Part shown: one piece after another, positions 1 to 41,013 of the stretch | Numbering within the stretch: position 1 is the first letter of the stretch | Layout of the letters: the number at the start of each line of letters is the position of its first letter | Source of the DNA: a virus | Direction: 5' to 3' (one strand) | DNA: 41,013 nucleotides | Virus genome (UHGV): UHGV-1836508 | Notes under the pieces: generated by a model | Told to the model about the DNA's origin: nothing | Database searches by the model: none | Seen by the model: the letters and a program-made list of their open reading frames with translations, nothing else | Translations under genes and position numbers: made by a program

Positions 1-958
1 CGTCTGACTCTCTGGCTACCTGAACAAGCAAGCCAGTAACACCAGAATAATCTACTGTGTAATAACGTTCACCTTCTTCACCTTCCGATCCGCTCGCACC
101 GTCCTGATATTTCATTGCGGAACCTACAACTTCTGGGATTGCTTCCAGAGCTTCCTGTGCAATGACACCAGCATAGGGCATACCGTTTTCTTTAAGCGTG
201 TATGTATAGCCGTTCATTTTACGGATGCGGTCGGTTGCATTATCGATCACCTGAATGTTGTCTTTCAGATCCCGGTCGGAATGCTGGTTAAATGCGGTGG
301 CATGACATGCACCATTAACGCTTAACATATAGGTGTTATCGGTATTTTTCTGCGCATAGAACATATAAGCGCCACCATCAACACCGACTTCATAAACAAC
401 AGGACGGCTGGAATTTCCCCATAATAACGTCGACACACCAGAATACGCCGTACCTTGCGTGTTTAGTGTCATGGTCGACCCGTGATTAGCATATTTGATC
501 TGCAATGAGTCTGTATTATCAAACTTAATAAGCGCGTTACTTCCCCGCACACCATACGACATGAGACAGTTCCCCATCTTAAGGTAACCATCACTGCCTG
601 GAAAAATTAAAGTTCCTCCGTAAAGATCACTAAAGTCCCAAAAGATACCTTTTGTCCCGTTATGTGTGACGATCCTCGTCATTGTATCTTTAGTACCATC
701 AATATTTTTTCTGGTATATATGTCACTATAAGCGTTTTCCGTTTCACCAGTCTTATTTGACAAATGCAGCTTACCGCTGAATATAGTTCCAGTTGTTGGC
801 AATGTTTTTTGATCATAGATTACATTGCAATAACCATTCCATGTTGTTTTATTGTCTACATAAGATTTTGTTGCGTAGTTTCCTTGATCGGTTTTTAATT
901 TGCTAACGTCGGATTTTAGCGTTTTGATATCATCAGGAATTACTGTCGATGTAGCCAT
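1..958 (-). CDS. tail fibre / receptor-binding protein, partial (N-terminal 319 codons; 3' end beyond window start) with intramolecular-chaperone (peptidase S74-type) motif
   Basis: Minus-strand frame is open from ATG at 958 (SD GGAAGGAAA just upstream, in-frame stop at 968-970) down to position 2 with no stop, checked triplet by triplet. Product contains SDRDLKDNIQVIDNATDRIRKMNGYTYTL...GVIAQEALEAIPEVV, the hallmark start of tail-fibre C-terminal intramolecular chaperone domains. Absent from the ORF track only because its stop lies outside the window. Confidence 0.7.
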   Translation of the reverse strand, partial: MATSTVIPDDIKTLKSDVSKLKTDQGNYATKSYVDNKTTWNGYCNVIYDQKTLPTTGTIFSGKLHLSNKTGETENAYSDIYTRKNIDGTKDTMTRIVTHNGTKGIFWDFSDLYGGTLIFPGSDGYLKMGNCLMSYGVRGSNALIKFDNTDSLQIKYANHGSTMTLNTQGTAYSGVSTLLWGNSSRPVVYEVGVDGGAYMFYAQKNTDNTYMLSVNGACHATAFNQHSDRDLKDNIQVIDNATDRIRKMNGYTYTLKENGMPYAGVIAQEALEAIPEVVGSAMKYQDGASGSEGEEGERYYTVDYSGVTGLLVQVARESD

Positions 959-967
959 TTTCCTTCC

Positions 968-1249
968 TCACATCCAGCCACGAAGTTGATGCTCAACAGC
1001 AACCGCGTATTCATCGAATAATGACGGTGTTTTCACATCATTAATGATGCGCACGTTTACAAAATATCCGTCTTCCTTAACACATACCGGTTCGCCATCT
1101 TCAGTCAGTTCTCCGGTTTCTTTGTACACGTTACCTATCACGTCAATAAGAATATCATCCTGCATCGACTCGTCATCATAATAGCCAGTGCTATCCATAA
1201 AGGCCGAAAAGTCGGCCCTGTCTTCAAATTTGAGTGTTAAATCTTTCAT
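968..1249 (-). CDS. hypothetical acidic 93-aa protein between the two fibre genes (possible fibre assembly factor)
   Basis: ATG at 1249 overlaps the upstream fibre stop (TAATG); stop at 968-970 sits 10 nt before the next fibre start. No recognisable motif. Confidence 0.5.
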   Translation of the reverse strand: MKDLTLKFEDRADFSAFMDSTGYYDDESMQDDILIDVIGNVYKETGELTEDGEPVCVKEDGYFVNVRIINDVKTPSLFDEYAVAVEHQLRGWM

Positions 1250-3615
1250 TAGATTGACTCCCCCATCTGAGCATCAGTCAATGCCTTGTGCCATATTCTG
1301 AAATTCCTGATATGACCAAATAAATGGCGTAACCCGGCTGTAGTCTGGCCTCCAATACGGATAATTGCGGAGTTCTGAATATATGACCATGTGGTTTTTG
1401 TTTCGCTGGATATACGCCCGTTACTTACTGAGCACGTAGACTGATCTGACTTTACACGCATCCCCATAACCATTTTTTCAAGCGATGCGTTTTCGTTTAC
1501 CCGTCTGTTAGCCAAACCTATATCACAATAAGGAAATCCGTCGTAATCTGTTGAACGACCGAAGCCAAGAATAATAGCCGCTCCGGTTTGATGACCGCCG
1601 GTATCAAAAACACGCGGTGCTGCATTTGGCGTTTTATACCAGTTCTTATGTACCTCACAAAGAACTGTAAAAGGAAGATTATAAAGGTTATTCTTGATTG
1701 GGACTGTCACCATATCGCTTGCGCGAGTGCTTGCAGTTATATCAGTTACAATAAATGACGAAGCACTTGATCCACCTTCCACTTGTGGAGTTGCGATATC
1801 CAGATAGTCTCCGGATACTGTGCTTGAACCTTTTACAGGAGCGTACTGAACCATCGCACCAATCATGCTCTCAGTATCCAGTGCATTAATTGTAGCCTGG
1901 AAGAAAATCCAACCAGTAGCCTCATCTTTTACTGCCTTTGAAATAATACGATTTGCAGCACCACCAGTTAGTTCAATTAAAAGTGTTGATAAATTGAGGT
2001 AAGCATCTCCCAAAAAAGTGTAAGTAGAACCATCATGATGTTCAAATCTTAAACGACACCTTATATTTTCAACATCACTTCTGACACGGCATGAAATGGT
2101 CACATATTTTTCATCACCTGTGACATCAAATCCTTTACTGCCAGAAACCGTTACGATACTAATCGCACTTGTTTGACCAATAAGAGTATCTTTTACAGTA
2201 AATCTACCATAAGTAAAATTAAAAGAATCCGTGGATATTTCTGTGAGTTCCAGATTGCTTGACTTATTCCATTTAGATGGATTTGTTGAATTAAGCAGAA
2301 GATTAGTTCTTTGCCCCTCAATAAGCAGGCCATCACGTTCAAATCGTGGCTCGTCAATGGCAGCCTCTGTCAGCACACCAGATTTATTAATATAGGTTGC
2401 TTTCGATGCGCGTTTAAACTTTACAACCTTATCGCCAGGCATCGTTATTTCATCATCACCAATAACAATCTTTTTATATGACGGCGAAAAGCCCGTAATC
2501 ATATCCAGTGAATCGTTAAACGGTATCCACACATCGGGAAGCGGCTGCAAAACTTGTTTATACGGCTCCGCAGCCTGGTTTGCATACTCTCTGGCTGCGT
2601 CTTCACTCGCTTTTGCAGCCGTCTGGCTTGCAGCGGATGCTTTCGCCGAGTTAGCCGCCGCAGTCTCGCTCGCCTTTGCGTTGGTTTCACTGGTTTTTGC
2701 AGCTTTTTGACTGTTGGCTGATGCAGTGGCAGAAGCAGCCGCCGCACTTGCAGAACCAGCTGCGGCACTCTCGCTTTGGGCTGCTGCATCCTGACTGCTT
2801 TTCGCCGCAGTTTCGCTGGCTTTAGCATTCGTTTCGCTGGTCTTCGCTGCCGTCTGGCTGGACTTTGCGTTAGTTTCACTCGTCTTCGCTGCTTTCTGGC
2901 TATTAGCCGCCGCAGTTGCTGATCCAGCTGCTGAAGTCGCAGAACCGGCTGCCGCACTCTCGCTTTCAGCTGCTGCATCCTGACTGCTTTTTGCTGCGGT
3001 AGCGGAGTTGGCGGCAGCACTCTGACTCGATTTTGCAGCTGCCTCGCTATTTTTCGCATTAGTTTCGCTGGTCTTTGAAGCTGTCTCACTCGCTTTTGAG
3101 TTAGTTTCTGATTTTTTGGCCGCTGTTGCGCTCGCTGCCGCCTCTTTAGCTTTTTGTGCAGCGGTGTTAATTATGGGAGTATTTTCTTTATACCATTCTA
3201 GGTTCTCATTGTGCTCATTAACGATCTGCGTAAGGGATTTTACGGTTAATTCCGTGCCATCTTCACGCTCAATTGTTATTTCATCCACAGCAGTCAGCCA
3301 ACTACGCATCATTTTTGAATCGGCTGACATGCGAGACATAAGCGCAGTAAAACGAGCACTAAATTGGGTCAAATCACCTTCATAGGTCGTAATTATTCTG
3401 CACGGAACATTTGTTTGGGTGCTGCCACCGTAGGCTTCAACAAGAGTTAACGAAGTGTCACTCTCGATTGATTTTATTTCATATAACTTATTATCGGGGC
3501 CAATCAATATCATACCTGGAAGGACGCCGTTCGCCGTCACTCCCCATGCTGTGCCTGTTCCCACTACAGTTTTATTTCCTTTAGTGAGATTTATTGTACC
3601 TTCCCTGTACCACAT
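1249..3615 (-). CDS. side tail fibre protein (lambda Stf-like) with Ala/Ser/Thr-rich repeats
   Basis: 788 aa directly downstream of J. Central region is built of repeated KTSETNAK / AAKSSQ / SATAA units, very like the alanine-rich repeats of lambda Stf-type fibres. ATG at 3613-3615. Confidence 0.8.
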   Translation of the reverse strand: MWYREGTINLTKGNKTVVGTGTAWGVTANGVLPGMILIGPDNKLYEIKSIESDTSLTLVEAYGGSTQTNVPCRIITTYEGDLTQFSARFTALMSRMSADSKMMRSWLTAVDEITIEREDGTELTVKSLTQIVNEHNENLEWYKENTPIINTAAQKAKEAAASATAAKKSETNSKASETASKTSETNAKNSEAAAKSSQSAAANSATAAKSSQDAAAESESAAAGSATSAAGSATAAANSQKAAKTSETNAKSSQTAAKTSETNAKASETAAKSSQDAAAQSESAAAGSASAAAASATASANSQKAAKTSETNAKASETAAANSAKASAASQTAAKASEDAAREYANQAAEPYKQVLQPLPDVWIPFNDSLDMITGFSPSYKKIVIGDDEITMPGDKVVKFKRASKATYINKSGVLTEAAIDEPRFERDGLLIEGQRTNLLLNSTNPSKWNKSSNLELTEISTDSFNFTYGRFTVKDTLIGQTSAISIVTVSGSKGFDVTGDEKYVTISCRVRSDVENIRCRLRFEHHDGSTYTFLGDAYLNLSTLLIELTGGAANRIISKAVKDEATGWIFFQATINALDTESMIGAMVQYAPVKGSSTVSGDYLDIATPQVEGGSSASSFIVTDITASTRASDMVTVPIKNNLYNLPFTVLCEVHKNWYKTPNAAPRVFDTGGHQTGAAIILGFGRSTDYDGFPYCDIGLANRRVNENASLEKMVMGMRVKSDQSTCSVSNGRISSETKTTWSYIQNSAIIRIGGQTTAGLRHLFGHIRNFRIWHKALTDAQMGESI
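2560..3140. repeat. in-frame tandem coding repeats (Ala/Ser/Thr-rich) inside the side tail fibre gene
   Basis: Reiterated gc(a/c)gc / agcgaaac / ctggct units at DNA level give repeated SETNAK-AAKSSQ peptide units; this also generates spurious ORFs in other frames. Confidence 0.7.
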
Positions 3616-3708
3616 TTATCCTTTGCTCCTAGATATGGTGGGCGTTCCATGCCCACCATTAAGTTAGTACCTACCTATTTTTACAGAAATGATTATTTTT
3701 TTCCACAA

Positions 3709-6700
3709 TCAAAGCCGACCAATCCTCACTCGAAGGACATTATTGTCATCATAAACGTCAATCCTCTGACCATTTATAACCAATCTCCCATTGCCGCCAC
3801 TATTGCCGTTGATCTCAAGCGTTCCATTTTTACCAAATCGCCATCCGGCTCGTCCGCTTACGAAGTTTGTTGATTGCAAGTCACCTACCTTTGCATTTGT
3901 GATAGTACCATCCTTAATATACGCACCATTCATGTATGCAACGCTGTTTTCGATAACAAATGGTGTGGTGATCTTTCCGTTAACTGAGTTAACTAGACCA
4001 AATCGATCTGCTTGCACCAAAAACTGGGAAAGCCCCGTGGTGTCAATTCCAAGCGCAATACCTGCGACATATTTTTGCCCACCACTTGTTGACGTTTCCA
4101 TCTTCAACGTCCACGCGGTTGAAACCTTTTTGTTAGTATCAGCAATAGCAGTTGCCTGCTCTTGAATTGTCGCTGTATTTCCATCAACTGATGCTTTTAA
4201 GGTGTCAATTCGTCCACTTAGAGCATTGTCGGCGTTTGTGCGCACAGTCGCCTCAGACGTAATCGCGGCATTAATATCTTTGCTCGTTTGCGCCTGTAGA
4301 TTAGTGATGCTAGAAGCCAAAGCCGAATCAGCGTCAGTTCTGGCTTTCGTCTCTTCTGCTACAGCCGCCTTAATATCTTTACCCGTCTGGCTCTTCAATG
4401 TGGTTATCTGTTGTGCTAAAGATTCATCAGCAGTTGCTCGGGCAATTTTTTCTTCAGATATAGCTGCACTAATATCGCCTTCAATTTTGGCTTGTAACGA
4501 TAGTATTTCTTTTGAAAGTGCTTCATCGGCACTAGCTCGTGCCTCTTGTTCACTCACAATTGCGGCAGAAATATCATCGTTAATCTTTGATTCAAGTTTG
4601 GTGATTCTGCTTGCAATAGCATTATCAGCATCTACACGAGCCGTTGTTTCTTCAGTGATTGAAGCTCTGATATCCTCATTTATTTCAGCGCGAATTTCCT
4701 CCATTTTCGTAGCCATTGCAGATATATCGTCTGCAAAAGCCTTCTGAGTTGTGGTGATCTTCGCATTACTCACCATCTGCTTGTGCTGATCTTCATCCTG
4801 ACGCAAAGCAAGATCGATGTTTGTTTTAGCCAATGCCTCAATGTTTGTCGTAACTTCGGCACTAGAACGTTCAACTTCAGCCACGGTTTTTTTCATTTCT
4901 TCAATGGTGGCTAAACTGCTATCTACAGTTGACTTCATCGCCTCGATTTCTTTCGCGTTTGCCAAGTCACCCTCAACTCGTGCTTCACGCTCCTCCGCAA
5001 TTAAAGCCGATGAATTGTCAAGTGCTGCATTTGCCGCCTCAACAGCTCCAGCTACAGCTTTACCCTGCTCTGATACAGTTTCCTGCAACTGAATTAAGGC
5101 AGCGTTAGAGTTTGCAACCTCCTTAAGTGCGTCTTCCACCTTGCTGACAGTACCGGAAACTTCCGTTTTAAGATTGTTTTGAGCTTCTTCAAGCCGCTGA
5201 TCGGCATCTGTAAATTTGTCATCGAGGATTTTCAGACTTTCTTCCATCTGTTGATAGATGGAATCCACCGCCTCCTGAGATACTTTTGAGTCGATTTCCT
5301 CAAGTAAAGTCTGGCCAAGTTCAGAAGACGTAATTTTGCCTGTCAGGAACGACAGCACATCGCGAGTCGTCGCCTCTGTACCCAAGTTTGAGTTCGGAGG
5401 ACTCAACATACCGCGCTTGTTTGACGCACGAACCCAGTAATACCACGTTTCGCTATCCCCAAGACCAGCATGTGTAAAGGTGGTGCTTGCAGACTCTGCG
5501 ATCAGTTTCGCTGTATCCAGATTGTTGGTCTGGGATGCGTAAACATTAATGTGATCAAGGTCTACCGAATCTGGATTAACCCAATTCAGTATCACATTAC
5601 GATAGTCTCCAACGGCTGTTAATGACGTTGGGGCATCTGGCGGTGTCATTGTGCCCAGCACCTGATAAACGGTACTGATAATCTCTGTTTTTTTACCGTT
5701 GAATGAAACCGCATACAGCTGGAAGTCGTAGCGTCCATTCTCCGCGACATTAACGATTTCGTATTGCTCTTCGGTTACACGCGCCGATTGCCAGTTCGAT
5801 ACATTGTTTGCATCAGAACGTCGCCAACTGATCCAATACTCTGGAGATTTCCCTTCCCATGTTGCAGTCAGTTTTACTGACAGGTTGCCCGGGCTTGAGA
5901 GATAAGTCCCTTCAGTGATTTGCAAATTAGACGGCTTGGAATAAGTCGGGTCCAATACCGTCGTATTCTGCGGGATAAGCGTTGCACCATTGTCGATCGC
6001 CTCATATTTAGACGGATTGTTCTCAACAGCGGTGATGTCAAAGCTACCCGGCGTTTCCCCCTGTGCTATGTTAACAATGCGAACGCGCATAGGTTCGAGG
6101 TCTGGTTCTGTAATAGTCCAGACGCCGTTCAAAACAGGCGTTTCAGCCGAAGACAGGGCTTTTGAAAACGTAACTTTTGTTATATTTTCGCCAGTTTCAA
6201 GAACATCGCGTTCAACGATTTTGCCTTCCTGATTCAGTATTCGAATAAAGCAGCCGCCTTTGGCTAACGACACAGGCGCATCGAGTGTGACGCTGTTTTT
6301 GGTAAACGCCACAATTCGACCTGAGTTACGTTTGCCTGCGCGATATTTGTTCTGAATCAGAACGGTTTCACCAGGCATCAAAAATGACGCGTCTAAGCCG
6401 GCAGTAAATGTAATTACATCCGACTCCATTCTGGCGGTATATAAAAGCCACAAACCAACTCGGTGAGCCTGCCCTCGGCTTGTACAGCCAAATGCCACGA
6501 CTTCTGTCTTACGCTCACCATAACGGCGCATTGCGTCCTGATCTTCAACGTACTCGATGTTTTGCTTATAACCGTCCTCCTTGTTGTTGTAGGTTACGAG
6601 CGCAACGGATGGGCGATCTTTACGCGCAGAACCTTTATAGGTAAACAATCCATCTTTGACGTTAGAGTTGGTAAACATCATTACCGGATCTGACGGGCTA

Positions 6701-7869
6701 TCCTGCATGATGTTAACCATGCCACCAGCCCAAAACACCATGCCGCGGAATGCTCCAGCAATATCCTGAATTAGTCGGTATGCGTCCTGTCGACTGGTAA
6801 TCTGCGTATTGATTGCAAAACGTTTCTCTTTGCCACCAAAGCCATCATCAACCTCTTCGTCACAATATCGACCGATCTGGTACAGCTGGCCGAGGTCAAT
6901 CATGGACTCTGATACAAATTGGCCAAGCCCATATCGTTCATTCGTTAACAGGTCGAAAAGAATCCAGGCTGGATTGGATGAAGACAGCAGCTTAAACGTA
7001 CCGTCCCATACTCCAACGTAAGTGTTACTGGATTCGTTATAGTTTGATGGCACACGAATTTTTAGGCCACGCACCAGATAAGAGCGAGAAGGCATAGTGC
7101 TGCCGAACTGCTCAGAATTAACCTTCAACCCCACCAGCACAGAGTTTGGGTAGTTCATCGGTGTATCGACAATCTCACCTATTGAATCCACCCATGTATC
7201 GTTATAGAGATACTGGCTGCTGTTATCATCGGTAATACGGACTACACGAACCTTGTATGCGCGTCCAGGCTTAGGCAGCTTCAGCTCATAGCTACGGTAA
7301 TAAACACCTGTCTTCTTTGCTGTTAGCTTAATGCCAACGCTTTTTTCACCTTCTGCGACCACATCTACAAATGTTGAGTCGCCATTTGCTATCTGGAACT
7401 TGTACTCAACGCTTGTACCGTTCGTGTCACCAGTTTTTTTATCTATGCTTCGCAAAGAAGGAAACTTCATGATGACACGAACCCGATCAGCTTCATCGTT
7501 ATCGATTGAAACCGTTACATAATGTGTTTTTTTTAACTGGATATTGACGGATTTAGGCGTTTCAACGAAATCAAAGCCAGACATTGGAGTCTGGTCTTGC
7601 GAACCGTCGCGAAAATCCCATGTGATTCCGCTGAAGTTGGAGGAACCGTCTTCATTTACAATCGGCAGATCGTCGATAAAAATAGATCTTGCGCCATTTA
7701 CTAAGCCGCCAATTACCCCTTCCCCAAGAAGATCGAGGATAGCGGCCATTGCACGAGAATTTACGGTATCGTCGGCTTCAACCGGTGTACGGCTGGAGCT
7801 TTTGCTGCTTTTTTTACCACCCGCACCGGCAATAAACAGCGGTAGCTTTTTCTTCTTGAACTGTTCCAT
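3709..7869 (-). CDS. central tail fibre / host specificity protein (lambda gpJ-like)
   Basis: About 1386 aa, position after I-K-L-M, gpJ-like N-terminal and C-terminal regions (…AYIKDGTITNAKVGDLQSTNFVSGRAGWRFGKNGTLEINGN…). Track start at 7875 is TTG; first ATG with SD is at 7869. Confidence 0.9.
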   Translation of the reverse strand: MEQFKKKKLPLFIAGAGGKKSSKSSSRTPVEADDTVNSRAMAAILDLLGEGVIGGLVNGARSIFIDDLPIVNEDGSSNFSGITWDFRDGSQDQTPMSGFDFVETPKSVNIQLKKTHYVTVSIDNDEADRVRVIMKFPSLRSIDKKTGDTNGTSVEYKFQIANGDSTFVDVVAEGEKSVGIKLTAKKTGVYYRSYELKLPKPGRAYKVRVVRITDDNSSQYLYNDTWVDSIGEIVDTPMNYPNSVLVGLKVNSEQFGSTMPSRSYLVRGLKIRVPSNYNESSNTYVGVWDGTFKLLSSSNPAWILFDLLTNERYGLGQFVSESMIDLGQLYQIGRYCDEEVDDGFGGKEKRFAINTQITSRQDAYRLIQDIAGAFRGMVFWAGGMVNIMQDSPSDPVMMFTNSNVKDGLFTYKGSARKDRPSVALVTYNNKEDGYKQNIEYVEDQDAMRRYGERKTEVVAFGCTSRGQAHRVGLWLLYTARMESDVITFTAGLDASFLMPGETVLIQNKYRAGKRNSGRIVAFTKNSVTLDAPVSLAKGGCFIRILNQEGKIVERDVLETGENITKVTFSKALSSAETPVLNGVWTITEPDLEPMRVRIVNIAQGETPGSFDITAVENNPSKYEAIDNGATLIPQNTTVLDPTYSKPSNLQITEGTYLSSPGNLSVKLTATWEGKSPEYWISWRRSDANNVSNWQSARVTEEQYEIVNVAENGRYDFQLYAVSFNGKKTEIISTVYQVLGTMTPPDAPTSLTAVGDYRNVILNWVNPDSVDLDHINVYASQTNNLDTAKLIAESASTTFTHAGLGDSETWYYWVRASNKRGMLSPPNSNLGTEATTRDVLSFLTGKITSSELGQTLLEEIDSKVSQEAVDSIYQQMEESLKILDDKFTDADQRLEEAQNNLKTEVSGTVSKVEDALKEVANSNAALIQLQETVSEQGKAVAGAVEAANAALDNSSALIAEEREARVEGDLANAKEIEAMKSTVDSSLATIEEMKKTVAEVERSSAEVTTNIEALAKTNIDLALRQDEDQHKQMVSNAKITTTQKAFADDISAMATKMEEIRAEINEDIRASITEETTARVDADNAIASRITKLESKINDDISAAIVSEQEARASADEALSKEILSLQAKIEGDISAAISEEKIARATADESLAQQITTLKSQTGKDIKAAVAEETKARTDADSALASSITNLQAQTSKDINAAITSEATVRTNADNALSGRIDTLKASVDGNTATIQEQATAIADTNKKVSTAWTLKMETSTSGGQKYVAGIALGIDTTGLSQFLVQADRFGLVNSVNGKITTPFVIENSVAYMNGAYIKDGTITNAKVGDLQSTNFVSGRAGWRFGKNGTLEINGNSGGNGRLVINGQRIDVYDDNNVLRVRIGRL
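4230..4700. repeat. five tandem 93-nt (31-aa) repeats in the coiled-coil part of the J-like gene
   Basis: Peptide units DI(S/K/N/R)A(A/S)I…AR…AD…L…I…L recur five times (DISAAIVSEQEARASADEALSKEILSLQAKIEG and variants). Confidence 0.6.
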
Positions 7870-7886
7870 GTTCAAAAAATCCTTGT

Positions 7887-8480
7887 TTACATTAGCTGGT
7901 CAATCGTGATTGAAGAACTCACAACCTGTGAGCCAACCAGAATTTCCTCGCCATAGATAAGTTGTACTGGGTTGCCCTGGTTTTCTGTATTTTGAGGGCC
8001 GTCGAAATAATAAGAGTTCGAGTTATCTGCCTGTCTCACACTTTCGTTAGTGGCTTGCGGCGATATTATTTGTGATATGCCGCCCATCATCAGTGACAAA
8101 CCGAGAGGTGCTAAAGCAGGCATCACTACCGCCGATACAACCAACAAAGCGGCCCCTACTACCGTCTGAAACCACCCAAAAGCAGATCCACCGCTTCCTC
8201 GCGGAACAGGTGTAATGCGGATTTTGGCAATGTTGTCAGACTGCCCCATCATCTGATATTCACTTTCGTCAACAGACCACTTGTGGCCCTGTTTATTGGT
8301 GATCTGGATGTGGTAACGGTCATAGGTTTTGATATTGCGCTTCATCCATGCTTTAAACCCAGGCTTGTTGGCCTCAATTAAATCCAGAGCCTGTTTTGTA
8401 TTGCGCACCTTTAGATGCCAGTGGCGGCCAAAATGTTTGGCCATAGGGCCGCCAAGCTGCACATGAACTAACTCAGACAC
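7887..8480 (-). CDS. tail assembly protein (lambda gpI-like)
   Basis: 197 aa between K and J homologues; hydrophobic Gly/Ala-rich C-terminal segment as in gpI. GTG start with SD AAGGGAG. Confidence 0.7.
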   Translation of the reverse strand: MSELVHVQLGGPMAKHFGRHWHLKVRNTKQALDLIEANKPGFKAWMKRNIKTYDRYHIQITNKQGHKWSVDESEYQMMGQSDNIAKIRITPVPRGSGGSAFGWFQTVVGAALLVVSAVVMPALAPLGLSLMMGGISQIISPQATNESVRQADNSNSYYFDGPQNTENQGNPVQLIYGEEILVGSQVVSSSITIDQLM

Positions 8481-9265
8481 GTCTCATCTCCCTTGAGCAA
8501 GTCTCTGTGACGCAAGTGATGCGTCGTATGTTTCTGATACATTCCGCCGTAATAAGCACGACAACTAAGACGGTCGATCTGGTGATGAAGAATCATTCCA
8601 TCGCCGATATAAACCGCGCAGTGATCTGGCATTTTCCCGTATTGAATAAAGAAGACGTCCCCACGTTGAGGCTCTGTTCCAGGCGCAAGCCGTACCAATC
8701 CCTCGTTTCGGTAGTTCTGGTCGAGAATGTCGTTATCGCCGGTGTACCACGATGGAATATGCAGGTGTGCGTTCGGGTTAAGCTCGACGTTAAACTCACG
8801 CTTCAAATAGTCCCGACACAACATCCAGCAATCGAATACGCCAAATACATACGGTCTCCCCAGGTATGGCATTTCGAAACCATCAGGTGTGATCACATTC
8901 ATCTCGCTAAAATGGAAAGGGGCATCTCCCTCAACATTCTTGCGAATAGCCAGAATCATCCACGGAACTTCCGTCGCTTCACAGCCTGCACGATCGGCAT
9001 CAGATGCTTCTGCTGATTCATCAGTATGTGAATGCCAGATTGCGATTACGTCACCTGCATCCTCTGCCGCCATAATGTCGTCAACGTGCATTACAAAAGT
9101 GTTCTGCGGGTTCTCCGAAACATTTCGCGCTTCCATAAAGCGATATTTGTCGCCATTAGTTCTCACCAGAAAGCCACACGCTTCATTAGGGTAGCGATTT
9201 ATGGCGCAGAGATAGATTTGCTGCATAACATCAGAGCCAAGCTCAGGGATTGCTTTATTACCCAT
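8468..9265 (-). CDS. tail assembly protein (lambda gpK-like; MPN/JAMM plus NlpC/P60 domains)
   Basis: N-terminus …NEACGFLV… and HSHTDESAEASDADR (JAMM HxH…S…D) followed by a Cys/His NlpC/P60-like half, as in lambda K. Track start 9292 is TTG; ATG with SD GGAG is at 9265. Confidence 0.85.
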   Translation of the reverse strand: MGNKAIPELGSDVMQQIYLCAINRYPNEACGFLVRTNGDKYRFMEARNVSENPQNTFVMHVDDIMAAEDAGDVIAIWHSHTDESAEASDADRAGCEATEVPWMILAIRKNVEGDAPFHFSEMNVITPDGFEMPYLGRPYVFGVFDCWMLCRDYLKREFNVELNPNAHLHIPSWYTGDNDILDQNYRNEGLVRLAPGTEPQRGDVFFIQYGKMPDHCAVYIGDGMILHHQIDRLSCRAYYGGMYQKHTTHHLRHRDLLKGDETCLS

Positions 9266-9956
9266 ATCGCGTAGCTCCAATAAACCCGCCAAAATGGATC
9301 ACTCCGTTGGCAAAATAATTCCGACGCGCATTACAGGCGTCATAACGTTTTGTGCAGTAATCAGCACCAGACATAGACGTCTGCTGGTTATTTTTGTCGA
9401 AATATGGACCGGTATAGCCGCATTCTGGCCCTCGGTATTTCCACGGGCAGGTGTTTTTAATGATCTGACGATACGGCAGTTGCACCCCCATCAAATCGAA
9501 CACACTGGACAATTCAAACTCGACAACCTGATGAGTTTCGAGAGTTTTCTGTTCGATAAACCACATTTCATCCGGGAAATGTTGGTTTGGATCTGCTGTT
9601 GGGTTGCCGTCTTTAAAATTAACGGCATCGAGGAAGCGAGCCAGCGTCATCTTGCGAATAATGCGGCAGCCAACAAGATCGTCGTTCGCCTGAACTTCCG
9701 CAGAGACGGTTCCGGCAAAGTTCGATACCTGAATTTTTGGACGTGGCAACGTTCCCTGGCCAGTTTTGTCAAAGCCTGATGCTTTGATTGGCCACGGCTC
9801 GTATGTCACTCCTTGCCAGACGACCGGTTGCATCAGTTCGTTTGTTCCGGCGTGGAAGAATAACTTCCCCCCTGAAGTTGTGTTCGACATATCCAGTACG
9901 AACAACTCAATGAGTGCAGAGGGAGATAAGCTCTGAATATCAGCTTTAATTCCCAT
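9258..9956 (-). CDS. minor tail protein (lambda gpL-like, Cys-rich C-terminus)
   Basis: Strong similarity to lambda L: VVWQGVTYEPWPIKASGFD…ARFLDAVNF…CPWKYRGPECGYTGP…C…C. ATG at 9956 has SD AAGGATG and gives 232 aa, the same length as lambda L. Confidence 0.9.
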   Translation of the reverse strand: MGIKADIQSLSPSALIELFVLDMSNTTSGGKLFFHAGTNELMQPVVWQGVTYEPWPIKASGFDKTGQGTLPRPKIQVSNFAGTVSAEVQANDDLVGCRIIRKMTLARFLDAVNFKDGNPTADPNQHFPDEMWFIEQKTLETHQVVEFELSSVFDLMGVQLPYRQIIKNTCPWKYRGPECGYTGPYFDKNNQQTSMSGADYCTKRYDACNARRNYFANGVIHFGGFIGATRYG

Positions 9957-10038
9957 TGTTTCATCCTTGAAATAAGTAGGCGCTAACATCCTGTCAGCGC
10001 CACAATGATAGTAAATTAGTACTTACTTATCCAGATAC

Positions 10039-10374
10039 TTAAGCCTCAAATACTTGTCTGAATGTAGCAGTTAAGACACAGTACCCCTGATATCGCTTGA
10101 CCGTATGACTGTCACATACAACTACAATCCGTTTTCCTCTTGGATTAACCCAATAGAACGACTCAACTCCTGCTCGCTCAGTCAGGAAGTCATCGATTGC
10201 ATTAATTTCGTTGTATGATCTGGTAAAGGTTAACGACCATTCTTCTTTAATACGATTAAGACCTTGAGCCTGTCGCTGCTCGTAGTCATCACCAAAATTA
10301 AGTACCGTTACATTCGGTTTTACGCTCTTTTCAGATTCGTAATCTGGATACCAATTAAACGTTTGTCTTTCCAT
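10039..10374 (-). CDS. minor tail protein (lambda gpM-like)
   Basis: 111 aa with FGDDYEQRQAQGLN, matching lambda M FGDGYSQRAPAGLN; SD AAGGA 7 nt upstream of the ATG. Confidence 0.85.
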   Translation of the reverse strand: MERQTFNWYPDYESEKSVKPNVTVLNFGDDYEQRQAQGLNRIKEEWSLTFTRSYNEINAIDDFLTERAGVESFYWVNPRGKRIVVVCDSHTVKRYQGYCVLTATFRQVFEA

Positions 10375-10416
10375 CTCACATCCTTGTGAGACTGCCCCGG
10401 TCGGGGCAGTCGATAG

Positions 10417-13400
10417 TTAGTTACGTTGAGTGTTTGGGTTGAGTGATCCGCCAGGGCGTTTCTCTTGAGCGATAGTCTCAAGCGCGATTGCTTTCATCCG
10501 TTGAGCGGCATTGTTCCATATGCTTTCTGTATCGCCGGATTCAGTTGTGCTACCGTCACTATGGACGTTGATCTCAATTGATACAGGAGAAAGAACATTT
10601 CCTCCTCCACTCATACCATCGGTACTGAGCGTTACAGGGATTGTTCGACCATCAGGCAATGGAACATACGCCTCATTCATATCGCCTTCCCCAAACAACG
10701 CCAATTGAGGTGAGTTGGCGATACCGCCTTTCTGGTATGCTCGGAGCGGGATCACGCCGTCTTTTCCGAATATGCCACCATTTGCAAACTTCGGAATTGC
10801 AGGAATACCATTCGTGCCATCGGCAGCAGAACTGGTCAGATTGTTGAACCCGGAAGTTGAGCCAGAAGAACCGGACATCAATCCATCGAATCCACCACCA
10901 GCCCATACTGAAACCAAACCAGATGCAACTGTCGCGCCGAAATTCAACCACTTATTACCAGAGCCGGAAGCATTAGCTCCAAGCATTGCAAACGCGGCAG
11001 ACAGAGCGCCGGTAACAGAGCTGAGGTTCTGCATCGAGAAGATGGAGTCCTTCACTGCTTTTGTCTCAGCATCTTTGGCTTCGGTGCTATTAAATAGCCC
11101 TGATACCCAGCTACCAATCGCATTTGTTGCTGTGCCAATTGCGCTGGTGGTCTGCTGTGTCGTTTGCCCCAATCCAGTTACCGAACTGGACGTCTCCTTC
11201 GTGGCTTCTCCTACCGACTTGTCGCCATTAACAGTGTTGCTTATGCGCACACCTTGATTGGCAACTGCGGAAGCAACCCCGGTGAGCAAATTACCACTCT
11301 GTGAACTACCAGCTGCGGTGGTTCCCATCCCCAACATGTTCATTAGAGGCAGCGTGATCTGCGACTTCACGACCATATTGGTGATATCTTTCAAAATGGA
11401 CTGAGATAGGCTGGAGAAGCTCATCTTCCCGTTAATAACGAAATCAGTCAGGACATCAGTTAAGCCACTAAACAAATCAGTCCAGGTGCTTTCGATCTGC
11501 TCTGCCAGATTTTCGTATTCCAGTGCCAACTTCTGCGTCGCAGTCCCCGTCTCTTTAATAAGCGCGGTATTGCCAGCAGCAATCAGTTGATTGATTTTCT
11601 TTGTATAAAGCGCCACAACTTTAGGATCAGACGCCTTATCACGAAGTTCTATCAACGCTTTGAGATTGCGGTTGTAGGTGTCTTCGAAATCAGCAACTTT
11701 CTCTTCGCGAGACGGCGTATAGCCAGCACTAACAATGGAATCCGCCTCCGGTGCCCAAGTGGAGATCATCTGCTCAACATTGCGGCGATTAAACATCTCG
11801 CGATATTCAGGTGTCGCATTTTTGAGGTCTTCAAGACGTTTTTTCGCCTTGTCGATCATCTCTTGAGTGATGAACTCGTTAGGTACCGCATTAGCCAAAT
11901 CTGTCAGCGATTTCGTTGTATCGCGAAGAGACTGATCAAACGATACCGTAGCCTTAGAGCTTTCACCCATTTGCCCCATAAGCTGATCAGCTTTGTCCAG
12001 AGCCTTCTGGTATCCGGCTGCCAGTTTCTGTTGCGCTGCCTGTTCCTTCTTGGCCGCACGCTGCGAGGCGTTAGCTGATCGTTGGGCTGCTTTCTCGGCA
12101 GCTGCTGCATCCTGTTCACGAGCTTTAGTAAGTGCGGCAATGGCTGCGGCACGCTCTTCATCGCTCATTTTCTCCAGAGAGCTGGCGCTGGATGCTTTCT
12201 GCAAATTAAGCTGCGTCTTGAGTTGTTTAGGCCCAATAATCGGCTTACCTTCGAAGTCCATCATCGGAGTGCCGTCAGGCAAAGTACGTTGATAAGTCGC
12301 AGAATCCATCTGGTTTCGCATATATTGCGCCAGCGCCTTCTGAGCAGCTTTATCAGTTGTACCTAACCCAAGAACATCTCCATTGATTGACACTAAGCCA
12401 TTACCACTTTTGGCCGCGTTATCCCTCTTAAACTCTGCCTGAGTCAGTTCCTGAGCAACGACTTCCAAATGCTCCTGATAGCCACGAATACTTCCTTGCA
12501 GTTTCTGAATCTGCTCGGTATTTCCTTCCTTTTTCGCTTTTTCAAGCTGATCATTAAGAGTCGCGATTTGCTTCTCGGTCGCATTCTTACGAGAAGAAAG
12601 TGAATCAACCAGTTTTTGCGCAGGCTCCAGATAGCTTTTGTTTACCGTTTCACGTAACGGTGCCAATAGCTTGTTCTTTTCGTCATCCGAAAGTGAACCG
12701 TCATCCTTGATTTTCTGGATTTTCTCCAGAGCCTCCTGACGAGCTTTCACGAACGTTGCCGCAAAGTCTCTATTCTCTTCGAGTATTTTCTCTATCTGGG
12801 ATTCTGCCGTCTCTTTTGCCAGACGTTTGGCTACAGCCAAATCCCCTCTGGCAATAGTTTCATTGGTTTCATCGCGTTTCTTACGAAGTTCATTTAGCTC
12901 ATTTTCTATTCGCTTACGTTCATCATGATTAATCTTTACTGTAGTTCCGGCCATACCCGGCCCATAAACCACCTTTTCGCCAGATTTTAACTCTTGTTCC
13001 TTTTGCGTGATTTGTTGCTCAAGACGCGCTTTATACTCGGCCATCTGTGCACGTTTAGCCGCCGTCATCGCTTCTGGTATTTTCCTAATCTCGTCAACGA
13101 CCTTTGAAGTTTCGCTACGAAGCATGGTCATATACGTGATTAAGCCAGCAACAGCGGTCATTGCAGCAGTGAAAACAAAACCTATCGGATTCGCCGCAAT
13201 AAACGCAGTCAGGCCAGCAAAAGCGCCTTTAAGCCCCGTAATCGCCCCACGGATGGCGAAAATAAGAGAGGGGATCGGAGCCAGCCCCATACGTGCCGCA
13301 CGATTGAATCGGGTTACTGCTGTAGCGCCGAGGTTAAATGGAGTCTGTATGGCGGTCGCCATCGTGGCAAAGGTGCTAACCATCTGGCTGCCTGCGCCAA

Positions 13401-14994
13401 CTACCCCCATGATCCCTGCTCGCATCAGTTTGAACGCAACCATCGCGGCCACGACCTTACCGAGATTAATCACCAGCTCTTGGTTCTTTGCTAACCATTG
13501 AGCAAGCTGACGCAACCCATCGATTGCCGTTGTTAACCCCGAACCTAAAGAATTGGCAAACGAAATCCCTTCGGCGCTATTCATGATTGAAGCCAGTTCT
13601 TTCATCCCCTTCGATAGAGAATCCAGATATCCGGCCTGACCAACCCGATCAGCAAATAACGTGAATGACGTCTGAAGTTGCGCCAGCGCACCTGTGTAGG
13701 TTTGCATCATGTCTTTCGCTGCGTTCTCATTCTCCGCACGCAGACCAACAAACATCAGAGACAACGCCTGTTTTGCCTCAACCGTACCGCTGGCAACGGC
13801 TTTAGTCAGTTCCCCCATAGTGATGCCTGCGGCGTCTGCCATTGCCTGCATCGCGTTAGGAACGGCTTCACCTAATTGCTGACGTAGCTCTTCCATTGAC
13901 ACAACGCCCTTACCGGACATCTGCTGAACGGCCACAGCCGCACGTTTCAACAGCTCACTATCACCACCAAAACGAGCAACGGAGTCCACCAGCGCCTTCA
14001 GAGAACCATCGGTTGGATCTAAGCCAGCAGAACGAAACTTCACGAAGGAGTCTGTTAACGCCTGCATCGCGAACGGCGCATTTTGAGCCATGTCTACGAT
14101 GTACTTCATATCATCAGCGGCAGCCTGGCCCGGGTTGGACTTCTCCTTATTCAACCCTCGAAGCATCACCCGCATACGTTCCATTTCGGCCGCAGCTTCA
14201 ACAATAGGCTTCTGCCACCCAAACATGATGTCAGTAACCGTTCTGGCTGCATCTCCGATCTCGCCAAGCAGGAAAATGTTGCCACGAAGGCCAGAGAACA
14301 TACCTCCTTCGTTACTTTTACCGCTATGGCCAGAAGCGCCGCTACGCCGCCCGCTACCACCATCGCCACTTCCAGATGTACGAACGCGTACCGGCTTGCT
14401 AATCAGTTGCTGACGTCCGATAACTTCGTCCATCTGCTCACGAACCTTTTTCAGTCCCTCGGCAGCCTGACTCGTTGTGACACCCCAATTACTGAGTCGC
14501 TTCGTCGTGGTATTAAGGCGCGTATTCATGCCACTCACGGACGCAGAGGCTTCTTTGACCTCCGTACCAAAGCGGCTTGCGCTTTTGCTTGCATAGGTCG
14601 CCCAATCAGAGAAATCATTTAGCTCTGATTGCACTTTACGTAATGACGCGGTGAGTTTATCTACTGAAGAAGTTGTCGTATCGACGCGCTCAATCAGGGC
14701 TTTAAGACCAGAATTGAGGCTGGTGATGTTGCCACGCATTTTACGCGTAGCATCTGAAGCAAGCTCAAAACCGGCAGCTACATCCTGTAGTTTATCTGCC
14801 GTAGAATCGAGCTTGCTTTCCAGAACGCCAATGATACGGGCGACCGAACCCAAAGAGCGTTCAAAGGTTTGGATTTTTTGAGCAGGCTTTGTTACCTGCT
14901 CACCAAATCGAGTAAGCAGTTTCCCCGCACGATCGATTGACGCTGTAAACTGTTTGTCTTCCAGCGACAGGATAAACTCTACGTTTTGTGACAT
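10417..14994 (-). CDS. tail tape measure protein
   Basis: About 1525 aa, coiled-coil rich with Gly-rich segments, located between the G/T chaperones and M. Track start 15015 is TTG; ATG at 14994 follows the T-frame stop. Confidence 0.9.
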   Translation of the reverse strand: MSQNVEFILSLEDKQFTASIDRAGKLLTRFGEQVTKPAQKIQTFERSLGSVARIIGVLESKLDSTADKLQDVAAGFELASDATRKMRGNITSLNSGLKALIERVDTTTSSVDKLTASLRKVQSELNDFSDWATYASKSASRFGTEVKEASASVSGMNTRLNTTTKRLSNWGVTTSQAAEGLKKVREQMDEVIGRQQLISKPVRVRTSGSGDGGSGRRSGASGHSGKSNEGGMFSGLRGNIFLLGEIGDAARTVTDIMFGWQKPIVEAAAEMERMRVMLRGLNKEKSNPGQAAADDMKYIVDMAQNAPFAMQALTDSFVKFRSAGLDPTDGSLKALVDSVARFGGDSELLKRAAVAVQQMSGKGVVSMEELRQQLGEAVPNAMQAMADAAGITMGELTKAVASGTVEAKQALSLMFVGLRAENENAAKDMMQTYTGALAQLQTSFTLFADRVGQAGYLDSLSKGMKELASIMNSAEGISFANSLGSGLTTAIDGLRQLAQWLAKNQELVINLGKVVAAMVAFKLMRAGIMGVVGAGSQMVSTFATMATAIQTPFNLGATAVTRFNRAARMGLAPIPSLIFAIRGAITGLKGAFAGLTAFIAANPIGFVFTAAMTAVAGLITYMTMLRSETSKVVDEIRKIPEAMTAAKRAQMAEYKARLEQQITQKEQELKSGEKVVYGPGMAGTTVKINHDERKRIENELNELRKKRDETNETIARGDLAVAKRLAKETAESQIEKILEENRDFAATFVKARQEALEKIQKIKDDGSLSDDEKNKLLAPLRETVNKSYLEPAQKLVDSLSSRKNATEKQIATLNDQLEKAKKEGNTEQIQKLQGSIRGYQEHLEVVAQELTQAEFKRDNAAKSGNGLVSINGDVLGLGTTDKAAQKALAQYMRNQMDSATYQRTLPDGTPMMDFEGKPIIGPKQLKTQLNLQKASSASSLEKMSDEERAAAIAALTKAREQDAAAAEKAAQRSANASQRAAKKEQAAQQKLAAGYQKALDKADQLMGQMGESSKATVSFDQSLRDTTKSLTDLANAVPNEFITQEMIDKAKKRLEDLKNATPEYREMFNRRNVEQMISTWAPEADSIVSAGYTPSREEKVADFEDTYNRNLKALIELRDKASDPKVVALYTKKINQLIAAGNTALIKETGTATQKLALEYENLAEQIESTWTDLFSGLTDVLTDFVINGKMSFSSLSQSILKDITNMVVKSQITLPLMNMLGMGTTAAGSSQSGNLLTGVASAVANQGVRISNTVNGDKSVGEATKETSSSVTGLGQTTQQTTSAIGTATNAIGSWVSGLFNSTEAKDAETKAVKDSIFSMQNLSSVTGALSAAFAMLGANASGSGNKWLNFGATVASGLVSVWAGGGFDGLMSGSSGSTSGFNNLTSSAADGTNGIPAIPKFANGGIFGKDGVIPLRAYQKGGIANSPQLALFGEGDMNEAYVPLPDGRTIPVTLSTDGMSGGGNVLSPVSIEINVHSDGSTTESGDTESIWNNAAQRMKAIALETIAQEKRPGGSLNPNTQRN

Positions 14995-15001
14995 TCCCTT
15001 G

Positions 15002-15669
15002 TCATCCTCTGCCAAATATTTGCATCAGTTGCTCTTTGGCGTCAGGGTCTGCCTTATCCTGGCTTGGATCGTAGACTTTATCTGTTACGACTGGTCTTCC
15101 AATCCTGAGTTGCAAACCCTCCATGAACGCCTTCACAGCCTCTCCATCCGCCTGGGACGCACGAGCGACTTGTAAGTTGCGGACATCCTCTTCCGCACGC
15201 AGACGGTCTATATTGCGACTGAGCATCCAGAACATCGTGAGAGGAACGTTCAGTAGCTCTAATGGCGACACGGCGTAGTGAGCAACTACACGACTGAAAT
15301 AGAATCCGAGATCTATTGAGACGGTCCTTGTCCCGGATTCATCGCGGGAAATTACTTTGCCCCTTCGCCAGCCGCTTTTTCGTTTTCTTCATCAATCACT
15401 TCCATAGCGAAGGTGAAGATCTGCTGGAGTTGCGGAACAGTCAGTTTTTCAAGAACTTCGTCAGGTACTGAAGGGATAACCTTACGAACCAGATCTGCAT
15501 AAGCTGTCACTTGCTCAACAGGAGACATGTTCATGAGATCTTTACCTTCCATCTGCTTGATGGAAACGAACAGACCTACCGTCATTTCAACGATGGGATA
15601 TTCCTGACCGCCAAATTTGATGCTTTTCTTCGGAGGCAGAATGGAATCGAGATCGAGTAATTTGGTCAT
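15002..15669 (-). CDS. tail assembly chaperone G-T fusion, predicted to be made by -1 ribosomal frameshift
   Basis: The downstream open frame (track ORF 15002..15271) is exactly -1 relative to G and stays open up to the stop at 15389-15391, overlapping the last 12 G codons, which contain GAAAAAG. Conserved G/GT arrangement of siphovirus tail modules. Confidence 0.5.
15352..15669 (-). CDS. tail assembly chaperone (gpG-like)
   Basis: 105-aa acidic protein immediately upstream of the tape measure gene; ATG with SD AAGGA. Confidence 0.75.
   Translation of the reverse strand: MTKLLDLDSILPPKKSIKFGGQEYPIVEMTVGLFVSIKQMEGKDLMNMSPVEQVTAYADLVRKVIPSVPDEVLEKLTVPQLQQIFTFAMEVIDEENEKAAGEGAK
15375..15381 (-). 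other. candidate -1 frameshift slip site (GAAAAAG on coding strand)
   Basis: Only homopolymeric slippery run inside the G/T frame overlap window. Confidence 0.35.
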
Positions 15670-15724
15670 TGGTTAAAATCCTTTTAAAAGAGAGGCCCAT
15701 CCTGAGCCTCTGCTTAATTACTGA

Positions 15725-16471
15725 TTAATCTGCGGGGTTAATCGTTACTGACTTAGTTGCCTTCTTACCACCGCTATTGCTGGTGAAGGAGATATTTGTA
15801 GAACCCTGCGCCACACCACGTACCAGACCCGTTTGATCTACCGTGGCCTTTTCCTGGTCTTCGGATTCCCAAACACCGGTTTTGTCTGCGGCATCAGCTG
15901 GAGTGATTTCGGCTGCCAGTTGCACAGTTTCTCCAGCTTTTACGGTTGGAGATTCCGGTGAGATCGACACAGTTTTTACCGGTTTAGGACCGCTCATTTT
16001 GCCCAGAACGCCTTCATCATCCGGGTATGCGCTGAACTGAACAGAGAACACACGAACATCATCAGACTGGTAGGTCATAGTGAAGTTGCCCGCGGTTGCC
16101 GCTTTCGGGATGGTCAACACATAGTCGGTGGTGTCCTGCGGAGTCAGAACCAGCTCCTTCGCCACATCAATCAGGTTAACGCCCTGTGCAGATGTGATCG
16201 TGACAGAGTTGTCATCTTCGCTCAGAGTAGAACCAGGCATCAGGTCAACCATGTTTTGGAGTACAGACTCAGCCAGAGGCGCGGTGATGGTAATGTTGCG
16301 CCCCTGAACTAATTCGGAAATTACGGTCTGCCCCAACTGATCGACGGTGACTTTCAGCGTTTCAGTGGCTACTTCAACCTGAACACCACCTTTGGTGTAA
16401 CCCAAATCCACACCACCAAACGACACCTTACAGGCACCAAGTTTGATGTTTTTTACATGGGTATTAGACAT
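15725..16471 (-). CDS. major tail protein with C-terminal Ig-like (Big_2-type) domain
   Basis: Position upstream of G/T; C-terminus …TVKAGETVQLAAEITPADAADKTGVWESEDQEKATVDQTGLVRGVAQGSTNISFT… is a Big_2-like Ig domain. ATG at 16471 has SD AAGGAG; the track start 16507 has none. Confidence 0.8.
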   Translation of the reverse strand: MSNTHVKNIKLGACKVSFGGVDLGYTKGGVQVEVATETLKVTVDQLGQTVISELVQGRNITITAPLAESVLQNMVDLMPGSTLSEDDNSVTITSAQGVNLIDVAKELVLTPQDTTDYVLTIPKAATAGNFTMTYQSDDVRVFSVQFSAYPDDEGVLGKMSGPKPVKTVSISPESPTVKAGETVQLAAEITPADAADKTGVWESEDQEKATVDQTGLVRGVAQGSTNISFTSNSGGKKATKSVTINPAD

Positions 16472-16526
16472 TGATGGAAAACTCCTTTTTCCGTTAATTC
16501 TACGCATTCATTGCGCTAATAGTAAG

Positions 16527-16554
16527 TATATACTTACTAATTGAGTTAATTCAA
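16527..16554 (-). promoter_or_regulatory. candidate sigma70-type promoter for the major tail gene (TTGAAT - 16 bp - TATATA)
   Basis: Hexamers read on minus strand; the -10 lies in the perfect palindrome TAGTAAGTATATACTTACTA. Confidence 0.4.
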
Positions 16555-16929
16555 TAAATAGCCAGCAAATTCAACAGGAATGCCTGCTTCTATTAATGCC
16601 CCATCATTTTTGGGATAAATGATTGGCATCGCCATCGGTCGTACAAGTCGAAAATAAACACCACCAGATTCCGTTTCCTCTACTGGAAACATCTCAATGA
16701 TTTTATGGGCTTTCTCAACCGTCGTAGTAATTGACGAACCACGCACAATGATTGTGAATGATTCGTGATAAAAGCCCTGTAGCTCATGATCGATGCTGAT
16801 GCCGGTATTTGGGTTAATAAGCAGGACGCCAGATTTCACATTGGCAGGCAAGTAGTGACAGAAAATGTCAGTCCCGACCGTGCCAATCTTTGCCTTCTGC
16901 ATCAAACTTGCAAACGCTTCAATAAACAC
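16546..16929 (-). CDS. putative tail terminator / tail completion protein
   Basis: Gene immediately upstream of the major tail gene. Track start 17052 is TTG with a 122-nt overlap; GTG at 16929 with SD GAGAGG is the likelier start (ATG at 16902 is an alternative). Confidence 0.45.
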   Translation of the reverse strand: MFIEAFASLMQKAKIGTVGTDIFCHYLPANVKSGVLLINPNTGISIDHELQGFYHESFTIIVRGSSITTTVEKAHKIIEMFPVEETESGGVYFRLVRPMAMPIIYPKNDGALIEAGIPVEFAGYLLN

Positions 16930-16930
16930 A

Positions 16931-17404
16931 TTAACCTCTCGTAAATCCGGCTTTTCTGGCAGCCTCAAGAATCGCTTCTGAGAACTGCTTCTCGCTAATT
17001 TCCACCGCTCTTTCCAGAAAGTGTGGCCCAACACGGGGTTTAACACCGGCAATTGGTGGGTTTGTCACGTTCTTCATTCGAGAAAGATAACCGAGTCGGT
17101 ATTTACCCAGCTCCATGTACTTAGCATAGTCACCTACTTCTACGCCCGGATGCCCCTGACGTGGTTTTGCTCCAGACACAGAAAGCTCAATACGCAGCCC
17201 TGAATAACCTTCTTTAATCACCCTGGCAAAGATGGCTGTCTCCAGAGATCCGGTTTCCAGCGGGGCCATTGCACGGCTGAGACGCTCAACCAAACGCGCC
17301 AGCTTTTCCATGTCCCGGATAAGATATCGCTTAAATGCTTTCTGGCTGTTGTTGAGTCGATTCCCCGCACGTTTGAACTGATGCGCATCGTATTTCAGAC
17401 CCAT
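16931..17404 (-). CDS. putative head-tail joining / tail component protein
   Basis: 157 aa, ATG start, overlaps upstream gene stop by 10 nt; position in the connector region. Confidence 0.45.
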   Translation of the reverse strand: MGLKYDAHQFKRAGNRLNNSQKAFKRYLIRDMEKLARLVERLSRAMAPLETGSLETAIFARVIKEGYSGLRIELSVSGAKPRQGHPGVEVGDYAKYMELGKYRLGYLSRMKNVTNPPIAGVKPRVGPHFLERAVEISEKQFSEAILEAARKAGFTRG

Positions 17405-17739
17405 ATATTCGCCCCTACTTCAAGATGCCCAGGTCTTCCTCGTAGCCCCCAGCGGCGATGAACACTGGACACCTTTAATTTTTGACCTTCAAGGATCAGC
17501 ACATCATCAAGTTGTACAGCCGCTTCTAAAGGGACAACTAACACAGCATCAAACAGCTCCAGACTCGCCTTACCACGACTACCAGAGCTATCAGCACGAA
17601 CTGACGATTTCTCATTACTCTGTTCGAACTTAACCACGCCGACATTCGTCTTCCTGACGAATTGTAATTGCGCCTCGCCGTAAACGTTCTTTGCGCCAAA
17701 GCGGTAGATCGCAATTTCTGTTTGCCACGAAATATTCAT
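17395..17739 (-). CDS. putative head-tail adaptor / head closure protein
   Basis: Track start 17835 is TTG; ATG at 17739 preceded by AGAGAGAG. Position between head and tail genes. Confidence 0.4.
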   Translation of the reverse strand: MNISWQTEIAIYRFGAKNVYGEAQLQFVRKTNVGVVKFEQSNEKSSVRADSSGSRGKASLELFDAVLVVPLEAAVQLDDVLILEGQKLKVSSVHRRWGLRGRPGHLEVGANIWV

Positions 17740-17818
17740 GCTCTCTCTCTGTTGTTGTCGGTCGCTCTCATTACTGGCCAAAAACCCTTTCGACCAAAAG
17801 TAAATAATGCGACTGGCG

Positions 17819-18652
17819 TTACGCACGGCGAACAATCATACGGTTGTTGATGTAACTGACCAGCAAGCGCCAGGTACTGCGAGCCACATGAACGTTTGCA
17901 GCTTTACCGGTACGGTACATGTTGGTTGTTTCACCGATTGACTCTGACAAAATGCCATCCTCTCGTGCTGCGGCAACATCATTGCCATTTGCGATCTCAC
18001 ACGCTTCGTTGACAACGGCAAGCATCAACGCTTCTTTGAAGTAGTCAGGGAACTCTTCAAACTTCTCCTGCGTCATCTTTTCCCAATCGACTAAATCATG
18101 CCGGTACGCTCCATCTGCTCCCCACGGAATGTCATACACATTCAGCATATTTTGAGGGCGATCGTATCGGTCAAAGTCGATACGTAGAATTTTGCGGATT
18201 GAGAACGGTAAAGTTTTAATTCGTCTGGTAGCCTCAATGAGACGCTTGCGCATTAAGCCTTCACCATCCGACAGCAAAGTGTCCCCATTCAGCATATCGA
18301 TCGCCTGCATTTGAGCATCAGCGACAGTTGCAAACGACTGTTCTGGTATCGACAGTTCAAAACTATTCAGCAGAACATACATTTGCCGCTCTTCATGCGT
18401 CAGACCCGATGCAACAGCCTTCACAATGACGTACCGCAGATCGCGTTCTTTCTCAGAGAGCTGGTTATATTCAGCCGACACGACAACCGGAATCGACATT
18501 TGACCGCTGGTAATTTCTAGCGGCTCGCCATCAACGAGAATAGCCCCGGTGCTGTCCTTTACTGTGTAGGTAGCAGATTCGATATCCAGCACGTTGAAGG
18601 CAAATGAAAGGGAAACAGCTTCACCGCTACGATACGAGTCGATCTGCGCCAT
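17819..18652 (-). CDS. hypothetical structural protein (connector region)
   Basis: 277 aa; ATG overlaps upstream stop (TAATG); within the late operon. Confidence 0.5.
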   Translation of the reverse strand: MAQIDSYRSGEAVSLSFAFNVLDIESATYTVKDSTGAILVDGEPLEITSGQMSIPVVVSAEYNQLSEKERDLRYVIVKAVASGLTHEERQMYVLLNSFELSIPEQSFATVADAQMQAIDMLNGDTLLSDGEGLMRKRLIEATRRIKTLPFSIRKILRIDFDRYDRPQNMLNVYDIPWGADGAYRHDLVDWEKMTQEKFEEFPDYFKEALMLAVVNEACEIANGNDVAAAREDGILSESIGETTNMYRTGKAANVHVARSTWRLLVSYINNRMIVRRA

Positions 18653-19086
18653 TACTCACCGCCTTGTGCTTTCAGGATGCCTTCAATCATCTCGACAATT
18701 CCTTTCGCTTTGACACCAACCTGATTACCAATCACACGTAGACCGGCAATGCCTTCATTGTCTGCAATTGACTCCAACTCTTCTCGTGTGAAAGTCTGGA
18801 TCTGTTTGGTCGGTTCATCTGGTGTCCCACGTTTCATTGGCACAATGTCAGGTGCTGCTGGCTCGGTAATCAGGTCTGCGGTCAACTCGCCACGATCACT
18901 GTATGCGGCAGACGGAGAAACATTTTTGCCCTCGACTGTTGATGCTCGCATTGAGGCACAAATCCTTTGCTGATCGATAAAAGGCAACTCCGCTACGGAC
19001 ACCCCGTTCTCGAACTGAACGCCGCACAACATTCCCGAATAACCGGAAAATTGCGGTTCTAATAAAACAATTTTTGCTGGTTTCAT
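18652..19086 (-). CDS. hypothetical structural protein (connector region)
   Basis: 144 aa; ATG start preceded by a GC hairpin with GAAA loop (19110-19127). Confidence 0.5.
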   Translation of the reverse strand: MKPAKIVLLEPQFSGYSGMLCGVQFENGVSVAELPFIDQQRICASMRASTVEGKNVSPSAAYSDRGELTADLITEPAAPDIVPMKRGTPDEPTKQIQTFTREELESIADNEGIAGLRVIGNQVGVKAKGIVEMIEGILKAQGGE

Positions 19087-19130
19087 AACGCATTCTCTCT
19101 ACATGGGCGGCTTTCGCCGCCCAATATTGA

Positions 19131-20051
19131 TTATTCCTGTGCAGCAGTGACTTCTACGGTCGCTGTCGCTTTGTGGCTACCATCTTGGGTAGTAACCTCG
19201 ATTGTGGCAGTACCAGCCGCAACGCCAGTTACAACACCGGTTTCGCTATCCACCGTTGCAAACTCGGTATTTTTGGATTCCCAAGTAACGGTTTTATTTG
19301 TTGCTCCTGCCGGCTCGACATTTGCGGTCAGCTGAACAGTTTTGTTTGCCTCAACGGTTGTGCTATTTGGGTCGATTTCGACGCCGGTAACAGCCACAAC
19401 AGGCGCAGTTACTTCCACCGTTGCAGTTCCCTTTTTGCTGCCATCTTGGGAAACGATCTCAATCGTCGCAGTGCCAACTTCTACACCAGTAACGTTCCCG
19501 CTCTGGTCTACCGTTGCCTTGTCTTCATTTTTGGAAGACCAAGTAACTGCCTTATTCGTCGCATTTGACGGCTGAACATTCGCTTTCAGACTGACTGATT
19601 TCCCTTTCTCAACAGAGGTTGAGTCTGGCGTTACCGTTACGGATTGAACGGCTACCGGATTTACGGTGACTTCCACTGACGCGGAAAGCTGGGTTTCCTG
19701 ATCAGTTGCGGTAATTTTCACTTTGCCTGGTGCTACGCCAGTTACTAATCCAGTGCCGTTGACGGTTGCAATTTGATCATTGGCTGACTTCCAGGTGAAT
19801 GAACTGGCACTCTTACCCATAGTAATACCTGCACTAAGTTGAACAGTTTTCCCAACCAAAACTGACGGTGAAGCCGGGGTTATGTTTACGGATTGGGAGA
19901 AGGGAACCGCCTGCAAACAAGCAGATAGCTGACTTTGTTGTCGCTCGGTTAAAGGTTCATCGGAGATAGAATTGGTAAATCCGGCACGGCACATATGCCC
20001 CGTAAAATCCGAAAATGCCTCTTCCGTAATCTTCATCTTTTGTTCTGGCAT
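19131..20051 (-). CDS. Ig-like (three Big_2-type repeats) virion surface protein, probable head decoration protein
   Basis: Three repeated units of the form …V(T/S)VTP…(V/A)xxGxTVQL(S/T)A…P…ATN…V(T/W)(W/K)xS…ATVD…G…V(T/R)GV…G(T/S)…I… immediately downstream of the major capsid gene and its attenuator. Confidence 0.7.
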   Translation of the reverse strand: MPEQKMKITEEAFSDFTGHMCRAGFTNSISDEPLTERQQSQLSACLQAVPFSQSVNITPASPSVLVGKTVQLSAGITMGKSASSFTWKSANDQIATVNGTGLVTGVAPGKVKITATDQETQLSASVEVTVNPVAVQSVTVTPDSTSVEKGKSVSLKANVQPSNATNKAVTWSSKNEDKATVDQSGNVTGVEVGTATIEIVSQDGSKKGTATVEVTAPVVAVTGVEIDPNSTTVEANKTVQLTANVEPAGATNKTVTWESKNTEFATVDSETGVVTGVAAGTATIEVTTQDGSHKATATVEVTAAQE

Positions 20052-20061
20052 TTCTCGCTCC

Positions 20062-20093
20062 TACAAAAAGGGTGGGCGTATAGCCCACCCTTT
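20062..20093 (-). terminator. intrinsic terminator / attenuator after the major capsid gene
   Basis: Minus-strand hairpin AAAGGGTGGGC-tatac-GCCCACCCTTT followed by TTTTG. Confidence 0.7.
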
Positions 20094-20124
20094 AACATAG
20101 ATAATTACTTATCTACTTCACTGA

Positions 20125-21000
20125 TTAAATTTTTACATTGGTCAGTGCAGCGATAGCCTTATCGTGCTTATTCGCCAGAGAGCAGTACCACTTCACACGG
20201 GTACGTACTGCGTCTTTGTTCTGTACAGTACCAATGTTTTCAACAACGATACCTGCGTTGTCGCCGCCATACAGACCAGTAACGCCGTTCTCTTCTGACA
20301 GATGCAGGCAGTAGATGCTTGCTTTGCCAGAATCGGTCGGGATGAAGTCGTTGATGATGAACGGAACGCCGTTATGACACAGCATCGGACGACCGAAGTT
20401 CTCCATCATGATTTCAGACGGACCTACGTTTACTGTACGCAGCAGCGCACGGTAAGCACGCAGGTGCTCTGAACGCATCATGATGCAGTCAGCACCAAGA
20501 TCTTTCACCGCATCGACCAGTTCGTCGAACATAGAGAAAGTCATAGATGCACCGGCGATATCGATCTTCTGATCTGCGTGCATCAGGCGTGGAATGCCGT
20601 CAAACGCCTTGTTGTTGGAGCTGGAGTCACCCAAAATCAGGTTGCGACGGAACGCACGAGCCAGACCTTTAACTTTCTGACGAACCTGAATAGCCAACTG
20701 GTTGTTGGTGTCGGCCATAGTGGTCGCCAGGAATTTATCAACGTCTACGTCACCAGCCAGAATACGCAGTTTCGCAACGCATTCTTCGAAGGTTGCTGCA
20801 CCTTCAGGGATGGTGTCGTTAACGTCGATGAAGGTAGCTTCACTCAGCGTTTTTTCACGGTTGTACAGATATGCCTTTGAATTAATTTTCATAAAAGGCA
20901 GGATGGCAAACAGGTCATCGCGATCGATGATAGTTTCGATCACACCCTGTTCAAGTTCGTTGTTAGACAGCTTTTCAGCTTCTTCACGCAGTAATGGCAT
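20125..21000 (-). CDS. major capsid protein
   Basis: 291 aa after scaffold and portal, followed by an attenuator; composition and length typical of HK97-fold capsid proteins. Confidence 0.75.
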   Translation of the reverse strand: MPLLREEAEKLSNNELEQGVIETIIDRDDLFAILPFMKINSKAYLYNREKTLSEATFIDVNDTIPEGAATFEECVAKLRILAGDVDVDKFLATTMADTNNQLAIQVRQKVKGLARAFRRNLILGDSSSNNKAFDGIPRLMHADQKIDIAGASMTFSMFDELVDAVKDLGADCIMMRSEHLRAYRALLRTVNVGPSEIMMENFGRPMLCHNGVPFIINDFIPTDSGKASIYCLHLSEENGVTGLYGGDNAGIVVENIGTVQNKDAVRTRVKWYCSLANKHDKAIAALTNVKI

Positions 21001-21025
21001 CTATCAATTCCCTTTGATTTAGATG

Positions 21026-21913
21026 TTACTTAAGTCCAATTTTCCCCAGACCGGAGGCCAACTTATCCATAGTCGACTTGTTCTTCGGTTGGGATATTGT
21101 GTAGGTCGATTTGGAATGTGAGCCTACACCCTGCTTGGCTTCGCTACGCATCAATGCGTCAGCTTCCGGATCTGCCCGCACAATGCGTTCAATCGCGGAT
21201 TCAAACGGCAACGGCTTACCTTCACCGTCAACCAGAACAGCTCGTTCTTTGTGACCTGCCGGTTTGTCATAACCCACTACGCTACCGTCTTCACCCACTT
21301 CAAAATGAGAACCGTAGATCACGCGGGCTTTTGCCGGGGTCATCAGAACTTTGTCACGTAGGAAGAGAGAGTTACTGAAGGAAGCGCCCACGGTCATCTC
21401 GACTAATTGAGATTTCAGTGATGCGTTTTCACTTTCCAGTGCTGCATAACGTTCGTCACGCTGTGCCAGCTCTGCCTGGTGTGCTTCGATCATCTGTTTT
21501 TTAACAGCATCGAACTCACCACGACGCTCCAGTTCAGCTTGCTCCGCCTCACGACGTGCGTTTTCTGCGGCCTGTTCAGCTTCTAAAAGCTGGCGAGCAC
21601 GAGCCGGATCGATATCACCGTACTGAGCAAGCTGATCGGCCAATGTGCGCTCTTTCTCTTTGCGCTTCATGTTCTCCTTCAGCAGTTCAGCACCAGCTTT
21701 CTTGGTTTTACGAAGTTCGGCCAGTAACTCTTCCTGAGTCATGCCAGCGTATTCGTCATCGCCCTTCGGCTGCTCTTTTTGTTCACCCTGTTTGTCAGGA
21801 TCTTGTGTACTCTGCTCATTATCAGCAGCTACACCGCCAGCGCCTCCACGCTCATGCGCTTCAGCGACATCCATCAGACCACGACGGGCCAAAAGCATTT
21901 GCCACAGATTCAT
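21026..21913 (-). CDS. scaffolding protein
   Basis: 295 aa, long charged coiled-coil stretch (…AELERRGEFDAVKKQMIEAHQAELAQRDERYAALESENASLKSQL…) between portal and capsid genes; SD AAGGA. Confidence 0.6.
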   Translation of the reverse strand: MNLWQMLLARRGLMDVAEAHERGGAGGVAADNEQSTQDPDKQGEQKEQPKGDDEYAGMTQEELLAELRKTKKAGAELLKENMKRKEKERTLADQLAQYGDIDPARARQLLEAEQAAENARREAEQAELERRGEFDAVKKQMIEAHQAELAQRDERYAALESENASLKSQLVEMTVGASFSNSLFLRDKVLMTPAKARVIYGSHFEVGEDGSVVGYDKPAGHKERAVLVDGEGKPLPFESAIERIVRADPEADALMRSEAKQGVGSHSKSTYTISQPKNKSTMDKLASGLGKIGLK

Positions 21914-21934
21914 AAAAATTCCTTTTGTTACTTA

Positions 21935-23509
21935 TCACTCGTTCTCTTGAGTAGATGAGTCCCCATTCCCTCGGGGTTGATCTTGCCCGCTTTCTTGGGC
22001 TGCACCACGATCATAAGTAAGTACTGACTTATTTTCAAGGGTATTTAGATCATTTTTTGGAGGAAAATTCAAGAGATCTTTATCAAATTCCTTTTTCATC
22101 GCCTCAGTAATGTTCGGGAAAATCTTCTCAATAAGCATTTCCATCTGGTGACGACGTACAGAGTCCGGTGCCTGAAGTAATGACAGTTTCTCGGCAACAG
22201 AAAATTCATCAGTAAGGCCACGAATATCGAAACTTTCTGGATATGCAATTAAAGAGTGGTCTTCGTCCAGATCTACCCCCATCCATTTCGCAACCAGTAG
22301 CATGATTTGGCGTTCAGCCCTTTCCAGACGCTCTGCTTTTGTGACAAGCAAGCTATTTACACGCTGGAAGTCATACATTTTTGCGGCACCAGATGAATTA
22401 TCGATTCCCTGTGCGTTGTCCTGCTTCGTTCGCTCACCAGCTACACCAACTGAATGGTAGATTTCGTTAATCACCGTCTTAATCGTAGTGATGATCATCT
22501 GAGCTTGTTTCGGGTCTGGTGACAGATAAAACGGCTGGTTTCCACCTTCAGAATCGTAGGTGAAGACTCGCTTTGTGCCCATTTCAAGCACTTTAGTGTG
22601 GTTTTCATCACCAGGTAAAAGCGACTGTACCGGTATAGCCAACTGGCTAAATGTCTGATCCTGAATAATGGCATCAAGGTTTGACAGATAGTTTGCAACC
22701 GCACGATCAAGATAAGCGATATCATCGATCAACGATGGGCTGAAATACGGTGATTCACTTTCTCCAATACAATCAACAGGAAACACAGGAACTACGCCGA
22801 GATTATGCTCACCGCTATCCTCTAAAATTACTTTTGCCTGACGGCGACCTGCTCCACCAGCGCCCTTCTTCACTTCCTCACGGAACAGATACCACTCGTT
22901 TTGTGTCCACAGACGATAACGTTGGTATTCCTGACCTGTAGAAGTAAAAGGATCTGCGTCATCACGAGCGACTTCCACAATTAACGCCCACAACATATTC
23001 CCGTCGTCGTCCCATGCCACATCCAGCATTTGCTGAGGTGAAATCCAGTAGGCGTAGGCGCGAGCATCTTTCTTTTTCTCGTCAGCTACTGACTCAACAT
23101 CACCACTCATCGTGCTATCGACAACAACCCATATGCGACCGTAAATAGACGACTGCAAATCAATAGCGGCCATAAATGAGTCAATAGAGGCATTCTGGCG
23201 AGTCGCACGTTTCCAGAAATTGCGGATCTGCTCTGGTGCCTCTTCGATATTTCTATGAATGTCTTCTTTAAAGAGATATTTGTTGATGAGGTTTACCACC
23301 TCACGAGTGTGGTTGAAGCGATAAGCACGTTCAACTCGCTCCTTAAACTCCTGATCTCCCTCTTTAAAGTAACGAAAGATATTGTCTGTAAACCAACCAC
23401 GCCCGCCAGCGTAAGTGCTGGCGAGGAAGTCCCAATGTTCTTTTTTCTTTTCGTATTCCGGGTGGCGTCGCGCCACCAGATCCTTAATTTGTTTGTCGTT
23501 CAATTCCAT
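21935..23509 (-). CDS. portal protein
   Basis: 524 aa directly downstream of the terminase large subunit; size and position. Confidence 0.8.
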   Translation of the reverse strand: MELNDKQIKDLVARRHPEYEKKKEHWDFLASTYAGGRGWFTDNIFRYFKEGDQEFKERVERAYRFNHTREVVNLINKYLFKEDIHRNIEEAPEQIRNFWKRATRQNASIDSFMAAIDLQSSIYGRIWVVVDSTMSGDVESVADEKKKDARAYAYWISPQQMLDVAWDDDGNMLWALIVEVARDDADPFTSTGQEYQRYRLWTQNEWYLFREEVKKGAGGAGRRQAKVILEDSGEHNLGVVPVFPVDCIGESESPYFSPSLIDDIAYLDRAVANYLSNLDAIIQDQTFSQLAIPVQSLLPGDENHTKVLEMGTKRVFTYDSEGGNQPFYLSPDPKQAQMIITTIKTVINEIYHSVGVAGERTKQDNAQGIDNSSGAAKMYDFQRVNSLLVTKAERLERAERQIMLLVAKWMGVDLDEDHSLIAYPESFDIRGLTDEFSVAEKLSLLQAPDSVRRHQMEMLIEKIFPNITEAMKKEFDKDLLNFPPKNDLNTLENKSVLTYDRGAAQESGQDQPRGNGDSSTQENE

Positions 23510-23535
23510 TTGAATAACCTTAGATAATTACTTAC

Positions 23536-24792
23536 CTATCGAGAACCACCAAGAATAACACGGTTTTTGACTGGATACCTACGATGTACTGGATAGCCCA
23601 ATGCGTCTGCACTATGCTCAATGCCACCTGTCTTATCCATATCTCGTGTTCCAGGCTTGTAGATGACTTTTTCCAGTGAATCAATCAAATGCTTGCACTT
23701 CGGATCGATATACAGCCGGATATCTCCAGATGCGGTCATCAGCATTCGGTTAACAGCATTAACACGATCCGCAATTGGCGGGTGCTTTTTCGAATAATCG
23801 ACACGTAAGAATCCCTTCTCTTTGAATATGTCGACGTCAGACTCCCCGCGAGCATGTTGGCGATAAGCACCTGCCGGATCTGGAAATACCGTTATCTGTG
23901 ATTTCCAGCGCCAGAAGCGTCTCTCAAGCTCATCACAAACCTCTGCCGTGTTAGAGGAAAAGAGCACCAATTCATCAATTGCCCATAGCTCACCATTTGG
24001 CTGAGGTTGCAAAATTACTGAAGACATCGGGTCAATGTTGAAGTCCTGCCCTACCCATATAGGCAACCGAGGGTTGAACTGAAGCGGTTTTACATGCACG
24101 TTACGATCGAACGGGTAGTAAACGCGCCCGGACATGTTCTCAAAGCTCGCCAGGTACTCCTGAGCGAACGATTTCGGGTCCATATCGTTCTTAGCAGCTT
24201 CAATTTCCGCCGTAGGTACAAACGGAGAATCGGCAGTTACAAACTGCCAGCTCTTCCACTGTCCCTTTCTTTGCAGCTCTACGTTCTGGCCTATAGTCCA
24301 CAGTTTGTGAAATTCCGAGAAGCCTTTTGGCGTACCAATGATCAGTGCACCGCCGCGTGTCGATGAAAGAGTAGGTCGTAACACCTTGTACCAGGTGTCA
24401 GCCTTCATATCCTGAAATTCATCAAGCACTACAAAATGCAACGCTACGCCGCGCAGAGTGTCAGGCTTATCAGCACCTTTGAGGGCGATCTCCGAACCGT
24501 TCTTCAACACGATTGTCATCGTGGTGTCGTTCTTTTTCCTAACCCACTTACGAGGCAGAACTTCCTGTAGATCGTCCCACAAAATCTGGCGAGCCATCTG
24601 GTAAGTAGGAGCGACATACCAGACTCTTTGCTTTTTTTCCTTTGCCGCCGCACGAATAATAGTGGAGATCGACAACCGGGATTTTCCCCAGCGTCGACCA
24701 GCACAAACAACTTTAAATCGATGCGGAGACTGGAAGACTTTCATCTGTCCAGAATGCAGTTGCACAAGACTGAGCGAGGACGGGATTGCCAT
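23536..24792 (-). CDS. terminase large subunit
   Basis: Walker A …VVCAGRRWGKSRLS… and Walker B VVLDEFQDM in the N-terminal ATPase half; position before portal. Confidence 0.85.
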   Translation of the reverse strand: MAIPSSLSLVQLHSGQMKVFQSPHRFKVVCAGRRWGKSRLSISTIIRAAAKEKKQRVWYVAPTYQMARQILWDDLQEVLPRKWVRKKNDTTMTIVLKNGSEIALKGADKPDTLRGVALHFVVLDEFQDMKADTWYKVLRPTLSSTRGGALIIGTPKGFSEFHKLWTIGQNVELQRKGQWKSWQFVTADSPFVPTAEIEAAKNDMDPKSFAQEYLASFENMSGRVYYPFDRNVHVKPLQFNPRLPIWVGQDFNIDPMSSVILQPQPNGELWAIDELVLFSSNTAEVCDELERRFWRWKSQITVFPDPAGAYRQHARGESDVDIFKEKGFLRVDYSKKHPPIADRVNAVNRMLMTASGDIRLYIDPKCKHLIDSLEKVIYKPGTRDMDKTGGIEHSADALGYPVHRRYPVKNRVILGGSR

Positions 24793-25424
24793 TATTCGTC
24801 CTCCCCTTCAATTCCATCATCTGTCGCATCAAATTCGCTTAGAGCTTCTTCTTCCAACGTCTCAAGCAATTCGTCATCGATGATTTCAGGCTCGTCGTCT
24901 TCCTGACGTAATTTCGCCACCTGGGAAGGCGTAAGCTCACCAAATACCAGGTTCGGAATTTCTTCCTCGTCATTTTCCGCATGATCCATGCCCAATGCTT
25001 TGGACGAAACTTCAAAGCATTTTGCAAGGGTATTACTGGCTCTCTGTAAGCTCTTGAGAGAATCCTCAATCGCCCCTAAAGGCTTACCCTCACGTTTGGC
25101 CGTAGTGACTTCGACCATCACCATCTGCCCCAACGCATACGCCCAGCCGTCATAACGTGTACGACGTTCTTCTATCTTTTCCGCACGGGCTTTAGCGCGA
25201 AGCTCTGCGTCAGATTTAAGAGACTCACGAACCATCTTCCCAACAGAGTCCGCGCCTTTCTCTAATCCTCGCTTTTTGAAATGTCTGGAGAGTGTTTCAC
25301 GACGAATGCCGTACTCTTCCTCCAGCTTTGAGAGTGTATATTCGCCTGACGTCCATTTGGCTTCAGCTTCGGCCCACTCCGCTGGTGTCAGGCGAGTTTT
25401 TACCTCGTCTTTTTCGACCGTCAT
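24792..25424 (-). CDS. terminase small subunit (putative)
   Basis: 210 aa, HTH-like N-terminus (YTLSKLEEEYGIRRETLSRHFKKRG), acidic C-terminal tail, stop overlaps large-subunit ATG (TAATG). Confidence 0.6.
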   Translation of the reverse strand: MTVEKDEVKTRLTPAEWAEAEAKWTSGEYTLSKLEEEYGIRRETLSRHFKKRGLEKGADSVGKMVRESLKSDAELRAKARAEKIEERRTRYDGWAYALGQMVMVEVTTAKREGKPLGAIEDSLKSLQRASNTLAKCFEVSSKALGMDHAENDEEEIPNLVFGELTPSQVAKLRQEDDEPEIIDDELLETLEEEALSEFDATDDGIEGEDE

Positions 25425-25443
25425 AGATCCCTCTAAAACACAC

Positions 25444-25463
25444 AGAGCGCGTCCATGCGCTCT
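25444..25463 (-). other. leader hairpin immediately upstream of the terminase small subunit RBS
   Basis: AGAGCGC-gtccat-GCGCTCT, 15-20 nt before the SD. Confidence 0.5.
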
Positions 25464-25507
25464 AAAACAACTTGTTTACTGCATCTGCTAACCAACTTGT
25501 TTTCTGG
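25464..25507 (-). promoter_or_regulatory. two copies of the shared palindromic leader element (AAACAAGTTGTTT type) upstream of the terminase genes
   Basis: Plus strand aaaacaacttgttta (25464-25478) and accaacttgttttctgg (25491-25507); same element as in the early-gene leaders. Confidence 0.5.
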
Positions 25508-25549
25508 GGTGTTTAATTAGGTCTGGCATGTCTTACGAAGCCTGCTTCC

Positions 25550-25586
25550 GTATATATTTAATAAGTTACTTATTATTTATATATAC
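25550..25586. promoter_or_regulatory. 37-bp AT-rich nested inverted repeat upstream of the terminase genes
   Basis: gtatatat-tt-aataag-tta-cttatt-att-atatatac; outer arms gtatatat/atatatac and inner arms aataag/cttatt. Confidence 0.5.
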
Positions 25587-25619
25587 AGATGCAGGTCTTT
25601 AAATAAGCTCCCAGACCGA

Positions 25620-25886
25620 TTACATCACCAGTAACTTCGCTTTGGCTCGACCTAAAGTGGTTAACCCAAGAGTCCGGCGGTGATAGCGATTGTCACTGCG
25701 TTGGCGCGTATGCCCTTTCTCCACCAGCCCCTTTTTTATCAGAGCGCGAATTGAGAACTGGATACTTTGCTTGGTTGTCTTGTACGGCAAAACTTCAAGC
25801 AATTCGTCCAGGTCAAGTAGATGACCTCGCTCATAACCGAGATTGAGCGTTTTGATGATGTCCTTTTGTTTATCGGTTAACGTCAT
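25620..25886 (-). CDS. small winged-helix-like DNA-binding protein (putative regulator)
   Basis: 88 aa, basic C-terminus, helix-turn-wing pattern (…QSIQFSIRALIKKGLVEKGHTRQRSDNRYHRRTLGLT…); SD AAGGA 7 nt before the ATG; last gene of the ParB operon. Confidence 0.45.
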   Translation of the reverse strand: MTLTDKQKDIIKTLNLGYERGHLLDLDELLEVLPYKTTKQSIQFSIRALIKKGLVEKGHTRQRSDNRYHRRTLGLTTLGRAKAKLLVM

Positions 25887-25895
25887 GGCAAATCC

Positions 25896-26786
25896 TTATG
25901 CCGGTAAAGCAATTTCTAACGGTTTATCCAAAGGTTGTTTGTCGAATGCCAGCAGTGGCAGCGTGTCAGGCAGTCGACGGCCAAAGTCAGGGTTTCGGTA
26001 CACACCATACAACGGAGACGTAAAGCTCAGGTTGTGAATGTCCTTGAGCAGCTTCACAATGCTGGCCTCGTCCACCAGACTGTCGGCAATGTCCTGAATC
26101 GTCGTGCCACGATTCCGCCCAGCTTTTGCCAGGGAACTGTTCTTATGGTAGTCCGCCACCAAATCGCGCAGCGCACGGCGACGACGAGACTCGCTCATAG
26201 CGAACAACTCTTTGACGATCGCCTCGTTATCACCCGGGTCGGAGCGGAAATGGCGCTGGAACACACGCAGTGCACTTTCATAGCTCTTCGGTCGCTCAGG
26301 GCGGATGAACTTAAACCCTGCTTTCATGGCGAAGGGATTGTATTTGCTCATCGAGGACTGGATCTCAATGATTGGCCGGTCATGCATCCTGCTAACCAGG
26401 TTAATCATTCTATAAGAGACGCCTACGCCACGATACTGAGTATCCACAACTGAGCGACTGATCACCGCAAAGTTGTTATTCACGTACCGACCCCAGTACT
26501 GGTTAGCCACGGTGGTATTAGTGGTTGGTTTCAACTTAGGAAACATGCGGTGGCGAGGTGCCAACAGTAGTTTCGGGTAAGCCATAACCACGACGCCCAC
26601 CAGACGGTCATCAAGTTCGCAGCGATAGTAAGTTGGCGCGAAAGGTTTGCCGTCTGTTTTGTAGTGAAGCGACTTAAGAGCGTGCCAGTCCTCTACAGTT
26701 CCCTTTGTAACAGTCATTCGCTCCAGAAAGTCCAGATGACGCGGAAACTCTTCAGGGCGGTAGCGTTTAATGATGATGTCCGTCAT
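25896..26786 (-). CDS. GNAT-like acyltransferase-fold protein with C-terminal extension
   Basis: GNAT motif A-like QYRGVGVSYRMI preceded by hydrophobic strands, and motif B-like YNPFAMKAGFKFI; about 130 extra C-terminal residues. ATG overlaps the ATPase stop (ATGA). Confidence 0.5.
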   Translation of the reverse strand: MTDIIIKRYRPEEFPRHLDFLERMTVTKGTVEDWHALKSLHYKTDGKPFAPTYYRCELDDRLVGVVVMAYPKLLLAPRHRMFPKLKPTTNTTVANQYWGRYVNNNFAVISRSVVDTQYRGVGVSYRMINLVSRMHDRPIIEIQSSMSKYNPFAMKAGFKFIRPERPKSYESALRVFQRHFRSDPGDNEAIVKELFAMSESRRRRALRDLVADYHKNSSLAKAGRNRGTTIQDIADSLVDEASIVKLLKDIHNLSFTSPLYGVYRNPDFGRRLPDTLPLLAFDKQPLDKPLEIALPA

Positions 26787-27448
26787 GAATGGACCTCATC
26801 ATGACTACCATTGTGATATTCCACCTTCACGCGTTCTTTGTAGTGCTTGGTGATCTGCATATCAGGGCGCAGCGCGTTCTTCAGGTCTTCGTGAGTCGTC
26901 GCCACCATTACCGTCGCACCAACCTTTCGAGCGGCACGCTGGAGGTTAGACGCCACAACCTGAGCGGTTACACGGTCGAGAACAGCGCCGAACTCGTCAG
27001 CAGCCCATACTTTAGCGCCTGACTCAATCAGTTTGGCAATCTTGAGACGATATTTCTGGCCGTCTGACATTTCAGAAGGCTTGCGAACAAACAGATATGC
27101 ATCGTTCAGACCAGCCATAGATAACAACCCAAGCGCATCACTGGTCGTTTTGCCCAACTGATCGATGACGTTAACCTCATTATCGAAGGTAAAATCATCG
27201 ATGGAGGCTACAGACAGCCCTTCATCCTTCATCTGTCGTTGCAACTCGCGCAGCACAACGGATTTGCCGGAACCGGATTGGCCGGTGATGTACACCACAT
27301 CGCCCTGCTTCACTTCCAGCTCCAGATTGTCGTAAAGCGTCCACTCTTTTTCGTCCAGGCCAAGCCCGAACGACTCAGCGATTTCCAACGTGCGCGTGGT
27401 TTTATTTACGCGTGTCTGAAACGATACGTTGATGATGTATTTGCTCAT
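26783..27448 (-). CDS. stand-alone ABC-type ATPase (nucleotide-binding domain only)
   Basis: Walker A GQSGSGKS, ABC signature MSDGQ, Walker B VWAADEF, H-loop TTHED; no transmembrane segment; ATGA overlaps on both sides. Confidence 0.75.
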   Translation of the reverse strand: MSKYIINVSFQTRVNKTTRTLEIAESFGLGLDEKEWTLYDNLELEVKQGDVVYITGQSGSGKSVVLRELQRQMKDEGLSVASIDDFTFDNEVNVIDQLGKTTSDALGLLSMAGLNDAYLFVRKPSEMSDGQKYRLKIAKLIESGAKVWAADEFGAVLDRVTAQVVASNLQRAARKVGATVMVATTHEDLKNALRPDMQITKHYKERVKVEYHNGSHDEVHS

Positions 27449-28113
27449 GCAGCCATCTCCCCGGAAGAGATCTTCTCCGCATATGCCACAAATGCGTCTA
27501 CCCCGCTTTCTCCCGTCATTTCTTCCATATGGGCAAGCAAATCACCAACAACAATGGCAGAGCCAGCAGGGAGCGTTTTAAAGCCCAATACGTCGACAAC
27601 ACGTACTTCTTCCGCTGCAACTTCACGACTGATCTCGGTGTGTTCATCCTTCTGTCGTTTAGTTTCTTCGCCAAGATCGATAACTAGCGAGTCGGTGTCC
27701 ATTTCTTCTGTCATACTGCCAACGAGAACATTCAACTCACGCTCTTCAAAGCCGAAAACCTCAATATCGTCCAGAACAAGCGACTCAAGCTCTTTCTGTA
27801 GCTTAATTGCATCGTAATCAATGCTGGCAAGTCGGTTATCTTCAAGGCGCTTCGCACGAACCTCGTCATCACTCAGATCATCACGAACAATAACCGGTAC
27901 GCGCTCAAGTCCAGCAAAAATTGCAGCCTCACGGCGGCCGTGGCCAGTAATAATTACGTCGTTCTTATCGACCGTAATTGGCTGGTCAAATCCGCGCTTT
28001 TTAATGGCTGCGGCCAAATCTCTGATCTGCTGTTCATCATGCTTTTTGGCATTCATCTCATAGGGAATAAGATCTGCCGGGTCGCGATATACGATTTCAA
28101 ACTTTTTGGTCAT
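27445..28113 (-). CDS. ParB/Srx-fold (ParB N-terminal domain) protein, paralogue 2
   Basis: …VIITGHGRREAAIFAGLERVPVIV… matches the ParB arginine-rich motif; ATG at 28113 overlaps the upstream stop (ATGA). Confidence 0.75.
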   Translation of the reverse strand: MTKKFEIVYRDPADLIPYEMNAKKHDEQQIRDLAAAIKKRGFDQPITVDKNDVIITGHGRREAAIFAGLERVPVIVRDDLSDDEVRAKRLEDNRLASIDYDAIKLQKELESLVLDDIEVFGFEERELNVLVGSMTEEMDTDSLVIDLGEETKRQKDEHTEISREVAAEEVRVVDVLGFKTLPAGSAIVVGDLLAHMEEMTGESGVDAFVAYAEKISSGEMAA

Positions 28114-28811
28114 TACATACGCTCCTTGTAGTAGTCGACCAGCCACACCAGAGCCTCACCAGCGTTCTCCATTTCATTACCGGTGTTAATAGCCTGCTCT
28201 TTGATGATGTTTTTTATGGTTTCTGCAACACGATCTGACGCATCGAAAGTTACTTTGAAGCGCATGGTCTGATGTTCCGCACCCACACGTTCGGTTTTCT
28301 CTCGTTTGTCGGTATCGACAGGCTCATCACTACCACGAGACAACGCCTCCAGTGCTTCAAGGTCGATTGCCGCCTCTTTTGCTAAAACCATCGAGATTTC
28401 GTCGTCATACGGGGCGATTTCAGACAGTTGATAGTCAAGTTCTGACTGAATTTCTTCAATGAAGCGTTGCAATGCGATTTGGTCGTCTTCACCGTATCGC
28501 TCGTTGTCCACCAGTGACATCTGTTTAGCTACGACATCGCTAATTTTGCCCACAGAAAGCACCGGAACCGTTGAAATTCCTTGCTCAATAGCAGCACGCC
28601 AGCGATGTTCACCGCCGAGGATTTCAAAAAATCCATCTTCAAGTTCACGAGCCAAAATTGGCTTAAAAAAGCCCAATTTTTCGATAGAACCTTTCAGTTT
28701 TTCAAAATTCTGCGCACCAACCGAATTGGTGTTCCAGGTATTCGGGCGAAGGTTGGCAACATCAACCTGCAAAATCGTGATTTTTACATCCATTTTATTG
28801 CTACAATCCAC
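28113..28811 (-). CDS. ParB/Srx-fold (ParB N-terminal domain) protein, paralogue 1
   Basis: …EILGGEHRWRAAIEQGISTVPVL… is close to the canonical ParB GERRxRAA box. Start uncertain (GTG 28811 or ATG 28793), both with weak SD. Confidence 0.7.
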   Translation of the reverse strand: MDCSNKMDVKITILQVDVANLRPNTWNTNSVGAQNFEKLKGSIEKLGFFKPILARELEDGFFEILGGEHRWRAAIEQGISTVPVLSVGKISDVVAKQMSLVDNERYGEDDQIALQRFIEEIQSELDYQLSEIAPYDDEISMVLAKEAAIDLEALEALSRGSDEPVDTDKREKTERVGAEHQTMRFKVTFDASDRVAETIKNIIKEQAINTGNEMENAGEALVWLVDYYKERM

Positions 28812-28875
28812 TAAGTAATCACTTACTTATTATAATAGCCAAATAACATACAAAAGGCACTAAGGAAAGAGGTTT

Positions 28876-30435
28876 ATGACTGTTCGGATTGTATCTAACG
28901 CAGTAAATGCGCTTATTTCTGGCGCAGATGACAAGGTAAAGCAACTGGTGCAGCAAATGTTGAGCTACGAAGTCGAGACTGGCGACTGGAAGGGCACAAG
29001 CACGATGTTCAACTGGAGTAAAAACTCGTTCCCTGCTGGCTTTGCCAAGCCTGTAGCGGCGAACTTGAACAAGGCGGGCATCAAATGTGTTCATATCCGC
29101 AAAGACAAAGCCCCGGCGCTTGGTAAACCAAATCCGGCGGTTAACCCATTCCCATACAATCCTGATTATGCGTATCAGGATCAGACTGTGGAAACACTGG
29201 TTCGAGAGGGAATGATGATTGCGCAGATCGCTACTGGTGGCGGGAAATCTAACGTTGCCTGCAAAGCAGCTGCACGTATCGGTCGAATGACATTATTTTT
29301 AACAACCCGCTCTGTTCTGATGTTTCAAATGGCCGAAAACTTCCAGAGATCCATCGACTACCGCGCCGAAAATGGCGAACCGTGGTTAAAAGACCAAAAG
29401 GTTGGAGTCATTGGCTCGGGTGAGTTCCAGGTATCACGACATATCAACGTCGCTACAGTTCAAACTCTTGCAAGTTTCCTCGAAGAACCACCACGCGATG
29501 CAACACCAGATAAAAAGAGCTACCACCTCAAACGTCGGGAGTTGGTGAAACGCTTCCTTTCAAGTGTGTCTCTGCTTATTCTGGAAGAAGCGCATGAGTC
29601 TTCAGGTTCTAATTTCTATGACATTGCCAGATTATGTGTGAACGCAGACTATCGTCTGGCGCTTACAGCCACGCCGTTCATGAAGGATTCGACGGAAGCC
29701 AACATGCGCCTGATGGCGGTGGCCGGGCGAATTGAAATTAAAGTCACAGAAAAGTACCTGATTGATCGAGGCATTCTGGCAAAGCCGTACTTCCTTTATC
29801 ATAAAGTTGCCTACAAGCCAGACGAGGCCAGAATCAAGGCCGAACTTGCCAACAAACACCTCAATTTTAGAGTTGGTATGAGCACCGCCTACCAAAAGGC
29901 TTATCAGTTGGGGATCGTGTATAATTTGGGACGTAACGAGGCCATAGTGCGCGAGGCATTGCTTTATAAGCAACATTCACTCAACTGCATGACTCTGGTT
30001 CGTCTTAAACGCCACGGGCAAATCCTGATGGAGATGATGAAGGAGTCAGGTCTTAAAGTTGATTTCATCTATGGGGAATCTAACCAGACGACAAGGCAAG
30101 CAAAGCTGAATAGTTTAGCGTCTGGTGAAATAGATGTTTTAATAGGCTCGACTATTCTGGATGTCGGTGTTGATGTACCAAGCGTTGGTGCGGTCATTCT
30201 GGCTGGTGGTGGAAAAGCAGAAGTTGAAATGAGGCAGCGTGTCGGTCGTGGCTTACGAGCCAAAAAAAATCAGGCAAACGTGTGTTTTATCACTGATTTC
30301 ATTGACATTAGCAACAAATACCTGTTGTCTCACTCTTATGAGCGAAAACACATCATCGACACCACACCTGGCTTTGCAGAAGGTGTATTGCCTATTGATG
30401 GAGCATTCGATTTTGGAGTTCTGAAACGAGATTAG
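28876..30435 (+). CDS. superfamily 2 (DEAD/DEAH-type) helicase
   Basis: Motif I IATGGGKS, motif II LLILEEAHE, motif III LTATPF, motifs V/VI …DVLIGSTILDVGVDVPS…QRVGRGLR; strong SD TAAGGAAAGAGG. Confidence 0.85.
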   Translation: MTVRIVSNAVNALISGADDKVKQLVQQMLSYEVETGDWKGTSTMFNWSKNSFPAGFAKPVAANLNKAGIKCVHIRKDKAPALGKPNPAVNPFPYNPDYAYQDQTVETLVREGMMIAQIATGGGKSNVACKAAARIGRMTLFLTTRSVLMFQMAENFQRSIDYRAENGEPWLKDQKVGVIGSGEFQVSRHINVATVQTLASFLEEPPRDATPDKKSYHLKRRELVKRFLSSVSLLILEEAHESSGSNFYDIARLCVNADYRLALTATPFMKDSTEANMRLMAVAGRIEIKVTEKYLIDRGILAKPYFLYHKVAYKPDEARIKAELANKHLNFRVGMSTAYQKAYQLGIVYNLGRNEAIVREALLYKQHSLNCMTLVRLKRHGQILMEMMKESGLKVDFIYGESNQTTRQAKLNSLASGEIDVLIGSTILDVGVDVPSVGAVILAGGGKAEVEMRQRVGRGLRAKKNQANVCFITDFIDISNKYLLSHSYERKHIIDTTPGFAEGVLPIDGAFDFGVLKRD

Positions 30436-30437
30436 TT

Positions 30438-30716
30438 ATGAGCGAAAAGAAAACAACTTATTGCCAGGTGGCATTGTCTGATAAGGCCAATGAAAAACTT
30501 GGAAAATTCCAAATAAAACTCAAAGAGAAAAAAATCAAGATGTCTAAGGCTGAAGTTATCAATGCCATTCTGGAGACGATGACTATGGCTGAATTTGACA
30601 AAGTCACATCTGCCGTTGGGGTTTCCGCTAAGACGCGTGAGAAAATCATGCGCATCTATGAAAACTCCAATATGACAAAAAAAGATCTAGAGGAAATACT
30701 GAGCAGGTTGCCGTAA
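30438..30716 (+). CDS. hypothetical 92-aa protein (Lys-rich)
   Basis: ATG 2 nt after the helicase stop, so likely coupled; no recognisable motif. Confidence 0.5.
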   Translation: MSEKKTTYCQVALSDKANEKLGKFQIKLKEKKIKMSKAEVINAILETMTMAEFDKVTSAVGVSAKTREKIMRIYENSNMTKKDLEEILSRLP

Positions 30717-30748
30717 CATTTCATATTTACCCCCTATCTACTAATTCT

Positions 30749-30784
30749 ATGATGTGCTCACTTGTTAGAAAGGAGCACATCATG
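30749..30784 (+). other. 11-bp perfect stem-loop sequestering the SD and start codon of the next gene
   Basis: ATGATGTGCTC (30749-30759) pairs with GAGCACATCAT (30773-30783); loop holds AGAAAG of the SD; the ATG at 30782 is in the stem. Confidence 0.55.
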
Positions 30785-31348
30785 AGTTGGTTAAAAGAAT
30801 TATCATTTGTTGACACCACTGGCGCTAAGAAAAATCATTCTTTCTGGAAAGTCAGCGATCCTTCTGATTTTCTTGTTGGTGCTAATGCTGCTTTTGAATT
30901 GCTTAACTTTTATCAACGTTATCCAGAAATGAAACACAGTCCACTCCTGTACAGAATAACAAACGATATGAATAGGTCTGGTTTATTATCAAGTGAGTCA
31001 GCGAAAGGCTTTTTTAGCAAAATTACGCCTCACATATCATTCGATGCAACAAACGAAATTGATTATCTATCCACGAAATCTCAAGAACAATTATCTGTAC
31101 CACCTGAGAAAAAAGAAAGACGAATTGCCAGCATTGAAAATATATCGAAAGAGCTTCGCACAACAACGTTGAGGCTGCTGAACTTTCTTACGCTGCTTAA
31201 TTGGATAGATGATCAAACATTGATTCCATCAACAGATGCGTTGGATAACAGAGTCCTTAGGCTGAACAAAAAATCGCAATTTGGTTTTGTGTTCACCAAA
31301 AAAGGTGAAGATTTAATCAAAAGAAAATATAGATTATTGAATGATTAA
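30782..31348 (+). CDS. hypothetical 188-aa protein (AT-rich accessory gene)
   Basis: SD AAAGGAG 7 nt upstream of the ATG at 30782; the track start at 30749 lacks an SD. Confidence 0.55.
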   Translation: MSWLKELSFVDTTGAKKNHSFWKVSDPSDFLVGANAAFELLNFYQRYPEMKHSPLLYRITNDMNRSGLLSSESAKGFFSKITPHISFDATNEIDYLSTKSQEQLSVPPEKKERRIASIENISKELRTTTLRLLNFLTLLNWIDDQTLIPSTDALDNRVLRLNKKSQFGFVFTKKGEDLIKRKYRLLND

Positions 31349-31354
31349 TAGTCT

Positions 31355-31384
31355 ACATGCAGGTGTATGAGAGCACCTGCATGT
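31355..31384 (+). terminator. stem-loop terminator after the 188-aa gene
   Basis: ACATGCAGGTG-tatgagag-CACCTGCATGT directly after the stop; T-run is interrupted. Confidence 0.45.
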
Positions 31385-31637
31385 GACATTCATCACATTT
31401 TTGAATGTATATACCTTCGGCTGAAAAAGATCTTGATAGGCTAAATGATATTTGTAGGCTTCGCCTCCGAAGAAATTCGGAGGATATATGCGACAATTTA
31501 TAAAAACGTGTGACCTAAGAAATATAGTAGATGATATTGCATGTGATGAAATTAGCAAAAAAGAGAAGAACAAAAACGCCAATTAACGCTATCTACCTAT
31601 AAATCTGAAGAGTTCAATAGGATGCATATCTGAAACA

Positions 31638-31673
31638 CGCCCTCGACAATACCAAAAAGATTTGTCGAGGGCG
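31638..31673. terminator. bidirectional hairpin terminator between convergent accessory genes
   Basis: CGCCCTCGACAA-taccaaaaagatt-TTGTCGAGGGCG, 12-bp perfect stem. Confidence 0.55.
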
Positions 31674-31732
31674 TCGGGCTTTCCCTATGTCTGAACGATT
31701 AAATTTTACAGCAATTAAATATTTTGTATATG

Positions 31733-32533
31733 TTATTCTTCTGGTGGCACGACAAAATCATCGAGCTTATTCTTTTCGTCTCGAAGCAACTTGATTTCTT
31801 CTTCTGTTATACATTTGTCATAATCTGTTTGTTCAGAATGGCACAGTGTAACCGCGAATGGATAGCCGGTATAGGACAGTCCCCTAACAGGTTCTAGTTC
31901 ACCGTTGTCTTTTTTCCTAAATTTGTAAAAGTCAGGAGTGTCATAATTGGTGACGCTAACAAGAGCATATTTATCATTTTCTCTTGCATACACTTCACTA
32001 ACACCTCTCGATTCGCCCAACTCTCTACTCACATATGTCGAATCACTTGCTGCATCAAACACAGCCTGACCTAATGGAGTTTTTTTTAAATCATCTATTT
32101 TCTCTTTTTCCTTCCTGATTTTAGATTCGTTTTCCAGATAAAGTTTCACACCGTTTTCTTTACATGCTAGATTTTGGCGTTCAAAACGTAATCGTTCTCT
32201 TGCCGAGTTGGCACTTTTATCCATTGTAACGAATACAATCGGGTTACGTTCACGAACATCAAAGATGTGCGCATTGAATGCGGTCGCACCTGTATAGGCG
32301 TTCAAGACGTTTTTGCCATTCACCTCTCCACATACCATATATGAATAGCTATTTTCACCTAACTGAATAGCTCGCATATTCGTGAACCGACCAGCATCAG
32401 GATCTAGCAGTGTAGAGCGAATATCCTTTTCAACTAGATCTATGGCTCGCTCTTCATCAGAATCACAACCTGTTAATAGTAAAGCCGCTATTAACAATGC
32501 TAATGAGTATTTTTTATTCACCCCATTCTTCAT
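31733..32533 (-). CDS. lipoprotein (signal peptide with lipobox LTGC), stand-alone accessory gene
   Basis: N-terminus MKNGVNKKYSLALLIAALLLTGCDSD; own divergent promoter region and downstream hairpin; AT-rich. Confidence 0.7.
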   Translation of the reverse strand: MKNGVNKKYSLALLIAALLLTGCDSDEERAIDLVEKDIRSTLLDPDAGRFTNMRAIQLGENSYSYMVCGEVNGKNVLNAYTGATAFNAHIFDVRERNPIVFVTMDKSANSARERLRFERQNLACKENGVKLYLENESKIRKEKEKIDDLKKTPLGQAVFDAASDSTYVSRELGESRGVSEVYARENDKYALVSVTNYDTPDFYKFRKKDNGELEPVRGLSYTGYPFAVTLCHSEQTDYDKCITEEEIKLLRDEKNKLDDFVVPPEE

Positions 32534-32635
32534 GAAACTTATTCCATAATCAATTTTTGGTGGAATGTACGGTTAGTCTGTCTACGCATCATAGAGATGT
32601 ATATAATGACCAAAAAAGACTTAAAAAGGTAGACT

Positions 32636-33157
32636 ATGGTTAAAGACATCACCTACGGCATACCGGCTGAAGTCTGGCCGCGAGACTACGAACATGCTGA
32701 AAACATACTTATGTTCTGGCGGAAGAACAACATTCCTGTAAGAGTCACGCTTGAAGACGGTCAGGTGTTTTGCATGTACGTTCAGGGGACAATGCCTTCC
32801 CGCAATAAGCTAGATTTATGCCCGCTTCCATATGATAAAGAAAATCGTATAAGACTCCCACTTGAGCGCATTAGCACAATTGAATCAGGTGTAATCGATG
32901 GCATTGCTCGCGAGTTCAAAGGTAGGCTAACAATACATCCAGACTATGTTGACAATCAGCCATCACGCCGTGACTTTTTTGCGATATGTCGCAAGGCTTA
33001 TCAAAACGACCAATCTATAAGGGTCTACATGACAGACGGTCGTGAAATAGAAGGGGTGTCAAGAGGCGTTGATGCTTGCCAGGTCACTCTTAAATTAGAA
33101 GACGGCAGAAAAATACTTGTTTTCTTCGATTGGGTTGAACGAATCCTTCCATTTTAA
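32636..33157 (+). CDS. hypothetical protein with two tandem Rof/YaeO-like repeats (possible Rho modulator)
   Basis: Internal duplication …VRVTLEDGQVFCMYVQG…RIRLPLERISTIE / …QVTLKLEDGRKILVFFDWVERI resembling the LTLELKDGE…RLDKITSF pattern of Rof; TATAAT at 32602-32607 upstream. Confidence 0.35.
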   Translation: MVKDITYGIPAEVWPRDYEHAENILMFWRKNNIPVRVTLEDGQVFCMYVQGTMPSRNKLDLCPLPYDKENRIRLPLERISTIESGVIDGIAREFKGRLTIHPDYVDNQPSRRDFFAICRKAYQNDQSIRVYMTDGREIEGVSRGVDACQVTLKLEDGRKILVFFDWVERILPF

Positions 33158-33168
33158 ATCTATAAGGG

Positions 33169-33198
33169 TAATAACCGGCTAAGCCCGGTTATTATTTT
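33169..33198 (+). terminator. intrinsic terminator
   Basis: TAATAACCGG-ctaagc-CCGGTTATTA followed by TTTT. Confidence 0.7.
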
Positions 33199-33339
33199 AC
33201 ATGCCATTCATTTAAAACTCTTTCAATGTCACTCTGTATAAATATATAAGGTTAAAAGCCCGAATTGATTATTTATTTAGGGAACACCTTCGACGATCTC
33301 GCTTTTATTTCTAGGACTTTCATCCCTGCAGAAAATTTA

Positions 33340-33367
33340 AAAAAAATACTTGCAATCTTTTTTCACG
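33340..33367 (+). promoter_or_regulatory. sigma70-type promoter (TTGCAA - 16 bp - GATAAT) with upstream A-tract
   Basis: -35 at 33340-33345, -10 at 33362-33367, A-rich block 33321-33338; flanked by inverted repeat ttcgacgatctcgctttt / ctcgtcgaaagcgag. Confidence 0.55.
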
Positions 33368-33452
33368 TATCGATAATTGAACTCGTCGAAAGCGAGCTAG
33401 CTAACGACAGTAAAAAATAAATTCATTTTAATTTTTCGTAAGGATGTCCATC

Positions 33453-34103
33453 ATGACTAACATTATCATTTCTAAAAAGTCCATCATTGAAGCTGCTGCC
33501 ATTGTATCCGACGAGCTGCGCGAAAAAGCAGATCTGGCAACTCAAACATATAACGAACATTATAAAAATGGTACGCACACAAAAGCAGACAAAGCAAATA
33601 TGCAAGCTGCGACCACCAAACTTGCTTACTTCATCAACAACGTCGTAAACGCAGTAGAAGACGAAAAATTGTGCTCTGTTTTCTACTATGCGATCAAAGC
33701 AAGCAAACAAGCGCCAGAAGTATTTTTCCGTGATGCAATGACTAATAGTTATTCTCTGGAAAAACTGGTTTATCTGGTTAAATCCATTAAAGCTGGAAAG
33801 TGTGTTTATTCCGTCGCTGATATGTCCGGATCTCGTGTATTCGCATTAATCGATATGATTAACGACGAGATCGAGACGTTCACAAATGGCGCTGTTTTCG
33901 ATTTAATGAATGAAGCGAAAAAAGCCAACGAAATAAAATTAGACGCAGGATACACTCAAGCCAACCAGCTTATCAATCTTTGCGAACGTCTTGGACTTGT
34001 TGAGAAAGTCAAAGGAATGGGAAGCGCAAAAGCTGGTACGCAGCAATATCGCTTTATTAAAAATGATTTCTATAACTATCTGGCTGATGCTTTCAAAGCG
34101 TAA
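33453..34103 (+). CDS. hypothetical 216-aa protein
   Basis: SD AAGGA before the ATG at 33453; own promoter and terminator; no motif recognised. Confidence 0.55.
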   Translation: MTNIIISKKSIIEAAAIVSDELREKADLATQTYNEHYKNGTHTKADKANMQAATTKLAYFINNVVNAVEDEKLCSVFYYAIKASKQAPEVFFRDAMTNSYSLEKLVYLVKSIKAGKCVYSVADMSGSRVFALIDMINDEIETFTNGAVFDLMNEAKKANEIKLDAGYTQANQLINLCERLGLVEKVKGMGSAKAGTQQYRFIKNDFYNYLADAFKA

Positions 34104-34116
34104 TTAATGGAATCTG

Positions 34117-34137
34117 GCGCCCACTATGGGCGCTTTT
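34117..34137 (+). terminator. hairpin terminator (partial, read-through to next gene likely)
   Basis: GCGCCCA-cta-TGGGCGC followed by TTTT, then SD AAGGAG of the next gene. Confidence 0.6.
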
Positions 34138-34150
34138 AAGGAGCTTAATC

Positions 34151-34381
34151 ATGTTTATTCTTATCGCTGGCGTTAACGTGCGCAATGAATATTTTGTTAA
34201 TCGCATCGCTGGGATCGCTGGTTACGCTGGGCGCTCAGTCGAGTTTATCGATGAAACAACGCGTAAAATTGATTTATTGAGCGACCAGGAGCGAAAAAAA
34301 GCAGACGTGAACGACGCTGATATATTTTTAATGTTAAAAGCGTTTGTAGAAATGGGATTTAAAATCAGTTTACACAAATAA
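34151..34381 (+). CDS. hypothetical 76-aa protein
   Basis: SD AAGGAG 7 nt upstream; followed by a strong terminator. Confidence 0.5.
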   Translation: MFILIAGVNVRNEYFVNRIAGIAGYAGRSVEFIDETTRKIDLLSDQERKKADVNDADIFLMLKAFVEMGFKISLHK

Positions 34382-34387
34382 AATCGA

Positions 34388-34410
34388 GCGCCCATAGTGG
34401 GCGCTTTTTT
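34388..34410 (+). terminator. intrinsic terminator
   Basis: GCGCCCA-tag-TGGGCGC then TTTTTT; exact reverse complement of the hairpin at 34117-34133. Confidence 0.8.
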
Positions 34411-34434
34411 CGTTTCCAATACTCCCACCATAAC

Positions 34435-34456
34435 GCGCCAATGATGGCGCTTTTTT
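34435..34456 (+). terminator. second tandem intrinsic terminator
   Basis: GCGCCA-atga-TGGCGC then TTTTTT; further weaker GC hairpins follow to about 34580. Confidence 0.65.
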
Positions 34457-34758
34457 ATTGTCTTTGACTCACTCCAACAACATAAAAATAAGCGCCAAAA
34501 TAACGCCATAGACGCGCTTTTATATCCTTACCAGTACATACCCATTACTTAGCGCATTAACGCGCTTAAATCGCGTTATATTGCGTTATGGTGTATGGTT
34601 AATCATTGGCTTTTATTCTTGCTATGTGATCCGCGTTTATTTGTCGGCGCAGATCGGCATTTTGTGTTGTTCTGTGTCCGCTCGCATATGATTGCCACGT
34701 TGGGCAACGTGTACGCGCTTACAGTGATTTACCCACGGATTCACATAATCACATAGCG

Positions 34759-34995
34759 AAAGCTATCTGGATGGCCCAGGGGCTGAAACCCCCACCAGCG
34801 ATACCCCAGCGCCGCTACGCAATTTCTGGCGCGATTCCGGGTTTCTCCCGCTCAGTTTTCTACATAAAGGCGACCCCCGCCGTTTCCCGAAAAAATCCTG
34901 GCCGTTTCCCGTCGGCTCATGAATACGTTCCTCGCCGTTTCTGAAAATTTCCCTGCGGCAGCTGGTGGCTATAGAGAAAGGGCCGTTTCTGGCCC
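34759..34995. repeat. iteron array 1: about 6-8 direct repeats of (G)CCGTTTCC(C)-type units
   Basis: gccgtttcccgaaaaaa (34878), gccgtttcccgtcgg (34901), cgccgtttctgaaaat (34933), tttccctgcgg (34950), gccgtttctggccc (34982) plus degenerate copies; non-coding. Confidence 0.75.
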
Positions 34996-35004
34996 TCTTC
35001 TCAG

Positions 35005-35487
35005 TTACACGCCATCAAGGATGTGGATGCGGTTGCTTGCGTATACATTCAGCATAAAGTTAGCGCAAAACAGTTTCCATGTATCAACGCCAGCGGTATA
35101 CGTAATGTTTTTGCATTTAATCGCATTGTTGGCGATCCGCATCCCCTGCGATACTGCTTCATCGTCGGAAAATTTGAACGACGATTGAGTTTTAATCCAG
35201 ACAGAAATCTGCGTAGCGAACTCAATCAGCTTGGACTGGCAGAATCGCCCGGAGCGCACCGGAAAGACGAACGTTCCGAATCCAGAATTTACCACATACG
35301 CTTTCTCAAATACCCGCGAGTAACGACGATTGCCAATGATGTCGCGTGCAATAATGCATTTTTCTTGTGCTGACAGTTCTACCGTCTCATTGTCGCGCCA
35401 TGCACCAAGTACTCGTTTTTCAATGTCAGAGAACGTTACAGCGATATTGCCATGTGCGGGTGCGTTTACAGTAGCGATAAAATTCAT
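35005..35487 (-). CDS. hypothetical 160-aa early-cassette protein A
   Basis: ATG with SD AAGGAAA; own promoter and shared leader element. Confidence 0.6.
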   Translation of the reverse strand: MNFIATVNAPAHGNIAVTFSDIEKRVLGAWRDNETVELSAQEKCIIARDIIGNRRYSRVFEKAYVVNSGFGTFVFPVRSGRFCQSKLIEFATQISVWIKTQSSFKFSDDEAVSQGMRIANNAIKCKNITYTAGVDTWKLFCANFMLNVYASNRIHILDGV

Positions 35488-35508
35488 GATTATTTCCTTA
35501 TCGTAAAT

Positions 35509-35562
35509 AACAAATTGTTTTCTTGTTGGTGTTAATTATCGTTGTACGAATAAGGCGTCAAA
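35509..35562 (-). promoter_or_regulatory. promoter (TTGACG - 15 bp - GATAAT) plus conserved leader element for gene A
   Basis: Minus strand reads TTGACGccttattcgtacaacGATAATtaACACCAACAAGAAAACAATTTGTT, then SD and ATG. Confidence 0.55.
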
Positions 35563-35662
35563 GTGGAAAGTTGCGGTAGCCGGACGAGAACAGGTGGGTT
35601 TGTCGGTTGCCTGGAGGTAAGAGGTTGGTGTTTTTAGCCTGCGGGAAACAGGATGGTCATTT

Positions 35663-35686
35663 AAGGCCACCAGCATTGGTGGCCTT
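35663..35686 (-). terminator. hairpin (terminator or processing site) after gene B; contains a Chi octamer
   Basis: AAGGCCACCA-gcat-TGGTGGCCTT; near-identical copy at 36134-36157. Confidence 0.45.
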
Positions 35687-35691
35687 AGTCT

Positions 35692-35973
35692 TTAGTGGAG
35701 CAGACCGATGTCGATGGTATCCCCTGAATCATCCACACGGATCATCAGCATGGCGAAGGCGTTTAGTGGATAGCTTGCGTGCCATTCAGGGAAGCGGTCA
35801 TCTCGCATGAAGTCGGCAATGTCGTAAACGCATCCCTCAAAGTGGAAGAATCGCGTGCTTACCTGCTCGTCATAATCCACATGATCCATTTCTTGCTGTT
35901 CTGTTTCCGGCAAGTCCAGCCATGATTCAAGGAATACATTTTGTGCTTTAGGGGTAATGGTGAAATCAGTCAT
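35692..35973 (-). CDS. small strongly acidic early-cassette protein B (93 aa; DNA-mimic-like composition)
   Basis: ATG at 35973 with SD GAGGA (the longer track ORF has no SD). About 22 Asp/Glu against about 5 Lys/Arg. Shares a D(I/A)ADFM(R/D) segment with gene F. Confidence 0.55.
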   Translation of the reverse strand: MTDFTITPKAQNVFLESWLDLPETEQQEMDHVDYDEQVSTRFFHFEGCVYDIADFMRDDRFPEWHASYPLNAFAMLMIRVDDSGDTIDIGLLH

Positions 35974-35992
35974 GAGCATATCCTCACTGCGT

Positions 35993-36024
35993 AAACATGT
36001 TGTTTTCTTGTTGGTGTAATTATC
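35993..36024 (-). promoter_or_regulatory. -10 GATAAT plus conserved leader element for gene B
   Basis: Minus strand GCGATAATtACACCAACAAGAAAACAACATGTTTAC. Confidence 0.5.
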
Positions 36025-36133
36025 GCAGTGTAGATAAGGCATAAAAGAAGTTAATACAGGCTGAATACACAAGAAAGGTTCTGGAAGTTGATAGCCAGGT
36101 TTCAAACTAACCTTCGGTTATTAAAAGTCATTT

Positions 36134-36157
36134 AAGACCACCAATGCTGGTGGCCTT
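36134..36157 (-). terminator. hairpin (terminator or processing site), inverted copy of the 35663 element; contains a Chi octamer
   Basis: AAGACCACCA-atgc-TGGTGGCCTT, followed on the minus strand by a U-rich tract. Confidence 0.45.
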
Positions 36158-36308
36158 AATAATTATCGCCCGATTACGCTAAGGATCTTTTCCTCAACTG
36201 ATTTGTTGTTGCGACTAAACTGCCTTGCGTATCTGATGACAGAAGAGGCGTTTTGCTTTCTGACCATCTCGGCTCTTTCCTTCAGGCGTTTCTTGAAATC
36301 GCCCATAT

Positions 36309-36683
36309 TTACCACCAGGCGCAGAAGGTCAGTCTGTTATTGTGAAAGTCGTGGTTCTTAATCAGATCTTCCACAAGCTCTTTCAACTCCCCCACATCAT
36401 GCCAGTAACCTTCATCGTACTCCTGACTGCCGAAGAAAAAACCTTCCCGGGTAGGCAAGTACTCTTCGCAATTACTTTCGTTTATGTGCATCAAATGAGC
36501 CTTCAGAAAACAAATGTCATTCATCGTTAATTCTAAAAGCTCACAATTTTCGACTTCACCTACGTTGCGCTCCATCCACCCAACGAGCGCATTGAACTTA
36601 CGGAAGTAAGCAACCCGCTTTCTGGATGCCTCGTTATTCAGATCGTTTTTAGGCTGTGTCTCGATATAGATATCAAGTCCCAT
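36309..36683 (-). CDS. hypothetical acidic early-cassette protein C (124 aa)
   Basis: ATG at 36683 with SD AAGGAA; track start 36725 is GTG without SD. Confidence 0.55.
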   Translation of the reverse strand: MGLDIYIETQPKNDLNNEASRKRVAYFRKFNALVGWMERNVGEVENCELLELTMNDICFLKAHLMHINESNCEEYLPTREGFFFGSQEYDEGYWHDVGELKELVEDLIKNHDFHNNRLTFCAWW

Positions 36684-36737
36684 GATGGTTTCCTTATTAA
36701 GTTGCTTCAGTGAAATCATTTTCACAAATCAGATAAG

Positions 36738-36760
36738 GCAGAAAACAAATTGTTATCGGG
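36738..36760 (-). promoter_or_regulatory. conserved leader/operator element upstream of gene C, in inverted orientation
   Basis: Plus strand gcagaaaacaaattgttatcggg. Confidence 0.4.
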
Positions 36761-36768
36761 CTTAATAA

Positions 36769-36791
36769 AATGGCGCGGTTTACGCGCCATT
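36769..36791 (-). terminator. intrinsic terminator after gene D
   Basis: AATGGCGCG-gttta-CGCGCCATT then TTATT on the minus strand. Confidence 0.65.
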
Positions 36792-36800
36792 TAAAGAGGA

Positions 36801-37196
36801 TTAAGCGAATACGCTTTCAGGGATTAAGGTGTCGGCAGGAATGCCAGAGGTAATGCGCAGGCCGTACTGACCAATCCAGGTAGTGTTGGTATTCAGGTTG
36901 GAGGCGAATACGGTGTTAACCATATTCATCATGGTTTCAAACACCTCTTCATCAACCTGGCGGAAGTAGTTCTCGATTTTCAGCAGCAGCGGGTCAGTTG
37001 CATCGAGAATGGACTGGTATTGAGTCGCGTACTCGCCGTCGGAGGCATCACCTTTACGCACGATCGTACTGGCCTGGACTTCGGCACCAGTTTCGGTGTT
37101 GTACGTAACAACGGTGATTTTTGCCACATTCTTACCTTCGGCGGTTTCAGAGGCATAGTAAACATCAACTGTCAGTTTTTCGCGTTTAACGGTCAT
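36801..37196 (-). CDS. hypothetical 131-aa early-cassette protein D
   Basis: ATG at 37196 with SD GGAGAG; own sigma70-like promoter. Confidence 0.55.
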   Translation of the reverse strand: MTVKREKLTVDVYYASETAEGKNVAKITVVTYNTETGAEVQASTIVRKGDASDGEYATQYQSILDATDPLLLKIENYFRQVDEEVFETMMNMVNTVFASNLNTNTTWIGQYGLRITSGIPADTLIPESVFA

Positions 37197-37228
37197 TTCA
37201 CTCTCCGTAGTGTTTTGGTTATTTTTAT

Positions 37229-37257
37229 ATTCTATGATCGTAGGTATGTACTTACAA
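37229..37257 (-). promoter_or_regulatory. sigma70-type promoter for gene D (TTGTAA - 17 bp - TAGAAT)
   Basis: Hexamers read on minus strand; -35 lies within a GTAAGTAC motif. Confidence 0.5.
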
Positions 37258-37266
37258 TACAAAAAA

Positions 37267-37289
37267 AGCCCCGTAAGGATGGCGGGGCT
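37267..37289 (-). terminator. intrinsic terminator after gene E
   Basis: Minus strand AGCCCCGCC-atccttac-GGGGCT followed by TTTTTTT. Confidence 0.8.
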
Positions 37290-37323
37290 GTCGTACTGTC
37301 GACTAATTACCACTTGCACATTA

Positions 37324-37635
37324 TCAGGCTATTGCCATCACTGATGCTCTCTGAATTTCTTGCTGGGCCACGCGGTTAACTTCCATCAAAGCCAGTTCGA
37401 GCTGATGTTCCGGCCACATTCTTTGAAATGCCATCCAGCCTTTTCCACGCTGGCGACGAACATTCATTACATAACGAGTAAAGGTGTTTTTATCGAAAGA
37501 CACCGCTGTTTCACGGAACAGACGAATAGAGGTTCCATTGGCAACGATGTCCAGCAAAGTTAATTGAGCAACCAGCGCAGGCTTCTCTTTTCTCTTCTGG
37601 TCTTTGTCCAGACCAAGAACCAATGATTTTTTCAT
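37324..37635 (-). CDS. small basic early-cassette protein E (103 aa; possible nucleic-acid-binding regulator)
   Basis: ATG at 37635 with SD GGAG; Lys/Arg-rich. Confidence 0.5.
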   Translation of the reverse strand: MKKSLVLGLDKDQKRKEKPALVAQLTLLDIVANGTSIRLFRETAVSFDKNTFTRYVMNVRRQRGKGWMAFQRMWPEHQLELALMEVNRVAQQEIQRASVMAIA

Positions 37636-37646
37636 CACAACTCCGT

Positions 37647-37681
37647 AAACAACTTGTTTTCTCAATGGCGTAAATAATACC
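37647..37681 (-). promoter_or_regulatory. -10-like TATTAT plus conserved leader element for gene E
   Basis: Minus strand GGTATTATttacgccattGAGAAAACAAGTTGTTTAC. Confidence 0.45.
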
Positions 37682-37789
37682 AGTAAGAAAACGGCTACAA
37701 AGCATATTGATCAGGCGCATGAGCGATATGCAGGTTCTTCCCTGCGGCTACAGATTAAGTTAAGCCAGCATTGCTGGCTTTGGTTGGGA

Positions 37790-38119
37790 TTACGCGATTA
37801 CCTCAAGAAACTCCTGAACGTCCCAATGCTGGACGAGGTGAAGATAGACCTTAGAAATCACGTCATTTTCGCTATCGCATGTGAAGTAGTACTTCTGGCT
37901 GCGGTTGTATGTGTCCACACAAAATTCGCTCATATCCATAAAGTCAGCATCTTCACCCATGTCGCAAATCATCAAAGCAGGTGCGTCATCACGAGTCATC
38001 AGCTCAAGCACCCACCGCGAATTGATCAGAGTGGAAGACCAACCTTCTAACTCATAAAACTGATCAAACTCTTTTTGAGTTAATTTCTTGATTTGGTTGA
38101 TGTCGATATTTGCAAACAT
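37790..38119 (-). CDS. small strongly acidic early-cassette protein F (109 aa; paralogue-like to B)
   Basis: ATG at 38119 with SD AAGGA; net charge about -15; EDADFMDMSEF segment resembles gene B. Confidence 0.55.
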   Translation of the reverse strand: MFANIDINQIKKLTQKEFDQFYELEGWSSTLINSRWVLELMTRDDAPALMICDMGEDADFMDMSEFCVDTYNRSQKYYFTCDSENDVISKVYLHLVQHWDVQEFLEVIA

Positions 38120-38132
38120 AAAGCAATCCTTA

Positions 38133-38165
38133 AACAACATGTTTTCTTGATGGTGTTATTATCGC
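38133..38165 (-). promoter_or_regulatory. -10 GATAAT plus conserved leader element for gene F
   Basis: Minus strand GCGATAATAACACCATCAAGAAAACATGTTGTTTAAGG. Confidence 0.5.
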
Positions 38166-38479
38166 AATAACGCACAAGCGAAAAAGGATTTTATTCCGGT
38201 GAATGTGGTTTTGGCAGTGAGTTTTCAGGTTCAGTACCGAGAACACTTTTTACATTATTCTGATTTAGTGGCCGAAGGTGGCTGGTGGGCAGAATAATCC
38301 TCTCCCCGAAAACCTACTGAAATCGATTGTGACCCGTTGGCTGTCTGGCACAATTACGCTGTAGCTGGGCATTCAGAGGGAATCCAGCGGTAAGTAAGTT
38401 CGCCTGCACGTGAGCGTCTCTCTTCTTCCCGCACATTACAGGTGGGTAGCCGCAACTCTCCCTCTCGCTATACCGGTAC

Positions 38480-38662
38480 GCCGCCGTTCCTGAACCGGCA
38501 TCGAGCCTTTTCCCGAAATCCACACAGGCAACTCGACCGTTTCCCTGAAAATCCCCAGCCGTTCCCCGAAGGCAATCCAGCCGTTTCTGTAGCGGGATGC
38601 AGCCTTTTCCCTGCGGCGACGCTCCCGTTCCTGAAAATGGACATAGCCTTTTCCCTGGATGG
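38480..38662. repeat. iteron array 2: eight direct repeats of (A)GCCGTTTCCCTGAAAA-type units at 20-23 bp spacing
   Basis: Copies start at about 38484, 38504, 38537, 38557, 38578, 38601, 38624 and 38645; the region has only low-complexity ORFs. Confidence 0.8.
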
Positions 38663-38699
38663 CCCGAAGGCTGACCGAAGGGGTGGAAATAGGCGTTAC

Positions 38700-39690
38700 G
38701 GGGGACGAAAATTATGGCTTGAATTTATACGAAGAAAGTAGCGATACCCCTCCTTCCCTTCCCACTTATACCTCCCACGAATTTTCTCTCTTATGTGGGC
38801 ATAAACCTTCCCTCTGATAACGCTCTATACGGCGAGTATTCCTTTGGGTGAAATGGGTGGTTTGTTCTTTCTACCGGCATATGTGGTTTCGTTCTTCTTG
38901 AGGTGGTTCTTCTCTGTGTTTTCGTCTGGGTTGTTCTCGTCGTTTTGGTGACTGTTCTTCTCCGTGTATGGAGTAATGGCAGGTGGGCGATTGCTTTCGT
39001 TATTGTGTTTGAGTTGTTTGTCTGGAGTGCGTGAAGGGCTTTTGTAGTTATTCGTGTATTGGGTAATGGCGTTTCCCGTGATTGTTATGTTTCGTGTCTT
39101 TTGGGATTGAGAGAAACCTTGCGGTTACAGGCTTCGTTGGGGTTTCAGTGATTCTGGTGTTTCTTCGCTGTTTGGGTAATGGCGTGTCGTGGGTATCGCG
39201 CGTATGGAAGTTTCGAATTGCCTGTGAAAGTTAGGTTGGTTGTCCGGTAGCCTGGGAAGAAGAGGTGGGTCTTTTCGGTAGCCTGCCATAAAGAGGTTGG
39301 TTGTTTTTGGTAATGGCATATGTGTTATTTAGTTGTTTTGTTATACCTGAAAATAAGTTGTTTATATGGTTGTGTAACGCAACGGGAGCGATTTTGAGCG
39401 TGTGTTTTTGTTGGTAGTGTGTTGAGTCGTCTGTGGTGAAATTTGGACGCTGTGGCGCTATCTGCTGCGTGGGATTACGGGTATAAGAAGTGATGTGTGA
39501 AAACGTCAATTTTTTAGACCAAATCGGGTGAAAGCGTTGACATTTCGTTGATCTGTTGTTCAGTTGTTTTCTTATTGGTATAAACAACTATAACCTATTG
39601 ATATTTAAGGATGTGATTGCAGGTATAGAATGGGGGTAGTGGCGATCAACGGATTCTTATAGAAAAGAATCAAATTGTGACCGCCATTAT
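38700..39690. other. ~1-kb GT-rich (plus strand) non-coding tract with dispersed GGTAATGGC repeats
   Basis: No plus-strand ORF of 60 aa or more; minus-strand ORFs are low-complexity with TTG start; GGTAATGGC-like motif at about 38965, 39063, 39175 and 39309. Confidence 0.6.
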
Positions 39691-39697
39691 CAATGTT

Positions 39698-40432
39698 TTA
39701 CTTAGTTTTGTTTAGCAGAGAGAGAATTTCATCACTAATTTCACTCGCCTGTTTGATAGCCAATGCAGTTACCTCTTCTATGGTTGGTGACTGTTGATGC
39801 TCATGTTTGGTTTCAGTTATGACAATGTGTTCTTCACCTGAATTTGCGCATAGTGCCGCATTGACTATAAGGTTTGAGTAAGAATTTAGCAGAGCACTGT
39901 TGATAAACGCTTTCACGGTATTACTGTCTGCACCAAATACATCTTTTCTGACCGCTTCAGCCTCACAGCGAACCCCTGCAGCAACATCGTGAAGAACATG
40001 TATGGCCTTGGGGCTTGTTTGTTCACAGTACTCAATCATTATTGTCGAATTGTTCTGTTCAACAAATGATCTGATGCCTGACGATTCACCCATAGCATCG
40101 AAGGCAGCGTGACCCGCACTAGTAGAGATATCTTCATAGAGTTCTTCATCGCTATCTTTTTCTTCAGGTGTCGAGGTGTCTTCATCGTCGTAATAGATAT
40201 TGCCTTTAATCAGTGTTTTGGACACTTGATATAAACAATAAGAGACAAGATTTAAGCATTGGATTTTAGCTGTATTGTCCTTTGTCGCCTCGCTCTTCAG
40301 TTCTTTCGCTTCTTCAGTAAGGCTGTTGATAAGACTTTGTATTTTTTCCAACGCGTTAGGTGCACACTCAGCGTTGTCCATAAAGAATTTATAACCAGTC
40401 CCAGGGATTTCTAAACTTTTCAACTTTTTCAT
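39698..40432 (-). CDS. hypothetical 244-aa protein
   Basis: ATG start with SD-like AGGAT upstream; acidic central region; no motif recognised. Confidence 0.55.
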   Translation of the reverse strand: MKKLKSLEIPGTGYKFFMDNAECAPNALEKIQSLINSLTEEAKELKSEATKDNTAKIQCLNLVSYCLYQVSKTLIKGNIYYDDEDTSTPEEKDSDEELYEDISTSAGHAAFDAMGESSGIRSFVEQNNSTIMIEYCEQTSPKAIHVLHDVAAGVRCEAEAVRKDVFGADSNTVKAFINSALLNSYSNLIVNAALCANSGEEHIVITETKHEHQQSPTIEEVTALAIKQASEISDEILSLLNKTK

Positions 40433-40477
40433 TTCTTTGATAATCCTAAAAACAAACTACCAATGCTTTAATATCTG

Positions 40478-40777
40478 TTACCAGTTCCAGCACTCAAGCC
40501 CTTCAACAACCGGTGCGCCACAATCAAAATGTACAGAGTCAAAGCCTACATCAAGTACCTTCTGAATGTTCGAAATCGCGCCCTCGGATATACCATATCG
40601 ACGCAAGTTATCTTTCCAGTCATCGTCCTGTAACCCGGCGTGAACTATGCAACCGTACTCAATTTGTGAAACCCAATCCAGCTCATTGCTTGCGATCATG
40701 AATCGGCGAGCATCTTCCTCTGATGTATGAGATGAACTGATCAATGCCACCTGGTAGGATTGAGTAATATTTAACAT
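40478..40777 (-). CDS. hypothetical 99-aa acidic protein
   Basis: ORF overlapping the upstream gene stop; no motif recognised. Confidence 0.5.
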   Translation of the reverse strand: MLNITQSYQVALISSSHTSEEDARRFMIASNELDWVSQIEYGCIVHAGLQDDDWKDNLRRYGISEGAISNIQKVLDVGFDSVHFDCGAPVVEGLECWNW

Positions 40778-41013
40778 CCCCTCTCCCCGTTTGGAAACAA
40801 CTCATTCGCCGTAGTGGATATAACCTCCCAATTAACGCCGACATCAGCGTTATGGCATTGTCTGATTTTTTGCATCACCTGTACGCATTGTTCATCAGTG
40901 AGATCTGTCCTTACTTCAGCAATATCTTCTTTGTGCCACATAACCATGAGTAAGGGTTCGTCTTCTGGATAGTTTTTCAGTTTCTCGATGATTTCTTTTG
41001 CTGTTCCAAACAT
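40771..41013 (-). CDS. hypothetical 80-aa acidic protein (start at or beyond window end)
   Basis: ATG exactly at the window edge; the upstream region is not visible, so the N-terminus may be longer. Confidence 0.45.
   Translation of the reverse strand: MFGTAKEIIEKLKNYPEDEPLLMVMWHKEDIAEVRTDLTDEQCVQVMQKIRQCHNADVGVNWEVISTTANELFPNGERGC

Follow-up and report, generated by a model that had tools for sequence, protein, structure and literature searches.

Gene content of the fibre locus

The 41,013-nucleotide stretch of DNA analysed here (virus genome UHGV-1836508; hereafter the window) derives from an SSU5-like phage-plasmid. The ORF list confirmed every open reading frame claimed earlier, all on the minus strand and at unchanged coordinates, and the three consecutive genes at the left end of the window each encoded a protein that matched an existing PHROG family. 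These genes, their parts and the adjoining tail gene are as follows.

3709..7875, minus strand: J-like central tail fibre or tip attachment protein, 1388 aa (Pfam; given as context)
1249..3615, minus strand: putative proximal side-fibre protein, 788 aa (ORF; phrog_1419 matched over the full length)
3166..3615, minus strand: N-terminal anchor domain of the SSU5-lineage type, aa 1-150 of the 788-aa protein (conservation)
2581..3165, minus strand: heptad Ala/Ser-rich shaft, aa 151-345, with degenerate repeats in multiples of 21 nt (composition and lag analysis)
2326..2580, minus strand: conserved linker, aa 346-430, including the QPLPDVWIPFNDSLD motif (conservation)
1720..2325, minus strand: swappable carbohydrate-binding-module (CBM)-like β-sandwich cassette, aa 431-632
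1252..1719, minus strand: conserved C-terminal module, aa 633-788, ending in RHLFGHIRNFRIWHKALTDAQMGESI (conservation)
968..1249, minus strand: 93-aa acidic accessory protein, phrog_1361 (ORF and family match)
1..958, minus strand: putative short distal fibre ending in an S74 intramolecular chaperone (ORF; phrog_4563; PF13884)
914..958, minus strand: N-terminal 15 residues of the distal fibre, MATSTVIPDDIKTLK, putative docking peptide (invariance)
281..913, minus strand: mature part of the distal fibre, aa 16-226, presumed receptor-binding tip (PHROG matches)
1..280, minus strand: S74 chaperone domain from Ser227 (codon 278-280), with Lys232 (codon 263-265), cut by the window edge (Pfam)

The 1388-aa J-like protein contained the Pfam domains FNIII-A_GpJ, Phage-tail_3 and fn3, together with Phage_Tail_Tip (aa 1236-1370). 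The preliminary description had counted at least three receptor-recognition modules in this region, and a count of three is reasonable given the J tip domain (PF09327), the CBM-like cassette in the Stf-like protein and the tip of the distal fibre. A promoter and terminator scan of positions 1-4000 returned hits at chance level only, and neither tRNA genes nor Rfam families were found in the window.

Structure of the putative proximal fibre protein of 788 aa

The 788-aa ORF opens with an ATG start codon preceded by AGGAG. A Pfam search of the product gave no match, PF08400 included, while similarity extended over aa 155-788 for Gp22 of phage IrisVonRoten (55% identity over a stretch that takes in both the lectin-like region and the terminal ...RNFRIWHK...) and over aa 167-788 for the 'stf homolog' of Tritos (81% identity). 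The N-terminus (MWYREGTINL) is of the SSU5 type, and the anchor domain that it begins is shared with the SSU5-like PhiR41_1 and pAVS0747-B but not with Tritos; among PDB sequences, this domain weakly matched a distal tail protein (E 2.4e-4) and, with E 2.4e-3, the N-terminal end of the F2-pyocin side fibre. A length difference between 788 and 771 aa was considered as repeat variation and rejected, as the annotation of the plasmid relatives uses an internal GTG start.

The shaft (38% Ala, 20% Ser) showed a self-identity of 0.51 at a lag of 7 residues and 0.63 at a lag of 63, bearing out the alanine-rich repeats first noticed in this protein, and it aligned to the shaft of T5 pb1 (PDB 8hqz). The tandem DNA repeats said to encode it do exist but are degenerate: Tandem Repeats Finder gave short arrays of only 2.0-2.4 copies (periods 12, 21 and 42 nt), so that clean tandem repeats were dropped in favour of degenerate heptad-coded ones, and the longest direct repeat pair measured 156 nt (79% identity, 189 nt spacing). 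The length variation predicted for such a shaft was also found, with relatives differing by 42, 63 and 105 aa, all of which are multiples of 21 aa. As the repeat block aligned without repeat-region indels in four independent records (pAVS0747-B, p108_MLI108-3, Tritos and PhiR41_1), the repeats are not assembly artefacts.

The comparison with lambda Stf holds for only part of the protein. The Ala/Ser-rich heptad shaft, which is homologous to those of Stf and T5 pb1, the AAKTSETNA-type repeat and the position directly after J are all Stf-like, and the distal two-thirds of the protein recur in the lambdoid phage Tritos under the annotation 'lambda stf homolog'. However, the 788-aa protein lacks PF08400 and has a C-terminus other than that of lambda, and no gene for the Tfa partner (PF02413) lies downstream, where the unrelated 93-aa protein is found instead.

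Within the C-terminal 440 residues, the linker was almost invariant in 25 homologues and across phage lineages. The β-sandwich cassette, which has a CBM-like fold, matched the GTA head-spike-fibre profile NF048003 above its curated cut-off. The terminal module was retained in lambdoid, T1-like, T5-like and rV5-like fibres; Laminin_G_3 (PF13385) remained sub-threshold on the C-terminal 180 aa (18.4 bits vs a cut-off of 27.6, E 0.0025, last strand motif only), and AF2 modelling of the monomer gave low confidence for aa 345-440 and 614-788. This C-terminal module was joined to a variety of N-terminal anchors, comprising PF08400 (in many homologues), PF12571 with PF03406, and Pfam-less types including that of SSU5, as would be expected of a portable distal unit.

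The 93-aa acidic protein

The 93-aa acidic protein reported previously is present (pI 4.06; 22 Asp+Glu vs 8 Lys+Arg), and its start codon shares bases with the stop codon of Stf (TAATG), a stop/start overlap between proximal fibre and small protein that recurred in all lineages checked. Pfam and NCBIfam searches gave no match, the AF2 model (pLDDT 83.7) had no informative structural neighbour, and a BFVD structural search returned uncharacterised phage proteins only. Just 80 cluster representatives were retrieved in an exhaustive profile search; three long profile matches were considered as domain fusions and rejected, being PKD-repeat/TPR proteins that share a short Y-x-V-x-V-R-x-x-D-D-like motif. 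The small protein is common to lambdoid, T1-like, T5-like, 9g-like, rV5-like and SSU5-like phages and was found in 179 phage records, with a tail-fibre gene adjoining it in nearly all of the 60 records listed.

In every locus with a readable upstream ORF, the small protein followed a conserved ...RNFR[IL]WHK... fibre end, and it did so in 46 prophage loci that have no distal fibre. Because it always trails the proximal C-terminal module, even where the distal fibre is missing, its conserved position suggests that it is probably an assembly factor of that module, to which it belongs, and not a spacer between two fibres. It could instead be a structural adaptor, bridging the end of the proximal fibre and the N-terminus of the distal one, and its small size, acidity and confident fold would suit such a part, as would its place between both fibre genes in every examined lineage that has the distal fibre. 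We consider this role rather unlikely, however, in view of the same length and conservation being retained in the 46 prophage loci and in rV5-like phages, where it is followed by a gene other than an S74 fibre, and of the lack of co-variation with the distal allele (93-aa proteins at ≥90% identity precede both 346-aa and 234-aa alleles). Returning to an assembly role, we would suggest, tentatively and at a little short of even chances, that phrog_1361 stands for a class of tail-fibre accessory factors not described before, acting as a dedicated chaperone or a retained cap for the CBM-bearing proximal C-terminal module and replacing both Tfa/gp38-type chaperones and intramolecular S74 domains.

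The putative distal S74 fibre

The distal fibre gene starts at position 958 and runs out of the left window end, with 319 of its 346 codons inside. The completion of this gene that had been called for was achieved through a relative, the 27 codons outside the window being supplied by locus L057 (99.7% identical DNA), whose protein of 346 aa ends in DRITALEEENAELRQRLSVIEAALASK, a stretch that lies beyond the window edge. Further to the left, a phrog_1443 membrane-protein gene would be expected. The match to phrog_4563 covered residues 1-319 of 346. The chaperone signature SDRDLKDNI…GVIAQE proved to be real: Pfam Peptidase_S74 (PF13884) matched aa 227-278 with positions 1-57 of its 58-position profile (E 5.7e-14; 52.6 bits vs a cut-off of 22), Ser227 and Lys232 stand in context five residues apart (HS227-D-R-D-L-K232), which is the catalytic spacing, and the domain aligned to the chaperone domain of S16 gp37 (PDB 6f45; SSDRRIKKDI). 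By analogy, the chaperone would be released by autoproteolysis.

The first 15 residues (M-x-T-x-T-x-I-P-x-D-I-x-x-L-K) were invariant in four phage lineages, the remainder of the distal fibres being 26-30% identical, and this motif was found in all IMG/VR loci whose downstream sequence could be read. Recombination breakpoints lay exactly behind these 15 codons, and similarity to plasmids bearing another distal allele started at window position 915. No recognisable anchor domain was found in the distal protein, and a tblastn search for single-chain fusions with its first 40 residues returned stand-alone genes only.

Short distal alleles of 225-234 aa also occur, in which the mature part would be reduced to about 115 aa. 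Such a small remainder would fit a protein that is not a fibre at all but a trans-acting chaperone for the 788-aa protein, which has no chaperone domain of its own, and the names in the KarlJaspers and ESCO3 database entries, 'putative lateral tail fiber chaperone' and 'endosialidase chaperone', point the same way. Nevertheless, S74 acts in cis on the upstream polypeptide in every characterised case (PMC4690869), the 226 mature residues of the window allele share homology with the tips of long single-chain fibres (families phrog_5668 and phrog_6578, whose C-terminal ends were matched by distal residues 87-319 and 146-319), and both the proximal fibre and the small protein remain intact in loci that lack this gene, all of which makes a trans-acting chaperone highly improbable.

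A probable composite side fibre

Beyond the gene structure, domain matches, conservation, co-occurrence and mosaic breakpoints, which were observed directly, we consider it rather probable that the products of the three genes make up a single composite lateral (side) tail fibre, of a type that recurs among enterobacterial phages. The 788-aa protein would be the proximal subunit, fixed to the SSU5-type tail by its lineage-specific N-terminal domain and continuing in a trimeric heptad Ala/Ser coiled-coil shaft, with its C-terminal 440 residues bearing an exchangeable CBM-like β-sandwich, probably binding a surface glycan, and the conserved terminal module. The 93-aa protein, translationally coupled to this subunit, would be the dedicated partner of the terminal module, most likely as an assembly factor, and may stay bound. 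The 346-aa protein would be a short distal fibre that docks on the proximal subunit through its N-terminal 15 residues, an attachment that we infer from the invariance of these residues and the breakpoints immediately behind them. Its trimerisation would be aided by the C-terminal S74 chaperone, and autoproteolysis by Ser227/Lys232 between His226 and Ser227 would then free the chaperone and expose a second glycan-binding tip.

The preliminary description had instead read the locus as two consecutive fibres, in which case the 788-aa and 346-aa proteins would attach to the tail separately and form separate receptor-binding structures. The genes are indeed separate, each product has a plausible binding domain, and separate long and short fibres are known from some phages (PMC11990801). 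However, the distal protein has no recognisable anchor, and its invariant N-terminus accompanies the C-terminal module of the proximal fibre in phages with unrelated tails (lambda-like, T1-like, T5-like and SSU5-like); as a tail-specific attachment site would not stay conserved across such lineages, two independent fibres appear quite improbable. That architecture is probably wrong, and the evidence favours docking of the S74 protein on the 788-aa protein.

Two further observations touch on the composite reading. The distal mature part and S74 domain together resemble the C-terminal ends of single-chain fibres, which counts in its favour, and the mature part in the 233-234-aa alleles, at about 115 aa, would be very small for a receptor-binding fibre, which counts against it.

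Comparison with known fibre systems

A close parallel was found in the T5-like phage IrisVonRoten (Bas32), where the products of bas32_0022, _0023 and _0024 (about 790 aa, 92 aa and an S74 fibre) are encoded with identical gene order and spacing, so that all three window products have homologues in the same order in the Gp22/Gp24-type fibre. Gp23 was 38% identical to the 93-aa protein, and Gp24 shares with the window distal fibre both the N-terminal motif and the C-terminal S74 chaperone. Gp24 has been modelled as attached to the proximal fibre Gp22, which has an extra lectin-like domain (PMC11990801); the small protein is not discussed in that paper. The two systems differ in their anchors, which are of the T5 pb1 type in IrisVonRoten and the SSU5 type in the window, and in the distal fibre, which in IrisVonRoten has 574 aa and an extra Gp12-like domain, giving a T shape, whereas that of the window has 346 aa and a single tip. 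A literature search returned nothing usable on virion proteomics of a homologue or on the PhiR phage series.

A branched two-protein fibre has been proven genetically in DT57C (PMC4728585, PMC10713586). As in the composite proposed here, only the first protein of the LtfA/LtfB pair of DT57C and DT571/2 is tail-anchored and the second attaches through the first (PMC4728585, PMC10713586); S74 chaperones with a predicted cleavage site are likewise present, and the LtfA/LtfB fibre binds O-antigen. However, S74 is found on both DT57C proteins but on the distal protein only in the window, docking relies on other elements (LtfB resembles phiEco32 gp15 in its N-terminal 45 aa), and a small intervening protein is not described for LtfA/LtfB. 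The chaperone itself resembles those of T5 pb1 and the K1F endosialidase, with PF13884 starting S-D-x-R-x-K, Ser and Lys five residues apart (cf. pb1 Ser1264/Lys1269; PMC4690869) and a putative coiled-coil tail after S74 in the full-length relative, although in pb1 and K1F it terminates a fibre or spike longer than 1000 aa, whereas in the window it is borne by a stand-alone 346-aa protein.

Occurrence and exchange of the cassette

The gene order of the three-gene cassette recurs in lambdoid, T1-like and T5-like phages, including Gp22-23-24 of IrisVonRoten, and its distal part was present in 1071 of 5426 complete E. coli genomes. Nearly identical fibre parts (98.9% identity) are common to the SSU5-like window and chromosomal lambdoid prophages, and fibre parts of the window were 92% identical to those of a 110-kb Salmonella phage. 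The locus combines sequence of at least three origins, and its mosaic breakpoints are precise, lying where the heptad shaft begins, around the CBM-like cassette and behind codon 15 of the distal fibre gene.

The three-gene cassette is a common, heavily exchanged host-range module and no new kind of system. It offers a concrete case of host-range modules moving among temperate, plasmid-borne and other phages, and the breakpoints provide ready-made junctions for fibre engineering. For the phage-plasmid itself, the cassette would set which surface glycans can be used at first contact, and would therefore contribute to its host range.

Organisation and mosaic structure of the fibre locus

The fibre genes lie at the positions given in the preliminary description, on the minus strand, and follow the gene of the J-like protein.

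Genes of the fibre locus
3709-7875, minus strand: J-like protein, 1388 aa (domains FNIII-A_GpJ, Phage-tail_3, fn3 and Phage_Tail_Tip)
1249-3615, minus strand: 788-aa ORF, proximal fibre
968-1249, minus strand: 93-aa ORF, small protein
958 and off the left end of the window after 319 codons, minus strand: distal fibre ORF
Just past the window's left edge, as located in relatives: phrog_1443 protein (closest plasmid relative, L139, 3591-3875; related locus L001, 5582-5875; prophage locus L057, from ~6370)

The phrog_1443 protein (hydrophobic, 94–98 aa, MDITPFLHALCAVA..., function unknown, no Pfam match) forms the end of the locus in both SSU5-like plasmids and lambdoid prophages, whether the distal fibre is present or not. 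The J-like protein carries, before its Phage_Tail_Tip domain, about five consecutive 33–34-aa repeats (...ARxxADxALxxxIxxLxxxxxxDIxAAIxxE..., aa ~1000–1170, window ~4366–4878), and this repeat stretch (window 4410–5290) is also the region of greatest divergence among SSU5-like relatives. Between the J and 788-aa genes, 20 nt upstream of the proximal fibre start codon, is a perfect 9-bp inverted repeat (ATGGTGGGC-(7 nt)-GCCCACCAT, 3635–3659, minus strand) that has no following T-run and was not flagged in the terminator scan.

Window positions 8000–30000 showed 98–99% identity with CMS-2020a and Cyrano (SSU5-like phage-plasmids of ~108 kb), 95% with PhiR41_1 and 81% with Salmonella phage SSU5. 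Left of 3128 the window has nothing in common with CMS-2020a, to which it is elsewhere 98% identical, and the lambdoid phage Tritos is collinear with window 1–3130 at 84% identity. The closest same-lineage record, pAVS0747-B, is 98% identical over 2288–5400, diverged over 1726–2287, which encodes a carbohydrate-binding-module (CBM)-like cassette, and 93% identical over 1–1725. Salmonella phage FGS017 (110 kb) showed 92% identity to the window's cassette region. The points of exchange fall on the borders of domains: the shaft start, the edges of the CBM-like cassette and, in the distal fibre, codon 15. Elsewhere, GC content falls to 0.36–0.41 at 30001–34000, lower than in the rest of the window, and GC skew reaches +0.29 at 39001–40000, unlike the remaining window; in L139, a DUF1778/GNAT toxin-antitoxin-like gene pair and a ParA-type ATPase gene (1160–1958 and 173–841) lie a few kb past the fibre locus.

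The proximal fibre

Domains of the proximal fibre
aa 1-150: lineage-specific anchor, common to SSU5-like relatives, resembling the F2-pyocin side fibre N-terminus
aa 151-345: shaft, aligning with lambda Stf-type and T5 pb1 shafts
aa 346-430: nearly invariant linker
aa 431-632: CBM-like cassette (NCBIfam NF048003, GTA head-spike-fibre domain, E 3.6e-15, above cut-off)
aa 633-788: conserved terminal module, ending ...RNFRIWHKALTDAQMGESI; Laminin_G_3 match sub-threshold only

The CBM-like cassette is the sole confidently modelled part of the protein (AlphaFold2 monomer; pLDDT means of ten-residue blocks 64–93, mostly >77). The label 'Stf-like' given previously holds for the shaft only, since a PF08400 domain and a Tfa gene are both missing. 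The reported tandem DNA repeats correspond at the protein level to a strict heptad periodicity (38% Ala and 20% Ser in aa 151–345), but the DNA repeats themselves are degenerate, with only 2–2.4 copies at periods of 12, 21 and 42 nt (Tandem Repeats Finder) and a longest repeat pair of 156 nt (79% identity, 189 nt spacing). An origin of the repeats as assembly artefacts was rejected, given that independent records show no indels when aligned across the repeat region. In relatives with a lambda-type anchor, the last shaft residue is 255, 297, 360 or 423, and these steps in multiples of 21 aa indicate that repeat-mediated length change does occur within the fibre family, in line with the proneness to length variation proposed earlier. 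In PhiR41_1 (L003 4914–7278) the gene is divided between two ORFs of 597 and 155 aa; the small protein comes next, and after it no S74 distal fibre.

The distal fibre and its chaperone domain

The chaperone signature noted in the left-hand fibre is a Pfam Peptidase_S74 domain (aa 227–278, E 5.7e-14, above cut-off) beginning S227-D-R-D-L-K232, so that the catalytic Ser-Lys context is present, with Ser227 and Lys232 spaced as are Ser1264 and Lys1269 of T5 pb1, which is cleaved just before Ser1264 (PMC4690869). From prophage locus L057, which matches the 958 nt at 99.7% identity, the full length is 346 aa and the missing C-terminal tail reads DRITALEEENAELRQRLSVIEAALASK. Other prophage copies (L009, L010, L012, L052 and L083, IMG/VR) are truncated or frameshifted, at 90–299 aa versus 346, which suggests that the gene is decaying in resident prophages. 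An alternative 234-aa allele (related locus L140, 3340–4044) has its S74 domain at aa 116–172, and its predicted mature part is therefore only ~115 residues. The match of this allele to phrog_3299 (profile length 1385 aa) lies at the extreme C-terminus of that family, and the family's N-terminus matches the window's proximal fibre.

A probable composite fibre rather than two fibres

Although two consecutive fibres had been described, one composite fibre is more likely. The distal fibre starts with 15 residues (M-x-T-x-T-x-I-P-x-D-I-x-x-L-K) that do not vary between SSU5-like, lambdoid, T1-like and T5-like phages, across which the remainder is only 26–30% identical, and in SSU5-like plasmids with the other distal allele, similarity to the window starts exactly at the breakpoint at 915, just past codon 15. 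In each of the 80 IMG/VR loci with readable downstream sequence, the small protein is followed by a gene beginning MATSTVIP[DGE]DI[KT]T[LQ]K, of which there are two alleles (346 aa or 233–234 aa). Conservation of this peptide across four unrelated tail types is better accounted for if it docks to the proximal module, which is transferred with it, than if it docks to tail parts particular to each lineage. In addition, long single-chain fibre families match the mature part and the S74 domain at their C-terminal ends. The earlier proposal of three recognition modules was judged reasonable.

IrisVonRoten (T5-like) has the same gene order (796 aa, 92 aa and a 574-aa S74 fibre; proximal fibre 55% and small protein 38% identical), and its S74 fibre has been modelled as attached to the proximal fibre, the latter with an extra lectin-like domain (PMC11990801); in DT57C, branched two-protein fibres are established genetically (PMC4728585, PMC10713586). 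Window 1–1249 DNA is present in 1071 of 5426 complete E. coli genomes, with copies up to 98.9% identical in chromosomal prophages. The three proteins all belong to existing PHROG families (phrog_1419, proximal fibre; phrog_1361, small protein, function unknown; phrog_4563, distal fibre). As a module, the three-gene cassette is widespread and has been described in part; the combination of alleles seen here is new.

The small acidic protein

The protein between the fibre genes is acidic (pI 4.06), as described. Homologues occur in 179 phage records, including lambdoid, T1-like, Dhillonvirus, 9g-like, T5-like and rV5-like phages, with a tail-fibre gene under or adjoining the match in nearly all of the 60 matches listed; an exhaustive profile search gave only 80 cluster representatives, nearly all stand-alone proteins of 85–110 aa. 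Several features lead us to read it as a putative partner of the terminal module of the proximal fibre: the stop codon of the proximal fibre overlaps its start (TAATG), with similar overlaps in other lineages; wherever the upstream ORF was readable, that ORF has the conserved end ...RNFR[IL]WHK..., including in 46 prophage loci of the PhiR41_1 type and one rV5-like locus in which no S74 fibre comes after the small protein; and neither the distal allele nor the CBM-like cassette co-varies with it. Among structural neighbours of its predicted fold (pLDDT 83.7), none was informative. Most likely it would be an assembly factor replacing the absent Tfa or intramolecular chaperone, or it may be a retained adaptor.

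Follow-up and report, generated by a model that had tools for sequence, protein, structure and literature searches.

Introduction

The closest described systems are found in the phage-plasmid P1, in which one type of operator, that of C1, is scattered at the promoters of many lytic transcription units; several of these operators are annotated in the P1 record, as 17-bp monovalent sites. C1 operators are asymmetric. The late genes of P1 need Lpa in addition, and their promoters consist of a 9-bp inverted repeat, AAGTKACTT, a 4-nt gap and a -10 element, without a -35 element. Among seven P1 late promoters examined, the repeat reads AAGTKACTT or ATGTGACTT, and the gap is 4 nt long in six and once 9 nt. 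SOS boxes, which are bound by LexA dimers, are 16-20-bp palindromes of the form CTGT-N8-ACAG, and their position with respect to the repressed promoters varies. The KorB and KorA operators of plasmid RK2 and the sopC sites of N15 are likewise short dispersed palindromes, located mostly in promoter regions, which coordinate many operons.

Phage-plasmids of the SSU5 type are frequently found in Escherichia, Klebsiella, Salmonella, Yersinia and Enterobacter. The portal gene occurs in 966 plasmid records, and these elements have been reported to carry antibiotic-resistance genes. Literature searches retrieved nothing on the control of lysogeny and lytic growth in SSU5-like phage-plasmids, and those on the motif described below and on SSU5 promoters, operators and repressors retrieved no description of this motif. 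The DNA analysed here, called the window, is a stretch of 41,013 nucleotides that belongs to an SSU5-like phage-plasmid.

A 20-bp palindrome recurs in intergenic spacers

The initial annotation of the window had pointed to a recurrence of TAAGTAA/TTACTTA words in the intergenic spacers of the late block. This recurrence is real and far above chance, and the words are the arms, or half-sites, of a conserved 20-bp palindrome, ATARGTAA-N4-TTACYTAT, whose full consensus is ATAGGTAAGTACTTACCTAT. On both strands of the window TAAGTAA is found 14 times, compared to 3.9 expected from dinucleotide shuffles, none of 100 shuffles reaching 14. When a site was required to match the palindrome at 13 or more of its 16 defined bases, 8 site clusters were observed in the window versus 0.43 expected (shuffle maximum 3, n=200), and the stricter threshold of at least 14/16 left 4 clusters versus 0.03 expected. 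Half of the 14 heptamers of the window lie in palindromes. The others comprise two Lys-stop codon pairs (AAG TAA, at 21026 and 39698), one conserved half-site and four seemingly incidental occurrences.

Full-genome counts were obtained with Escherichia phage Cyrano, which is 99% identical to the window, and the null was built from shuffles of its AT-rich spacers alone (GC 39%). The Cyrano spacers hold 20 sites versus 0.58 expected, the stricter threshold leaves 14 versus 0.03, and heptamers number 29 versus 4.4 expected. The whole genome has about 24 sites, and almost all of the strong ones are intergenic although spacers make up only 13% of it. About 25 copies are spread over a phage-plasmid of roughly 108 kb, 8-9 of them inside the window, where the sites and related elements are as follows.

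3659-3678: palindrome site, reading ATAGGTAGGTACTAACTTAA on the minus strand (13/16), spacer between J-like tail and tail-fibre genes
10011-10030: palindrome site, reading ATAAGTAAGTACTAATTTAC on the minus strand (13/16), M/L minor-tail spacer
16518-16541: palindrome site in two overlapping registers, upstream of the major tail gene
20097-20116: palindrome site (13/16), directly after the stop codon of the major capsid gene
21928-21934, minus strand: isolated half-site TGATAAGTAAC, portal/scaffold spacer
22013-22032: palindrome site (15/16), within the portal gene
23520-23539: palindrome site (14/16), large terminase/portal spacer of 26 bp
25554-25580: palindrome-like core ATAAGTTACTTAT, two registers at 14/16, terS leader
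28811-28830: palindrome site (15/16), 82-bp divergent region
37240-37257, minus strand: weaker variant TTGTAAGTACATACCTAC, between a -35-like TTGTAA and a -10 TAGAAT (37234-37229)

Most positions proposed from first inspection (3661, 10019, 16521, 20104, 23521, 25561 and 28811-28830) were right within a few bases, and the perfect palindrome announced upstream of the major tail gene is present at 16520-16539 (TAGTAAGTATATACTTACTA). Two others were only partly borne out: near 21936 there is a half-site without partner arm, yet kept in relatives, and not a full palindrome, and the element near 37241 is a variant weaker than the consensus. This variant directly follows a terminator and lies upstream of a small early-type gene, its core and the position of its -10 being conserved in four genomes. 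The site within the portal gene was absent from that first list.

Regarding the surroundings of the sites, 3659-3678 is followed by a GC hairpin and then a ribosome-binding site, and its orthologous site is kept in SSU5. The 10011-10030 site, next to which comes a hairpin bearing the L start codon, is a conserved island over four genomes with diverging flanks. An intrinsic terminator (20090-20074) comes next to the 20097-20116 site, the position of which shows the perfect consensus ATAGGTAAGTACTTACCTAT in the Klebsiella relative. The stop codon of the terminase gene is overlapped by the 23520-23539 site, which leaves 10 nt up to the ATG of the portal gene and has counterparts matching 15/16 in SSU5 and 16/16 in pJN2-26. 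The 28811-28830 site separates the UvsW-like helicase operon (plus strand) from the ParB-like/terminase-proximal operon (minus strand), is abutted on the helicase side by a TATAAT hexamer (28831-28836), and has a syntenic counterpart in the SSU5, Klebsiella, Acinetobacter and Aeromonas relatives. The 25554-25580 core lies centrally in a long, nested inverted repeat, of which there are three syntenic copies per genome, and probably belongs to a larger element of another kind.

The sites are conserved and their arms co-vary

Comparison of the window with SSU5, pJN2-26 and a Klebsiella plasmid (portal protein 72% identical) shows that the sites are conserved islands in otherwise diverging spacers. 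The same syntenic positions are occupied in more distant relatives by variants in which both arms have changed together: ATTAGTAAGCGCTTACTAAT in Acinetobacter relatives (ATTAGTAAG..CTTACTAAT, about 29 sites) and ATCAGTAAGTGTTTACTGAT in Aeromonas relatives (ATCAGTAA..TTACTGAT). The Acinetobacter palindrome has AAGCGCTT as its centre, and its sites are directional, the left arm being well kept, the right arm often reading CTTACTATAAT, and TATAAT standing at the end. In IMG/VR, the perfect 20-mer is nearly confined to SSU5-like contigs, one of 39 loci aligning over only 17% of its length. The motif, which may show some similarity to Fur, NarL heptamer and P22 Arc operator sites, is lineage-specific and present about 25 times per element.

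The genes behind the sites belong to replication, recombination, nucleotide metabolism, structure and lysis. The motif is not confined to a late block as had been suggested, since the same palindrome in Cyrano precedes early-type genes (SSB, NrdA, ThyX, Dam, SbcD, CobS-like and primase-region genes) as well as structural and lysis genes. No site was found before the genes expressed in the plasmid state, namely toxin-antitoxin pairs, parA and repA. The promoter region of the putative repressor gene CYRAN_45 carries the palindrome core GGTAAGTGCTTACC and extra half-sites, and this core is kept in pJN2-26. SSU5 is without the CYRAN_45 repressor/integrase module and retains high-quality sites, which fits a recent deletion and equally fits a positive role of the sites.

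The palindrome overlaps predicted promoters in many registers

All promoter and start-site positions given here are predictions. The palindrome overlaps sigma-70 elements in many registers (-35, spacer, -10 and start site), conserved in two or three genomes. The portal-internal site, 22013-22032, is the exact 17-bp spacer of a minus-strand TTGAAA (22038-22033)/TATGAT (22015-22010) pair, the best sigma-70-like promoter of the region with 10/12 matches, which is aimed at the scaffold and capsid genes and has the same register in three genomes; its 20-mer is identical in the window, SSU5 and pJN2-26 and matches 17/20 in Kp72, while the adjacent codons vary. Another site forms the spacer of TTGAAA-17-TATCAT. 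At the tail-tube promoter the centre of the palindrome serves as the predicted -10: the TATA(C/T) centre at 16518-16541 coincides with the -10 of a minus-strand promoter, TTGAAT (16554-16549)-18 bp-TATACT (16530-16525), whose register is conserved in Cyrano, SSU5 and pJN2-26. Elsewhere the palindrome covers the -10 and start site of TTTACA-17-TAGTAT, lies at about +8 to +27 of TTCCAA-17-TATCAT, or provides with its right arm (TTTACC/TTTACT) the -35 for downstream extended -10 boxes. Its centre ranges from about -43 to +15. The initial annotation had considered a late promoter, an assignment that does not agree with the absence of a fixed register to the -10 and -35 elements and with the early-type genes that are also preceded by sites. 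We also considered that the palindrome might itself be a sigma-70 promoter, with its A-rich flank as -35, its arms as 17-bp spacer and TAT(C/T)AT as -10, and rejected this because only two loci fit; the mean -35 match was about 2/6, and -10-like ends were equally frequent in both orientations.

Expression was taken from published RNA-seq of LF82, the Cyrano lysogen, in LB and under stress. In this lysogen population, which is not a clean induction time course, the genes behind near-consensus promoters overlapped by the palindrome were at or near the read floor in LB and rose 20- to 80-fold in the stress condition, as illustrated by the log2 values of CYRAN_56 (2.3 to 7.6), CYRAN_60 (2.3 to 8.6) and CYRAN_12 (4.3 to 8.4); the gene downstream of the 16518-16541 site went from about 4 to 8.4. 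The stress condition also raised the LexA-boxed integrase gene and a cro-like gene. CYRAN_34 and the UvsW-like helicase gene, which have sites at their promoters, were expressed at 4-5 times background in the lysogen. No correlation was observed between site strength and expression in the lysogen or under stress (rho 0.11, 0.01 and -0.07).

The sites as putative operators of a phage-encoded repressor

We consider that there is an even chance that these sites are the dispersed operators of one phage-encoded repressor, similar to P1 C1 in its working and unrelated to it in sequence. A symmetric, dimeric DNA-binding protein encoded by the phage would recognise ATAGGTAAGTACTTACCTAT as double-stranded DNA, and nearly all lytic transcription units would have one operator copy at their head. 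Each copy would overlap a different part of a host sigma-70 promoter, from the -35 through the spacer and the -10 to the start site and the first 25 transcribed bases, so that RNA polymerase would be excluded or blocked by the bound protein. In the plasmid state the operators would hold the replication, morphogenesis and lysis genes silent, and induction would release the lytic genes from them. Binding and repression are what we infer. The symmetry of the 20-bp palindrome, its conservation and its overlap with promoter elements support the regulator-binding element that was one of the first proposals for the motif. Indirect support for a repressor comes from the near-consensus, site-bearing promoters that are silent in LB and up to 80-fold higher under stress, and the lack of sites before plasmid-state genes agrees with it. 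Against a repressor stand the lysogen expression of CYRAN_34 and the helicase gene, the missing correlation of site strength with expression, the site-bearing promoters with an extended -10 in place of a -35, and the directional Acinetobacter sites; the sites retained by SSU5 can be read either way.

Three candidate binding proteins were retained.

25620-25886, minus strand: 88-aa winged-helix protein, directly upstream of terS
30438-30716, plus strand: 92-aa ribbon-helix-helix-like protein, downstream of the helicase
Outside the window: XRE-type repressor (CYRAN_45-type)

The AlphaFold model of the 88-aa protein (pLDDT 82) matches MarR-family folds with a TM-score of about 0.7, and a homologue search returned only close relatives from the same elements. 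Its recognition helix hardly changes among the enteric members, whereas in Acinetobacter and Aeromonas it varies along with the motif; its gene is silent in the lysogen and raised under stress. The 28811-28830 site is abutted by the promoter of the operon that encodes the 92-aa protein, the gene of which gave 114 normalised reads in the lysogen. Syntenic small proteins with a beta-alpha-alpha pattern exist in all lineages, but the predicted DNA-facing strand residues of the 92-aa protein are not constant among enteric members with one and the same motif. Pfam and PHROGs searches for a binder returned only ParB_N, a weak HTH_19 match in the XRE-type protein and families of unknown function. A phage sigma factor was also sought: the Acinetobacter relative encodes a protein that weakly matches Sigma70_r2, and tblastn together with Pfam scans of nine conserved unknown proteins gave no enteric counterpart.

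We would stop just short of an even chance for a broader proposal, namely that about 25-30 operators per genome constitute a previously undescribed master regulon of the SSU5 supergroup and its Acinetobacter and Aeromonas relatives, co-evolving with one small phage-encoded regulator that alone would gate replication, morphogenesis and lysis; its architecture would be that of P1 C1, with an independent origin and symmetric operators. The master regulator would possibly be the 88-aa winged-helix protein next to terS, or the XRE-type repressor. A conserved operator of this kind would mark the heads of almost all lytic transcription units as a ready map, offer a direct handle for finding the master regulator and a way to predict or engineer the induction of SSU5-like elements, and its lineage-specific variants would form a natural series of protein-DNA co-evolution.

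The resemblance to P1 C1 lies in the dispersion of one operator type at the promoters of many lytic units (Cyrano has about 24 sites, 20 in spacers, that overlap predicted promoter elements) and in the overlap with -35 or -10 in varying registers. Unlike the P1 operators, the sites described here are 20-bp palindromes of unrelated sequence; neither a C1 homologue (tblastn, no hit at E<=1) nor an asymmetric 17-bp operator was found. SOS boxes resemble them as palindromes of similar length and variable promoter position, with binding by a dimer that is putative here, and with a regulon whose induction seems graded, whereas the present palindrome lacks CTGT/ACAG arms and its regulator is presumably phage-encoded and lineage-specific. 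True LexA boxes (CTGT-N8-ACAG) are located elsewhere in the element, at the integrase and S24-peptidase genes.

Activator, ParB-like and RNA-level alternatives

The strongest alternative, less likely than a repressor operator but a serious one, is that the palindrome is an activator site of middle or late phage promoters, comparable to the Lpa or MotA box, at which a protein made after induction would recruit RNA polymerase to promoters devoid of a -35. The candidate would again be the 88-aa winged-helix protein, whose gene upstream of terS occupies a position equal to that of lpa upstream of pacA in P1; in both elements a small DNA-binding protein gene, predicted here, lies directly upstream of the terminase genes. 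Many site-bearing promoters do have an extended -10 instead of a -35, a layout also typical of activator-dependent promoters, and at 4-6 conserved promoters the palindrome replaces the -35 before a TGn-extended -10, with its centre at about -31 to -43. The AAGT/ACTT half-sites before morphogenesis and lysis genes also recall P1, the inner core AAGTACTT followed by a TAT(C/T)AT end resembling the P1 late layout AAGTKACTT-N4-TAnnnT. The directional Acinetobacter sites, the sites of SSU5 in the absence of the putative repressor module, the stress-raised winged-helix gene and the parallel variation of its recognition helix point in the same direction. However, the register to the -10 is variable, whereas the P1 gap is nearly constant, and in enteric members neither side of the palindrome has more -10-like ends than the other. 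For eight of 20 sites the distance from the end to the start codon is at most 21 nt, too near for upstream activator sites, and sites are found within 1-20 nt of start codons and before early-type genes, where P1 boxes serve only morphogenesis and lysis operons. Moreover, several sites overlap near-consensus sigma-70 promoters that should need no activator and yet are silent in the lysogen. The core AAGTACTT is 8 bp long inside a 20-bp palindrome, and true 9-bp AAGTNACTT boxes (AAGT-N-ACTT) number only 2-4 per genome, mostly in the separate long inverted repeat. In addition to this different box geometry, tblastn of Lpa against Cyrano, SSU5, pJN2-26 and the Acinetobacter plasmid gave a best E-value of 0.29 and revealed no homologue.

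It is very unlikely that the palindromes are loading or binding sites of the two ParB-N-domain proteins encoded beside 28811-28830, which would form a KorB/ParB-like clamp for silencing, partition or packaging. Both proteins, with a GxxRxxA box, are present in all lineages, their operon begins at a site in each of them, and the sites are dispersed and mostly intergenic, an arrangement analogous to that of the KorB operators dispersed on RK2. Nevertheless, neither gene exceeds the read floor in the lysogen, so that the two proteins can maintain neither silencing nor partition there, and Pfam detects ParB_N alone, without a helix-turn-helix domain, in both proteins. In the lysogen, a separate ParA operon located elsewhere in the genome is expressed. 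The KorB, KorA and sopC sites also have a different sequence and length.

An element acting in the RNA, as a hairpin of polycistronic transcripts that would be a processing site (also among the first proposals), a weak terminator or a 5' stabiliser, appears more improbable still. Late-operon sites do lie in transcribed spacers, where a ribosome-binding site directly follows them, the stem could be lengthened by A-rich and T-rich flanks, and expression in the lysogen drops on average from the gene upstream of a site to the gene after it. Canonical GC-rich terminators located in these spacers account for the drops, which therefore do not discriminate between the models; a terminator scan called none of the palindromes and an Rfam search with them gave no match. 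Mismatches in the arms show no strand bias (39 G:U-type versus 45 A:C-type), and no G:U-tolerant strand-specific stem or GC stem with U-run was recognised. The hairpins reach only -2.8 to -7.7 kcal/mol (z-scores +0.8 to -3.3), some being no better than shuffles. About 25 paralogous sites keep their primary sequence, a conservation not needed for a structural hairpin, and several sites are in the divergent promoter region or upstream of predicted start sites. These sequence features support an action of the palindrome at the DNA rather than the RNA level.

Finally, the probability that AT-rich spacers and TAA stop codons yield the motif by chance or composition is negligible: Lys-stop gene ends account for 2 of the 14 window heptamers and 6 of 38 in Cyrano, but the spacer-only shuffles refute this origin, orthologous positions keep their sites, and both arms co-vary across genera.

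Enrichment and conservation of a 20-bp palindrome

The window covers part of an SSU5-like phage-plasmid, in reverse complement. Its minus-strand genes below about 28800 comprise the ParB-like operon, terS, terL, portal, scaffold, capsid and tail genes, and alignment of positions 5293-40777 with the close relative Escherichia phage Cyrano (the pLF82 plasmid prophage, OV696614) gave 96-99% identity. By contrast, positions 1-5292 (tail fibre and end of the J-like gene) show no relationship to Cyrano; as identity is about 99% elsewhere in the window, the alignment indicates a putative host-range module exchange with its boundary inside the J-like gene. Annotated Cyrano, Salmonella phage SSU5 and Klebsiella phage pJN2-26 served as whole-genome comparators.

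The heptamer TAAGTAA occurs 14 times in the window (3.9 expected) and, read in context, most copies form the arms of a palindrome of 20 bp, ATARGTAA-N4-TTACYTAT. Over 74 sites in the three genomes, the full consensus is aaaAT-ATAaGTAAGTAcTTACtTAT-nATt, and the perfect form ATAGGTAAGTACTTACCTAT is present in the Klebsiella relative. Compared with 200 dinucleotide shuffles, the window contains 8 clusters matching at least 13 of the 16 defined bases where 0.43 are expected, and 4 clusters at 14/16 or better where 0.03 are expected. In Cyrano, 26 of 38 heptamers are fully intergenic, while spacers represent only 13% of the genome. With a null restricted to the AT-rich spacers (GC 39%), Cyrano spacers hold 20 sites against 0.58 expected (14 against 0.03 at the stricter threshold) and 29 heptamers against 4.4, so that the recurrence reported in the initial annotation exceeds what AT-rich sequence would yield. 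The positions listed there were correct except for three details: 21936 marks a half-site only, which is conserved, the element at 37241 is a weak variant and a strong portal-internal site at 22013-22032 was overlooked.

SSU5 and pJN2-26 each carry 25-26 sites at orthologous positions, often nearer to the consensus than those of the window. When window sites were aligned with up to three relatives, the palindrome appeared as a conserved island within diverging spacers. The 20-mer within the portal gene does not differ between the window, SSU5 and pJN2-26 and retains 17 of 20 bases in a more distant Klebsiella plasmid, adjacent codons being variable. In that plasmid (portal protein 72% identical) the motif is unchanged, whereas variants are found in an Acinetobacter baumannii plasmid (ATTAGTAAGCGCTTACTAAT, about 29 sites genome-wide; portal 52% identical) and in an Aeromonas plasmid (ATCAGTAAGTGTTTACTGAT; portal 55% identical). 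The sites of both plasmids fall in the same syntenic spacers as the enteric ones; the core GTAA-N4-TTAC does not vary, and changes in the outer bases affect both arms together. A search of IMG/VR with the perfect enteric 20-mer returned 39 loci, 38 of them clearly SSU5-like; only 17% of the length of the remaining one aligns to SSU5-like references. The palindrome is thus a real, strongly non-random and conserved cis-regulatory element. A search of the accessible literature for the motif or for SSU5-group operators found no description, and the element is apparently undescribed so far in SSU5-like phage-plasmids; it is experimentally tractable.

Its distribution is wider than the late block to which it had been assigned. 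In Cyrano, the palindrome precedes structural and lysis genes (portal, decoration, tail-tube, L, tail-fibre, holin), but also the replication-operon leader (CYRAN_31), CYRAN_34/35 and the genes for CobS-like, gp32-like SSB, SbcD, NrdA, ThyX, Dam, Ead-like and other proteins, and it occupies the region between the UvsW-like helicase operon and the divergent ParB-like operon. Cyrano genes that are transcribed in the plasmid state (toxin-antitoxin pairs, parA, repA) have no palindrome in their spacers.

Position of the palindrome relative to predicted promoters

A consensus scan of 15.5-30 kb gave TTGAAA-17-TATGAT as the best predicted promoter, whose 17-bp spacer is exactly the portal-internal palindrome. 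Extending the scan systematically to all sites of the three genomes yielded predicted promoters that two or three genomes share, with the palindrome in many different registers.

Registers of the palindrome at predicted promoters
Palindrome as the spacer: portal-internal promoter; CYRAN_56 promoter, TTGAAA-17-TATCAT
Centre coincides with the -10: tail-tube promoter, TTGAAT-18-TATACT
Spans both -10 and start site: CYRAN_60, TTTACA-17-TAGTAT
Over the start site: Dam, TTGCCA-17-AAAAAT
At about +8 to +27: replication-operon leader, TTCCAA-17-TATCAT
Closely flanked by -35 and -10: NrdA, TTGATA-17-TAACAT
Right arm (TTTACC/TTTACT) is the -35 for downstream, often TGn-extended, -10 boxes, centre at about -31 to -37: CYRAN_34, Ead-like gene, SbcD, CYRAN_83, tRNA-region leader

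The conserved, unusual TATATA centre of the 16520-16539 site is explained by its double role as the predicted tail-tube -10, and on the helicase side of the divergent region TATAAT abuts the palindrome. Operators placed in variable register over core promoter elements are typical of repressors, e.g. LexA and P1 C1, whereas class I and class II activator sites have fixed spacing. Moreover, several sites of the late operon lie only 1-21 nt from the next start codon, leaving no space for an upstream activator geometry. The most likely reading, with about even chances, is that SSU5-like phage-plasmids use this 20-bp palindrome as an operator throughout the genome and that a phage repressor bound to it would occlude sigma-70 promoters. 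Of the functions initially proposed, regulator binding is the one to which a conserved symmetric palindrome overlapping predicted promoters in many registers would point.

This architecture works as the dispersed C1 operators of P1 do, but the sites are unrelated in sequence and symmetric, and no C1 homologue was found. The main rival, an activator site functionally analogous to the P1 Lpa-dependent promoters, appears unlikely. The palindrome's inner core and end, AAGTACTT-ACT-TATCAT, resemble the late promoters of the curated P1 record (AAGTKACTT-N4-TAnnnT); however, membership of the Lpa-promoter family is ruled out by the variable spacing, the early-type genes also preceded by sites, the lack of an Lpa homologue and the rarity of exact 9-bp P1-type boxes.

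An RNA-level function, of which processing was the initially suggested form, is a minor alternative. An RNA hairpin would favour G:U-type over A:C-type arm mismatches, but imperfect arm positions on the sense strand are G:U-type in 39 cases and A:C-type in 45. Predicted hairpins are weak (-2.8 to -7.7 kcal/mol, one worse than its shuffles), no Rfam family matched the window, and several palindromes lie upstream of predicted start sites or in the divergent promoter region. From these sequence features we conclude that the palindrome is probably read as double-stranded DNA by a symmetric protein.

The TTTACA-17-TAGTAT promoter (Cyrano 19381-19420), conserved in SSU5 and pJN2-26, has its predicted start 2-3 nt before the ATG of a small membrane protein gene without Shine-Dalgarno, about 80-fold induced under stress; this mRNA may be leaderless.

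Expression of site-bearing genes

Expression was taken from the published LF82 RNA-seq table (PMC9928086, S1 Table). In the lysogen, nearly all genes behind sites are at background, and CYRAN_56 and CYRAN_60 are at the read floor despite near-consensus predicted sigma-70 promoters (PMC9928086). Strong increases are seen under the 6-h macrophage condition for the LexA-boxed integrase and for the cro-like gene beside the putative repressor; CYRAN_56, CYRAN_60-62 and the tail-tube and capsid genes also go up, 8- to 80-fold, whereas the genes just upstream of them do not (PMC9928086). This would be expected if the strongest core promoters were partially derepressed. Tight repression is contradicted by CYRAN_34 and the helicase operon, which are at 4-5 times background although their predicted promoters carry sites. 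Site strength shows no relation to expression. Lysogen RNA levels tend to drop across site-bearing spacers; as these also contain canonical GC-rich terminators, this drop says nothing on the palindrome itself.

Two genes outside the window, those for the integrase and the S24 (UmuD/LexA-like) peptidase, are preceded by canonical LexA boxes (CTGT-N8-ACAG; Cyrano ~1038-1060; L003 ~9280-9300), and the integrase gene is convergent with that of the putative repressor. This arrangement fits SOS induction, possibly through transcriptional interference.

Candidate binding proteins

Four candidates were considered.
Outside the window: CYRAN_45, putative XRE-type repressor, expressed in the lysogen
25620-25886: 88-aa protein upstream of terS, MarR-like winged-helix fold predicted (pLDDT 82)
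30438-30716: 92-aa ribbon-helix-helix-like protein downstream of the helicase, syntenic in all lineages, expressed in the lysogen
Two conserved ParB_N proteins

The CYRAN_45 promoter region contains the core GGTAAGTGCTTACC and additional half-sites, the core palindrome being kept in pJN2-26, and a homologue adjoins the integrase in the Acinetobacter relative; counting against it, SSU5 entirely lacks the CYRAN_45 module. The recognition helix of the 88-aa protein is near-invariant in enteric members and differs in Acinetobacter and Aeromonas, parallel to the motif, but the gene is silent in the lysogen. The 92-aa protein is disfavoured by predicted DNA-facing strand residues that vary among enteric members with identical motif. 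A ParB-type reading of the sites is a minor one: neither conserved ParB_N gene is expressed in the lysogen, and a DNA-binding domain was detected in neither protein.

The ParB_N-domain protein at 28113-28793 (minus) has a C-terminal beta-alpha-alpha pattern, ribbon-helix-helix-like as judged by eye, which would be an unusual domain combination. On Acinetobacter plasmid CP116441, the gene at 3078-3743, between MoxR-like and DnaE genes, carries a sigma-70 family annotation and matches Sigma70_r2 only weakly (E 0.003); enteric SSU5-like genomes showed no detectable counterpart.

Other recurrent elements

A second palindrome, AAGAAAACAAnTTGTTTaa, recurs in the window.
25466-25476, 25489-25503, 35509-35519, 36744-36754 and 37648-37658: copies of AAGAAAACAAnTTGTTTaa
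25508-25629: nested long inverted repeat in the terS leader (inner arms 25541-25557/25579-25595, outer arms 25508-25526/25611-25629)
25443-25464, minus: terminator-like intrinsic hairpin and T-run immediately before the terS ribosome-binding site

Enteric genomes have 11-13 copies of AAGAAAACAAnTTGTTTaa, which is essentially absent (single copy) from the Acinetobacter relative. Its copies follow good sigma-70 promoters (e.g. TTGACG-N15-GATAAT) at about +8 to +25 or flank them, and it is probably the operator of another regulator, for early genes and parA. The long inverted repeat has three syntenic copies per genome, the others in Cyrano following the parA operon and the Dam gene; at its centre lies AAGTTACTT, identical to the P1 LPhot late-promoter box, and there is a steep drop in RNA level over the copy that follows CYRAN_30. 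Possible roles are insulation or termination, late-promoter activity, or a function related to packaging or replication. The hairpin before terS suggests that transcription of the terminase and late operon may depend on read-through or antitermination.

Follow-up and report, generated by a model that had tools for sequence, protein, structure and literature searches.

A probable G/GT tail chaperone pair in an SSU5-like phage-plasmid, with −1 slippage proposed at the last codon of G

The tail module and its two small reading frames

We analysed a stretch of 41,013 nucleotides from the virus genome UHGV-1836508, referred to here as the window, and concentrated on a group of tail genes on its minus strand. 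Across positions 14800–16000, identity to Escherichia phage Cyrano is 99.7%, and Salmonella phage SSU5 and phage-plasmids related to it from Klebsiella and E. coli show 87–90%. The window belongs to an SSU5-like phage-plasmid. On the minus strand, the gene for the major tail protein, which includes an Ig-like domain, is followed by G, T and the tape measure gene. The major tail protein gene (15725..16507) lies directly upstream of G and encodes an in-frame C-terminal Big_2 Ig-like domain (PF02368, E of 3e-25; phrog_1280). The tape measure gene (10417..14994), recognized by PF20155 TMP_3, PF09718 and the Cyrano annotation, lies directly downstream of T. Its start is likely ATG 14994, preceded by AAGGGA, as in the Cyrano annotation. 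The mechanical list of open reading frames (ORFs) opens this gene at TTG 15015, overlapping T.

Two small ORFs thus separate the major tail protein gene from the tape measure gene. The first, the G-like gene (15352..15669), has 105 codons followed by TAA, begins at ATG 15669 with AAGGA before it, and falls in phrog_893. The second, T, falls in phrog_1131, and both families are listed with function unknown. Both ORFs carry the label 'hypothetical protein' in the phage records that we inspected and in the listed RefSeq plasmids of E. coli, and ribosomal slippage is marked at this locus in neither set of records.

The 3′ end of G reads GAA GAA AAC GAA AAA GCG GCT GGC GAA GGG GCA AAG TAA. The T segment (15002..15355) comprises 117 codons, from GTA at 15355–15353 to the last sense codon before TGA at 15004–15002. 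The interval from 15353 to 15002 is 351, or 3 × 117, hence T lies in the −1 frame relative to G. A sequence-only reading of this DNA had placed the ORF ending at 15002 in the −1 frame of the G-like ORF and had described that frame as open up to 15389–15391, and direct reading of the minus strand agrees: a −1-frame TGA occupies 15389..15391 and bounds the open stretch of this genome, which begins at 15388. The overlap with the end of G, given there as the last 12 codons, consists of 11 sense codons and the stop. T therefore overlaps the 3′ end of G in the −1 frame, and it appears to have no start of its own.

A search with positions 14990–15680 of the window found the G–T locus in 232 of 5426 complete E. 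coli genomes, always on a plasmid and never on the chromosome, which fits a phage-plasmid lifestyle. Yersinia pestis NCTC5923 and Kluyvera genomes carry the same tail module. It was also found on two contigs (L091 and L095) in MAGs labelled Bacillota bacterium, where G is 98% identical, and Candidatus Fimivivens, where G is 74% identical; the placement of an enterobacterial phage-plasmid tail module in those MAGs is probably mis-binning.

Neither G nor T gave a significant family, or a match to a curated tail chaperone, when compared with Pfam, NCBIfam and PDB sequences. The AlphaFold model of G (pLDDT 73) matched no PDB fold at E ≤ 0.001. Within BFVD, the best match to this model was named 'tail assembly chaperone' (TM of 0.62, at a marginal E of 1e-3), and about ten further matches in the top 50 carried the same name, with TM of 0.4–0.67 and marginal E values from 1e-3 to 0.3. 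For the T model, built with database homologues (pLDDT 67), the BFVD search gave an uncharacterised homologue and nothing else. Membership of the G/GT chaperones rests on synteny, frameshift architecture and weak fold similarity.

Probable entry of ribosomes into the T frame from G

We assembled a related set of 163 loci, containing 107 distinct G–T segments, from viral contigs, species-representative genomes, metagenomes and contigs with diverged G homologues. The −1 ORF is open for 117 codons in the window, and across the 163 related loci the −1 frame is free of stops and the protein is conserved. Conservation of the T protein begins at the first codon after the terminal lysine of G, with VISRDESG..SIDLGFYFSRVVAHYAVSP (in longer form, VISRDESG-TRTVSIDLGFYFSRVVAHYAVSP...), and this peptide is kept down to 39–53% identity. 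The pattern of substitution is that of a translated sequence. Over the approximately 28–29 codons that separate the slip site proposed below from the GTG annotated as the start of T in Cyrano (15269..15271), 65 distinct sequences have 12, 2 and 22 variable sites at the first, second and third codon positions, respectively. The remainder of T has the same signature, with 40, 24 and 73 variable sites in the same 65 sequences. SIDLGFYFSRV, the motif of T with the strongest conservation, is located upstream of the annotated GTG.

T might instead be translated alone, with no frameshift, from GTG 15271 as in Cyrano or from the ATG of the MFWML motif as in SSU5, possibly through coupling to termination on G. 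Public annotations all give a separate 'hypothetical protein', with many different starts among the database gene calls and lengths of 74–116 residues, and the in-frame pair of Met residues in MFWML is conserved. However, the codons upstream of the GTG, SIDLGFYFSRV included, show the protein-level selection described above. The GTG is itself replaced by ATT or ATC in distant relatives and, on the minus-strand reading, no Shine-Dalgarno sequence precedes either this codon or the ATG used in SSU5. The GTG is probably not a real start. Between the stop of G and MFWML, the T frame of the relatives has no conserved ATG, GTG or TTG, and the ATT at 15352–15350 becomes GTT in relatives with a TAG stop. 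Independent translation of T is thus improbable, and the sequence-only reading, which had named translation from the GTG as evidence against its frameshift, is not contradicted on this point.

Since sequence upstream of every candidate T start is translated, the only entry route is from G. The comparative sequence data strongly support a programmed −1 frameshift, which would yield a GT fusion of 222 residues and about 24.6 kDa. The two-ORF layout, with its predicted frameshift into T, is the classical G/GT signature.

We searched the protein database with the conceptual 222-residue fusion and found no natural in-frame G–T fusion. One ENA metagenome protein of 139 residues (P0003) reads ...EENEK-SGWRRGK-VISRDESG..., and was considered as a fusion through the A run near the end of G. 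Its frame breaks again 20 residues further on, and P0003 is probably the product of a homopolymer indel or assembly error and not a natural fusion.

The proposed slip site and its RNA context

We compared the 3′ ends of G across the related set to locate the slip. In 44 of the 107 distinct segments only 13 nt are open in the −1 frame (A GGG GCA AAG TAA or equivalent), which confines the shift in those segments to the last three sense codons. Within this 13-nt window A_AAG is the only re-pairing site. The proposed slip site is therefore the hexanucleotide GCA_AAG (15355..15360, minus strand), with A_AAG at 15358–15355, where tRNA-Lys would move from AAG at 15357–15355 to AAA at 15358–15356. The stop codon of G, TAA (15352..15354), lies directly 3′ of the slip codon. 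TAA or TAG follows AAG immediately in 105 of the 107 segments, among them that of the distant relative L166 described below, which suggests that the stop matters. With this slip G15355 would be read twice, GTA at 15355–15353 would become the first codon of T, and the predicted GT would have 105 + 117 = 222 residues with the junction ...AAGEGAK|VISRDESG....

The pattern N_G[C/T]A_AAG_TA[A/G], whose hexamer and stop occupy 15360–15352 in the window, ends G in 104 of the 107 distinct segments. The hexamer is preceded by G, A or C, and the codons ahead of it also differ (GGG, GAG, GAA or GAC). In-frame A_AAG makes up 0.62% of codons in the window, and among its 36 large ORFs G alone ends in A_AAG followed by a stop. 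Together with the long open −1 frame and its protein conservation, this speaks against a chance arrangement. The site does not provide the re-pairing of two tRNAs associated with an X_XXY_YYZ heptamer: it reads G_GCA_AAG in the window and A_GCA_AAG, A_GTA_AAG or C_GTA_AAG in relatives, and neither GCA nor GUA allows re-pairing on NGC or NGU. GCA_AAG at 15360–15355 does have the NNA_AAG (Z_ZZN) arrangement, with a zero-frame AAG preceded by A. The codons GCA and GUA are read by cmo5U34 tRNAs, which are of the strong-wobble class.

More distant homologues retain a slippery site in the overlap. In three of them (L160, L162 and L165, with T identity of 53–68%) the A_AAG followed by a stop is kept. 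At 49% identity, L166 has a canonical A_AAA_AAG_TAA at the equivalent place, in the last two codons of G (L166:1139-1162). L167, at 39% identity and from a GC-rich source, has G_GGA_AAC five codons ahead of the stop (L167:530-554). The overlap thus holds a conserved site of the tetramer or hexamer type, A_AAG, in 104 of the 107 segments, with A_AAA_AAG and G_GGA_AAC in the two most diverged loci. The different slip sites of L166 and L167 indicate that the frameshift is older than any particular motif. On these comparisons, a slip on A_AAG at the last codon of G, against the stop, is the most likely reading.

The sequence-only reading had proposed a G/GT pair made through a non-canonical slip site, and had taken that site to be GAAAAAG. 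The first part agrees with our analysis and the second does not. The motif is present within the overlap where it was reported, on the minus strand at 15381–15375 (15375..15381). In the G frame it is read GAA_AAA_G, which is neither an X_XXY_YYZ heptamer nor A_AAA_AAG and offers at most an A_AAA tetramer. A −1 slip there, whether ribosomal on GA_AAA_A or by RNA polymerase, would give the junction ...EENEK-SGWRRGK-VISR.... The −1 frame is indeed open across the run in the window and its closest clade, which account for 48 of the 107 segments; elsewhere the open frame is cut by TGA or the run is missing. In SSU5 and many relatives the G codons GGC_GAA have become GGT_GAA, creating a −1-frame TGA downstream of GAAAAAG, so that in 44 of the 107 segments the product of a slip on the run would truncate after 4 codons. 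Photorhabdus-type (L085, L097) and Raoultella-like (L086-L089, L150-L159) loci have GAA_GCC instead and no A run, and the run is absent from more distant types as well, yet T is fully conserved there. The codons from the run to AAG vary at third positions of the G frame, as expected if only G is read. Transcriptional slippage is known on A runs longer than five residues, and the five A residues here fall below those lengths. A_AAA is one of six E. coli tetramers that exceed background with a pseudoknot, and the weakest of the active ones (PMC4066793). We consider GAAAAAG very unlikely to be the slip site of this group, and a minor contribution from A_AAA slippage at GAA_AAA_G is conceivable in this window.

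The RNA around the A_AAG site is also constrained. Synonymous diversity is approximately 0.15 in the last 21 codons of G, compared with approximately 0.27–0.60 across the middle of the gene. Of the first four 7-codon blocks of T, three have the lowest values (0.08–0.14) and the other has 0.31. Suppressed synonymous variation at the junction is typical of recoding regions.

A conserved hairpin (15302..15340, minus strand) starts 14 nt after AAG and is formed by GAAUCCGGGA (15340–15331), a 19-nt loop and UCUCGGAUUC (15311–15302). Its 8-bp core is 99–100% paired in sets of 21 and 28 distinct sequences, which represent few independent clades, and seven of the eight pairs vary yet stay paired. Compensatory changes are seen, among others, in Photorhabdus, where G-C replaces U-A, and in the L046 clade, where G-C replaces A-U. 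The covariation was not reached by any shuffle, and slid controls collapsed, again with few independent clades. The fold of the window's own sequence is no better than its shuffles (z of −0.5), and a terminator scan gave nothing at the hairpin. The spacer is 17 nt in the L152 clade, and the hairpin is missing in L165. The usual spacer to a stimulatory structure is 5–9 nt, shorter than here. On the covariation, we regard the hairpin as a real conserved structure and as a candidate stimulator.

Other elements were considered. RNAalifold and MFE folds suggest a possible lower helix (15289..15346) between CGCGAU (15346–15341) and GUCGUG (15294–15289); it would start 8 nt from AAG, and 87% of its cells are paired, with the helix broken in the Raoultella-like clade. 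AGUAAU (15356–15351), which covers the AG of the slip codon, the stop and the next base, can pair with GUUGCU (15286–15281) approximately 70 nt downstream. This pairing is weak and mostly invariant; a G-U pair is kept in relatives with a UAG stop, and a change to C in the L162 partner gives G-C. We do not claim either of these lower helices, as their pairs are mostly invariant or partly broken. A Shine-Dalgarno-like stimulator upstream was also rejected: the two candidates, AAGGGG at 2 nt ahead of AAG in the window and GGTGA at 6 nt ahead of A_AAG in relatives, are not conserved and do not have the dnaX spacing of 10–14 nt.

The suppressed synonymous variation and the covarying hairpin could also be expected if the 5′ part of the T frame were kept for an RNA-level reason only, such as mRNA structure or control of tape measure translation, with an incidental overlap, but this most improbable of the alternatives leaves unexplained why substitutions in the −1 frame have a 3-nt period, why amino acids are conserved despite widely differing nucleotides (L165-L167), and why the −1 frame is free of stops in all 163 loci.

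Proposed mechanism and related systems

We consider it likely that G and T are the tail chaperone pair of an SSU5-like siphovirus phage-plasmid, with GT produced by a −1 slip at A_AAG. Most ribosomes would translate G and terminate at UAA (15354–15352). A minority would slip backward by one base with tRNA-Lys (anticodon UUU) on AAG, re-pair at AAA, and then read GUA AUU UCC... for 117 codons, to give a GT protein of 222 residues with the sequence ...GEGAK-VISRDE.... The inferred slip could take place with AAG in the A site, as on a hexanucleotide, or with AAG in the P site and the stop in the A site, as on a shifty stop; either would yield the same protein. By analogy with lambda, GT would be made at a few percent of the level of G, G and the G part of GT would coat the tape measure protein, and T would recruit the major tail protein.

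Among tetramers, A_AAG shifts most readily in E. coli and reaches 5.6% with the IS3 pseudoknot, whereas tetramers alone barely exceed the E. coli background, at 0.147% versus 0.112% (PMC4066793). A stimulator is therefore needed for A_AAG, and the candidates here are the stop and the hairpin. The adjacent stop may act as a slow-to-decode A-site stimulator. More tentatively, A_AAG with its stop could form a dedicated −1 'shifty stop' cassette, in which the peptidyl-tRNA-Lys slips while awaiting the release factor. We consider this possible but rather unlikely. If it did apply, the ratio of GT to G would be set by competition with termination and would depend on release-factor availability or growth state, and the conserved downstream hairpin would possibly tune that ratio. 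It would also mean that relatives reuse the cassette, as C_CCA_AAG_TAA, for an Ig domain on a fraction of major tail protein subunits, at sites described below.

We compared the proposed A_AAG slip with known systems. The G/GT frameshift of tailed phages is textbook knowledge. In lambda (Levin, Hendrix and Casjens 1993; Xu, Hendrix and Duda 2004; both as summarised in PMC5009743), as in our reading of the window, two ORFs lie between the major tail protein and tape measure genes, and the downstream ORF, in the −1 frame and without a separate start, overlaps its upstream neighbour at the 3′ end of the latter. In both, tRNA-Lys slips on an AAG codon near the G terminus, and G is expected to be abundant and GT rare. 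The differences are threefold. Both tRNAs re-pair on the lambda heptamer G_GGA_AAG, whereas only A_AAG re-pairs here; the slip codon here is the last sense codon and abuts the stop; and the G and T proteins of the window have no detectable similarity to the Pfam or NCBIfam chaperone families.

Closer parallels for the slip itself are found among NNA_AAG sites, where a single tRNA slips. According to PMC5009743, these include IS1222 (G_CGA_AAG) and cdd of B. subtilis (A_CGA_AAG). Efficiency on NNA_AAG rises when the tRNA of the 5′ codon has a strong wobble tendency, and E. coli has one tRNA-Lys for both AAA and AAG (PMC5009743). IS1222 and cdd share with the proposed slip at the present locus the re-pairing of a single tRNA-Lys from AAG to AAA, a 5′ codon that ends in A and is read by a strong-wobble tRNA, and a low, context-dependent intrinsic efficiency. 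They differ in that the 5′ codon is CGA there and GCA or GUA here. The context is tail assembly here, rather than a transposase or a metabolic enzyme, and the stop follows directly here.

The A_AAA_AAG sites of dnaX and the IS3 family, which have flanking stimulators, use the same A-site codon and tRNA, and L166 has the exact A_AAA_AAG. A downstream hairpin is also present at our locus, whereas its spacer of 14–17 nt compares with approximately 6 nt in dnaX, and no upstream Shine-Dalgarno-like element is conserved at a suitable distance.

Slippage on the hexanucleotide A_AAG is already known. What is new here is the G/GT assignment for SSU5-like phage-plasmids, the corrected slip site and the conserved layout of AAG next to the stop; our literature search found no paper linking SSU5 to a frameshift. 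The GT fusion is missing from all of the public records that we examined for this widespread group, including those of SSU5, Cyrano, Klebsiella and Salmonella relatives, and E. coli plasmids. With the slip placed at the last codon, the GT protein can be predicted correctly and the right mutations chosen for testing. A scan for slippery runs within one genome can choose the wrong site, and the −1-frame stops of relatives provide a cheap and decisive filter. The locus would also add a natural, conserved case of a hexanucleotide A_AAG abutting a stop, usable to test competition between termination and −1 slippage.

Fraser et al. (2006) are reported to have described phage structural proteins that acquire Ig-like domains through a programmed frameshift. 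A similar arrangement occurs in two of the Raoultella-like loci, where the major tail protein ORF (163 residues) ends in GCC_CCA_AAG_TAA (L086:1685-1697, L088:1685-1694) and Big_2 is a separate ORF of 78–83 residues in the −1 frame. This layout implies another programmed −1 frameshift, on the canonical heptamer C_CCA_AAG abutting a stop, and thus the use of the AAG-stop layout twice by this phage group. In the window, in contrast, the Ig domain is fused in frame and needs no frameshift: the homologous region, at approximately 15975–15990 on the minus strand, reads GGT CCT AAA CCG GTA....

Follow-up and report, generated by a model that had tools for sequence, protein, structure and literature searches.

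The window, the whole stretch of 41,013 nucleotides that was analysed, belongs to an SSU5-like phage-plasmid and shares 99% identity with the Escherichia phages CMS-2020a and Cyrano. An earlier note on this DNA had described a 195-bp non-coding region before the terminase genes, and the gap is confirmed at 25425-25619, between an 88-aa and a 210-aa open reading frame (ORF), and is also conserved. The genes are encoded on the minus strand, so that upstream runs here from high to low coordinates. The AT-rich repeat, the two repeated elements and the GC hairpin that the note had reported are all present where it placed them, and the features of the locus are, from upstream to downstream:

25620-25886, minus strand: 88-aa ORF, last gene of the upstream operon
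25608-25617, minus strand: left outer box GGTCTGGGAG, which mirrors CCAGACC at 25520-25526 as an inverted-repeat pair
25541-25595, no strand assigned: 55-bp palindrome CCTGCATCTGTATATAT-N21-ATATATACGGAAGCAGG, from an inverted-repeat search, with one copy within the window
25520-25526, minus strand: right outer box CCAGACC of the inverted-repeat pair
25503-25519, minus strand: TAATTAAACACCCCAGA, a -10-like A/T hexamer plus AGA before the 13-mer, putative promoter core
25490-25502, no strand assigned: distal operator-like 13-mer AAACAAGTTGGTT
25465-25477, no strand assigned: proximal operator-like 13-mer AAACAAGTTGTTT (read on the minus strand), invariant in all relatives save for the central base
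25443-25464, minus strand: leader RNA hairpin with the stem GAGCGC/GCGCTC, 8 pairs (5 G-C) and a loop of 6
25433-25442, minus strand: terminator-like, U-rich tail TGTGTTTTAG after the hairpin
25428-25434, minus strand: Shine-Dalgarno sequence AGAGGGA of the 210-aa ORF, invariant in the alignments, with the ATG at 25424
24792-25424, minus strand: 210-aa DNA-binding protein in the TerS position, PHROG 867 'DNA binding domain'
23536-24792, minus strand: large terminase subunit (TerL), 418 aa, Pfam Terminase_6N (3e-9) and Terminase_3 (2e-6)

The 88-aa ORF belongs to PHROG 900, a family without a functional label, and its gene sits upstream of the TerS-like gene in every relative examined. Its AlphaFold model contains three helices and a beta wing (pLDDT about 86 over residues 1-55), and Foldseek returned weak matches to the DNA-binding domains of LexA and DtxR, with no significant match in this structure search (best E-value 0.14). 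The model is consistent with a winged-helix DNA-binding protein, which makes the 88-aa product a candidate regulator.

On the other side of the gap, the 210-aa ORF lies directly upstream of the TerL gene and overlaps the start of the TerL ORF, base 24792 being common to both. Its product is annotated as 'Terminase small subunit' in Cyrano, and the AlphaFold model (pLDDT 76) has the architecture of a TerS protein, with an N-terminal helix-turn-helix (14-52) followed by a helical oligomerisation core, a long helical hairpin at 58-143 formed by helices 58-112 and 116-143. Sequence searches of Pfam, NCBIfam and the PDB gave no match, and the one Foldseek hit, to 2AO9, was weak and not significant. 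The earlier note had taken this ORF to be the small terminase subunit; position and predicted architecture agree with that identity and make it a reasonable assignment, whereas no curated TerS family was matched. TerL itself is assigned to the PHROG terminase large subunit, its top PDB match is the ATPase domain of P74-26 TerL (4.7e-18), and it belongs to the Terminase_6N and PBSX-like families, whose relatives include the T5-like, Jersey-like and cluster-D mycobacteriophage terminases. It is not of the lambda-type (GpA) or HK97-type cos clade, which suggests, without proving a packaging mode, that cos packaging is less probable.

Conservation within the gap is concentrated in islands that fall on the three modules. 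Among ten lineage representatives, mean pairwise identity is 0.90 in the palindrome, 0.96 in the proximal 13-mer, 0.94 in the tail with the Shine-Dalgarno sequence and 0.84 in the hairpin, while the spacers between them range from 0.47 to 0.68.

The upstream module is larger than the 37-bp nested AT-rich inverted repeat (25550-25586) first noticed there. Inner arms at 25551-25566 and 25568-25583 are enclosed by outer 17-nt arms at 25541-25557 and 25579-25595 (complementarity 88%), and a further inverted-repeat pair lies at 25508-25526 and 25611-25629; the 37-bp repeat is thus the core of a 55-bp palindrome in a dyad symmetry of about 120 bp. As RNA, the 136-nt region folds at -49.2 kcal/mol (z = -7.5; none of 200 shuffles folds as well) and the opposite strand behaves alike. 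Situated between the 88-aa ORF and TerS, the fold comprises about 25 pairs and a small internal loop, which is the shape of RNase III-type sites: at least about 20 bp of double-stranded RNA with an internal loop, between cistrons. An Rfam search returned only sub-threshold matches of microRNA type, which are explained by the hairpin shape. In the palindrome arms 92% of cells are paired and 9 of the 17 arm pairs are invariant, with U·G pair states predominating at copies 1 and 2 and C·A at copy 3, a pattern that points neither to selection on RNA nor to selection on DNA, while the covariation score of the arms does not rise above shuffles. The arm sequence is therefore kept beyond what a plain terminator would need, which points to a sequence-specific factor. 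The outer boxes are conserved in the consensus of the TerS-site copy and of copy 3; as CCCAGAC boxes they are not enriched genome-wide (10 found vs 10.7 expected), so that the motif belongs to the extended palindrome only and a role as iterons was rejected. A T4-type late promoter was rejected as well: the sequence TATAAATA in the left half of the palindrome occurs 8 times in Cyrano, and none of these copies marks late genes.

In both Cyrano and SSU5 the palindrome is present three times, at matching gene junctions and with distances of about 30, 47 and 30 kb between copies, and about 120 metagenomic instances in IMG/VR also lie at conserved junctions. In Cyrano, the palindromes start 24-25 nt past the upstream stop codon and end 109-133 nt before the next start codon. 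Across lineages and all three copies the arms are near-invariant, whereas the centres diverge in a copy-specific manner. Copy 2 comes right behind the parA operon, ahead of the helicase-primase genes. The folding energy of copies 2 and 3 is -24 to -35 kcal/mol (z -4.3 to -10.2), and with UCUUUU or CUUUUU immediately behind them both resemble strong intrinsic terminators. At the TerS-site copy neither strand carries a U-tract, the sense strand continuing with CUUCGUAAG and the opposite one with UCUUUAAAU, which makes termination there doubtful. Other lineages fill the same slot differently: that of K. michiganensis has an ordinary terminator (GAGC-ACG-GCTC followed by T8), and in Xenorhabdus the slot holds an AT-rich palindrome that is longer, has other GC clamps and runs into TCTTTT.

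The two repeat copies reported at 25464-25507 correspond to the 13-mers at 25465-25477 and 25490-25502, the distal one of which has been lost in the Klebsiella lineage through a 25-nt deletion. Their description as operator-like gains support from the rest of the genome, where the 13-mer is a member of a dispersed, over-represented intergenic motif that precedes many genes. Allowing up to 2 mismatches, the window contains 19 matches against 2.3 expected, a number that none of 100 shuffles reaches, and exact AAACA-N3-TGTTT occurs 11 times in Cyrano and 14 times in SSU5, where 0.2-0.3 are expected. Ten of the 11 exact Cyrano copies fall in non-coding DNA, which makes up 12.6% of the genome; altogether there are at least 17 intergenic sites per genome, and about 20 in all. 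The sites share an AGA flank and an upstream A/T box, are oriented with the gene and lie 4-86 nt before start codons, and the genes behind them include ParA, helicase, CobT, NrdB, TciA and many small ones; before the terminase gene, two 13-mers stand in tandem. Many transcription units of a single replicon thus carry the same short site, as is the case with dispersed operators. The consensus of 17 aligned modules is aaTtA.acaa...AGA-AAACAAnTTGTTT, and the conserved A/T box stands 10 nt upstream of the 13-mer site. This box is not a canonical sigma-70 match, and a scan for the sigma-70 consensus gave no match within the gap, nor was the consensus enriched across 16 kb; a canonical sigma-70 promoter was set aside. 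Candidates for the protein that would read the 13-mers are the 88-aa winged-helix protein, an HTH repressor and a FljA-like protein.

The GC hairpin placed by the earlier note just 5' of the Shine-Dalgarno sequence (25444-25463) extends over 25443-25464 and is followed in order by the tail, the Shine-Dalgarno sequence and the ATG. Its stem and loop are those of an intrinsic terminator (a GC-rich stem of 5-10 bp with a short loop), and a single terminator-like match in 2 kb, where 2.1 are expected, is not above chance alone; it is conservation and the pair changes in relatives that make the hairpin credible. Among 12 distinct sequences, a small sample, 84% of positions are paired as compared to 24-53% in slid controls. 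One pair shows a compensatory GC-to-AU change, and several one-sided changes each result in a G·U pair on the TerS-sense strand but not on its complement, which together identify the hairpin as an RNA leader element. To judge from these substitutions, it behaves as a sense-strand element that is terminator-like in this lineage. The U-tail UGUGUUUUAG is present in the E. coli, SSU5 and Klebsiella lineages, and the K. michiganensis lineage carries a hairpin of other sequence in the same slot without a U-tract, so that 'terminator' may be the wrong label.

Since both the palindrome and the 13-mers recur elsewhere in the genome, the gap looks more like an expression control region than a unique packaging site. 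With moderate confidence, we favour the reading that it is an operon junction and the control region of the late operon of an SSU5-like phage-plasmid. The earlier note had offered a control region as one option, and it is this option that the dispersed 13-mer motif before many genes and the sense-strand behaviour of the hairpin support. What the sequence comparisons show are the repeats with their copy number, positions and conservation, and the RNA-type substitutions in the hairpin; termination, promoter activity, regulator binding and attenuation at the gap are what we infer. The gap would separate two transcription units and control an operon of about 28 kb for packaging, morphogenesis and lysis. 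The palindrome would end the upstream operon, which consists of two ParB-like genes, two ABC-ATPase-like genes and one winged-helix gene, and would form a very stable transcript hairpin, as one of three conserved copies that would mark major operon junctions; without a U-tract, the TerS-site copy is probably a leaky stop or a processing or stability hairpin. A promoter-like A/T box would follow, and then two tandem 13-bp palindromic operators of the type found before about 17-20 other genes, at which a dimeric phage regulator may bind and thereby keep the terminase operon in step with the remainder of the lytic programme. Finally, the short GC hairpin and its U-rich tail, 12 nt before the ribosome-binding site, may attenuate or stabilise the transcript, and the arrangement from the A/T box to the leader hairpin would resemble a promoter followed by a leader terminator. 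Among the papers searched, none contains the palindrome or 13-mer sequences, and none gave an account of lytic regulation or of the packaging mode of SSU5-like elements.

The other option raised by the earlier note, a candidate pac site, did not fare well, as the palindrome occurs in three copies per genome and the 13-mer in at least 17 intergenic copies, and neither is confined to the terminase locus. In its most explicit form, which we regard as rather unlikely, the palindrome is a terminase cut site (cos-type, fixed-end or pac start), with the flanking boxes or the 13-mers giving specificity. The gap lies directly upstream of the 210-aa TerS-position gene, where a pac site may be expected, the palindrome adjoins the terminase genes and shares with cosN a dyad symmetry, and the combination of palindrome and tandem 13-mers is found at the TerS locus only. 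Furthermore, the linear record of SSU5, a virion-derived isolate, ends ...ACTTATTA and begins AATATATACGGAAGCAGG, which places its break at the inner edge of the palindrome right arm, equivalent to window 25558/25557 and 133 bp before the TerS-like gene. An arbitrary break inside 55 bp of a 103-kb genome would have a chance of about 5e-4, and the repeats shared among the SSU5 copies (about 13-24 nt by inspection) are probably too short to break long-read assembly. The idea that the SSU5 start was copied from plasmid coordinates was rejected, because the region lies at other coordinates in the listed records of pMT1 and of Salmonella and E. coli plasmids. When joined, the SSU5 ends rebuild the palindrome of the circular plasmids with neither gap nor duplication; however, ends with no duplication and no loss also carry no overhang signature. 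The identical start of Cyrano is not independent evidence, since Cyrano is plasmid pLF82, re-annotated and compared with SSU5 by its authors, and PhiR41_1 was deposited as circular with a different start. For a public LF82 virome run (ERR8973296), Cyrano coverage is reported to be no different from the plasmid background (PMC9928086). A cos site deduced from record starts was set aside, and the start of SSU5 is the sole hint of a DNA end. Uniqueness, as expected of cos, is contradicted by the three palindromes in Cyrano and SSU5, and cleavage at all three would fragment the genome. Similarly, 13-mers present at about 20 sites, at least 17 of them intergenic, are not the site-specific recognition repeats of a pac site. 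The relatives of TerL are headful or long-terminal-repeat packagers, and among the papers searched none connects SSU5 with cohesive ends or with PhageTerm, and those that mention headful packaging do so for other phages. Three ends of metagenome contigs lie within palindromes, one of them at copy 2 and not at the TerS-site copy, so that an assembly artefact is likely; the only contig that starts exactly at an arm is 30,086 bp long, approximately the distance from copy 1 to copy 2, and no IMG/VR contig end lies at the palindrome.

A factor that recognises the arm sequence could also act on the DNA, and the palindrome may chiefly serve as a site at which a sequence-specific phage protein binds DNA, with effects at three loci, which we consider unlikely. 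Near-invariant arms around copy-specific centres fit such a site, as do the symmetric boxes GGTCTGGGAG / CCCAGACC that flank copies 1 and 3, the position of copy 2 between the parA operon and the helicase-primase genes, and the gene for a predicted DNA-binding protein directly upstream of copy 1 in all lineages. Against it, the distance from the palindrome to the promoter-like box varies from 19 to 40 nt, the K. michiganensis lineage keeps the winged-helix gene although an ordinary terminator has replaced its palindrome, and the Pfam match of the ParB-like proteins in the upstream operon is limited to the ParB N-terminal domain. The protein could be, for example, the adjacent winged-helix protein or one of the ParB-like proteins, and the palindrome might then work as an upstream site for activation or silencing, as a lytic origin or as a dispersed centromere, comparable to the sop sites of N15 or the KorB operators of RK2.

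It is quite improbable, in our judgement, that an SSU5-type chromosome end lies in the palindrome while the other two copies are nicked or cleaved structure-specifically, much as T5 DNA is interrupted at specific sites; the family would then be a packaging and DNA-processing signal and not one for transcription. The enzyme in such a scheme might be the terminase or the ParB-like nuclease-domain proteins encoded just upstream. Functionless chance structure in AT-rich spacer DNA is highly improbable, for although a single terminator-like hairpin per 2 kb is within expectation, fold z-scores of -6 to -10, the conservation islands, the 13-mer enrichment and recurrence at syntenic sites in hundreds of replicons mean that the comparative sequence data already contradict it.

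Understanding this probable late-operon control region is of wider relevance, as Enterobacteriaceae very commonly carry SSU5-like phage-plasmids. A stretch of 900 bp from SSU5, running from the right arm of the palindrome through the gap and TerS into the start of TerL, has matches in 756 plasmid records, among them Yersinia pestis pMT1 and plasmids of Salmonella, and some SSU5-like elements carry antibiotic-resistance genes (PMC9600943). The family of about 20 operator sites and the three-copy junction palindrome offer handles for the search for a master regulator and for operon prediction, as well as for engineering or disabling induction and for testing where packaging starts. They also serve as a caution that structured DNA beside terminase genes is not automatically pac or cos.

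Like lambda cos (cosQ-cosN-cosB) and SPP1 pac (pacL-pacC-pacR), the gap combines a dyad element with repeated boxes upstream of a TerS gene, and one virion-derived record, that of SSU5, starts in the symmetric element; unlike these sites, it has a symmetric element present three times per genome, repeats present about 20 times and a TerL that falls outside the lambda GpA and HK97 types. In phage N15, the centromere sites are short repeats to which SopB binds, and their function in partition has been demonstrated. The present element resembles N15 as a phage-plasmid with a few palindrome copies scattered at regulatory regions of lytic genes, but its palindrome is tied to ParA only by copy 2 lying downstream of parA. 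With intrinsic terminators, T7-type RNase III hairpins and REP/BIME elements, the palindrome shares a long, interrupted and very stable hairpin between cistrons, the U-tracts behind two of the three copies and the existence of a related hairpin family in one genome. In contrast to a typical terminator, its stem is far longer and more AT-rich, and its sequence conservation exceeds what the structure needs. The lambda pR'-tR' unit precedes the lysis genes, and cos lies between these and Nu1. As in lambda pR'-tR' with Q, a promoter-like module has, no more than about 70 nt behind it, a hairpin with a U-rich tail that directly precedes the first late gene, and a small regulatory gene, here a candidate, is located immediately upstream; unlike in lambda late control, no homologue of Q was identified, one lineage lacks the U-tail and the promoter is putative. 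The operators of phage P1 C1 and the OB sites of RK2 KorB are dispersed operators, the latter being 13-bp palindromes. The 13-mer of the SSU5-like element is likewise a 13-bp palindrome, as in RK2, and as in both systems one short site stands at many units and precedes partition, replication and late genes. It differs from both in its sequence, AAACA-N3-TGTTT, and from the P1 C1 operator in particular, which is asymmetric, and its sites always lie close upstream of start codons with a flank shared on one side only.

The window is 99% identical in DNA sequence to the Escherichia phages CMS-2020a and Cyrano, 97.7% identical to PhiR41_1 and about 78% identical to Salmonella phage SSU5, and these identities place it among the SSU5-like phage-plasmids. 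A 900-bp SSU5 query, which extends from the right arm of a palindrome through the adjacent non-coding gap and the TerS-like gene to the start of TerL, has matches in 756 plasmid records, Yersinia pestis pMT1 among them. In addition, a contig labelled 'MAG: Bacillota bacterium' (L008, JAEWTL010000044.1) carries an SSU5-like terminase locus and is probably a mis-binned enterobacterial phage-plasmid contig.

Terminase locus of the window
21935-23509, minus strand: portal-size ORF
23536-24792, minus strand: large terminase TerL, 418 aa (Pfam Terminase_6N, 3e-9)
24792-25424, minus strand: 210-aa ORF (TerS-like), overlapping the terminase ORF by one base
25425-25619: non-coding gap of 195 bp between the 210-aa and 88-aa ORFs
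25620-25886, minus strand: 88-aa ORF, upstream of the gap

The 210-aa ORF falls in PHROG 867 (labelled 'DNA binding domain') and in no curated family, with no match in Pfam, NCBIfam or PDB. Its predicted model combines an N-terminal helix-turn-helix with a long helical hairpin, which is the usual small-terminase plan, and Foldseek matches the model only weakly to the TerS-like protein 2AO9. All lineages examined keep the 88-aa ORF upstream of the gap; its product is predicted to be a winged-helix protein and is a candidate regulator, nothing more. Two ABC-ATPase-like and two ParB_N ORFs, also upstream of the gap, form a conserved block (26783-28811, minus strand) in the operon that ends at the palindrome, beside the terminase genes; the latter two encode ParB_N-only proteins with the motifs GGEHRWRAA and GHGRREAA and acidic C-termini.

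The most economical reading of the gap is that it represents an operon junction together with the control region of the late operon. Three modules would be combined here: a junction hairpin formed by the palindrome, one of three per genome, a regulated promoter/operator module containing the 13-mers, one of about 20, and a leader RNA hairpin. The designation 'control region' proposed in an earlier note holds, and all of the elements which that note listed do exist, although its AT-rich inverted repeat was described too small: the inner repeat is flanked on both sides by outer arms of 17 nt (25541-25557 and 25579-25595). A further pair of arms lies at 25508-25526 and 25611-25629, and as RNA the palindrome region (136 nt) folds into one long hairpin on either strand (-49 kcal/mol, z = -7.5). 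The two 13-mers occupy 25465-25477 and 25490-25502, and the GC hairpin (25443-25464) is followed by TGTGTTTTAG, a Shine-Dalgarno sequence and the ATG. Across 51 distinct upstream sequences of relatives, these elements form conservation islands in an otherwise variable spacer; among 10 lineage representatives the proximal 13-mer has a mean pairwise identity of 0.96, the tail with the Shine-Dalgarno sequence reaches 0.94, the palindrome 0.90 and the hairpin 0.84, compared to 0.47-0.68 in the spacers.

A search of IMG/VR with the right arm of the palindrome hit the same contigs repeatedly, in differing sequence contexts, and the complete Cyrano genome holds exactly three copies.

Palindrome copies in Cyrano
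Copy 1: before the TerS-like gene
Copy 2, 31159-31211: ahead of CYRAN_31 and the genes for helicase and primase
Copy 3, 78084-78138: between the Dam methylase gene and CYRAN_80

These three are found in SSU5 as well, and about 120 IMG/VR instances fall into the same three gene neighbourhoods. For each copy in Cyrano, the palindrome starts 24-25 nt past the stop codon before it, and 109-133 nt separate its end from the following start codon. Directly behind copies 2 and 3 stands UCUUUU or CUUUUU, which makes them look like strong intrinsic terminators; the window copy is followed by CUUCGU. In the more distant K. michiganensis-type lineage (TerS 61% identical) the same slot is occupied by an ordinary terminator (GAGC-ACG-GCTC and T8), and in a Xenorhabdus lineage by a longer AT-rich palindrome with other GC clamps, then TCTTTT, which argues that the conserved requirement is a hairpin at the operon end. 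In the clade formed by the SSU5, E. coli and Klebsiella lineages, however, the arm sequence itself is conserved: 9 of its 17 pairs never vary and covariation is not above that of shuffles, which may reflect a partner with sequence specificity. The (TA)n tracts in the arms (25541-25595) display slippage-type TA/AT insertions and deletions among the near-identical relatives L009, L014, L035, L041 and L066.

The operator-like character of the repeats is upheld, as the 13-mer (AAACA-N3-TGTTT type) is a dispersed motif which is enriched in Cyrano and SSU5 and which in Cyrano is almost always intergenic, oriented with genes and located upstream of start codons. Allowing up to 2 mismatches, it occurs 19 times in the window versus 2.3 expected, and exact copies number 11 in Cyrano and 14 in SSU5, where shuffles yield 0.2-0.3. 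Ten of the 11 exact Cyrano copies are non-coding, in a genome that is 12.6% non-coding. Alignment of 17 Cyrano sites on the motif reveals AGA directly upstream, preceded at a distance of about 10 nt by an A/T box (TAATTA or GATAAT), and all 17 are oriented with the gene, 4-86 nt ahead of start codons. The genes behind them include ParA, helicase, CobT, NrdB, TciA and a run of small genes, and the orthologous positions are occupied in SSU5. The terminase gap contains the full module with two operator-like 13-mers in tandem; a deletion has removed the distal copy from the Klebsiella lineage, and the proximal copy varies only at its central base. Because the module has no match to a canonical sigma-70 promoter, we only infer that it has promoter activity.

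In the window, a run of small genes (13-mer sites 35508, 35993, 36743, 37647, 38132 and 39351) has an AGA-AAACAAnnTGTTT module before each gene. Paralogy extends further upstream in several of them (GCCTTAT...GATAAT), as if promoter and gene had been duplicated together as a cassette. In Cyrano (OV696614, 97903-98253, about 35684-36034 of the window), a full 13-mer module lies downstream of the annotated start of CYRAN_110, together with a Shine-Dalgarno sequence and an ATG that is probably the true start.

The pattern of substitutions marks the GC hairpin as an RNA element. In a set of 12 distinct sequences, its core of 6 pairs has one double change, from G-C to A-U. Several other changes affect one side of a pair only; all of these give G·U when read on the TerS-sense strand, where the opposite strand would have C·A mismatches. 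Pairing reaches 84% versus 24-53% with the partner columns slid. The tail of the window hairpin is terminator-like; since the K. michiganensis lineage has a hairpin of another sequence in the same place without a U-tail, 'leader hairpin' is a safer name than 'terminator'. There is a second family of repeated terminator-like hairpins: one hairpin with a 12-bp stem, TTAAGGCCACCAGCATTGGTGG(C/T)CTTA, is found on the plus strand at 35661-35688 and again about 470 bp away on the minus strand at 36132-36159. The 173-aa ORF at 32636-33157 (plus strand) has a counterpart at the equivalent position in Cyrano, CYRAN_114 (173 aa), which when scanned matched Pfam Flag1_repress (FljA, repressor of phase-1 flagellin) over its full length (1e-80), odd cargo or an odd regulator for a phage-plasmid. 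The target of FljA is an mRNA leader, and by analogy this protein is therefore a candidate that might act on the leader hairpin.

That the gap is instead a packaging site seems unlikely. The linear SSU5 record ends in ...ACTTATTA and starts with AATATATACGGAAGCAGG, a break that coincides exactly with the right arm's inner edge, and the Cyrano record starts one base beyond, which at first suggested a cos site with a lambda-like layout. However, Cyrano is plasmid pLF82 re-annotated by the authors who made the SSU5 comparison, and its virion coverage was indistinguishable from the plasmid background (PMC9928086). PhiR41_1 is deposited as circular with its start elsewhere, and our search of the accessible literature found no paper stating the ends of SSU5. 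In metagenome assemblies three contigs end inside a palindrome, one of them at a different copy, and the contig that starts exactly at the arm measures 30,086 bp, close to the spacing between that copy and the next; assembly breaks of this kind are known to arise at repeats. Another contig, L025 (IMGVR_UViG_2724679237_000005, 108.6 kb), ends between the two 13-mers, 69 nt ahead of the TerS start codon, probably by an arbitrary break of a circular assembly. The relatives of TerL are T5-like, Jersey-like and cluster-D mycobacteriophage enzymes (best solved relative, P74-26), with family matches to Terminase_6N, Terminase_3 and PBSX-like, and most members of these groups package by the headful mode or with terminal repeats, unlike cos phages of the lambda or HK97 type. 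By our reading, the three SSU5 copies have only about 13-24 nt in common, probably too little to break a long-read assembly and account for the record start, therefore a packaging role keeps a small share of probability. At the sequence level the 'pac site' suggested earlier loses its main support, since no element of the gap is specific to the terminase locus.

To conclude, the kinds of element that make up this operon junction and control region are familiar; the literature search found their sequences in no searchable paper, and the particular system appears to be undescribed. In its logic, the dispersed 13-mer comes closest to two known systems, the C1 operators scattered over P1 and the 13-bp KorB operators in RK2.

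Follow-up and report, generated by a model that had tools for sequence, protein, structure and literature searches.

ATPase-coupled GNAT enzymes are established for RNA, where TmcA and NAT10 make N4-acetylcytidine from acetyl-CoA. For DNA, a family in which an ABC-type ATPase is fused to a GNAT-like domain was predicted by Aravind's group in 2013 (Iyer, Zhang, Burroughs, Aravind, NAR) and in 2021 to acylate a DNA base (PMC7824862). The family, COG2401, is named 'ABC-type ATPase fused to a predicted acetyltransferase' in the record of phage Cyrano, and is also labelled 'MK0520, ABC-type ATPase fused to a predicted acetyltransferase domain'. The system is 'known' by prediction alone, and a literature search returned no experimental report of DNA-base acylation by it. 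ParB proteins have separately been tied to DNA modification: the clade E 5mYOX thymine dioxygenases of phages require a ParB for enzyme activity in vivo (10.1101/2025.08.14.668559, a preprint with a published version, PMC13229309), and in prophages a ParB-fold module is found joined to a DNA-modifying enzyme (PMC12704722).

Here we describe an operon in which these elements occur together, in a 41,013-nucleotide viral sequence (UHGV-1836508), hereafter the window. The original prediction, made from the letters alone, had placed five minus-strand genes at 25620-28811, encoding two ParB-fold proteins, a stand-alone ABC ATPase, a GNAT-like protein and a winged-helix (wHTH) protein. The operon is real, and its host element is an SSU5-like phage-plasmid. 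All five ORFs are present, all of the quoted motifs were found (GGEHRWRAA, GHGRREAA, GQSGSGKS, MSDGQ, VWAADEF and TTHED), and Pfam, AF2 and Foldseek bore out every domain call. Each ORF matches a populated PHROG family (723, 930, 293, 886 and 900; E 2e-46 to 1e-164) and the whole array is syntenic in 26 gamma- and alphaproteobacterial genomes, at identities down to ~40%, so the ORFs are genuine genes rather than chance reading frames. The module belongs to the vertically inherited core of the SSU5-like lineage, its GC content equals that of the structural genes, and annotated copies of it were already on deposit for SSU5, Cyrano and relatives.

Some details of the gene boundaries required revision. 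The ParB1 start in the ORF list, GTG 28811, is less likely than ATG 28793, which is indicated by the Cyrano annotation and by homologue alignment, and that of ParB2 was corrected from GTG 28146 to ATG 28113. The overlaps described as ATGA hold for ParB2/ABC and ABC/GNAT, whereas ParB1 and ParB2 meet at TAATG with a 1-nt overlap. The GNAT and wHTH genes are separated by 9 nt containing an AAGGA Shine-Dalgarno sequence. In a hydrophobicity scan, none of the five proteins gave a membrane-like 19-residue window (score above 1.5).

Features of the operon and its surroundings (positions in the window)
Feature	Coordinates	Strand	Basis or remark
Divergent intergenic region, helicase gene/ParB1	28812-28875	-	AT-rich TATAAT-like stretch and palindrome, sequence read
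ParB1, 226 aa	28113-28793	-	Pfam ParB_N E 3.3e-13; PHROG 723 E 2e-79
ParB2, 222 aa	27445-28113	-	Pfam ParB_N E 1.5e-8; PHROG 930 E 1e-112
Stand-alone minimal ABC nucleotide-binding domain, 221 aa	26783-27448	-	Pfam ABC_tran E 5.8e-13
GNAT-fold acyltransferase-like protein, 296 aa	25896-26786	-	C-terminal half of fused ABC-GNAT proteins
Winged-helix DNA-binding protein, 88 aa	25620-25886	-	MarR-like core, AF2 and Foldseek
Operon-terminase spacer	25425-25619	-	Palindrome in AT-rich inverted repeat, then terminator-like hairpin
TerS, putative small terminase	24792-25424	-	PHROG 867; 'Terminase small subunit' in Cyrano expression table
TerL, large terminase	23536-24792	-	Pfam Terminase_6N E 3e-9; PHROG 2 / PHROG 10250
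Portal	21935-23509		After TerL

Profile comparisons identify the ABC and GNAT genes as a split form of COG2401, which in its relatives is a single polypeptide, and the two products are the halves of one enzyme. A profile of the GNAT protein recovers 905 relatives, of which many carry an ABC domain at the N-terminus, and matches the C-terminal halves of ABC-containing proteins of 450-500 aa (E 1e-15 to 1e-27); the 221-aa ABC protein corresponds to the N-terminal half of the same fused proteins, which its profile matches at E 1e-68 to 1e-82. Motifs are common to the split and fused forms along their full length. A profile of the fused protein finds at least 2,114 proteins, and the fused form, with more than 2,000 relatives, is spread over archaeal proviruses and the phages of five or more bacterial phyla. 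The published exemplar, gp38 of Tenacibaculum phage pT24, scores E 1.8e-38 against the fused-family profile and E 1.8e-24 against the window's ABC profile, and pT24 was also recovered by tblastn. The statement that this gene combination maps to nothing known was thus too strong, since an already described family, in split form, accounts for its ABC and GNAT genes. A characterised phage in which this operon carries a defined function was not found.

The ATPase has the full ABC motif set, with Walker A (GQSGSGKS), signature (SDGQ), Walker B with its catalytic glutamate (AADEF), D-loop and H-loop (TTHED) conserved in 22 orthologues, and it lacks a hydrophobic segment and a nuclease partner. Pfam and NCBIfam searches detected no terminase, ParA or SMC coiled-coil features. 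We considered and rejected a transporter, as there is no membrane-spanning partner or domain and the fused relatives bear GNAT rather than transmembrane domains. A terminase was likewise rejected: no terminase family is present among the 25 best of its 41 Pfam matches, two terminase families among the PHROGs are matched weakly (E 0.0023 and 0.007), and TerL is a separate gene. The ATPase is neither a terminase nor a partition ATPase.

Structure comparison confirmed the GNAT fold of the 296-aa protein. Its CoA-pyrophosphate loop, R119-G-V-G122-V-S, is conserved, with R-x-x-G-x-S/G invariant, and fits the GNAT consensus Q/R-x-x-G-x-G/A; the protein is basic (net +15). An extra region, described earlier as a tail of ~130 aa, is present, but consists mainly of a helical insertion at approximately residues 169-254, after which the AF2 model returns to strands at 259-264 and 275-277. 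Mom is among the best structural matches in both PDB and BFVD; at the family level, Mom is absent from the two Pfam matches (E up to 0.1), and neither NCBIfam nor PADLOC holds a family that matches the protein.

Both ParB paralogues contain ParB_N and ParB-box motifs, as proposed. The N-terminus of ParB1 is a ParB/Noc-like NTP-binding domain with GGEHRW (box II, near GERRxR) and DNERY (box III-like). This domain leads through an acidic linker to a small beta-alpha-alpha element that is conserved at the C-terminus, and the net charge of ParB1 is -18. In a profile search against PDB sequences only positions 6-100 match, to Noc, ParB and Spo0J (best E 5.9e-14). No HTH domain was detected, profile matches to solved ParB, Noc and Spo0J structures covering the N-terminal domain only, and a search for the ParA-binding motif with the pattern [LFI]G[KR]G[LFI] found nothing. 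ParB2 is paralogous to ParB1 along its full length: hhalign pairs the two profiles over 200 columns at a probability of 98.9%, and the C-terminal element falls within this alignment. In ParB2, box II is the variant GHGRR, with the glutamate and first arginine substituted. ParB domains of this type form the N-terminus of phage ParB-methyltransferase fusions, and ParB2 matches the N-terminal regions of PHROG 498 'DNA methyltransferase' (E 5e-32) and of PADLOC MTase_II (PDLC03229; E 2.7e-17). In Streptococcus prophage 315.4, the ParB adjoining the ABC gene matches the ParB2 profile at E 2.5e-37.

The last gene encodes a basic protein (net +9) whose AF2 model (pLDDT 80.5) has the topology H-(b)-H-H-b-b-H and matches APE_0880a, MepR, MarR and ZitR in the PDB (Foldseek probability 1.00, TMq 0.68-0.77). 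It is MarR-like by fold and not by family, because at 88 aa it lacks the full MarR dimerisation helices. The gene comes directly after the GNAT gene in 26/26 related genome loci. An iterative search recovered it in every SSU5-like locus and in two distant viral contigs (L035 and L038), where the homologue lies directly upstream of a fused ABC-GNAT gene.

A neighbourhood search, as suggested in the original prediction, showed that ParB, ABC and GNAT recur together in unrelated phages. The order ParB, ABC-GNAT, terminase is seen in Gordonia phage Axumite, Leptospira phage LE4, Pasteurella phage Pmp13 and Streptococcus prophage 315.4, and at one locus (L107) ParB, ABC and GNAT form a single triple fusion; ParB-type proteins are thus recurrent, sometimes fused, partners of the ABC-GNAT protein. 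In the slot upstream of terminase, sister phages of one Gordonia genus carry ABC-GNAT with a formyltransferase (Axumite) or a reported TET/JBP thymine-hypermodification cassette (CaiB), which shows that the slot is used for DNA-modification genes. The gene after ABC-GNAT is Formyl_trans_N in Axumite, phiE255 and Porphyromonas phages, whereas two Firmicutes prophages have Amidoligase_2 and GGACT there; in prophage 315.4, the second gene downstream encodes an ASCH domain. The ABC-GNAT gene of the Mu-like phage phiE255 is located after the tail-fibre genes, the place that mom occupies in Mu.

The region between the helicase gene and ParB1, which contains the palindrome TAAGTAAGTGATTACTTA at 28812-28829, is likely to be the operon's promoter/operator, a role we infer from reading the sequence because a generic sigma-70 scan called no promoter there. 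Palindromes of the class TAAGT-N(0-8)-ACTTA give five matches at four sites in the window against 0.22 expected, and one stands just 5' of ParB1 in further loci as well (L003, L006, L009, L011, L015 and L023). The palindromic motif at the front of the operon also precedes TerS and is found in or beside two further late-gene regions. The 195-bp spacer between the operon and TerS contains the palindrome TAAGTTACTTA at 25562-25572, inside a long AT-rich inverted repeat, and a terminator-like hairpin at 25464-25443, ~20 nt 5' of the TerS start. We infer that it holds a late promoter/operator and an attenuator; with the palindrome and the hairpin in between, the operon is a unit of its own rather than being co-transcribed with TerS by mere read-through. 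In RNA-seq data from the LF82 lysogen, the operon genes (CYRAN_119-123) have values of 5.0-9.5 against a background median of 9.8, and TerS, TerL and a capsid gene have 7-8. The operon is therefore silent in this lysogen, to the same degree as the capsid genes. The ParA/MinD-like gene CYRAN_99 reaches 92.

We propose that the module is a late, ParB-assisted, ATP-driven DNA-base acyltransferase for phage DNA modification, a reading to which we assign a probability of about 0.5. GNAT acyl transfer to DNA by analogy with Mom, as a defence against restriction, had been suggested before and is partly supported, the comparative evidence favouring the same reading. After induction, the two ParB paralogues would act as NTP-gated, DNA-associated adaptors through their NTP-binding domain, acidic linker and C-terminal element, having no HTH, and may bring the basic ABC/GNAT enzyme to replicated phage DNA or activate it there, as ParB does for the clade E thymine dioxygenases. 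ATP-driven dimerisation of the ABC domains could clamp or remodel the DNA and so expose a base to the GNAT active site, where an acyl group from an acyl-CoA-type donor would be transferred to an exocyclic amine of the base. The winged-helix protein might provide sequence-specific DNA contact or control late promoters. Once packaged, the modified DNA would be shielded from host restriction or other DNA-targeting defence at the next infection. The formyltransferase or amidoligase/gamma-glutamyl-cyclotransferase partners in other lineages suggest an adduct with a free amine there. More tentatively, and at somewhat below even odds, the operon may write a chemically new, ATP-dependent, ParB-assisted acyl mark on a phage DNA base just before packaging; in lineages with formyltransferase or amidoligase partners, this mark would be a further-processed aminoacyl-type adduct.

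The position of the genes also invites a role in packaging or DNA maturation. The ParBs and the ABC protein, as a minimal Rad50/SMC-like head, might mark, bridge or process concatemers near the packaging site and hand the DNA to TerS/TerL, with the GNAT protein regulatory or acetylating a packaging protein. Such genes adjoin terminase in several unrelated lineages and in differing orders: they precede TerS/TerL in SSU5-like, Pasteurella, Leptospira, Gordonia and Streptococcus phages, and in 41 of 78 viral loci the fused gene directly follows TerL, its start codon often overlapping the TerL stop codon. Both the vertical inheritance of the module, at the GC content of the structural genes, and the cis motif shared with the TerS promoter region fit this idea. 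The linkage is nevertheless broken in phiE255 and Porphyromonas phages, where the gene sits at the far end of the tail module with the formyltransferase and not with terminase, and in the jumbo phage pT24, where no terminase gene is annotated within ~12.7 kb around. Furthermore, the partners of ABC-GNAT are small-molecule or amine-modifying enzymes, CaiB fills the same slot with its hypermodification cassette, and the ABC domain lacks a coiled coil or nuclease partner while TerL has a nuclease domain of its own (Pfam). We therefore regard an accessory packaging role as quite unlikely, and less likely than DNA acylation.

Host takeover or anti-defence by an acyltransferase whose target is a protein (of host or virion), an aminoacyl-tRNA or a signalling nucleotide is an unlikely alternative, in which the ABC domain would be an ATP-dependent substrate clamp and the ParBs NTPase or regulatory subunits. 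The linkage and fusion to ParB, the linkage to wHTH and the ASCH gene of one prophage all point to nucleic acid instead. The lysogen data show the operon co-silent with late structural genes and give no sign of the early expression that host takeover would need; and the GNAT protein's failure to match a PADLOC or NCBIfam family, as well as the strict vertical conservation, atypical of fast-turnover anti-defence genes, count against this role. Plasmid partition, with ParB1/ParB2 binding a centromere and the ABC ATPase replacing ParA, is suggested by two ParB_N proteins on a plasmid-maintained element, by the GenBank label 'ParB-like partition protein' and by the palindromic sites close by. This reading is largely refuted and we consider it highly improbable. 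Silence to the level of capsid genes in a lysogen that carries the plasmid argues against it, CYRAN_99 being expressed there; neither a ParA-binding motif nor an HTH domain was detected; and the ABC domain differs from a ParA/Walker-type partition ATPase. The module is also present in integrated prophages (Streptococcus prophage 315.4, D. acetoxidans and H. convoluta) and in Gordonia, Leptospira and Pasteurella phages that are not known as plasmids.

If DNA-base acylation is the function, a widespread enzyme marks viral DNA with an acyl group, adding a chemistry to the phage anti-restriction repertoire and possibly a DNA-labelling tool. SSU5 and Cyrano would be the first genetically tractable E. 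coli/Salmonella models of a modification predicted since 2013, and since these phages can be induced, made to lack the genes by deletion and examined by mass spectrometry, they open an old computational prediction to direct testing. It would also be a second case of ParB-fold proteins serving as cofactors of DNA-modifying enzymes, and would give a mechanistic role to many orphan ParB-like genes adjoining phage terminases. Should the prediction fail, so close and recurrent a linkage to terminase would indicate a packaging accessory that has gone unrecognised, itself a useful result.

Among known systems, PADLOC defence models give domain-level matches only (the MTase_II ParB domain, generic P-loop ATPases and a weak match of the wHTH protein to the C-terminal region of CARF3 models) and none for the GNAT protein. 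ParABS and Noc have the N-terminal ParB NTP-binding domain in common with the operon; unlike them, the proteins here lack an HTH and a ParA-binding motif, are silent in the plasmid state and have no adjacent ParA, the ParA/MinD-like gene lying ~15 kb away. The phage ParB-methyltransferase fusions (PHROG 498; MTase_II PDLC03229) again join a ParB-fold module to a DNA-modifying enzyme, but through a methyltransferase domain that is absent here, where the ParBs are separate and the catalytic partner is ABC/GNAT. The likeness to Mu Mom, a GNAT-fold DNA adenine modification enzyme (PDB 8bv8), is at the level of fold, and Mom acts without an ATPase or ParB partner. TmcA and NAT10 share the logic of an NTPase module with a nucleobase-acetylating GNAT, by analogy only: their ATPase is helicase-like, their substrate is tRNA or rRNA, and homology is limited to the GNAT fold. 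Closer is the clade E 5mYOX system, in which an HTH-less ParB (NTP-binding and C-terminal domains) is likewise encoded beside the DNA-modifying enzyme and near terminase, though with an Fe/2OG dioxygenase and a single ParB in place of ABC/GNAT and two; the cassette that CaiB has where Axumite has ABC-GNAT is of this kind. The closest is the predicted ABC ATPase-GNAT system, whose two domains are homologous to ours over their full length, in the same order and in a phage or prophage context, with ParB neighbours in several of its lineages too. In the present operon, two translationally coupled genes encode the enzyme, its GNAT half carries a helical insertion of ~85 aa, and a dedicated wHTH gene accompanies it, as do two ParB paralogues whose C-terminal element is conserved.

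The five minus-strand open reading frames at 25620-28811, and every motif quoted for them in the original prediction, were all found in the window. Their products match PHROG families 723, 930, 293, 886 and 900 (E 2e-46 to 1e-164), and the gene order helicase (-), ParB1, ParB2, ABC, GNAT-like, wHTH, small terminase (TerS), large terminase (TerL), portal recurs at 26 genome loci. These span Enterobacterales, Vibrionaceae, Halomonas and many Alphaproteobacteria, many on contigs of 100-115 kb, with identity of the GNAT-like protein dropping to about 40%. The identical array is also present in 105-122-kb phages of Pseudomonas, Rhizobium, Stenotrophomonas and Xanthomonas. PHROG membership and synteny in relatives thus indicate that the genes are real and that the SSU5-like phage lineage has inherited them vertically as a core module. 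The GC content of the operon (0.45-0.53) is that of the structural genes and differs from that of the low-GC accessory region past 30 kb. Over bases 25620-28811 the identity is 99.1% to Escherichia phage Cyrano, which is pLF82, the SSU5-like phage-plasmid of E. coli LF82, and 85% to Salmonella phage SSU5. The Cyrano record (OV696614) also carries genes for a DUF4942 protein (82935-84620), a lone, lysogeny-expressed ParA/MinD-like ATPase (89738-90838) and a methionyl-tRNA synthetase (90996-93029); of these, only the third reaches into the window, ending within its last ~100 bases. The annotation of this record shows no ParB-like gene at 80-101.5 kb, the region of the ParA-like gene.

ParB1 probably starts at ATG 28793 and ParB2 at ATG 28113. 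The genes had been described as overlapping at ATGA junctions; in order, the junctions are TAATG (ParB1/ParB2), ATGA, ATGA and, between the GNAT-like and wHTH genes, a 9-nt gap carrying a Shine-Dalgarno sequence, so that two of the ATGA overlaps stand. A 195-bp spacer bearing its own signals divides the operon from TerS. In SSU5 an extra 84-aa ORF (SSU5_128, 1235-1489 of locus L002) lies under the ABC and GNAT gene stretch, and in Rhizobium phages RHph_N1_10, RHph_N1_15 and RHph_Y2_11 (search matches H47, H48 and H52) the same stretch holds a DUF2829-domain gene, DUF2829 being the Tad2 anti-Thoeris family. Because of these extra genes, the coupling seen in the window is not universal among relatives.

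Genes around the operon and sites of the palindrome TAAGT-N(0-8)-ACTTA in the window
Feature	Coordinates	Strand	Position
DEAD/UvsW-like helicase gene	28876-30435	+	divergent flank of operon
Small terminase gene	24792-25424	minus	other flank of operon
Large terminase gene	23536-24792	minus	
Portal gene	21935-23509	minus	
Palindrome site	28812-28829		upstream of ParB1
Palindrome site	25562-25572		upstream of TerS
Palindrome site	22014-22031		inside portal gene 3' end, upstream of next ORF
Palindrome site	16523-16536		in intergenic gap 16508-16545

Pfam, AF2 and Foldseek bore out the earlier domain calls for all five proteins. A minimal ABC nucleotide-binding domain makes up the 221-aa protein, and its catalytic motifs are all kept in 22 orthologues; a hydrophobicity check found no membrane segment in it, and annotation as an ABC transporter was dropped since the membrane component is absent. 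The basic 296-aa protein has a sub-threshold Pfam GNAT match (E 0.037) and returned nothing in NCBIfam, PADLOC or PDB sequence searches. AF2 models it with confidence (pLDDT 87), a Mom homologue takes second place among the predicted viral structures that match it, and its CoA pyrophosphate loop is invariant, reading RGVGVS in the window and RGIGLG in fused relatives. GNAT toxins are about 170 aa long; a GNAT toxin/antitoxin reading was put aside in view of the length of 296 aa and the coupling to ABC, and a separate KacT-type pair lies elsewhere in Cyrano. In an AF2 model built from an alignment of database homologues (pLDDT 80.5), the 88-aa protein shows a winged helix whose core is MarR-like (Foldseek probability 1.00, TMq ~0.75).

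Searching 1.84 billion representative proteins with a profile of the GNAT-like protein gave 905 relatives, many of them 450-500 aa in length, in which residues ~200-480 are GNAT-like and, by Pfam, an ABC domain lies N-terminal to these. A profile of this fused form (ABC~GNAT) in turn matched at least 2,114 proteins in Thermoproteota, Nitrososphaerota, Bathyarchaeia and Firmicutes. Since the fused proteins and the window share an N-terminal FGLG.DE motif, Walker A, signature, H-loop and GNAT motifs from end to end, the ABC and GNAT genes of the operon are the two halves of one predicted enzyme. In IMG and in the Cyrano record the name is 'ABC-type ATPase with predicted acetyltransferase domain' (COG2401, MK0520). 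A passage in Iyer et al. 2021 (PMC7824862), restating the prediction that members of this family acylate a DNA base and citing Iyer et al. 2013, gives Tenacibaculum phage pT24 as an example. pT24 gp38 matches our fused-family profile (E 1.8e-38), and the ABC/GNAT pair of the window therefore belongs to the published family. The operon had been sequenced and annotated before, and belongs to a family for which a DNA-modifying role is predicted. It had been stated to map to no characterised system, which holds in that the literature searched contained no experimental work on any ABC~GNAT family member, but not in respect of the role, predicted years ago. Split genes, a duplicated ParB and a dedicated wHTH are the lineage-specific traits of the operon.

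The fused form was found in 78 phage records by tblastn with one fused protein. Leptospira phage LE4 has a ParB-like gp14, ABC~GNAT gp15, three small genes, TerL, a small ORF and portal; Pasteurella phage Pmp13 has ParB, ABC~GNAT, a small gene, TerS, TerL and portal; and Streptococcus prophage 315.4 has a ParB2-type ParB (E 2.5e-37), ABC, a small gene, ASCH, a DUF5681 protein, TerL and portal. At one locus (L107) ParB, ABC and GNAT lie on one polypeptide. In the Firmicutes prophages of Desulfofarcimen acetoxidans and Heliorestis convoluta the order is ABC~GNAT, Amidoligase_2, a small gene, GGACT, TerL and portal, with SocA_Panacea and an unannotated ORF inserted ahead of TerL in D. acetoxidans. 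The Amidoligase_2 and gamma-glutamyl cyclotransferase (GGACT/AIG2) genes occupy 11542-13328 of locus L110 and 11534-13338 of locus L111. With ABC~GNAT they form a trio that resembles the protect-transfer-deprotect logic of butirosin side-chain attachment. In 41 of 78 archaeal-type viral contigs the fused gene comes immediately after TerL, and in 3 it precedes a small ORF and TerL; no partner family was dominant in a Pfam census that covered 138 of its non-clustered neighbours on viral contigs. That fused genes at contig ends mark a genome terminus was considered and dropped, since in the one thaumarchaeal provirus that was read in its chromosomal context the gene is located at the junction of provirus and host; trimmed provirus boundaries probably explain their position at the ends of many viral (IMG/VR) contigs. 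The thaumarchaeal proviruses at loci L112 and L113 (Nitrososphaerota) end, ahead of host genes, with the fused gene and a small gene for an SNase-like nuclease.

The strongest single argument for DNA modification comes from the genus Sourvirus, in which a slot between ParB and terminase holds different cassettes. Gordonia phage Axumite (locus L114, bases 1-4200) encodes ParB (gp1), ABC~GNAT (gp2), Formyl_trans_N (gp3) and terminase (gp4), with recorded overlaps of 4 nt at the first three junctions and 14 nt between gp3 and the terminase. The equivalent slot of CaiB (locus L120, bases 1-4200) carries oxidoreductases and a kinase, the former being TET/JBP according to the CaiB genome announcement. 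Judged by this swap, the task of the ABC~GNAT module would be of one kind with that of the CaiB cassette, the modification of DNA. Axumite gp3 (1805-2452) is annotated as a tRNA methyltransferase, yet matches PF00551 (E 1e-8). In the Mu-like Burkholderia phage phiE255 and in Porphyromonas phages, ABC~GNAT is likewise followed by a formyltransferase, here downstream of tail genes; Formyl_trans_N thus comes directly after ABC~GNAT in three unrelated phages (Axumite; phiE255 gp30, L118 5044-5658; Porphyromonas phage, L119 5023-5496). Such a neighbour points to an adduct whose free amine would then be formylated.

Both ParB proteins match ParB_N in Pfam (ParB1 E 3e-13, ParB2 E 1.5e-8) and, against solved structures, align only to the N-terminal NTP-binding domain of Noc, ParB and Spo0J, with no HTH domain detected in either by this profile search. 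A ParA-binding motif was sought in both sequences and none was found. The two are full-length paralogues (hhalign probability 98.9% across 200 columns) that end in a conserved beta-alpha-alpha element, by its sequence pattern possibly ribbon-helix-helix-like. Box II is near-canonical in ParB1 (GGEHRW); in ParB2 it is the GHGRR variant, usual for the ParB module of fusions with phage DNA methyltransferases, models of which ParB2 matches (PHROG 498, E 5e-32; PADLOC MTase_II, E 2.7e-17). ParB-fold domains are NTP binders (CTP, ATP or GTP), with frequent fusions to methyltransferases and occasional ones to acetyltransferases (PMC12704722), and HTH-less phage ParB proteins are needed in vivo for the activity of clade-E thymine dioxygenases (10.1101/2025.08.14.668559). 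ParB1 and ParB2 carry net charges of -18 and -22 and a long acidic linker (27445-28793), and the GNAT-like and wHTH proteins +15 and +9. These opposite charges suggest electrostatic pairing inside a complex, or DNA mimicry via the ParB linkers.

Normalised counts from an overnight LB culture of LF82 (supplementary RNA-seq tables, PMC9928086) are 5.0, 9.5, 9.2, 8.0 and 7.8 for the operon genes (CYRAN_119-123), the prophage background median being 9.8, and 7.1, 8.4, 9.8 and 7.4 for TerS, TerL, portal and capsid. In the plasmid-state lysogen the operon is therefore as silent as the virion genes. The same tables give 92 for the ParA/MinD-like CYRAN_99, 46 for the divergent helicase (CYRAN_118) and 114 for CYRAN_117, a 92-aa ORF at 30438-30716; the last two are transcribed in the lysogen whereas the adjoining operon is not. 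It follows that the 64-bp divergent intergenic region parts a lysogeny-active promoter from a silent one.

Silence during plasmid maintenance removes a role in plasmid partition, which was rejected on these expression data; with ParB features missing as well, it is scarcely credible. The striking adjacency to terminase would suit an accessory to packaging, but the phiE255, Porphyromonas and pT24 contexts and the enzymatic partner genes speak against it, and we consider it distinctly improbable. An acyltransferase acting on proteins or small molecules in takeover or anti-defence would be compatible with the generic GNAT fold; it fits poorly with the ParB, wHTH and ASCH linkages, and takeover requires early expression, of which nothing in the operon gives a sign, making this reading unlikely.

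We favour late, ParB-assisted acylation of DNA bases, and give this mechanism as a whole a probability of about 0.5. The function preferred in the original prediction, GNAT acyl transfer to DNA against restriction, is thus judged sound on the basis of comparative gene context. Gene comparison shows a predicted enzyme in which an ABC ATPase and a GNAT, their catalytic loops intact, are coupled, with ParB-fold and wHTH proteins as conserved partners, and places the operon in a genomic slot that in CaiB is taken by a reported DNA-hypermodification cassette. Once the phage is induced, ParB1 and ParB2 would act as NTP-gated adaptors that bring the basic ABC/GNAT onto replicated phage DNA, where ATP-dependent dimerisation of the ABC protein would clamp or distort the DNA and the GNAT would acylate a base, drawing on an acyl-CoA-type donor. 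That the enzyme is partnered elsewhere by formyltransferase, amidoligase and gamma-glutamyl-cyclotransferase genes hints that the adduct may carry a free amine, later capped or processed. The wHTH protein may serve in site recognition or late-gene control, and the modified DNA, once packaged, would withstand restriction. The operon offers E. coli and Salmonella models for a direct test of the DNA-modification prediction.

In the window, the palindrome TAAGT-N(0-8)-ACTTA is matched 5 times, at 4 sites, where 0.22 matches are expected, and the copy just 5' of ParB1 is kept from Enterobacterales to Magnetospirillum-type (alphaproteobacterial) relatives. Its distribution suggests one shared late regulator, the element probably being either an operator/promoter that late operons share or a parS-like site. 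Between the palindrome and the TerS start codon lies a GC-rich, terminator-like hairpin with a T-tract (25443-25464, minus). This layout of promoter, terminator and late gene resembles that of antitermination-controlled late operons.

Follow-up and report, generated by a model that had tools for sequence, protein, structure and literature searches.

The AT-rich interval at positions 30438–34410 of the window (the whole stretch of 41,013 nt that was analysed, 41 kb out of an element of ~108 kb) is probably a composite of backbone core genes and one cargo slot, and not a single acquired island. The element is a phage-plasmid of the SSU5/pHCM2/pMT1 type, with 99% identity to Escherichia phage Cyrano, 95% to PhiR41_1 and 78% to SSU5; variable gene repertoires have been described for the SSU5 supergroup (PMC7969092). 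Core and accessory genes were told apart by the number of PLSDB plasmids carrying them, set against ~830 enterobacterial members of the family (747 related plasmids were found), and synteny and slot edges were taken from 13 relatives belonging to 7 genera. The helicase gene in front of the interval matched 1005 PLSDB plasmids, including 153 from Acinetobacter. All small genes listed for both strands in the earlier note were found, the slot lying among them:

30438–30716, plus strand, 92-aa gene, starting 2 nt past the helicase stop codon (phrog_1466, E = 1e-45)
30717–32635, no strand, hypervariable cargo slot of ~1.9 kb, flanked by the 92-aa and FljA-like genes
30782–31348, plus strand, gene for a 188-aa protein, cargo (phrog_13473; the longest ORF starts at 30749 and has 199 aa)
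31733–32533, minus strand, gene for a 266-aa lipoprotein, cargo (lipobox LLTGC)
32636–33157, plus strand, gene for a 173-aa FljA-family protein (PF03614, stand-alone)
33453–34103, plus strand, gene for a 216-aa protein (219 aa if the upstream ATG at 33444 is used)
34151–34381, plus strand, 76-aa gene (phrog_1585)

Carriage was highest for the FljA-like gene (831 PLSDB plasmids), followed by the 216-aa gene (815), the 92-aa gene (788), the 76-aa gene (416, about half of the family), the 188-aa gene (178) and the lipoprotein gene (61). Since the counts are 178 and 61 inside 30717–32635 versus 416–831 outside, we place the true cargo slot there, and the comparison of gene content shows this to be the only truly accessory, swappable part of the AT-rich interval. 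Three of the six genes (92-aa, FljA-like and 216-aa) are present in 95–100% of the ~830 relatives with their order kept, which shows them, by carriage and synteny, to be core genes of the enterobacterial SSU5/pHCM2/pMT1/pKpn supergroup, the 216-aa gene together with its conserved promoter. The view that the interval is a horizontally acquired accessory island thus holds for the slot, which also has the most deviant GC3, and fails for these three genes, which the presence/absence comparison identified as conserved core.

The 92-aa gene was tblastn-positive in 8 of 8 relatives and is annotated at the same position in 6 further ones; its product had no significant match in Pfam or PDB, and judging from its sequence pattern it may be a small DNA-binding protein of ribbon-helix-helix-like type. 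In the 216-aa protein, a long helical hairpin is combined with a helical domain and with a winged-helix-like element at the C-terminus; its gene is AT-rich in all relatives. For the 76-aa gene, tblastn of SSU5 gave no match, and the gene is not annotated in three further relatives (L014–L016).

Homology to the relatives ends at 30688–30720 and restarts at 32642–32645. Between these edges the relatives contain 486–2749 bp with 1–4 differing genes, and in close relatives the 188-aa and lipoprotein genes are swapped for other genes. The slot itself contains a junction:

31463–31631, no strand, recombination junction or scar (the blastn alignment to the relative L003 stops at 31462 and picks up again at 31632)

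PhiR41_1 has two additional genes at this site, coding for a 191-aa protein and a 117-aa secreted protein. A further mosaic break lies exactly at the start codon of the FljA-like gene, where identity to PhiR41_1 is 99–100% up to 32650 and then 63–69% within the gene. The three E. coli alleles of the FljA-like gene, which are 22–34% apart, assort independently of the cargo. Together the alignments show recombinational exchange of the slot content and, independently of it, of FljA-like alleles among backbones with 97–100% identity elsewhere.

Of the 178 plasmids with the 188-aa gene, 79 carry it at ≥90% identity and 99 at ~40%. Its product is a cytoplasmic orphan. Among 1.84 billion representatives it falls into only ~3 clusters at 50% identity; it has no match in Pfam, PADLOC or PDB and was found to lack a signal peptide. 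The start of the gene is folded into a hairpin:

30748–30789, plus strand, ribosome binding site hairpin of the 188-aa gene (−24.5 kcal/mol, z = −6.45; no U-tract)

This structure buries the Shine-Dalgarno sequence AGGAG (30771–30775) and the AUG (30782). Homologues with 41% identity in Klebsiella (L007) and Enterobacter (L014) keep the same hairpin, and a G-C pair swapped to C-G between the subfamilies represents a compensatory change. It is likely an element for translational control or RNA stability.

The second cargo gene encodes a lipoprotein with two cystatin/NTF2-like alpha+beta domains connected by a helical linker, four invariant cysteines in addition to the lipidated one, and Asp at position +2, which hints at inner-membrane retention of this allele. 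It matched uncharacterised phage lipoproteins and, in fold, a generic cystatin/NTF2-like type; no named exclusion protein matched in sequence or fold. In 14 of 14 sampled elements the slot gene adjoining the FljA-like gene has a lipobox or a signal peptide by a heuristic signal-peptide test, and these genes belong to four different families. In some elements the gene for the exported protein overlaps the FljA-like start codon by 4 nt. The slot would always deliver an exported envelope protein, and its lipoprotein most likely remodels or masks some component of the lysogen's envelope, in the manner of lysogenic conversion or superinfection exclusion. T5 Llp and phi80/N15 Cor are phage lipoproteins that block superinfection and act at the outer membrane. 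They resemble the protein described here in being encoded by prophage accessory genes and predicted to be periplasmic (lipobox, conserved Cys pairs), and the gene position is typical for lysogenic-conversion genes. The lipoprotein of the slot is, however, much larger (266 aa with two cystatin/NTF2-like domains), and its Asp +2 possibly retains it in the inner membrane, in contrast to the outer-membrane action of Llp and Cor.

As is usual for phage morons and for the cargo hotspots that temperate phages and phage-plasmids carry, the slot deviates in composition, is present in some close relatives and absent from others, has hairpins on both sides and codes for non-structural proteins. It differs from them in its fixed site between two core genes and in delivering an exported protein in every sampled element. 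The remaining genes of the proposed island are core and not moron, and the promoter scan lent no support to independent promoters.

The AT-richness itself was confirmed by GC and GC3 calculations. The GC content is 38.5% at 30438–34410 versus 46.8% in the remaining window; the lowest-GC stretch of 3973 bp within the 41 kb starts at 30411, only 0.19% of such stretches are equally low, and the edges are sharp at ~30400 (helicase stop) and ~34600. Mean GC3 of the ORFs is 0.377 versus 0.483 for 40 other ORFs (Mann-Whitney p = 8e-4), and GC1 and GC2 are low too. The slot has 37.1% GC, and its cargo has the lowest GC3 (0.33 for the 188-aa gene and 0.32 for the lipoprotein gene, versus 0.48 for the backbone). 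Across relatives the parts of the interval behave differently: the slot is AT-rich only where the same type of cassette is present, the GC content of the FljA-like gene follows that of the backbone, and the 216-aa gene, the 76-aa gene and the upstream spacer stay at 0.31–0.41 even where the backbone of the relatives has 51–54%. Because GC-richer relatives keep it, AT-richness in the 216-aa and 76-aa genes is an old property and no sign of recent acquisition; for these genes and the spacer it was shown to be ancestral. It is conceivable, if rather unlikely, that selection maintains the AT-richness outside the slot, for example for H-NS-type silencing in the lysogen or as a regulatory or unwinding-prone region beside the adjoining control region, and that it is not a foreign relic. 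The persistence of values of 0.31–0.41 across backbones of 47–54% GC, despite saturated synonymous divergence elsewhere, and the conservation of the promoter and leader within the AT-rich spacer are in agreement with such selection. Against it, direct evidence points to neither H-NS binding nor a replication function, repeats typical of origins were looked for inside the interval and none were found, and low GC1, GC2 and GC3 could simply reflect the amino acid composition of old genes.

According to the earlier note, each unit is delimited by its own promoter and by hairpin terminators. Every intergenic gap indeed holds a stable hairpin (−10.7 to −30.2 kcal/mol, z from −1.8 to −6.6 compared to shuffled sequences), but a clear U-run follows only three of them (33165–33198, 34386–34406 and 34435–34450). 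The last two are the tandem intrinsic terminators, both canonical, which close the rightward unit:

31351–31387, plus strand, terminator-like hairpin directly after the stop codon of the 188-aa gene (−24.7 kcal/mol, z = −4.96; no U-run)
31637–31674, minus strand, terminator-like hairpin with a perfect 13-bp stem, downstream of the lipoprotein gene (−30.2 kcal/mol, z = −6.58)
33165–33198, plus strand, terminator-like hairpin downstream of the FljA-like gene, with U-rich tail (−15.5 kcal/mol, z = −2.9)
33350–33377, plus strand, sigma-70-type promoter of the 216-aa gene, TTGCAA-16-GATAAT (consensus scan and conservation)
34116–34134, plus strand, weak hairpin between the 216-aa and 76-aa genes (−14.1 kcal/mol, z = −1.8)
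34386–34406 and 34435–34450, plus strand, two tandem canonical intrinsic terminators from a terminator scan (−15.5 and −10.7 kcal/mol; U6 after each)

The weak hairpin at 34116–34134 repeats the sequence of the first tandem terminator (direct repeat D5), and both cargo genes are flanked by stable hairpins without U-tracts. Individual promoters for each unit found no support: sigma-70-like sites occur at chance rate (15 found versus 15.5 expected), and the only promoter backed by conservation is that upstream of the 216-aa gene, where TCGATAATT is unchanged across 8 elements of 4 genera (Escherichia, Salmonella, Yersinia and Klebsiella).

These data also bear on the view that all 4 kb form a single moron-like island, acquired horizontally and made up of independently transcribed units, probably for defence, anti-defence or exclusion. 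Low GC and GC3 do span the interval, its genes are small, lie on both strands and have hairpins in every gap, and all proteins except one lack an annotated function. Nevertheless the high carriage and constant order of three of the six genes largely refute it, these genes are no less AT-rich where the relatives have a higher GC content, promoter-like sites occur no more often than expected by chance, and the variation maps to the single 1.9-kb slot, which makes this view very improbable. A role in defence or anti-defence is unsupported, as no PADLOC model matched any protein of the interval or slot at a meaningful score; the only matches in PADLOC-DB were marginal (SspC, E = 0.005, 12.5 bits; an endonuclease effector, E = 0.034). 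An exclusion or envelope role is plausible for the slot cargo.

The 173-aa protein, labelled Rof-like in the earlier note, had to be reassigned. It matches PF03614 (repressor of phase-1 flagellin) with E = 1e-80 and 269.9 bits (cut-off 24) over model positions 1–170 of 170, and phrog_1444 (transcriptional repressor) with E = 5e-98, while no ROF match was obtained in Pfam at E ≤ 0.1. Its C-terminal half shows weak matches to Hfq (E = 5.5e-4, residues 122–164) and LSM (E = 0.018), both below cut-offs. It is 36% and 35% identical to annotated FljA proteins borne on plasmids and 40% to chromosomal FljA, and represents a separate clade carried by phage-plasmids of ~105–115 kb. This clade and the canonical clade (P0082–P0086) have 24 invariant columns in common, which cluster in three motifs (YG..EVWPRDY, P.RRDFF.IC and DWV.RI). 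The gene is under purifying selection (dN/dS 0.09–0.35). With the FljA of the Salmonella fljBA operon, fljA(z66) of pBSSB1 and E. coli fljA-like genes it shares the full-length domain, the invariant motifs and the size (173 versus 176–179 aa), and its weakly Hfq/Sm-like C-terminal half fits RNA binding. It differs from canonical FljA in the identity of only 35–40%, in the lack of a flagellin gene upstream or anywhere in the element, and in its conservation in plasmids of non-motile Klebsiella and Y. pestis. Canonical FljA (P0084) is located 92 nt downstream of a Flagellin_N/Flagellin_C gene, whereas the upstream neighbour here is the divergently oriented lipoprotein gene; neither the window nor any phage record of the SSU5 type gave a tblastn match to FliC.

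FljA, including the plasmid-borne FljA(z66), blocks translation of fliC mRNA (PMC2652032). By analogy to this canonical action, the FljA-like protein most likely binds an mRNA leader and blocks its translation. The target may well, with about even chances, be present in all hosts, either one of the phage-plasmid's own mRNAs or a host mRNA that is conserved. Such a target is favoured because a partner flagellin gene is missing and the gene is intact in plasmids of Klebsiella and Y. pestis. No counterpart of the E. coli fliC leader was found in the 41-kb window of the ~108-kb element, although recognition could be structure-dependent. As a candidate target, the 216-aa gene leader gains no support, since it does not co-vary one-to-one with the FljA-like alleles.

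A less likely reading takes the FljA-like protein as a lysogenic-conversion factor with host fliC mRNA as its sole target, so that lysogens cease flagellin synthesis, and the adjoining exported protein as a second surface-modifying factor of the same module. The benefit offered is energy saving, escape from flagellotropic phages or immune evasion. This is in agreement with the full-length PF03614 membership and the possession of all invariant motifs of canonical FljA, with the action of characterised members such as FljA(z66) on fliC, with hosts that are mostly motile (Escherichia, Salmonella, Enterobacter, Citrobacter and Cronobacter), and with the gene for an envelope protein that always adjoins, sometimes in the same operon, mirroring the fljB-fljA operon. 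However, identity to canonical FljA is low, and the gene acts as a core gene and not as variable cargo. It is intact in 341 Klebsiella plasmids (versus 346 helicase matches) and in 62 Y. pestis plasmids (versus 62 helicase matches for Yersinia), and these hosts are non-motile. A literature search yielded no paper that ties SSU5/pHCM2 elements to motility or FljA. Conservation in Klebsiella could also be due to frequent transfer from motile hosts, in which case it would not point to a role independent of flagellin.

Beyond the preferred reading of a target present in all hosts, we consider a wider and rather speculative one, in which the FljA-like protein would be an RNA-binding regulator of translation that belongs to the core of SSU5-type phage-plasmids, including pHCM2 of S. 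Typhi and pMT1 of Y. pestis, and acts on their own genes or on host flagellin across the Enterobacteriaceae. Chromosomal FljA would then be a domesticated offshoot, and the regulator and its changing exported neighbour would form an unrecognised module for reprogramming the host surface.

As it stands, this is a rather unremarkable mosaic region for a temperate phage, and its proteins are already in databases as hypothetical proteins or transcriptional regulators. In clinical E. coli, Klebsiella, Salmonella Typhi (pHCM2) and Yersinia pestis (pMT1), phage-plasmids of the SSU5 type occur very frequently, and the majority of their genes have no known function. Telling the exchangeable 1.9-kb slot apart from its conserved neighbours identifies the entry site of lysogenic-conversion cargo in these elements. 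In each of the 14 sampled elements the cargo entering there includes an exported envelope protein, and a relative of the flagellin repressor belongs to the conserved core even in hosts without flagella.

The sequence from 28800 to 36200 shares 99% identity with Escherichia phage Cyrano, 95% with phage PhiR41_1 and 78% with Salmonella phage SSU5, and a megablast search of PLSDB returned 747 plasmids related to this region, from Klebsiella, Escherichia, Enterobacter, Yersinia (pMT1), Salmonella (pHCM2), Citrobacter and Cronobacter. The window belongs to the supergroup of SSU5 phage-plasmids that Pfeifer et al. (PMC7969092) described. An earlier note had read the whole interval 30438–34410, downstream of the helicase gene, as an acquired, moron-like island. 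All ORFs that it listed are present, and they differ strongly in how many plasmids carry them.

Genes of the interval and the adjoining helicase gene, with the number of PLSDB plasmids with a tblastn match
Helicase gene, upstream of the interval: 1005 plasmids (153 from Acinetobacter, a related but distinct group)
30438–30716, plus strand, 92-aa gene: 788 plasmids
30782–31348, plus strand, 188-aa gene: 178 plasmids (79 close, 99 at about 40% identity)
31733–32533, minus strand, 266-aa lipoprotein gene: 61 plasmids
32636–33157, plus strand, 173-aa FljA-like gene: 831 plasmids
33444/33453–34103, plus strand, 216/219-aa gene: 815 plasmids (773 at at least 80% amino-acid identity)
34151–34381, plus strand, 76-aa gene: 416 plasmids

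We compared the syntenic region in 13 relatives, among them Cyrano, PhiR41_1, SSU5, pHCM2, Y. pestis pMT and K. pneumoniae pDD521.1, as well as four E. coli plasmids and plasmids of E. fergusonii, Enterobacter, Citrobacter and Cronobacter. The order is the same in all of them: helicase gene, 92-aa gene, a variable segment, a 173-aa-type gene, the 216-aa gene and terminators, the last preceded by a 67-aa gene, the 76-aa gene, both of these or none. At the nucleotide level, homology to the window ends at 30688–30720 and restarts at 32642–32645. As judged from these alignments and counts, cargo behaviour is confined to 30717–32635. The accessory character proposed for the whole interval thus holds for this 1.9-kb slot with the 188-aa and lipoprotein genes, while the remainder, with the 92-aa, 173-aa and 216-aa genes, behaves as conserved backbone.

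The interval is indeed AT-rich, as had been noticed from the sequence. GC content is 38.5% versus 46.8% in the remaining window; among all windows of this length in the 41 kb the minimum starts at 30411, and only 0.19% are equally low. In 200-bp steps, GC drops at the helicase stop codon (about 30400) and rises again at about 34600. Mean GC3 is 0.377 in the island ORFs versus 0.483 in 40 other ORFs (p = 8e-4), and GC1 and GC2 are likewise lower. In every relative, GC content is 0.31–0.41 for the 216-aa and 76-aa genes and for the spacer that precedes the former; these relatives include SSU5, pMT1 and pHCM2, in which the ParB and helicase genes have 51–55% GC. The FljA-like gene tracks the backbone (0.44–0.52 across relatives). 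The slot has 0.37–0.38 when it holds 188-aa-type cassettes or the 197-aa gene alone (locus L004) and is GC-normal, 0.47–0.54, with a 140/154-aa lipoprotein gene. Low GC therefore marks foreign cargo only in the slot; elsewhere in the interval AT-richness is an old, conserved trait. Further low-GC stretches (0.39–0.42) lie at both ends of the window (1–2500 and 38500–41000), and 38500–40000 shows a strong local skew excursion (GC skew up to +0.29, AT skew down to −0.32).

Each unit had also been thought to have its own promoter and terminator. A stable hairpin is present in every intergenic gap, but only three (33165–33198, 34386–34406 and 34435–34450) are followed by the U-run expected of a canonical intrinsic terminator, and sigma-70-like sites are not enriched (15 versus 15.5 expected). 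This part of the earlier reading thus holds only partly. Scans of the interval for Rfam families and tRNAs found none. NCBIfam and Pfam hold no family for the 92-, 188-, 216/219- and 76-aa proteins or the lipoprotein, and PDB sequence searches with five proteins gave no match. The suggested defence functions gained no support, since PADLOC models returned nothing meaningful for all island proteins and ten alternative slot proteins from relatives.

One 32-nt sequence occurs both as the hairpin downstream of the 216-aa gene (34106–34137) and as the first tandem terminator downstream of the 76-aa gene (34377–34408), the copies being 78% identical. This repeated terminator on both sides of the 76-aa gene fits the presence of that gene in about half of the family. 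Several relatives have a 67-aa gene between the 216-aa and 76-aa genes (8182–8385 in L003, 5733–5936 in L005, 7427–7630 in L002), which is absent from the window. The SSU5 record names it a MIT family metal ion transporter; its own match is only a weak one to DUF6899, and therefore this annotation looks unfounded. Just outside the interval (35656–36165), a 137-aa gene (35692–36105, minus strand) lies between two 79% identical copies of a 39-nt hairpin element.

35656–35694, first copy of the 39-nt hairpin element
36127–36165, second copy of the 39-nt hairpin element

In PhiR41_1 and two E. coli plasmids only one copy of the element is present and the 137-aa gene is missing, so this gene represents a second presence/absence cassette. 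A second repeat pair, about 485 bp apart, is found at 35509–35563 and 35994–36047.

The content of the slot is modular, and the modules differ between relatives.

Modules found in the slot
188-aa family
Pair of 191/199-aa and 117/118-aa proteins
266-aa lipoprotein family, on the opposite strand
197-aa protein
140/154-aa lipoprotein

The slot gene next to the FljA-like gene encodes a lipobox or signal peptide in all 14 elements. A 4-nt overlap of this gene with the FljA-like start codon in two E. coli/E. fergusonii plasmids implies that the two genes form one operon there. The 117/118-aa secreted protein is a distant relative of the N-terminal domain of the 266-aa lipoprotein. In a deep HMMER search with the 188-aa protein, 1.84 billion representatives yielded about three clusters (50% identity); the protein is an orphan confined to the SSU5-type plasmid family. 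Its translational start lies inside a hairpin of −24.5 kcal/mol (30748–30789) that buries the ribosome binding site and the start codon. The 188-aa reading is better than the longer 199-aa ORF; the start of the latter would fall inside the 5′ arm, with AGGAG and the ATG at 30782 in the 3′ arm. The hairpin is kept in 41% identical homologues from a Klebsiella element (L007, 3864–3906) and an Enterobacter element (L014, 2042–2087), where a compensatory swap turns one G-C pair into C-G; this argues for a functional structure, and the hairpin may act as a translational switch. Further downstream, the 170-bp stretch 31463–31631 has no counterpart in PhiR41_1, which has two additional genes at this position (191 aa and the 117-aa secreted protein); the stretch probably marks a junction left by deletion or recombination. 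An unannotated 82-aa ORF (31334–31582, minus strand) is probably not a gene.

For the 173-aa protein, which had been labelled Rof-like, the Pfam match is to PF03614 (repressor of phase-1 flagellin, FljA) and covers the whole model (E = 1e-80), so this label does not stand; its residues 116–164 have weak Hfq/LSM similarity. Its 86 database relatives are mostly on contigs of about 105–115 kb. Identity is 35–36% to named FljA genes on other plasmids and 40% to chromosomal Atlantibacter FljA, and the phage-plasmid and canonical clades have 24 invariant positions in three motifs in common. Comparison of the N- and C-terminal halves by hhalign gave only a 22-column match (E = 0.022), at most suggestive of an internal duplication. 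Characterised FljA proteins stop translation of fliC mRNA (PMC2652032). The canonical gene follows a flagellin gene at a distance of 92 nt, whereas no flagellin gene was found near the phage-plasmid gene, in the window or in any SSU5-type phage record. The protein is a stand-alone FljA relative and part of the conserved backbone.

Two chromosomal loci were also seen. In Atlantibacter hermannii (L018, 2239–4531) the canonical flagellin and FljA pair adjoins an SMC/AAA ATPase gene and a phage-type integrase gene in a chromosomal island, so the canonical pair, too, is carried by a mobile element. In E. coli CP125919.1 (386158–396682) a 48% identical FljA-like gene stands among small fragmented ORFs, including 92-aa and 76-aa ones; this looks like a degraded, integrated SSU5-type element.

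The FljA-like gene is intact in 14 of 14 sampled copies, with dN/dS of 0.09–0.35. E. coli elements with 97–100% identical flanks carry three alleles that are 22–34% apart, identity between the window and PhiR41_1 falls from 100% to 63–69% exactly at the start codon, and alleles assort independently of slot cargo. This pattern reflects allele exchange through recombination and not positive selection. The gene is found in 341 Klebsiella plasmids, compared to 346 with the helicase gene, and in 62 of 62 Y. pestis plasmids. Klebsiella and Y. pestis do not make flagella. Its retention in such hosts favours a target common to all hosts over fliC alone, and we consider the common target somewhat more likely. 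The search yielded no target: the E. coli fliC leader had no counterpart in the 41-kb window (score within the shuffled range), and the leader of the 216-aa gene showed no one-to-one co-variation with the FljA-like alleles, a test confounded by linkage. Our literature search found no paper on the FljA-like gene of the SSU5, pHCM2 or pMT1 elements, or linking these elements to motility.

The mosaicism described here is of the ordinary phage kind, and databases already list the proteins as hypothetical or as transcriptional regulator. Worth testing at the bench are the universal FljA relative that is kept without a flagellin gene, and the rule of an exported protein encoded beside it, as seen in all 14 elements.
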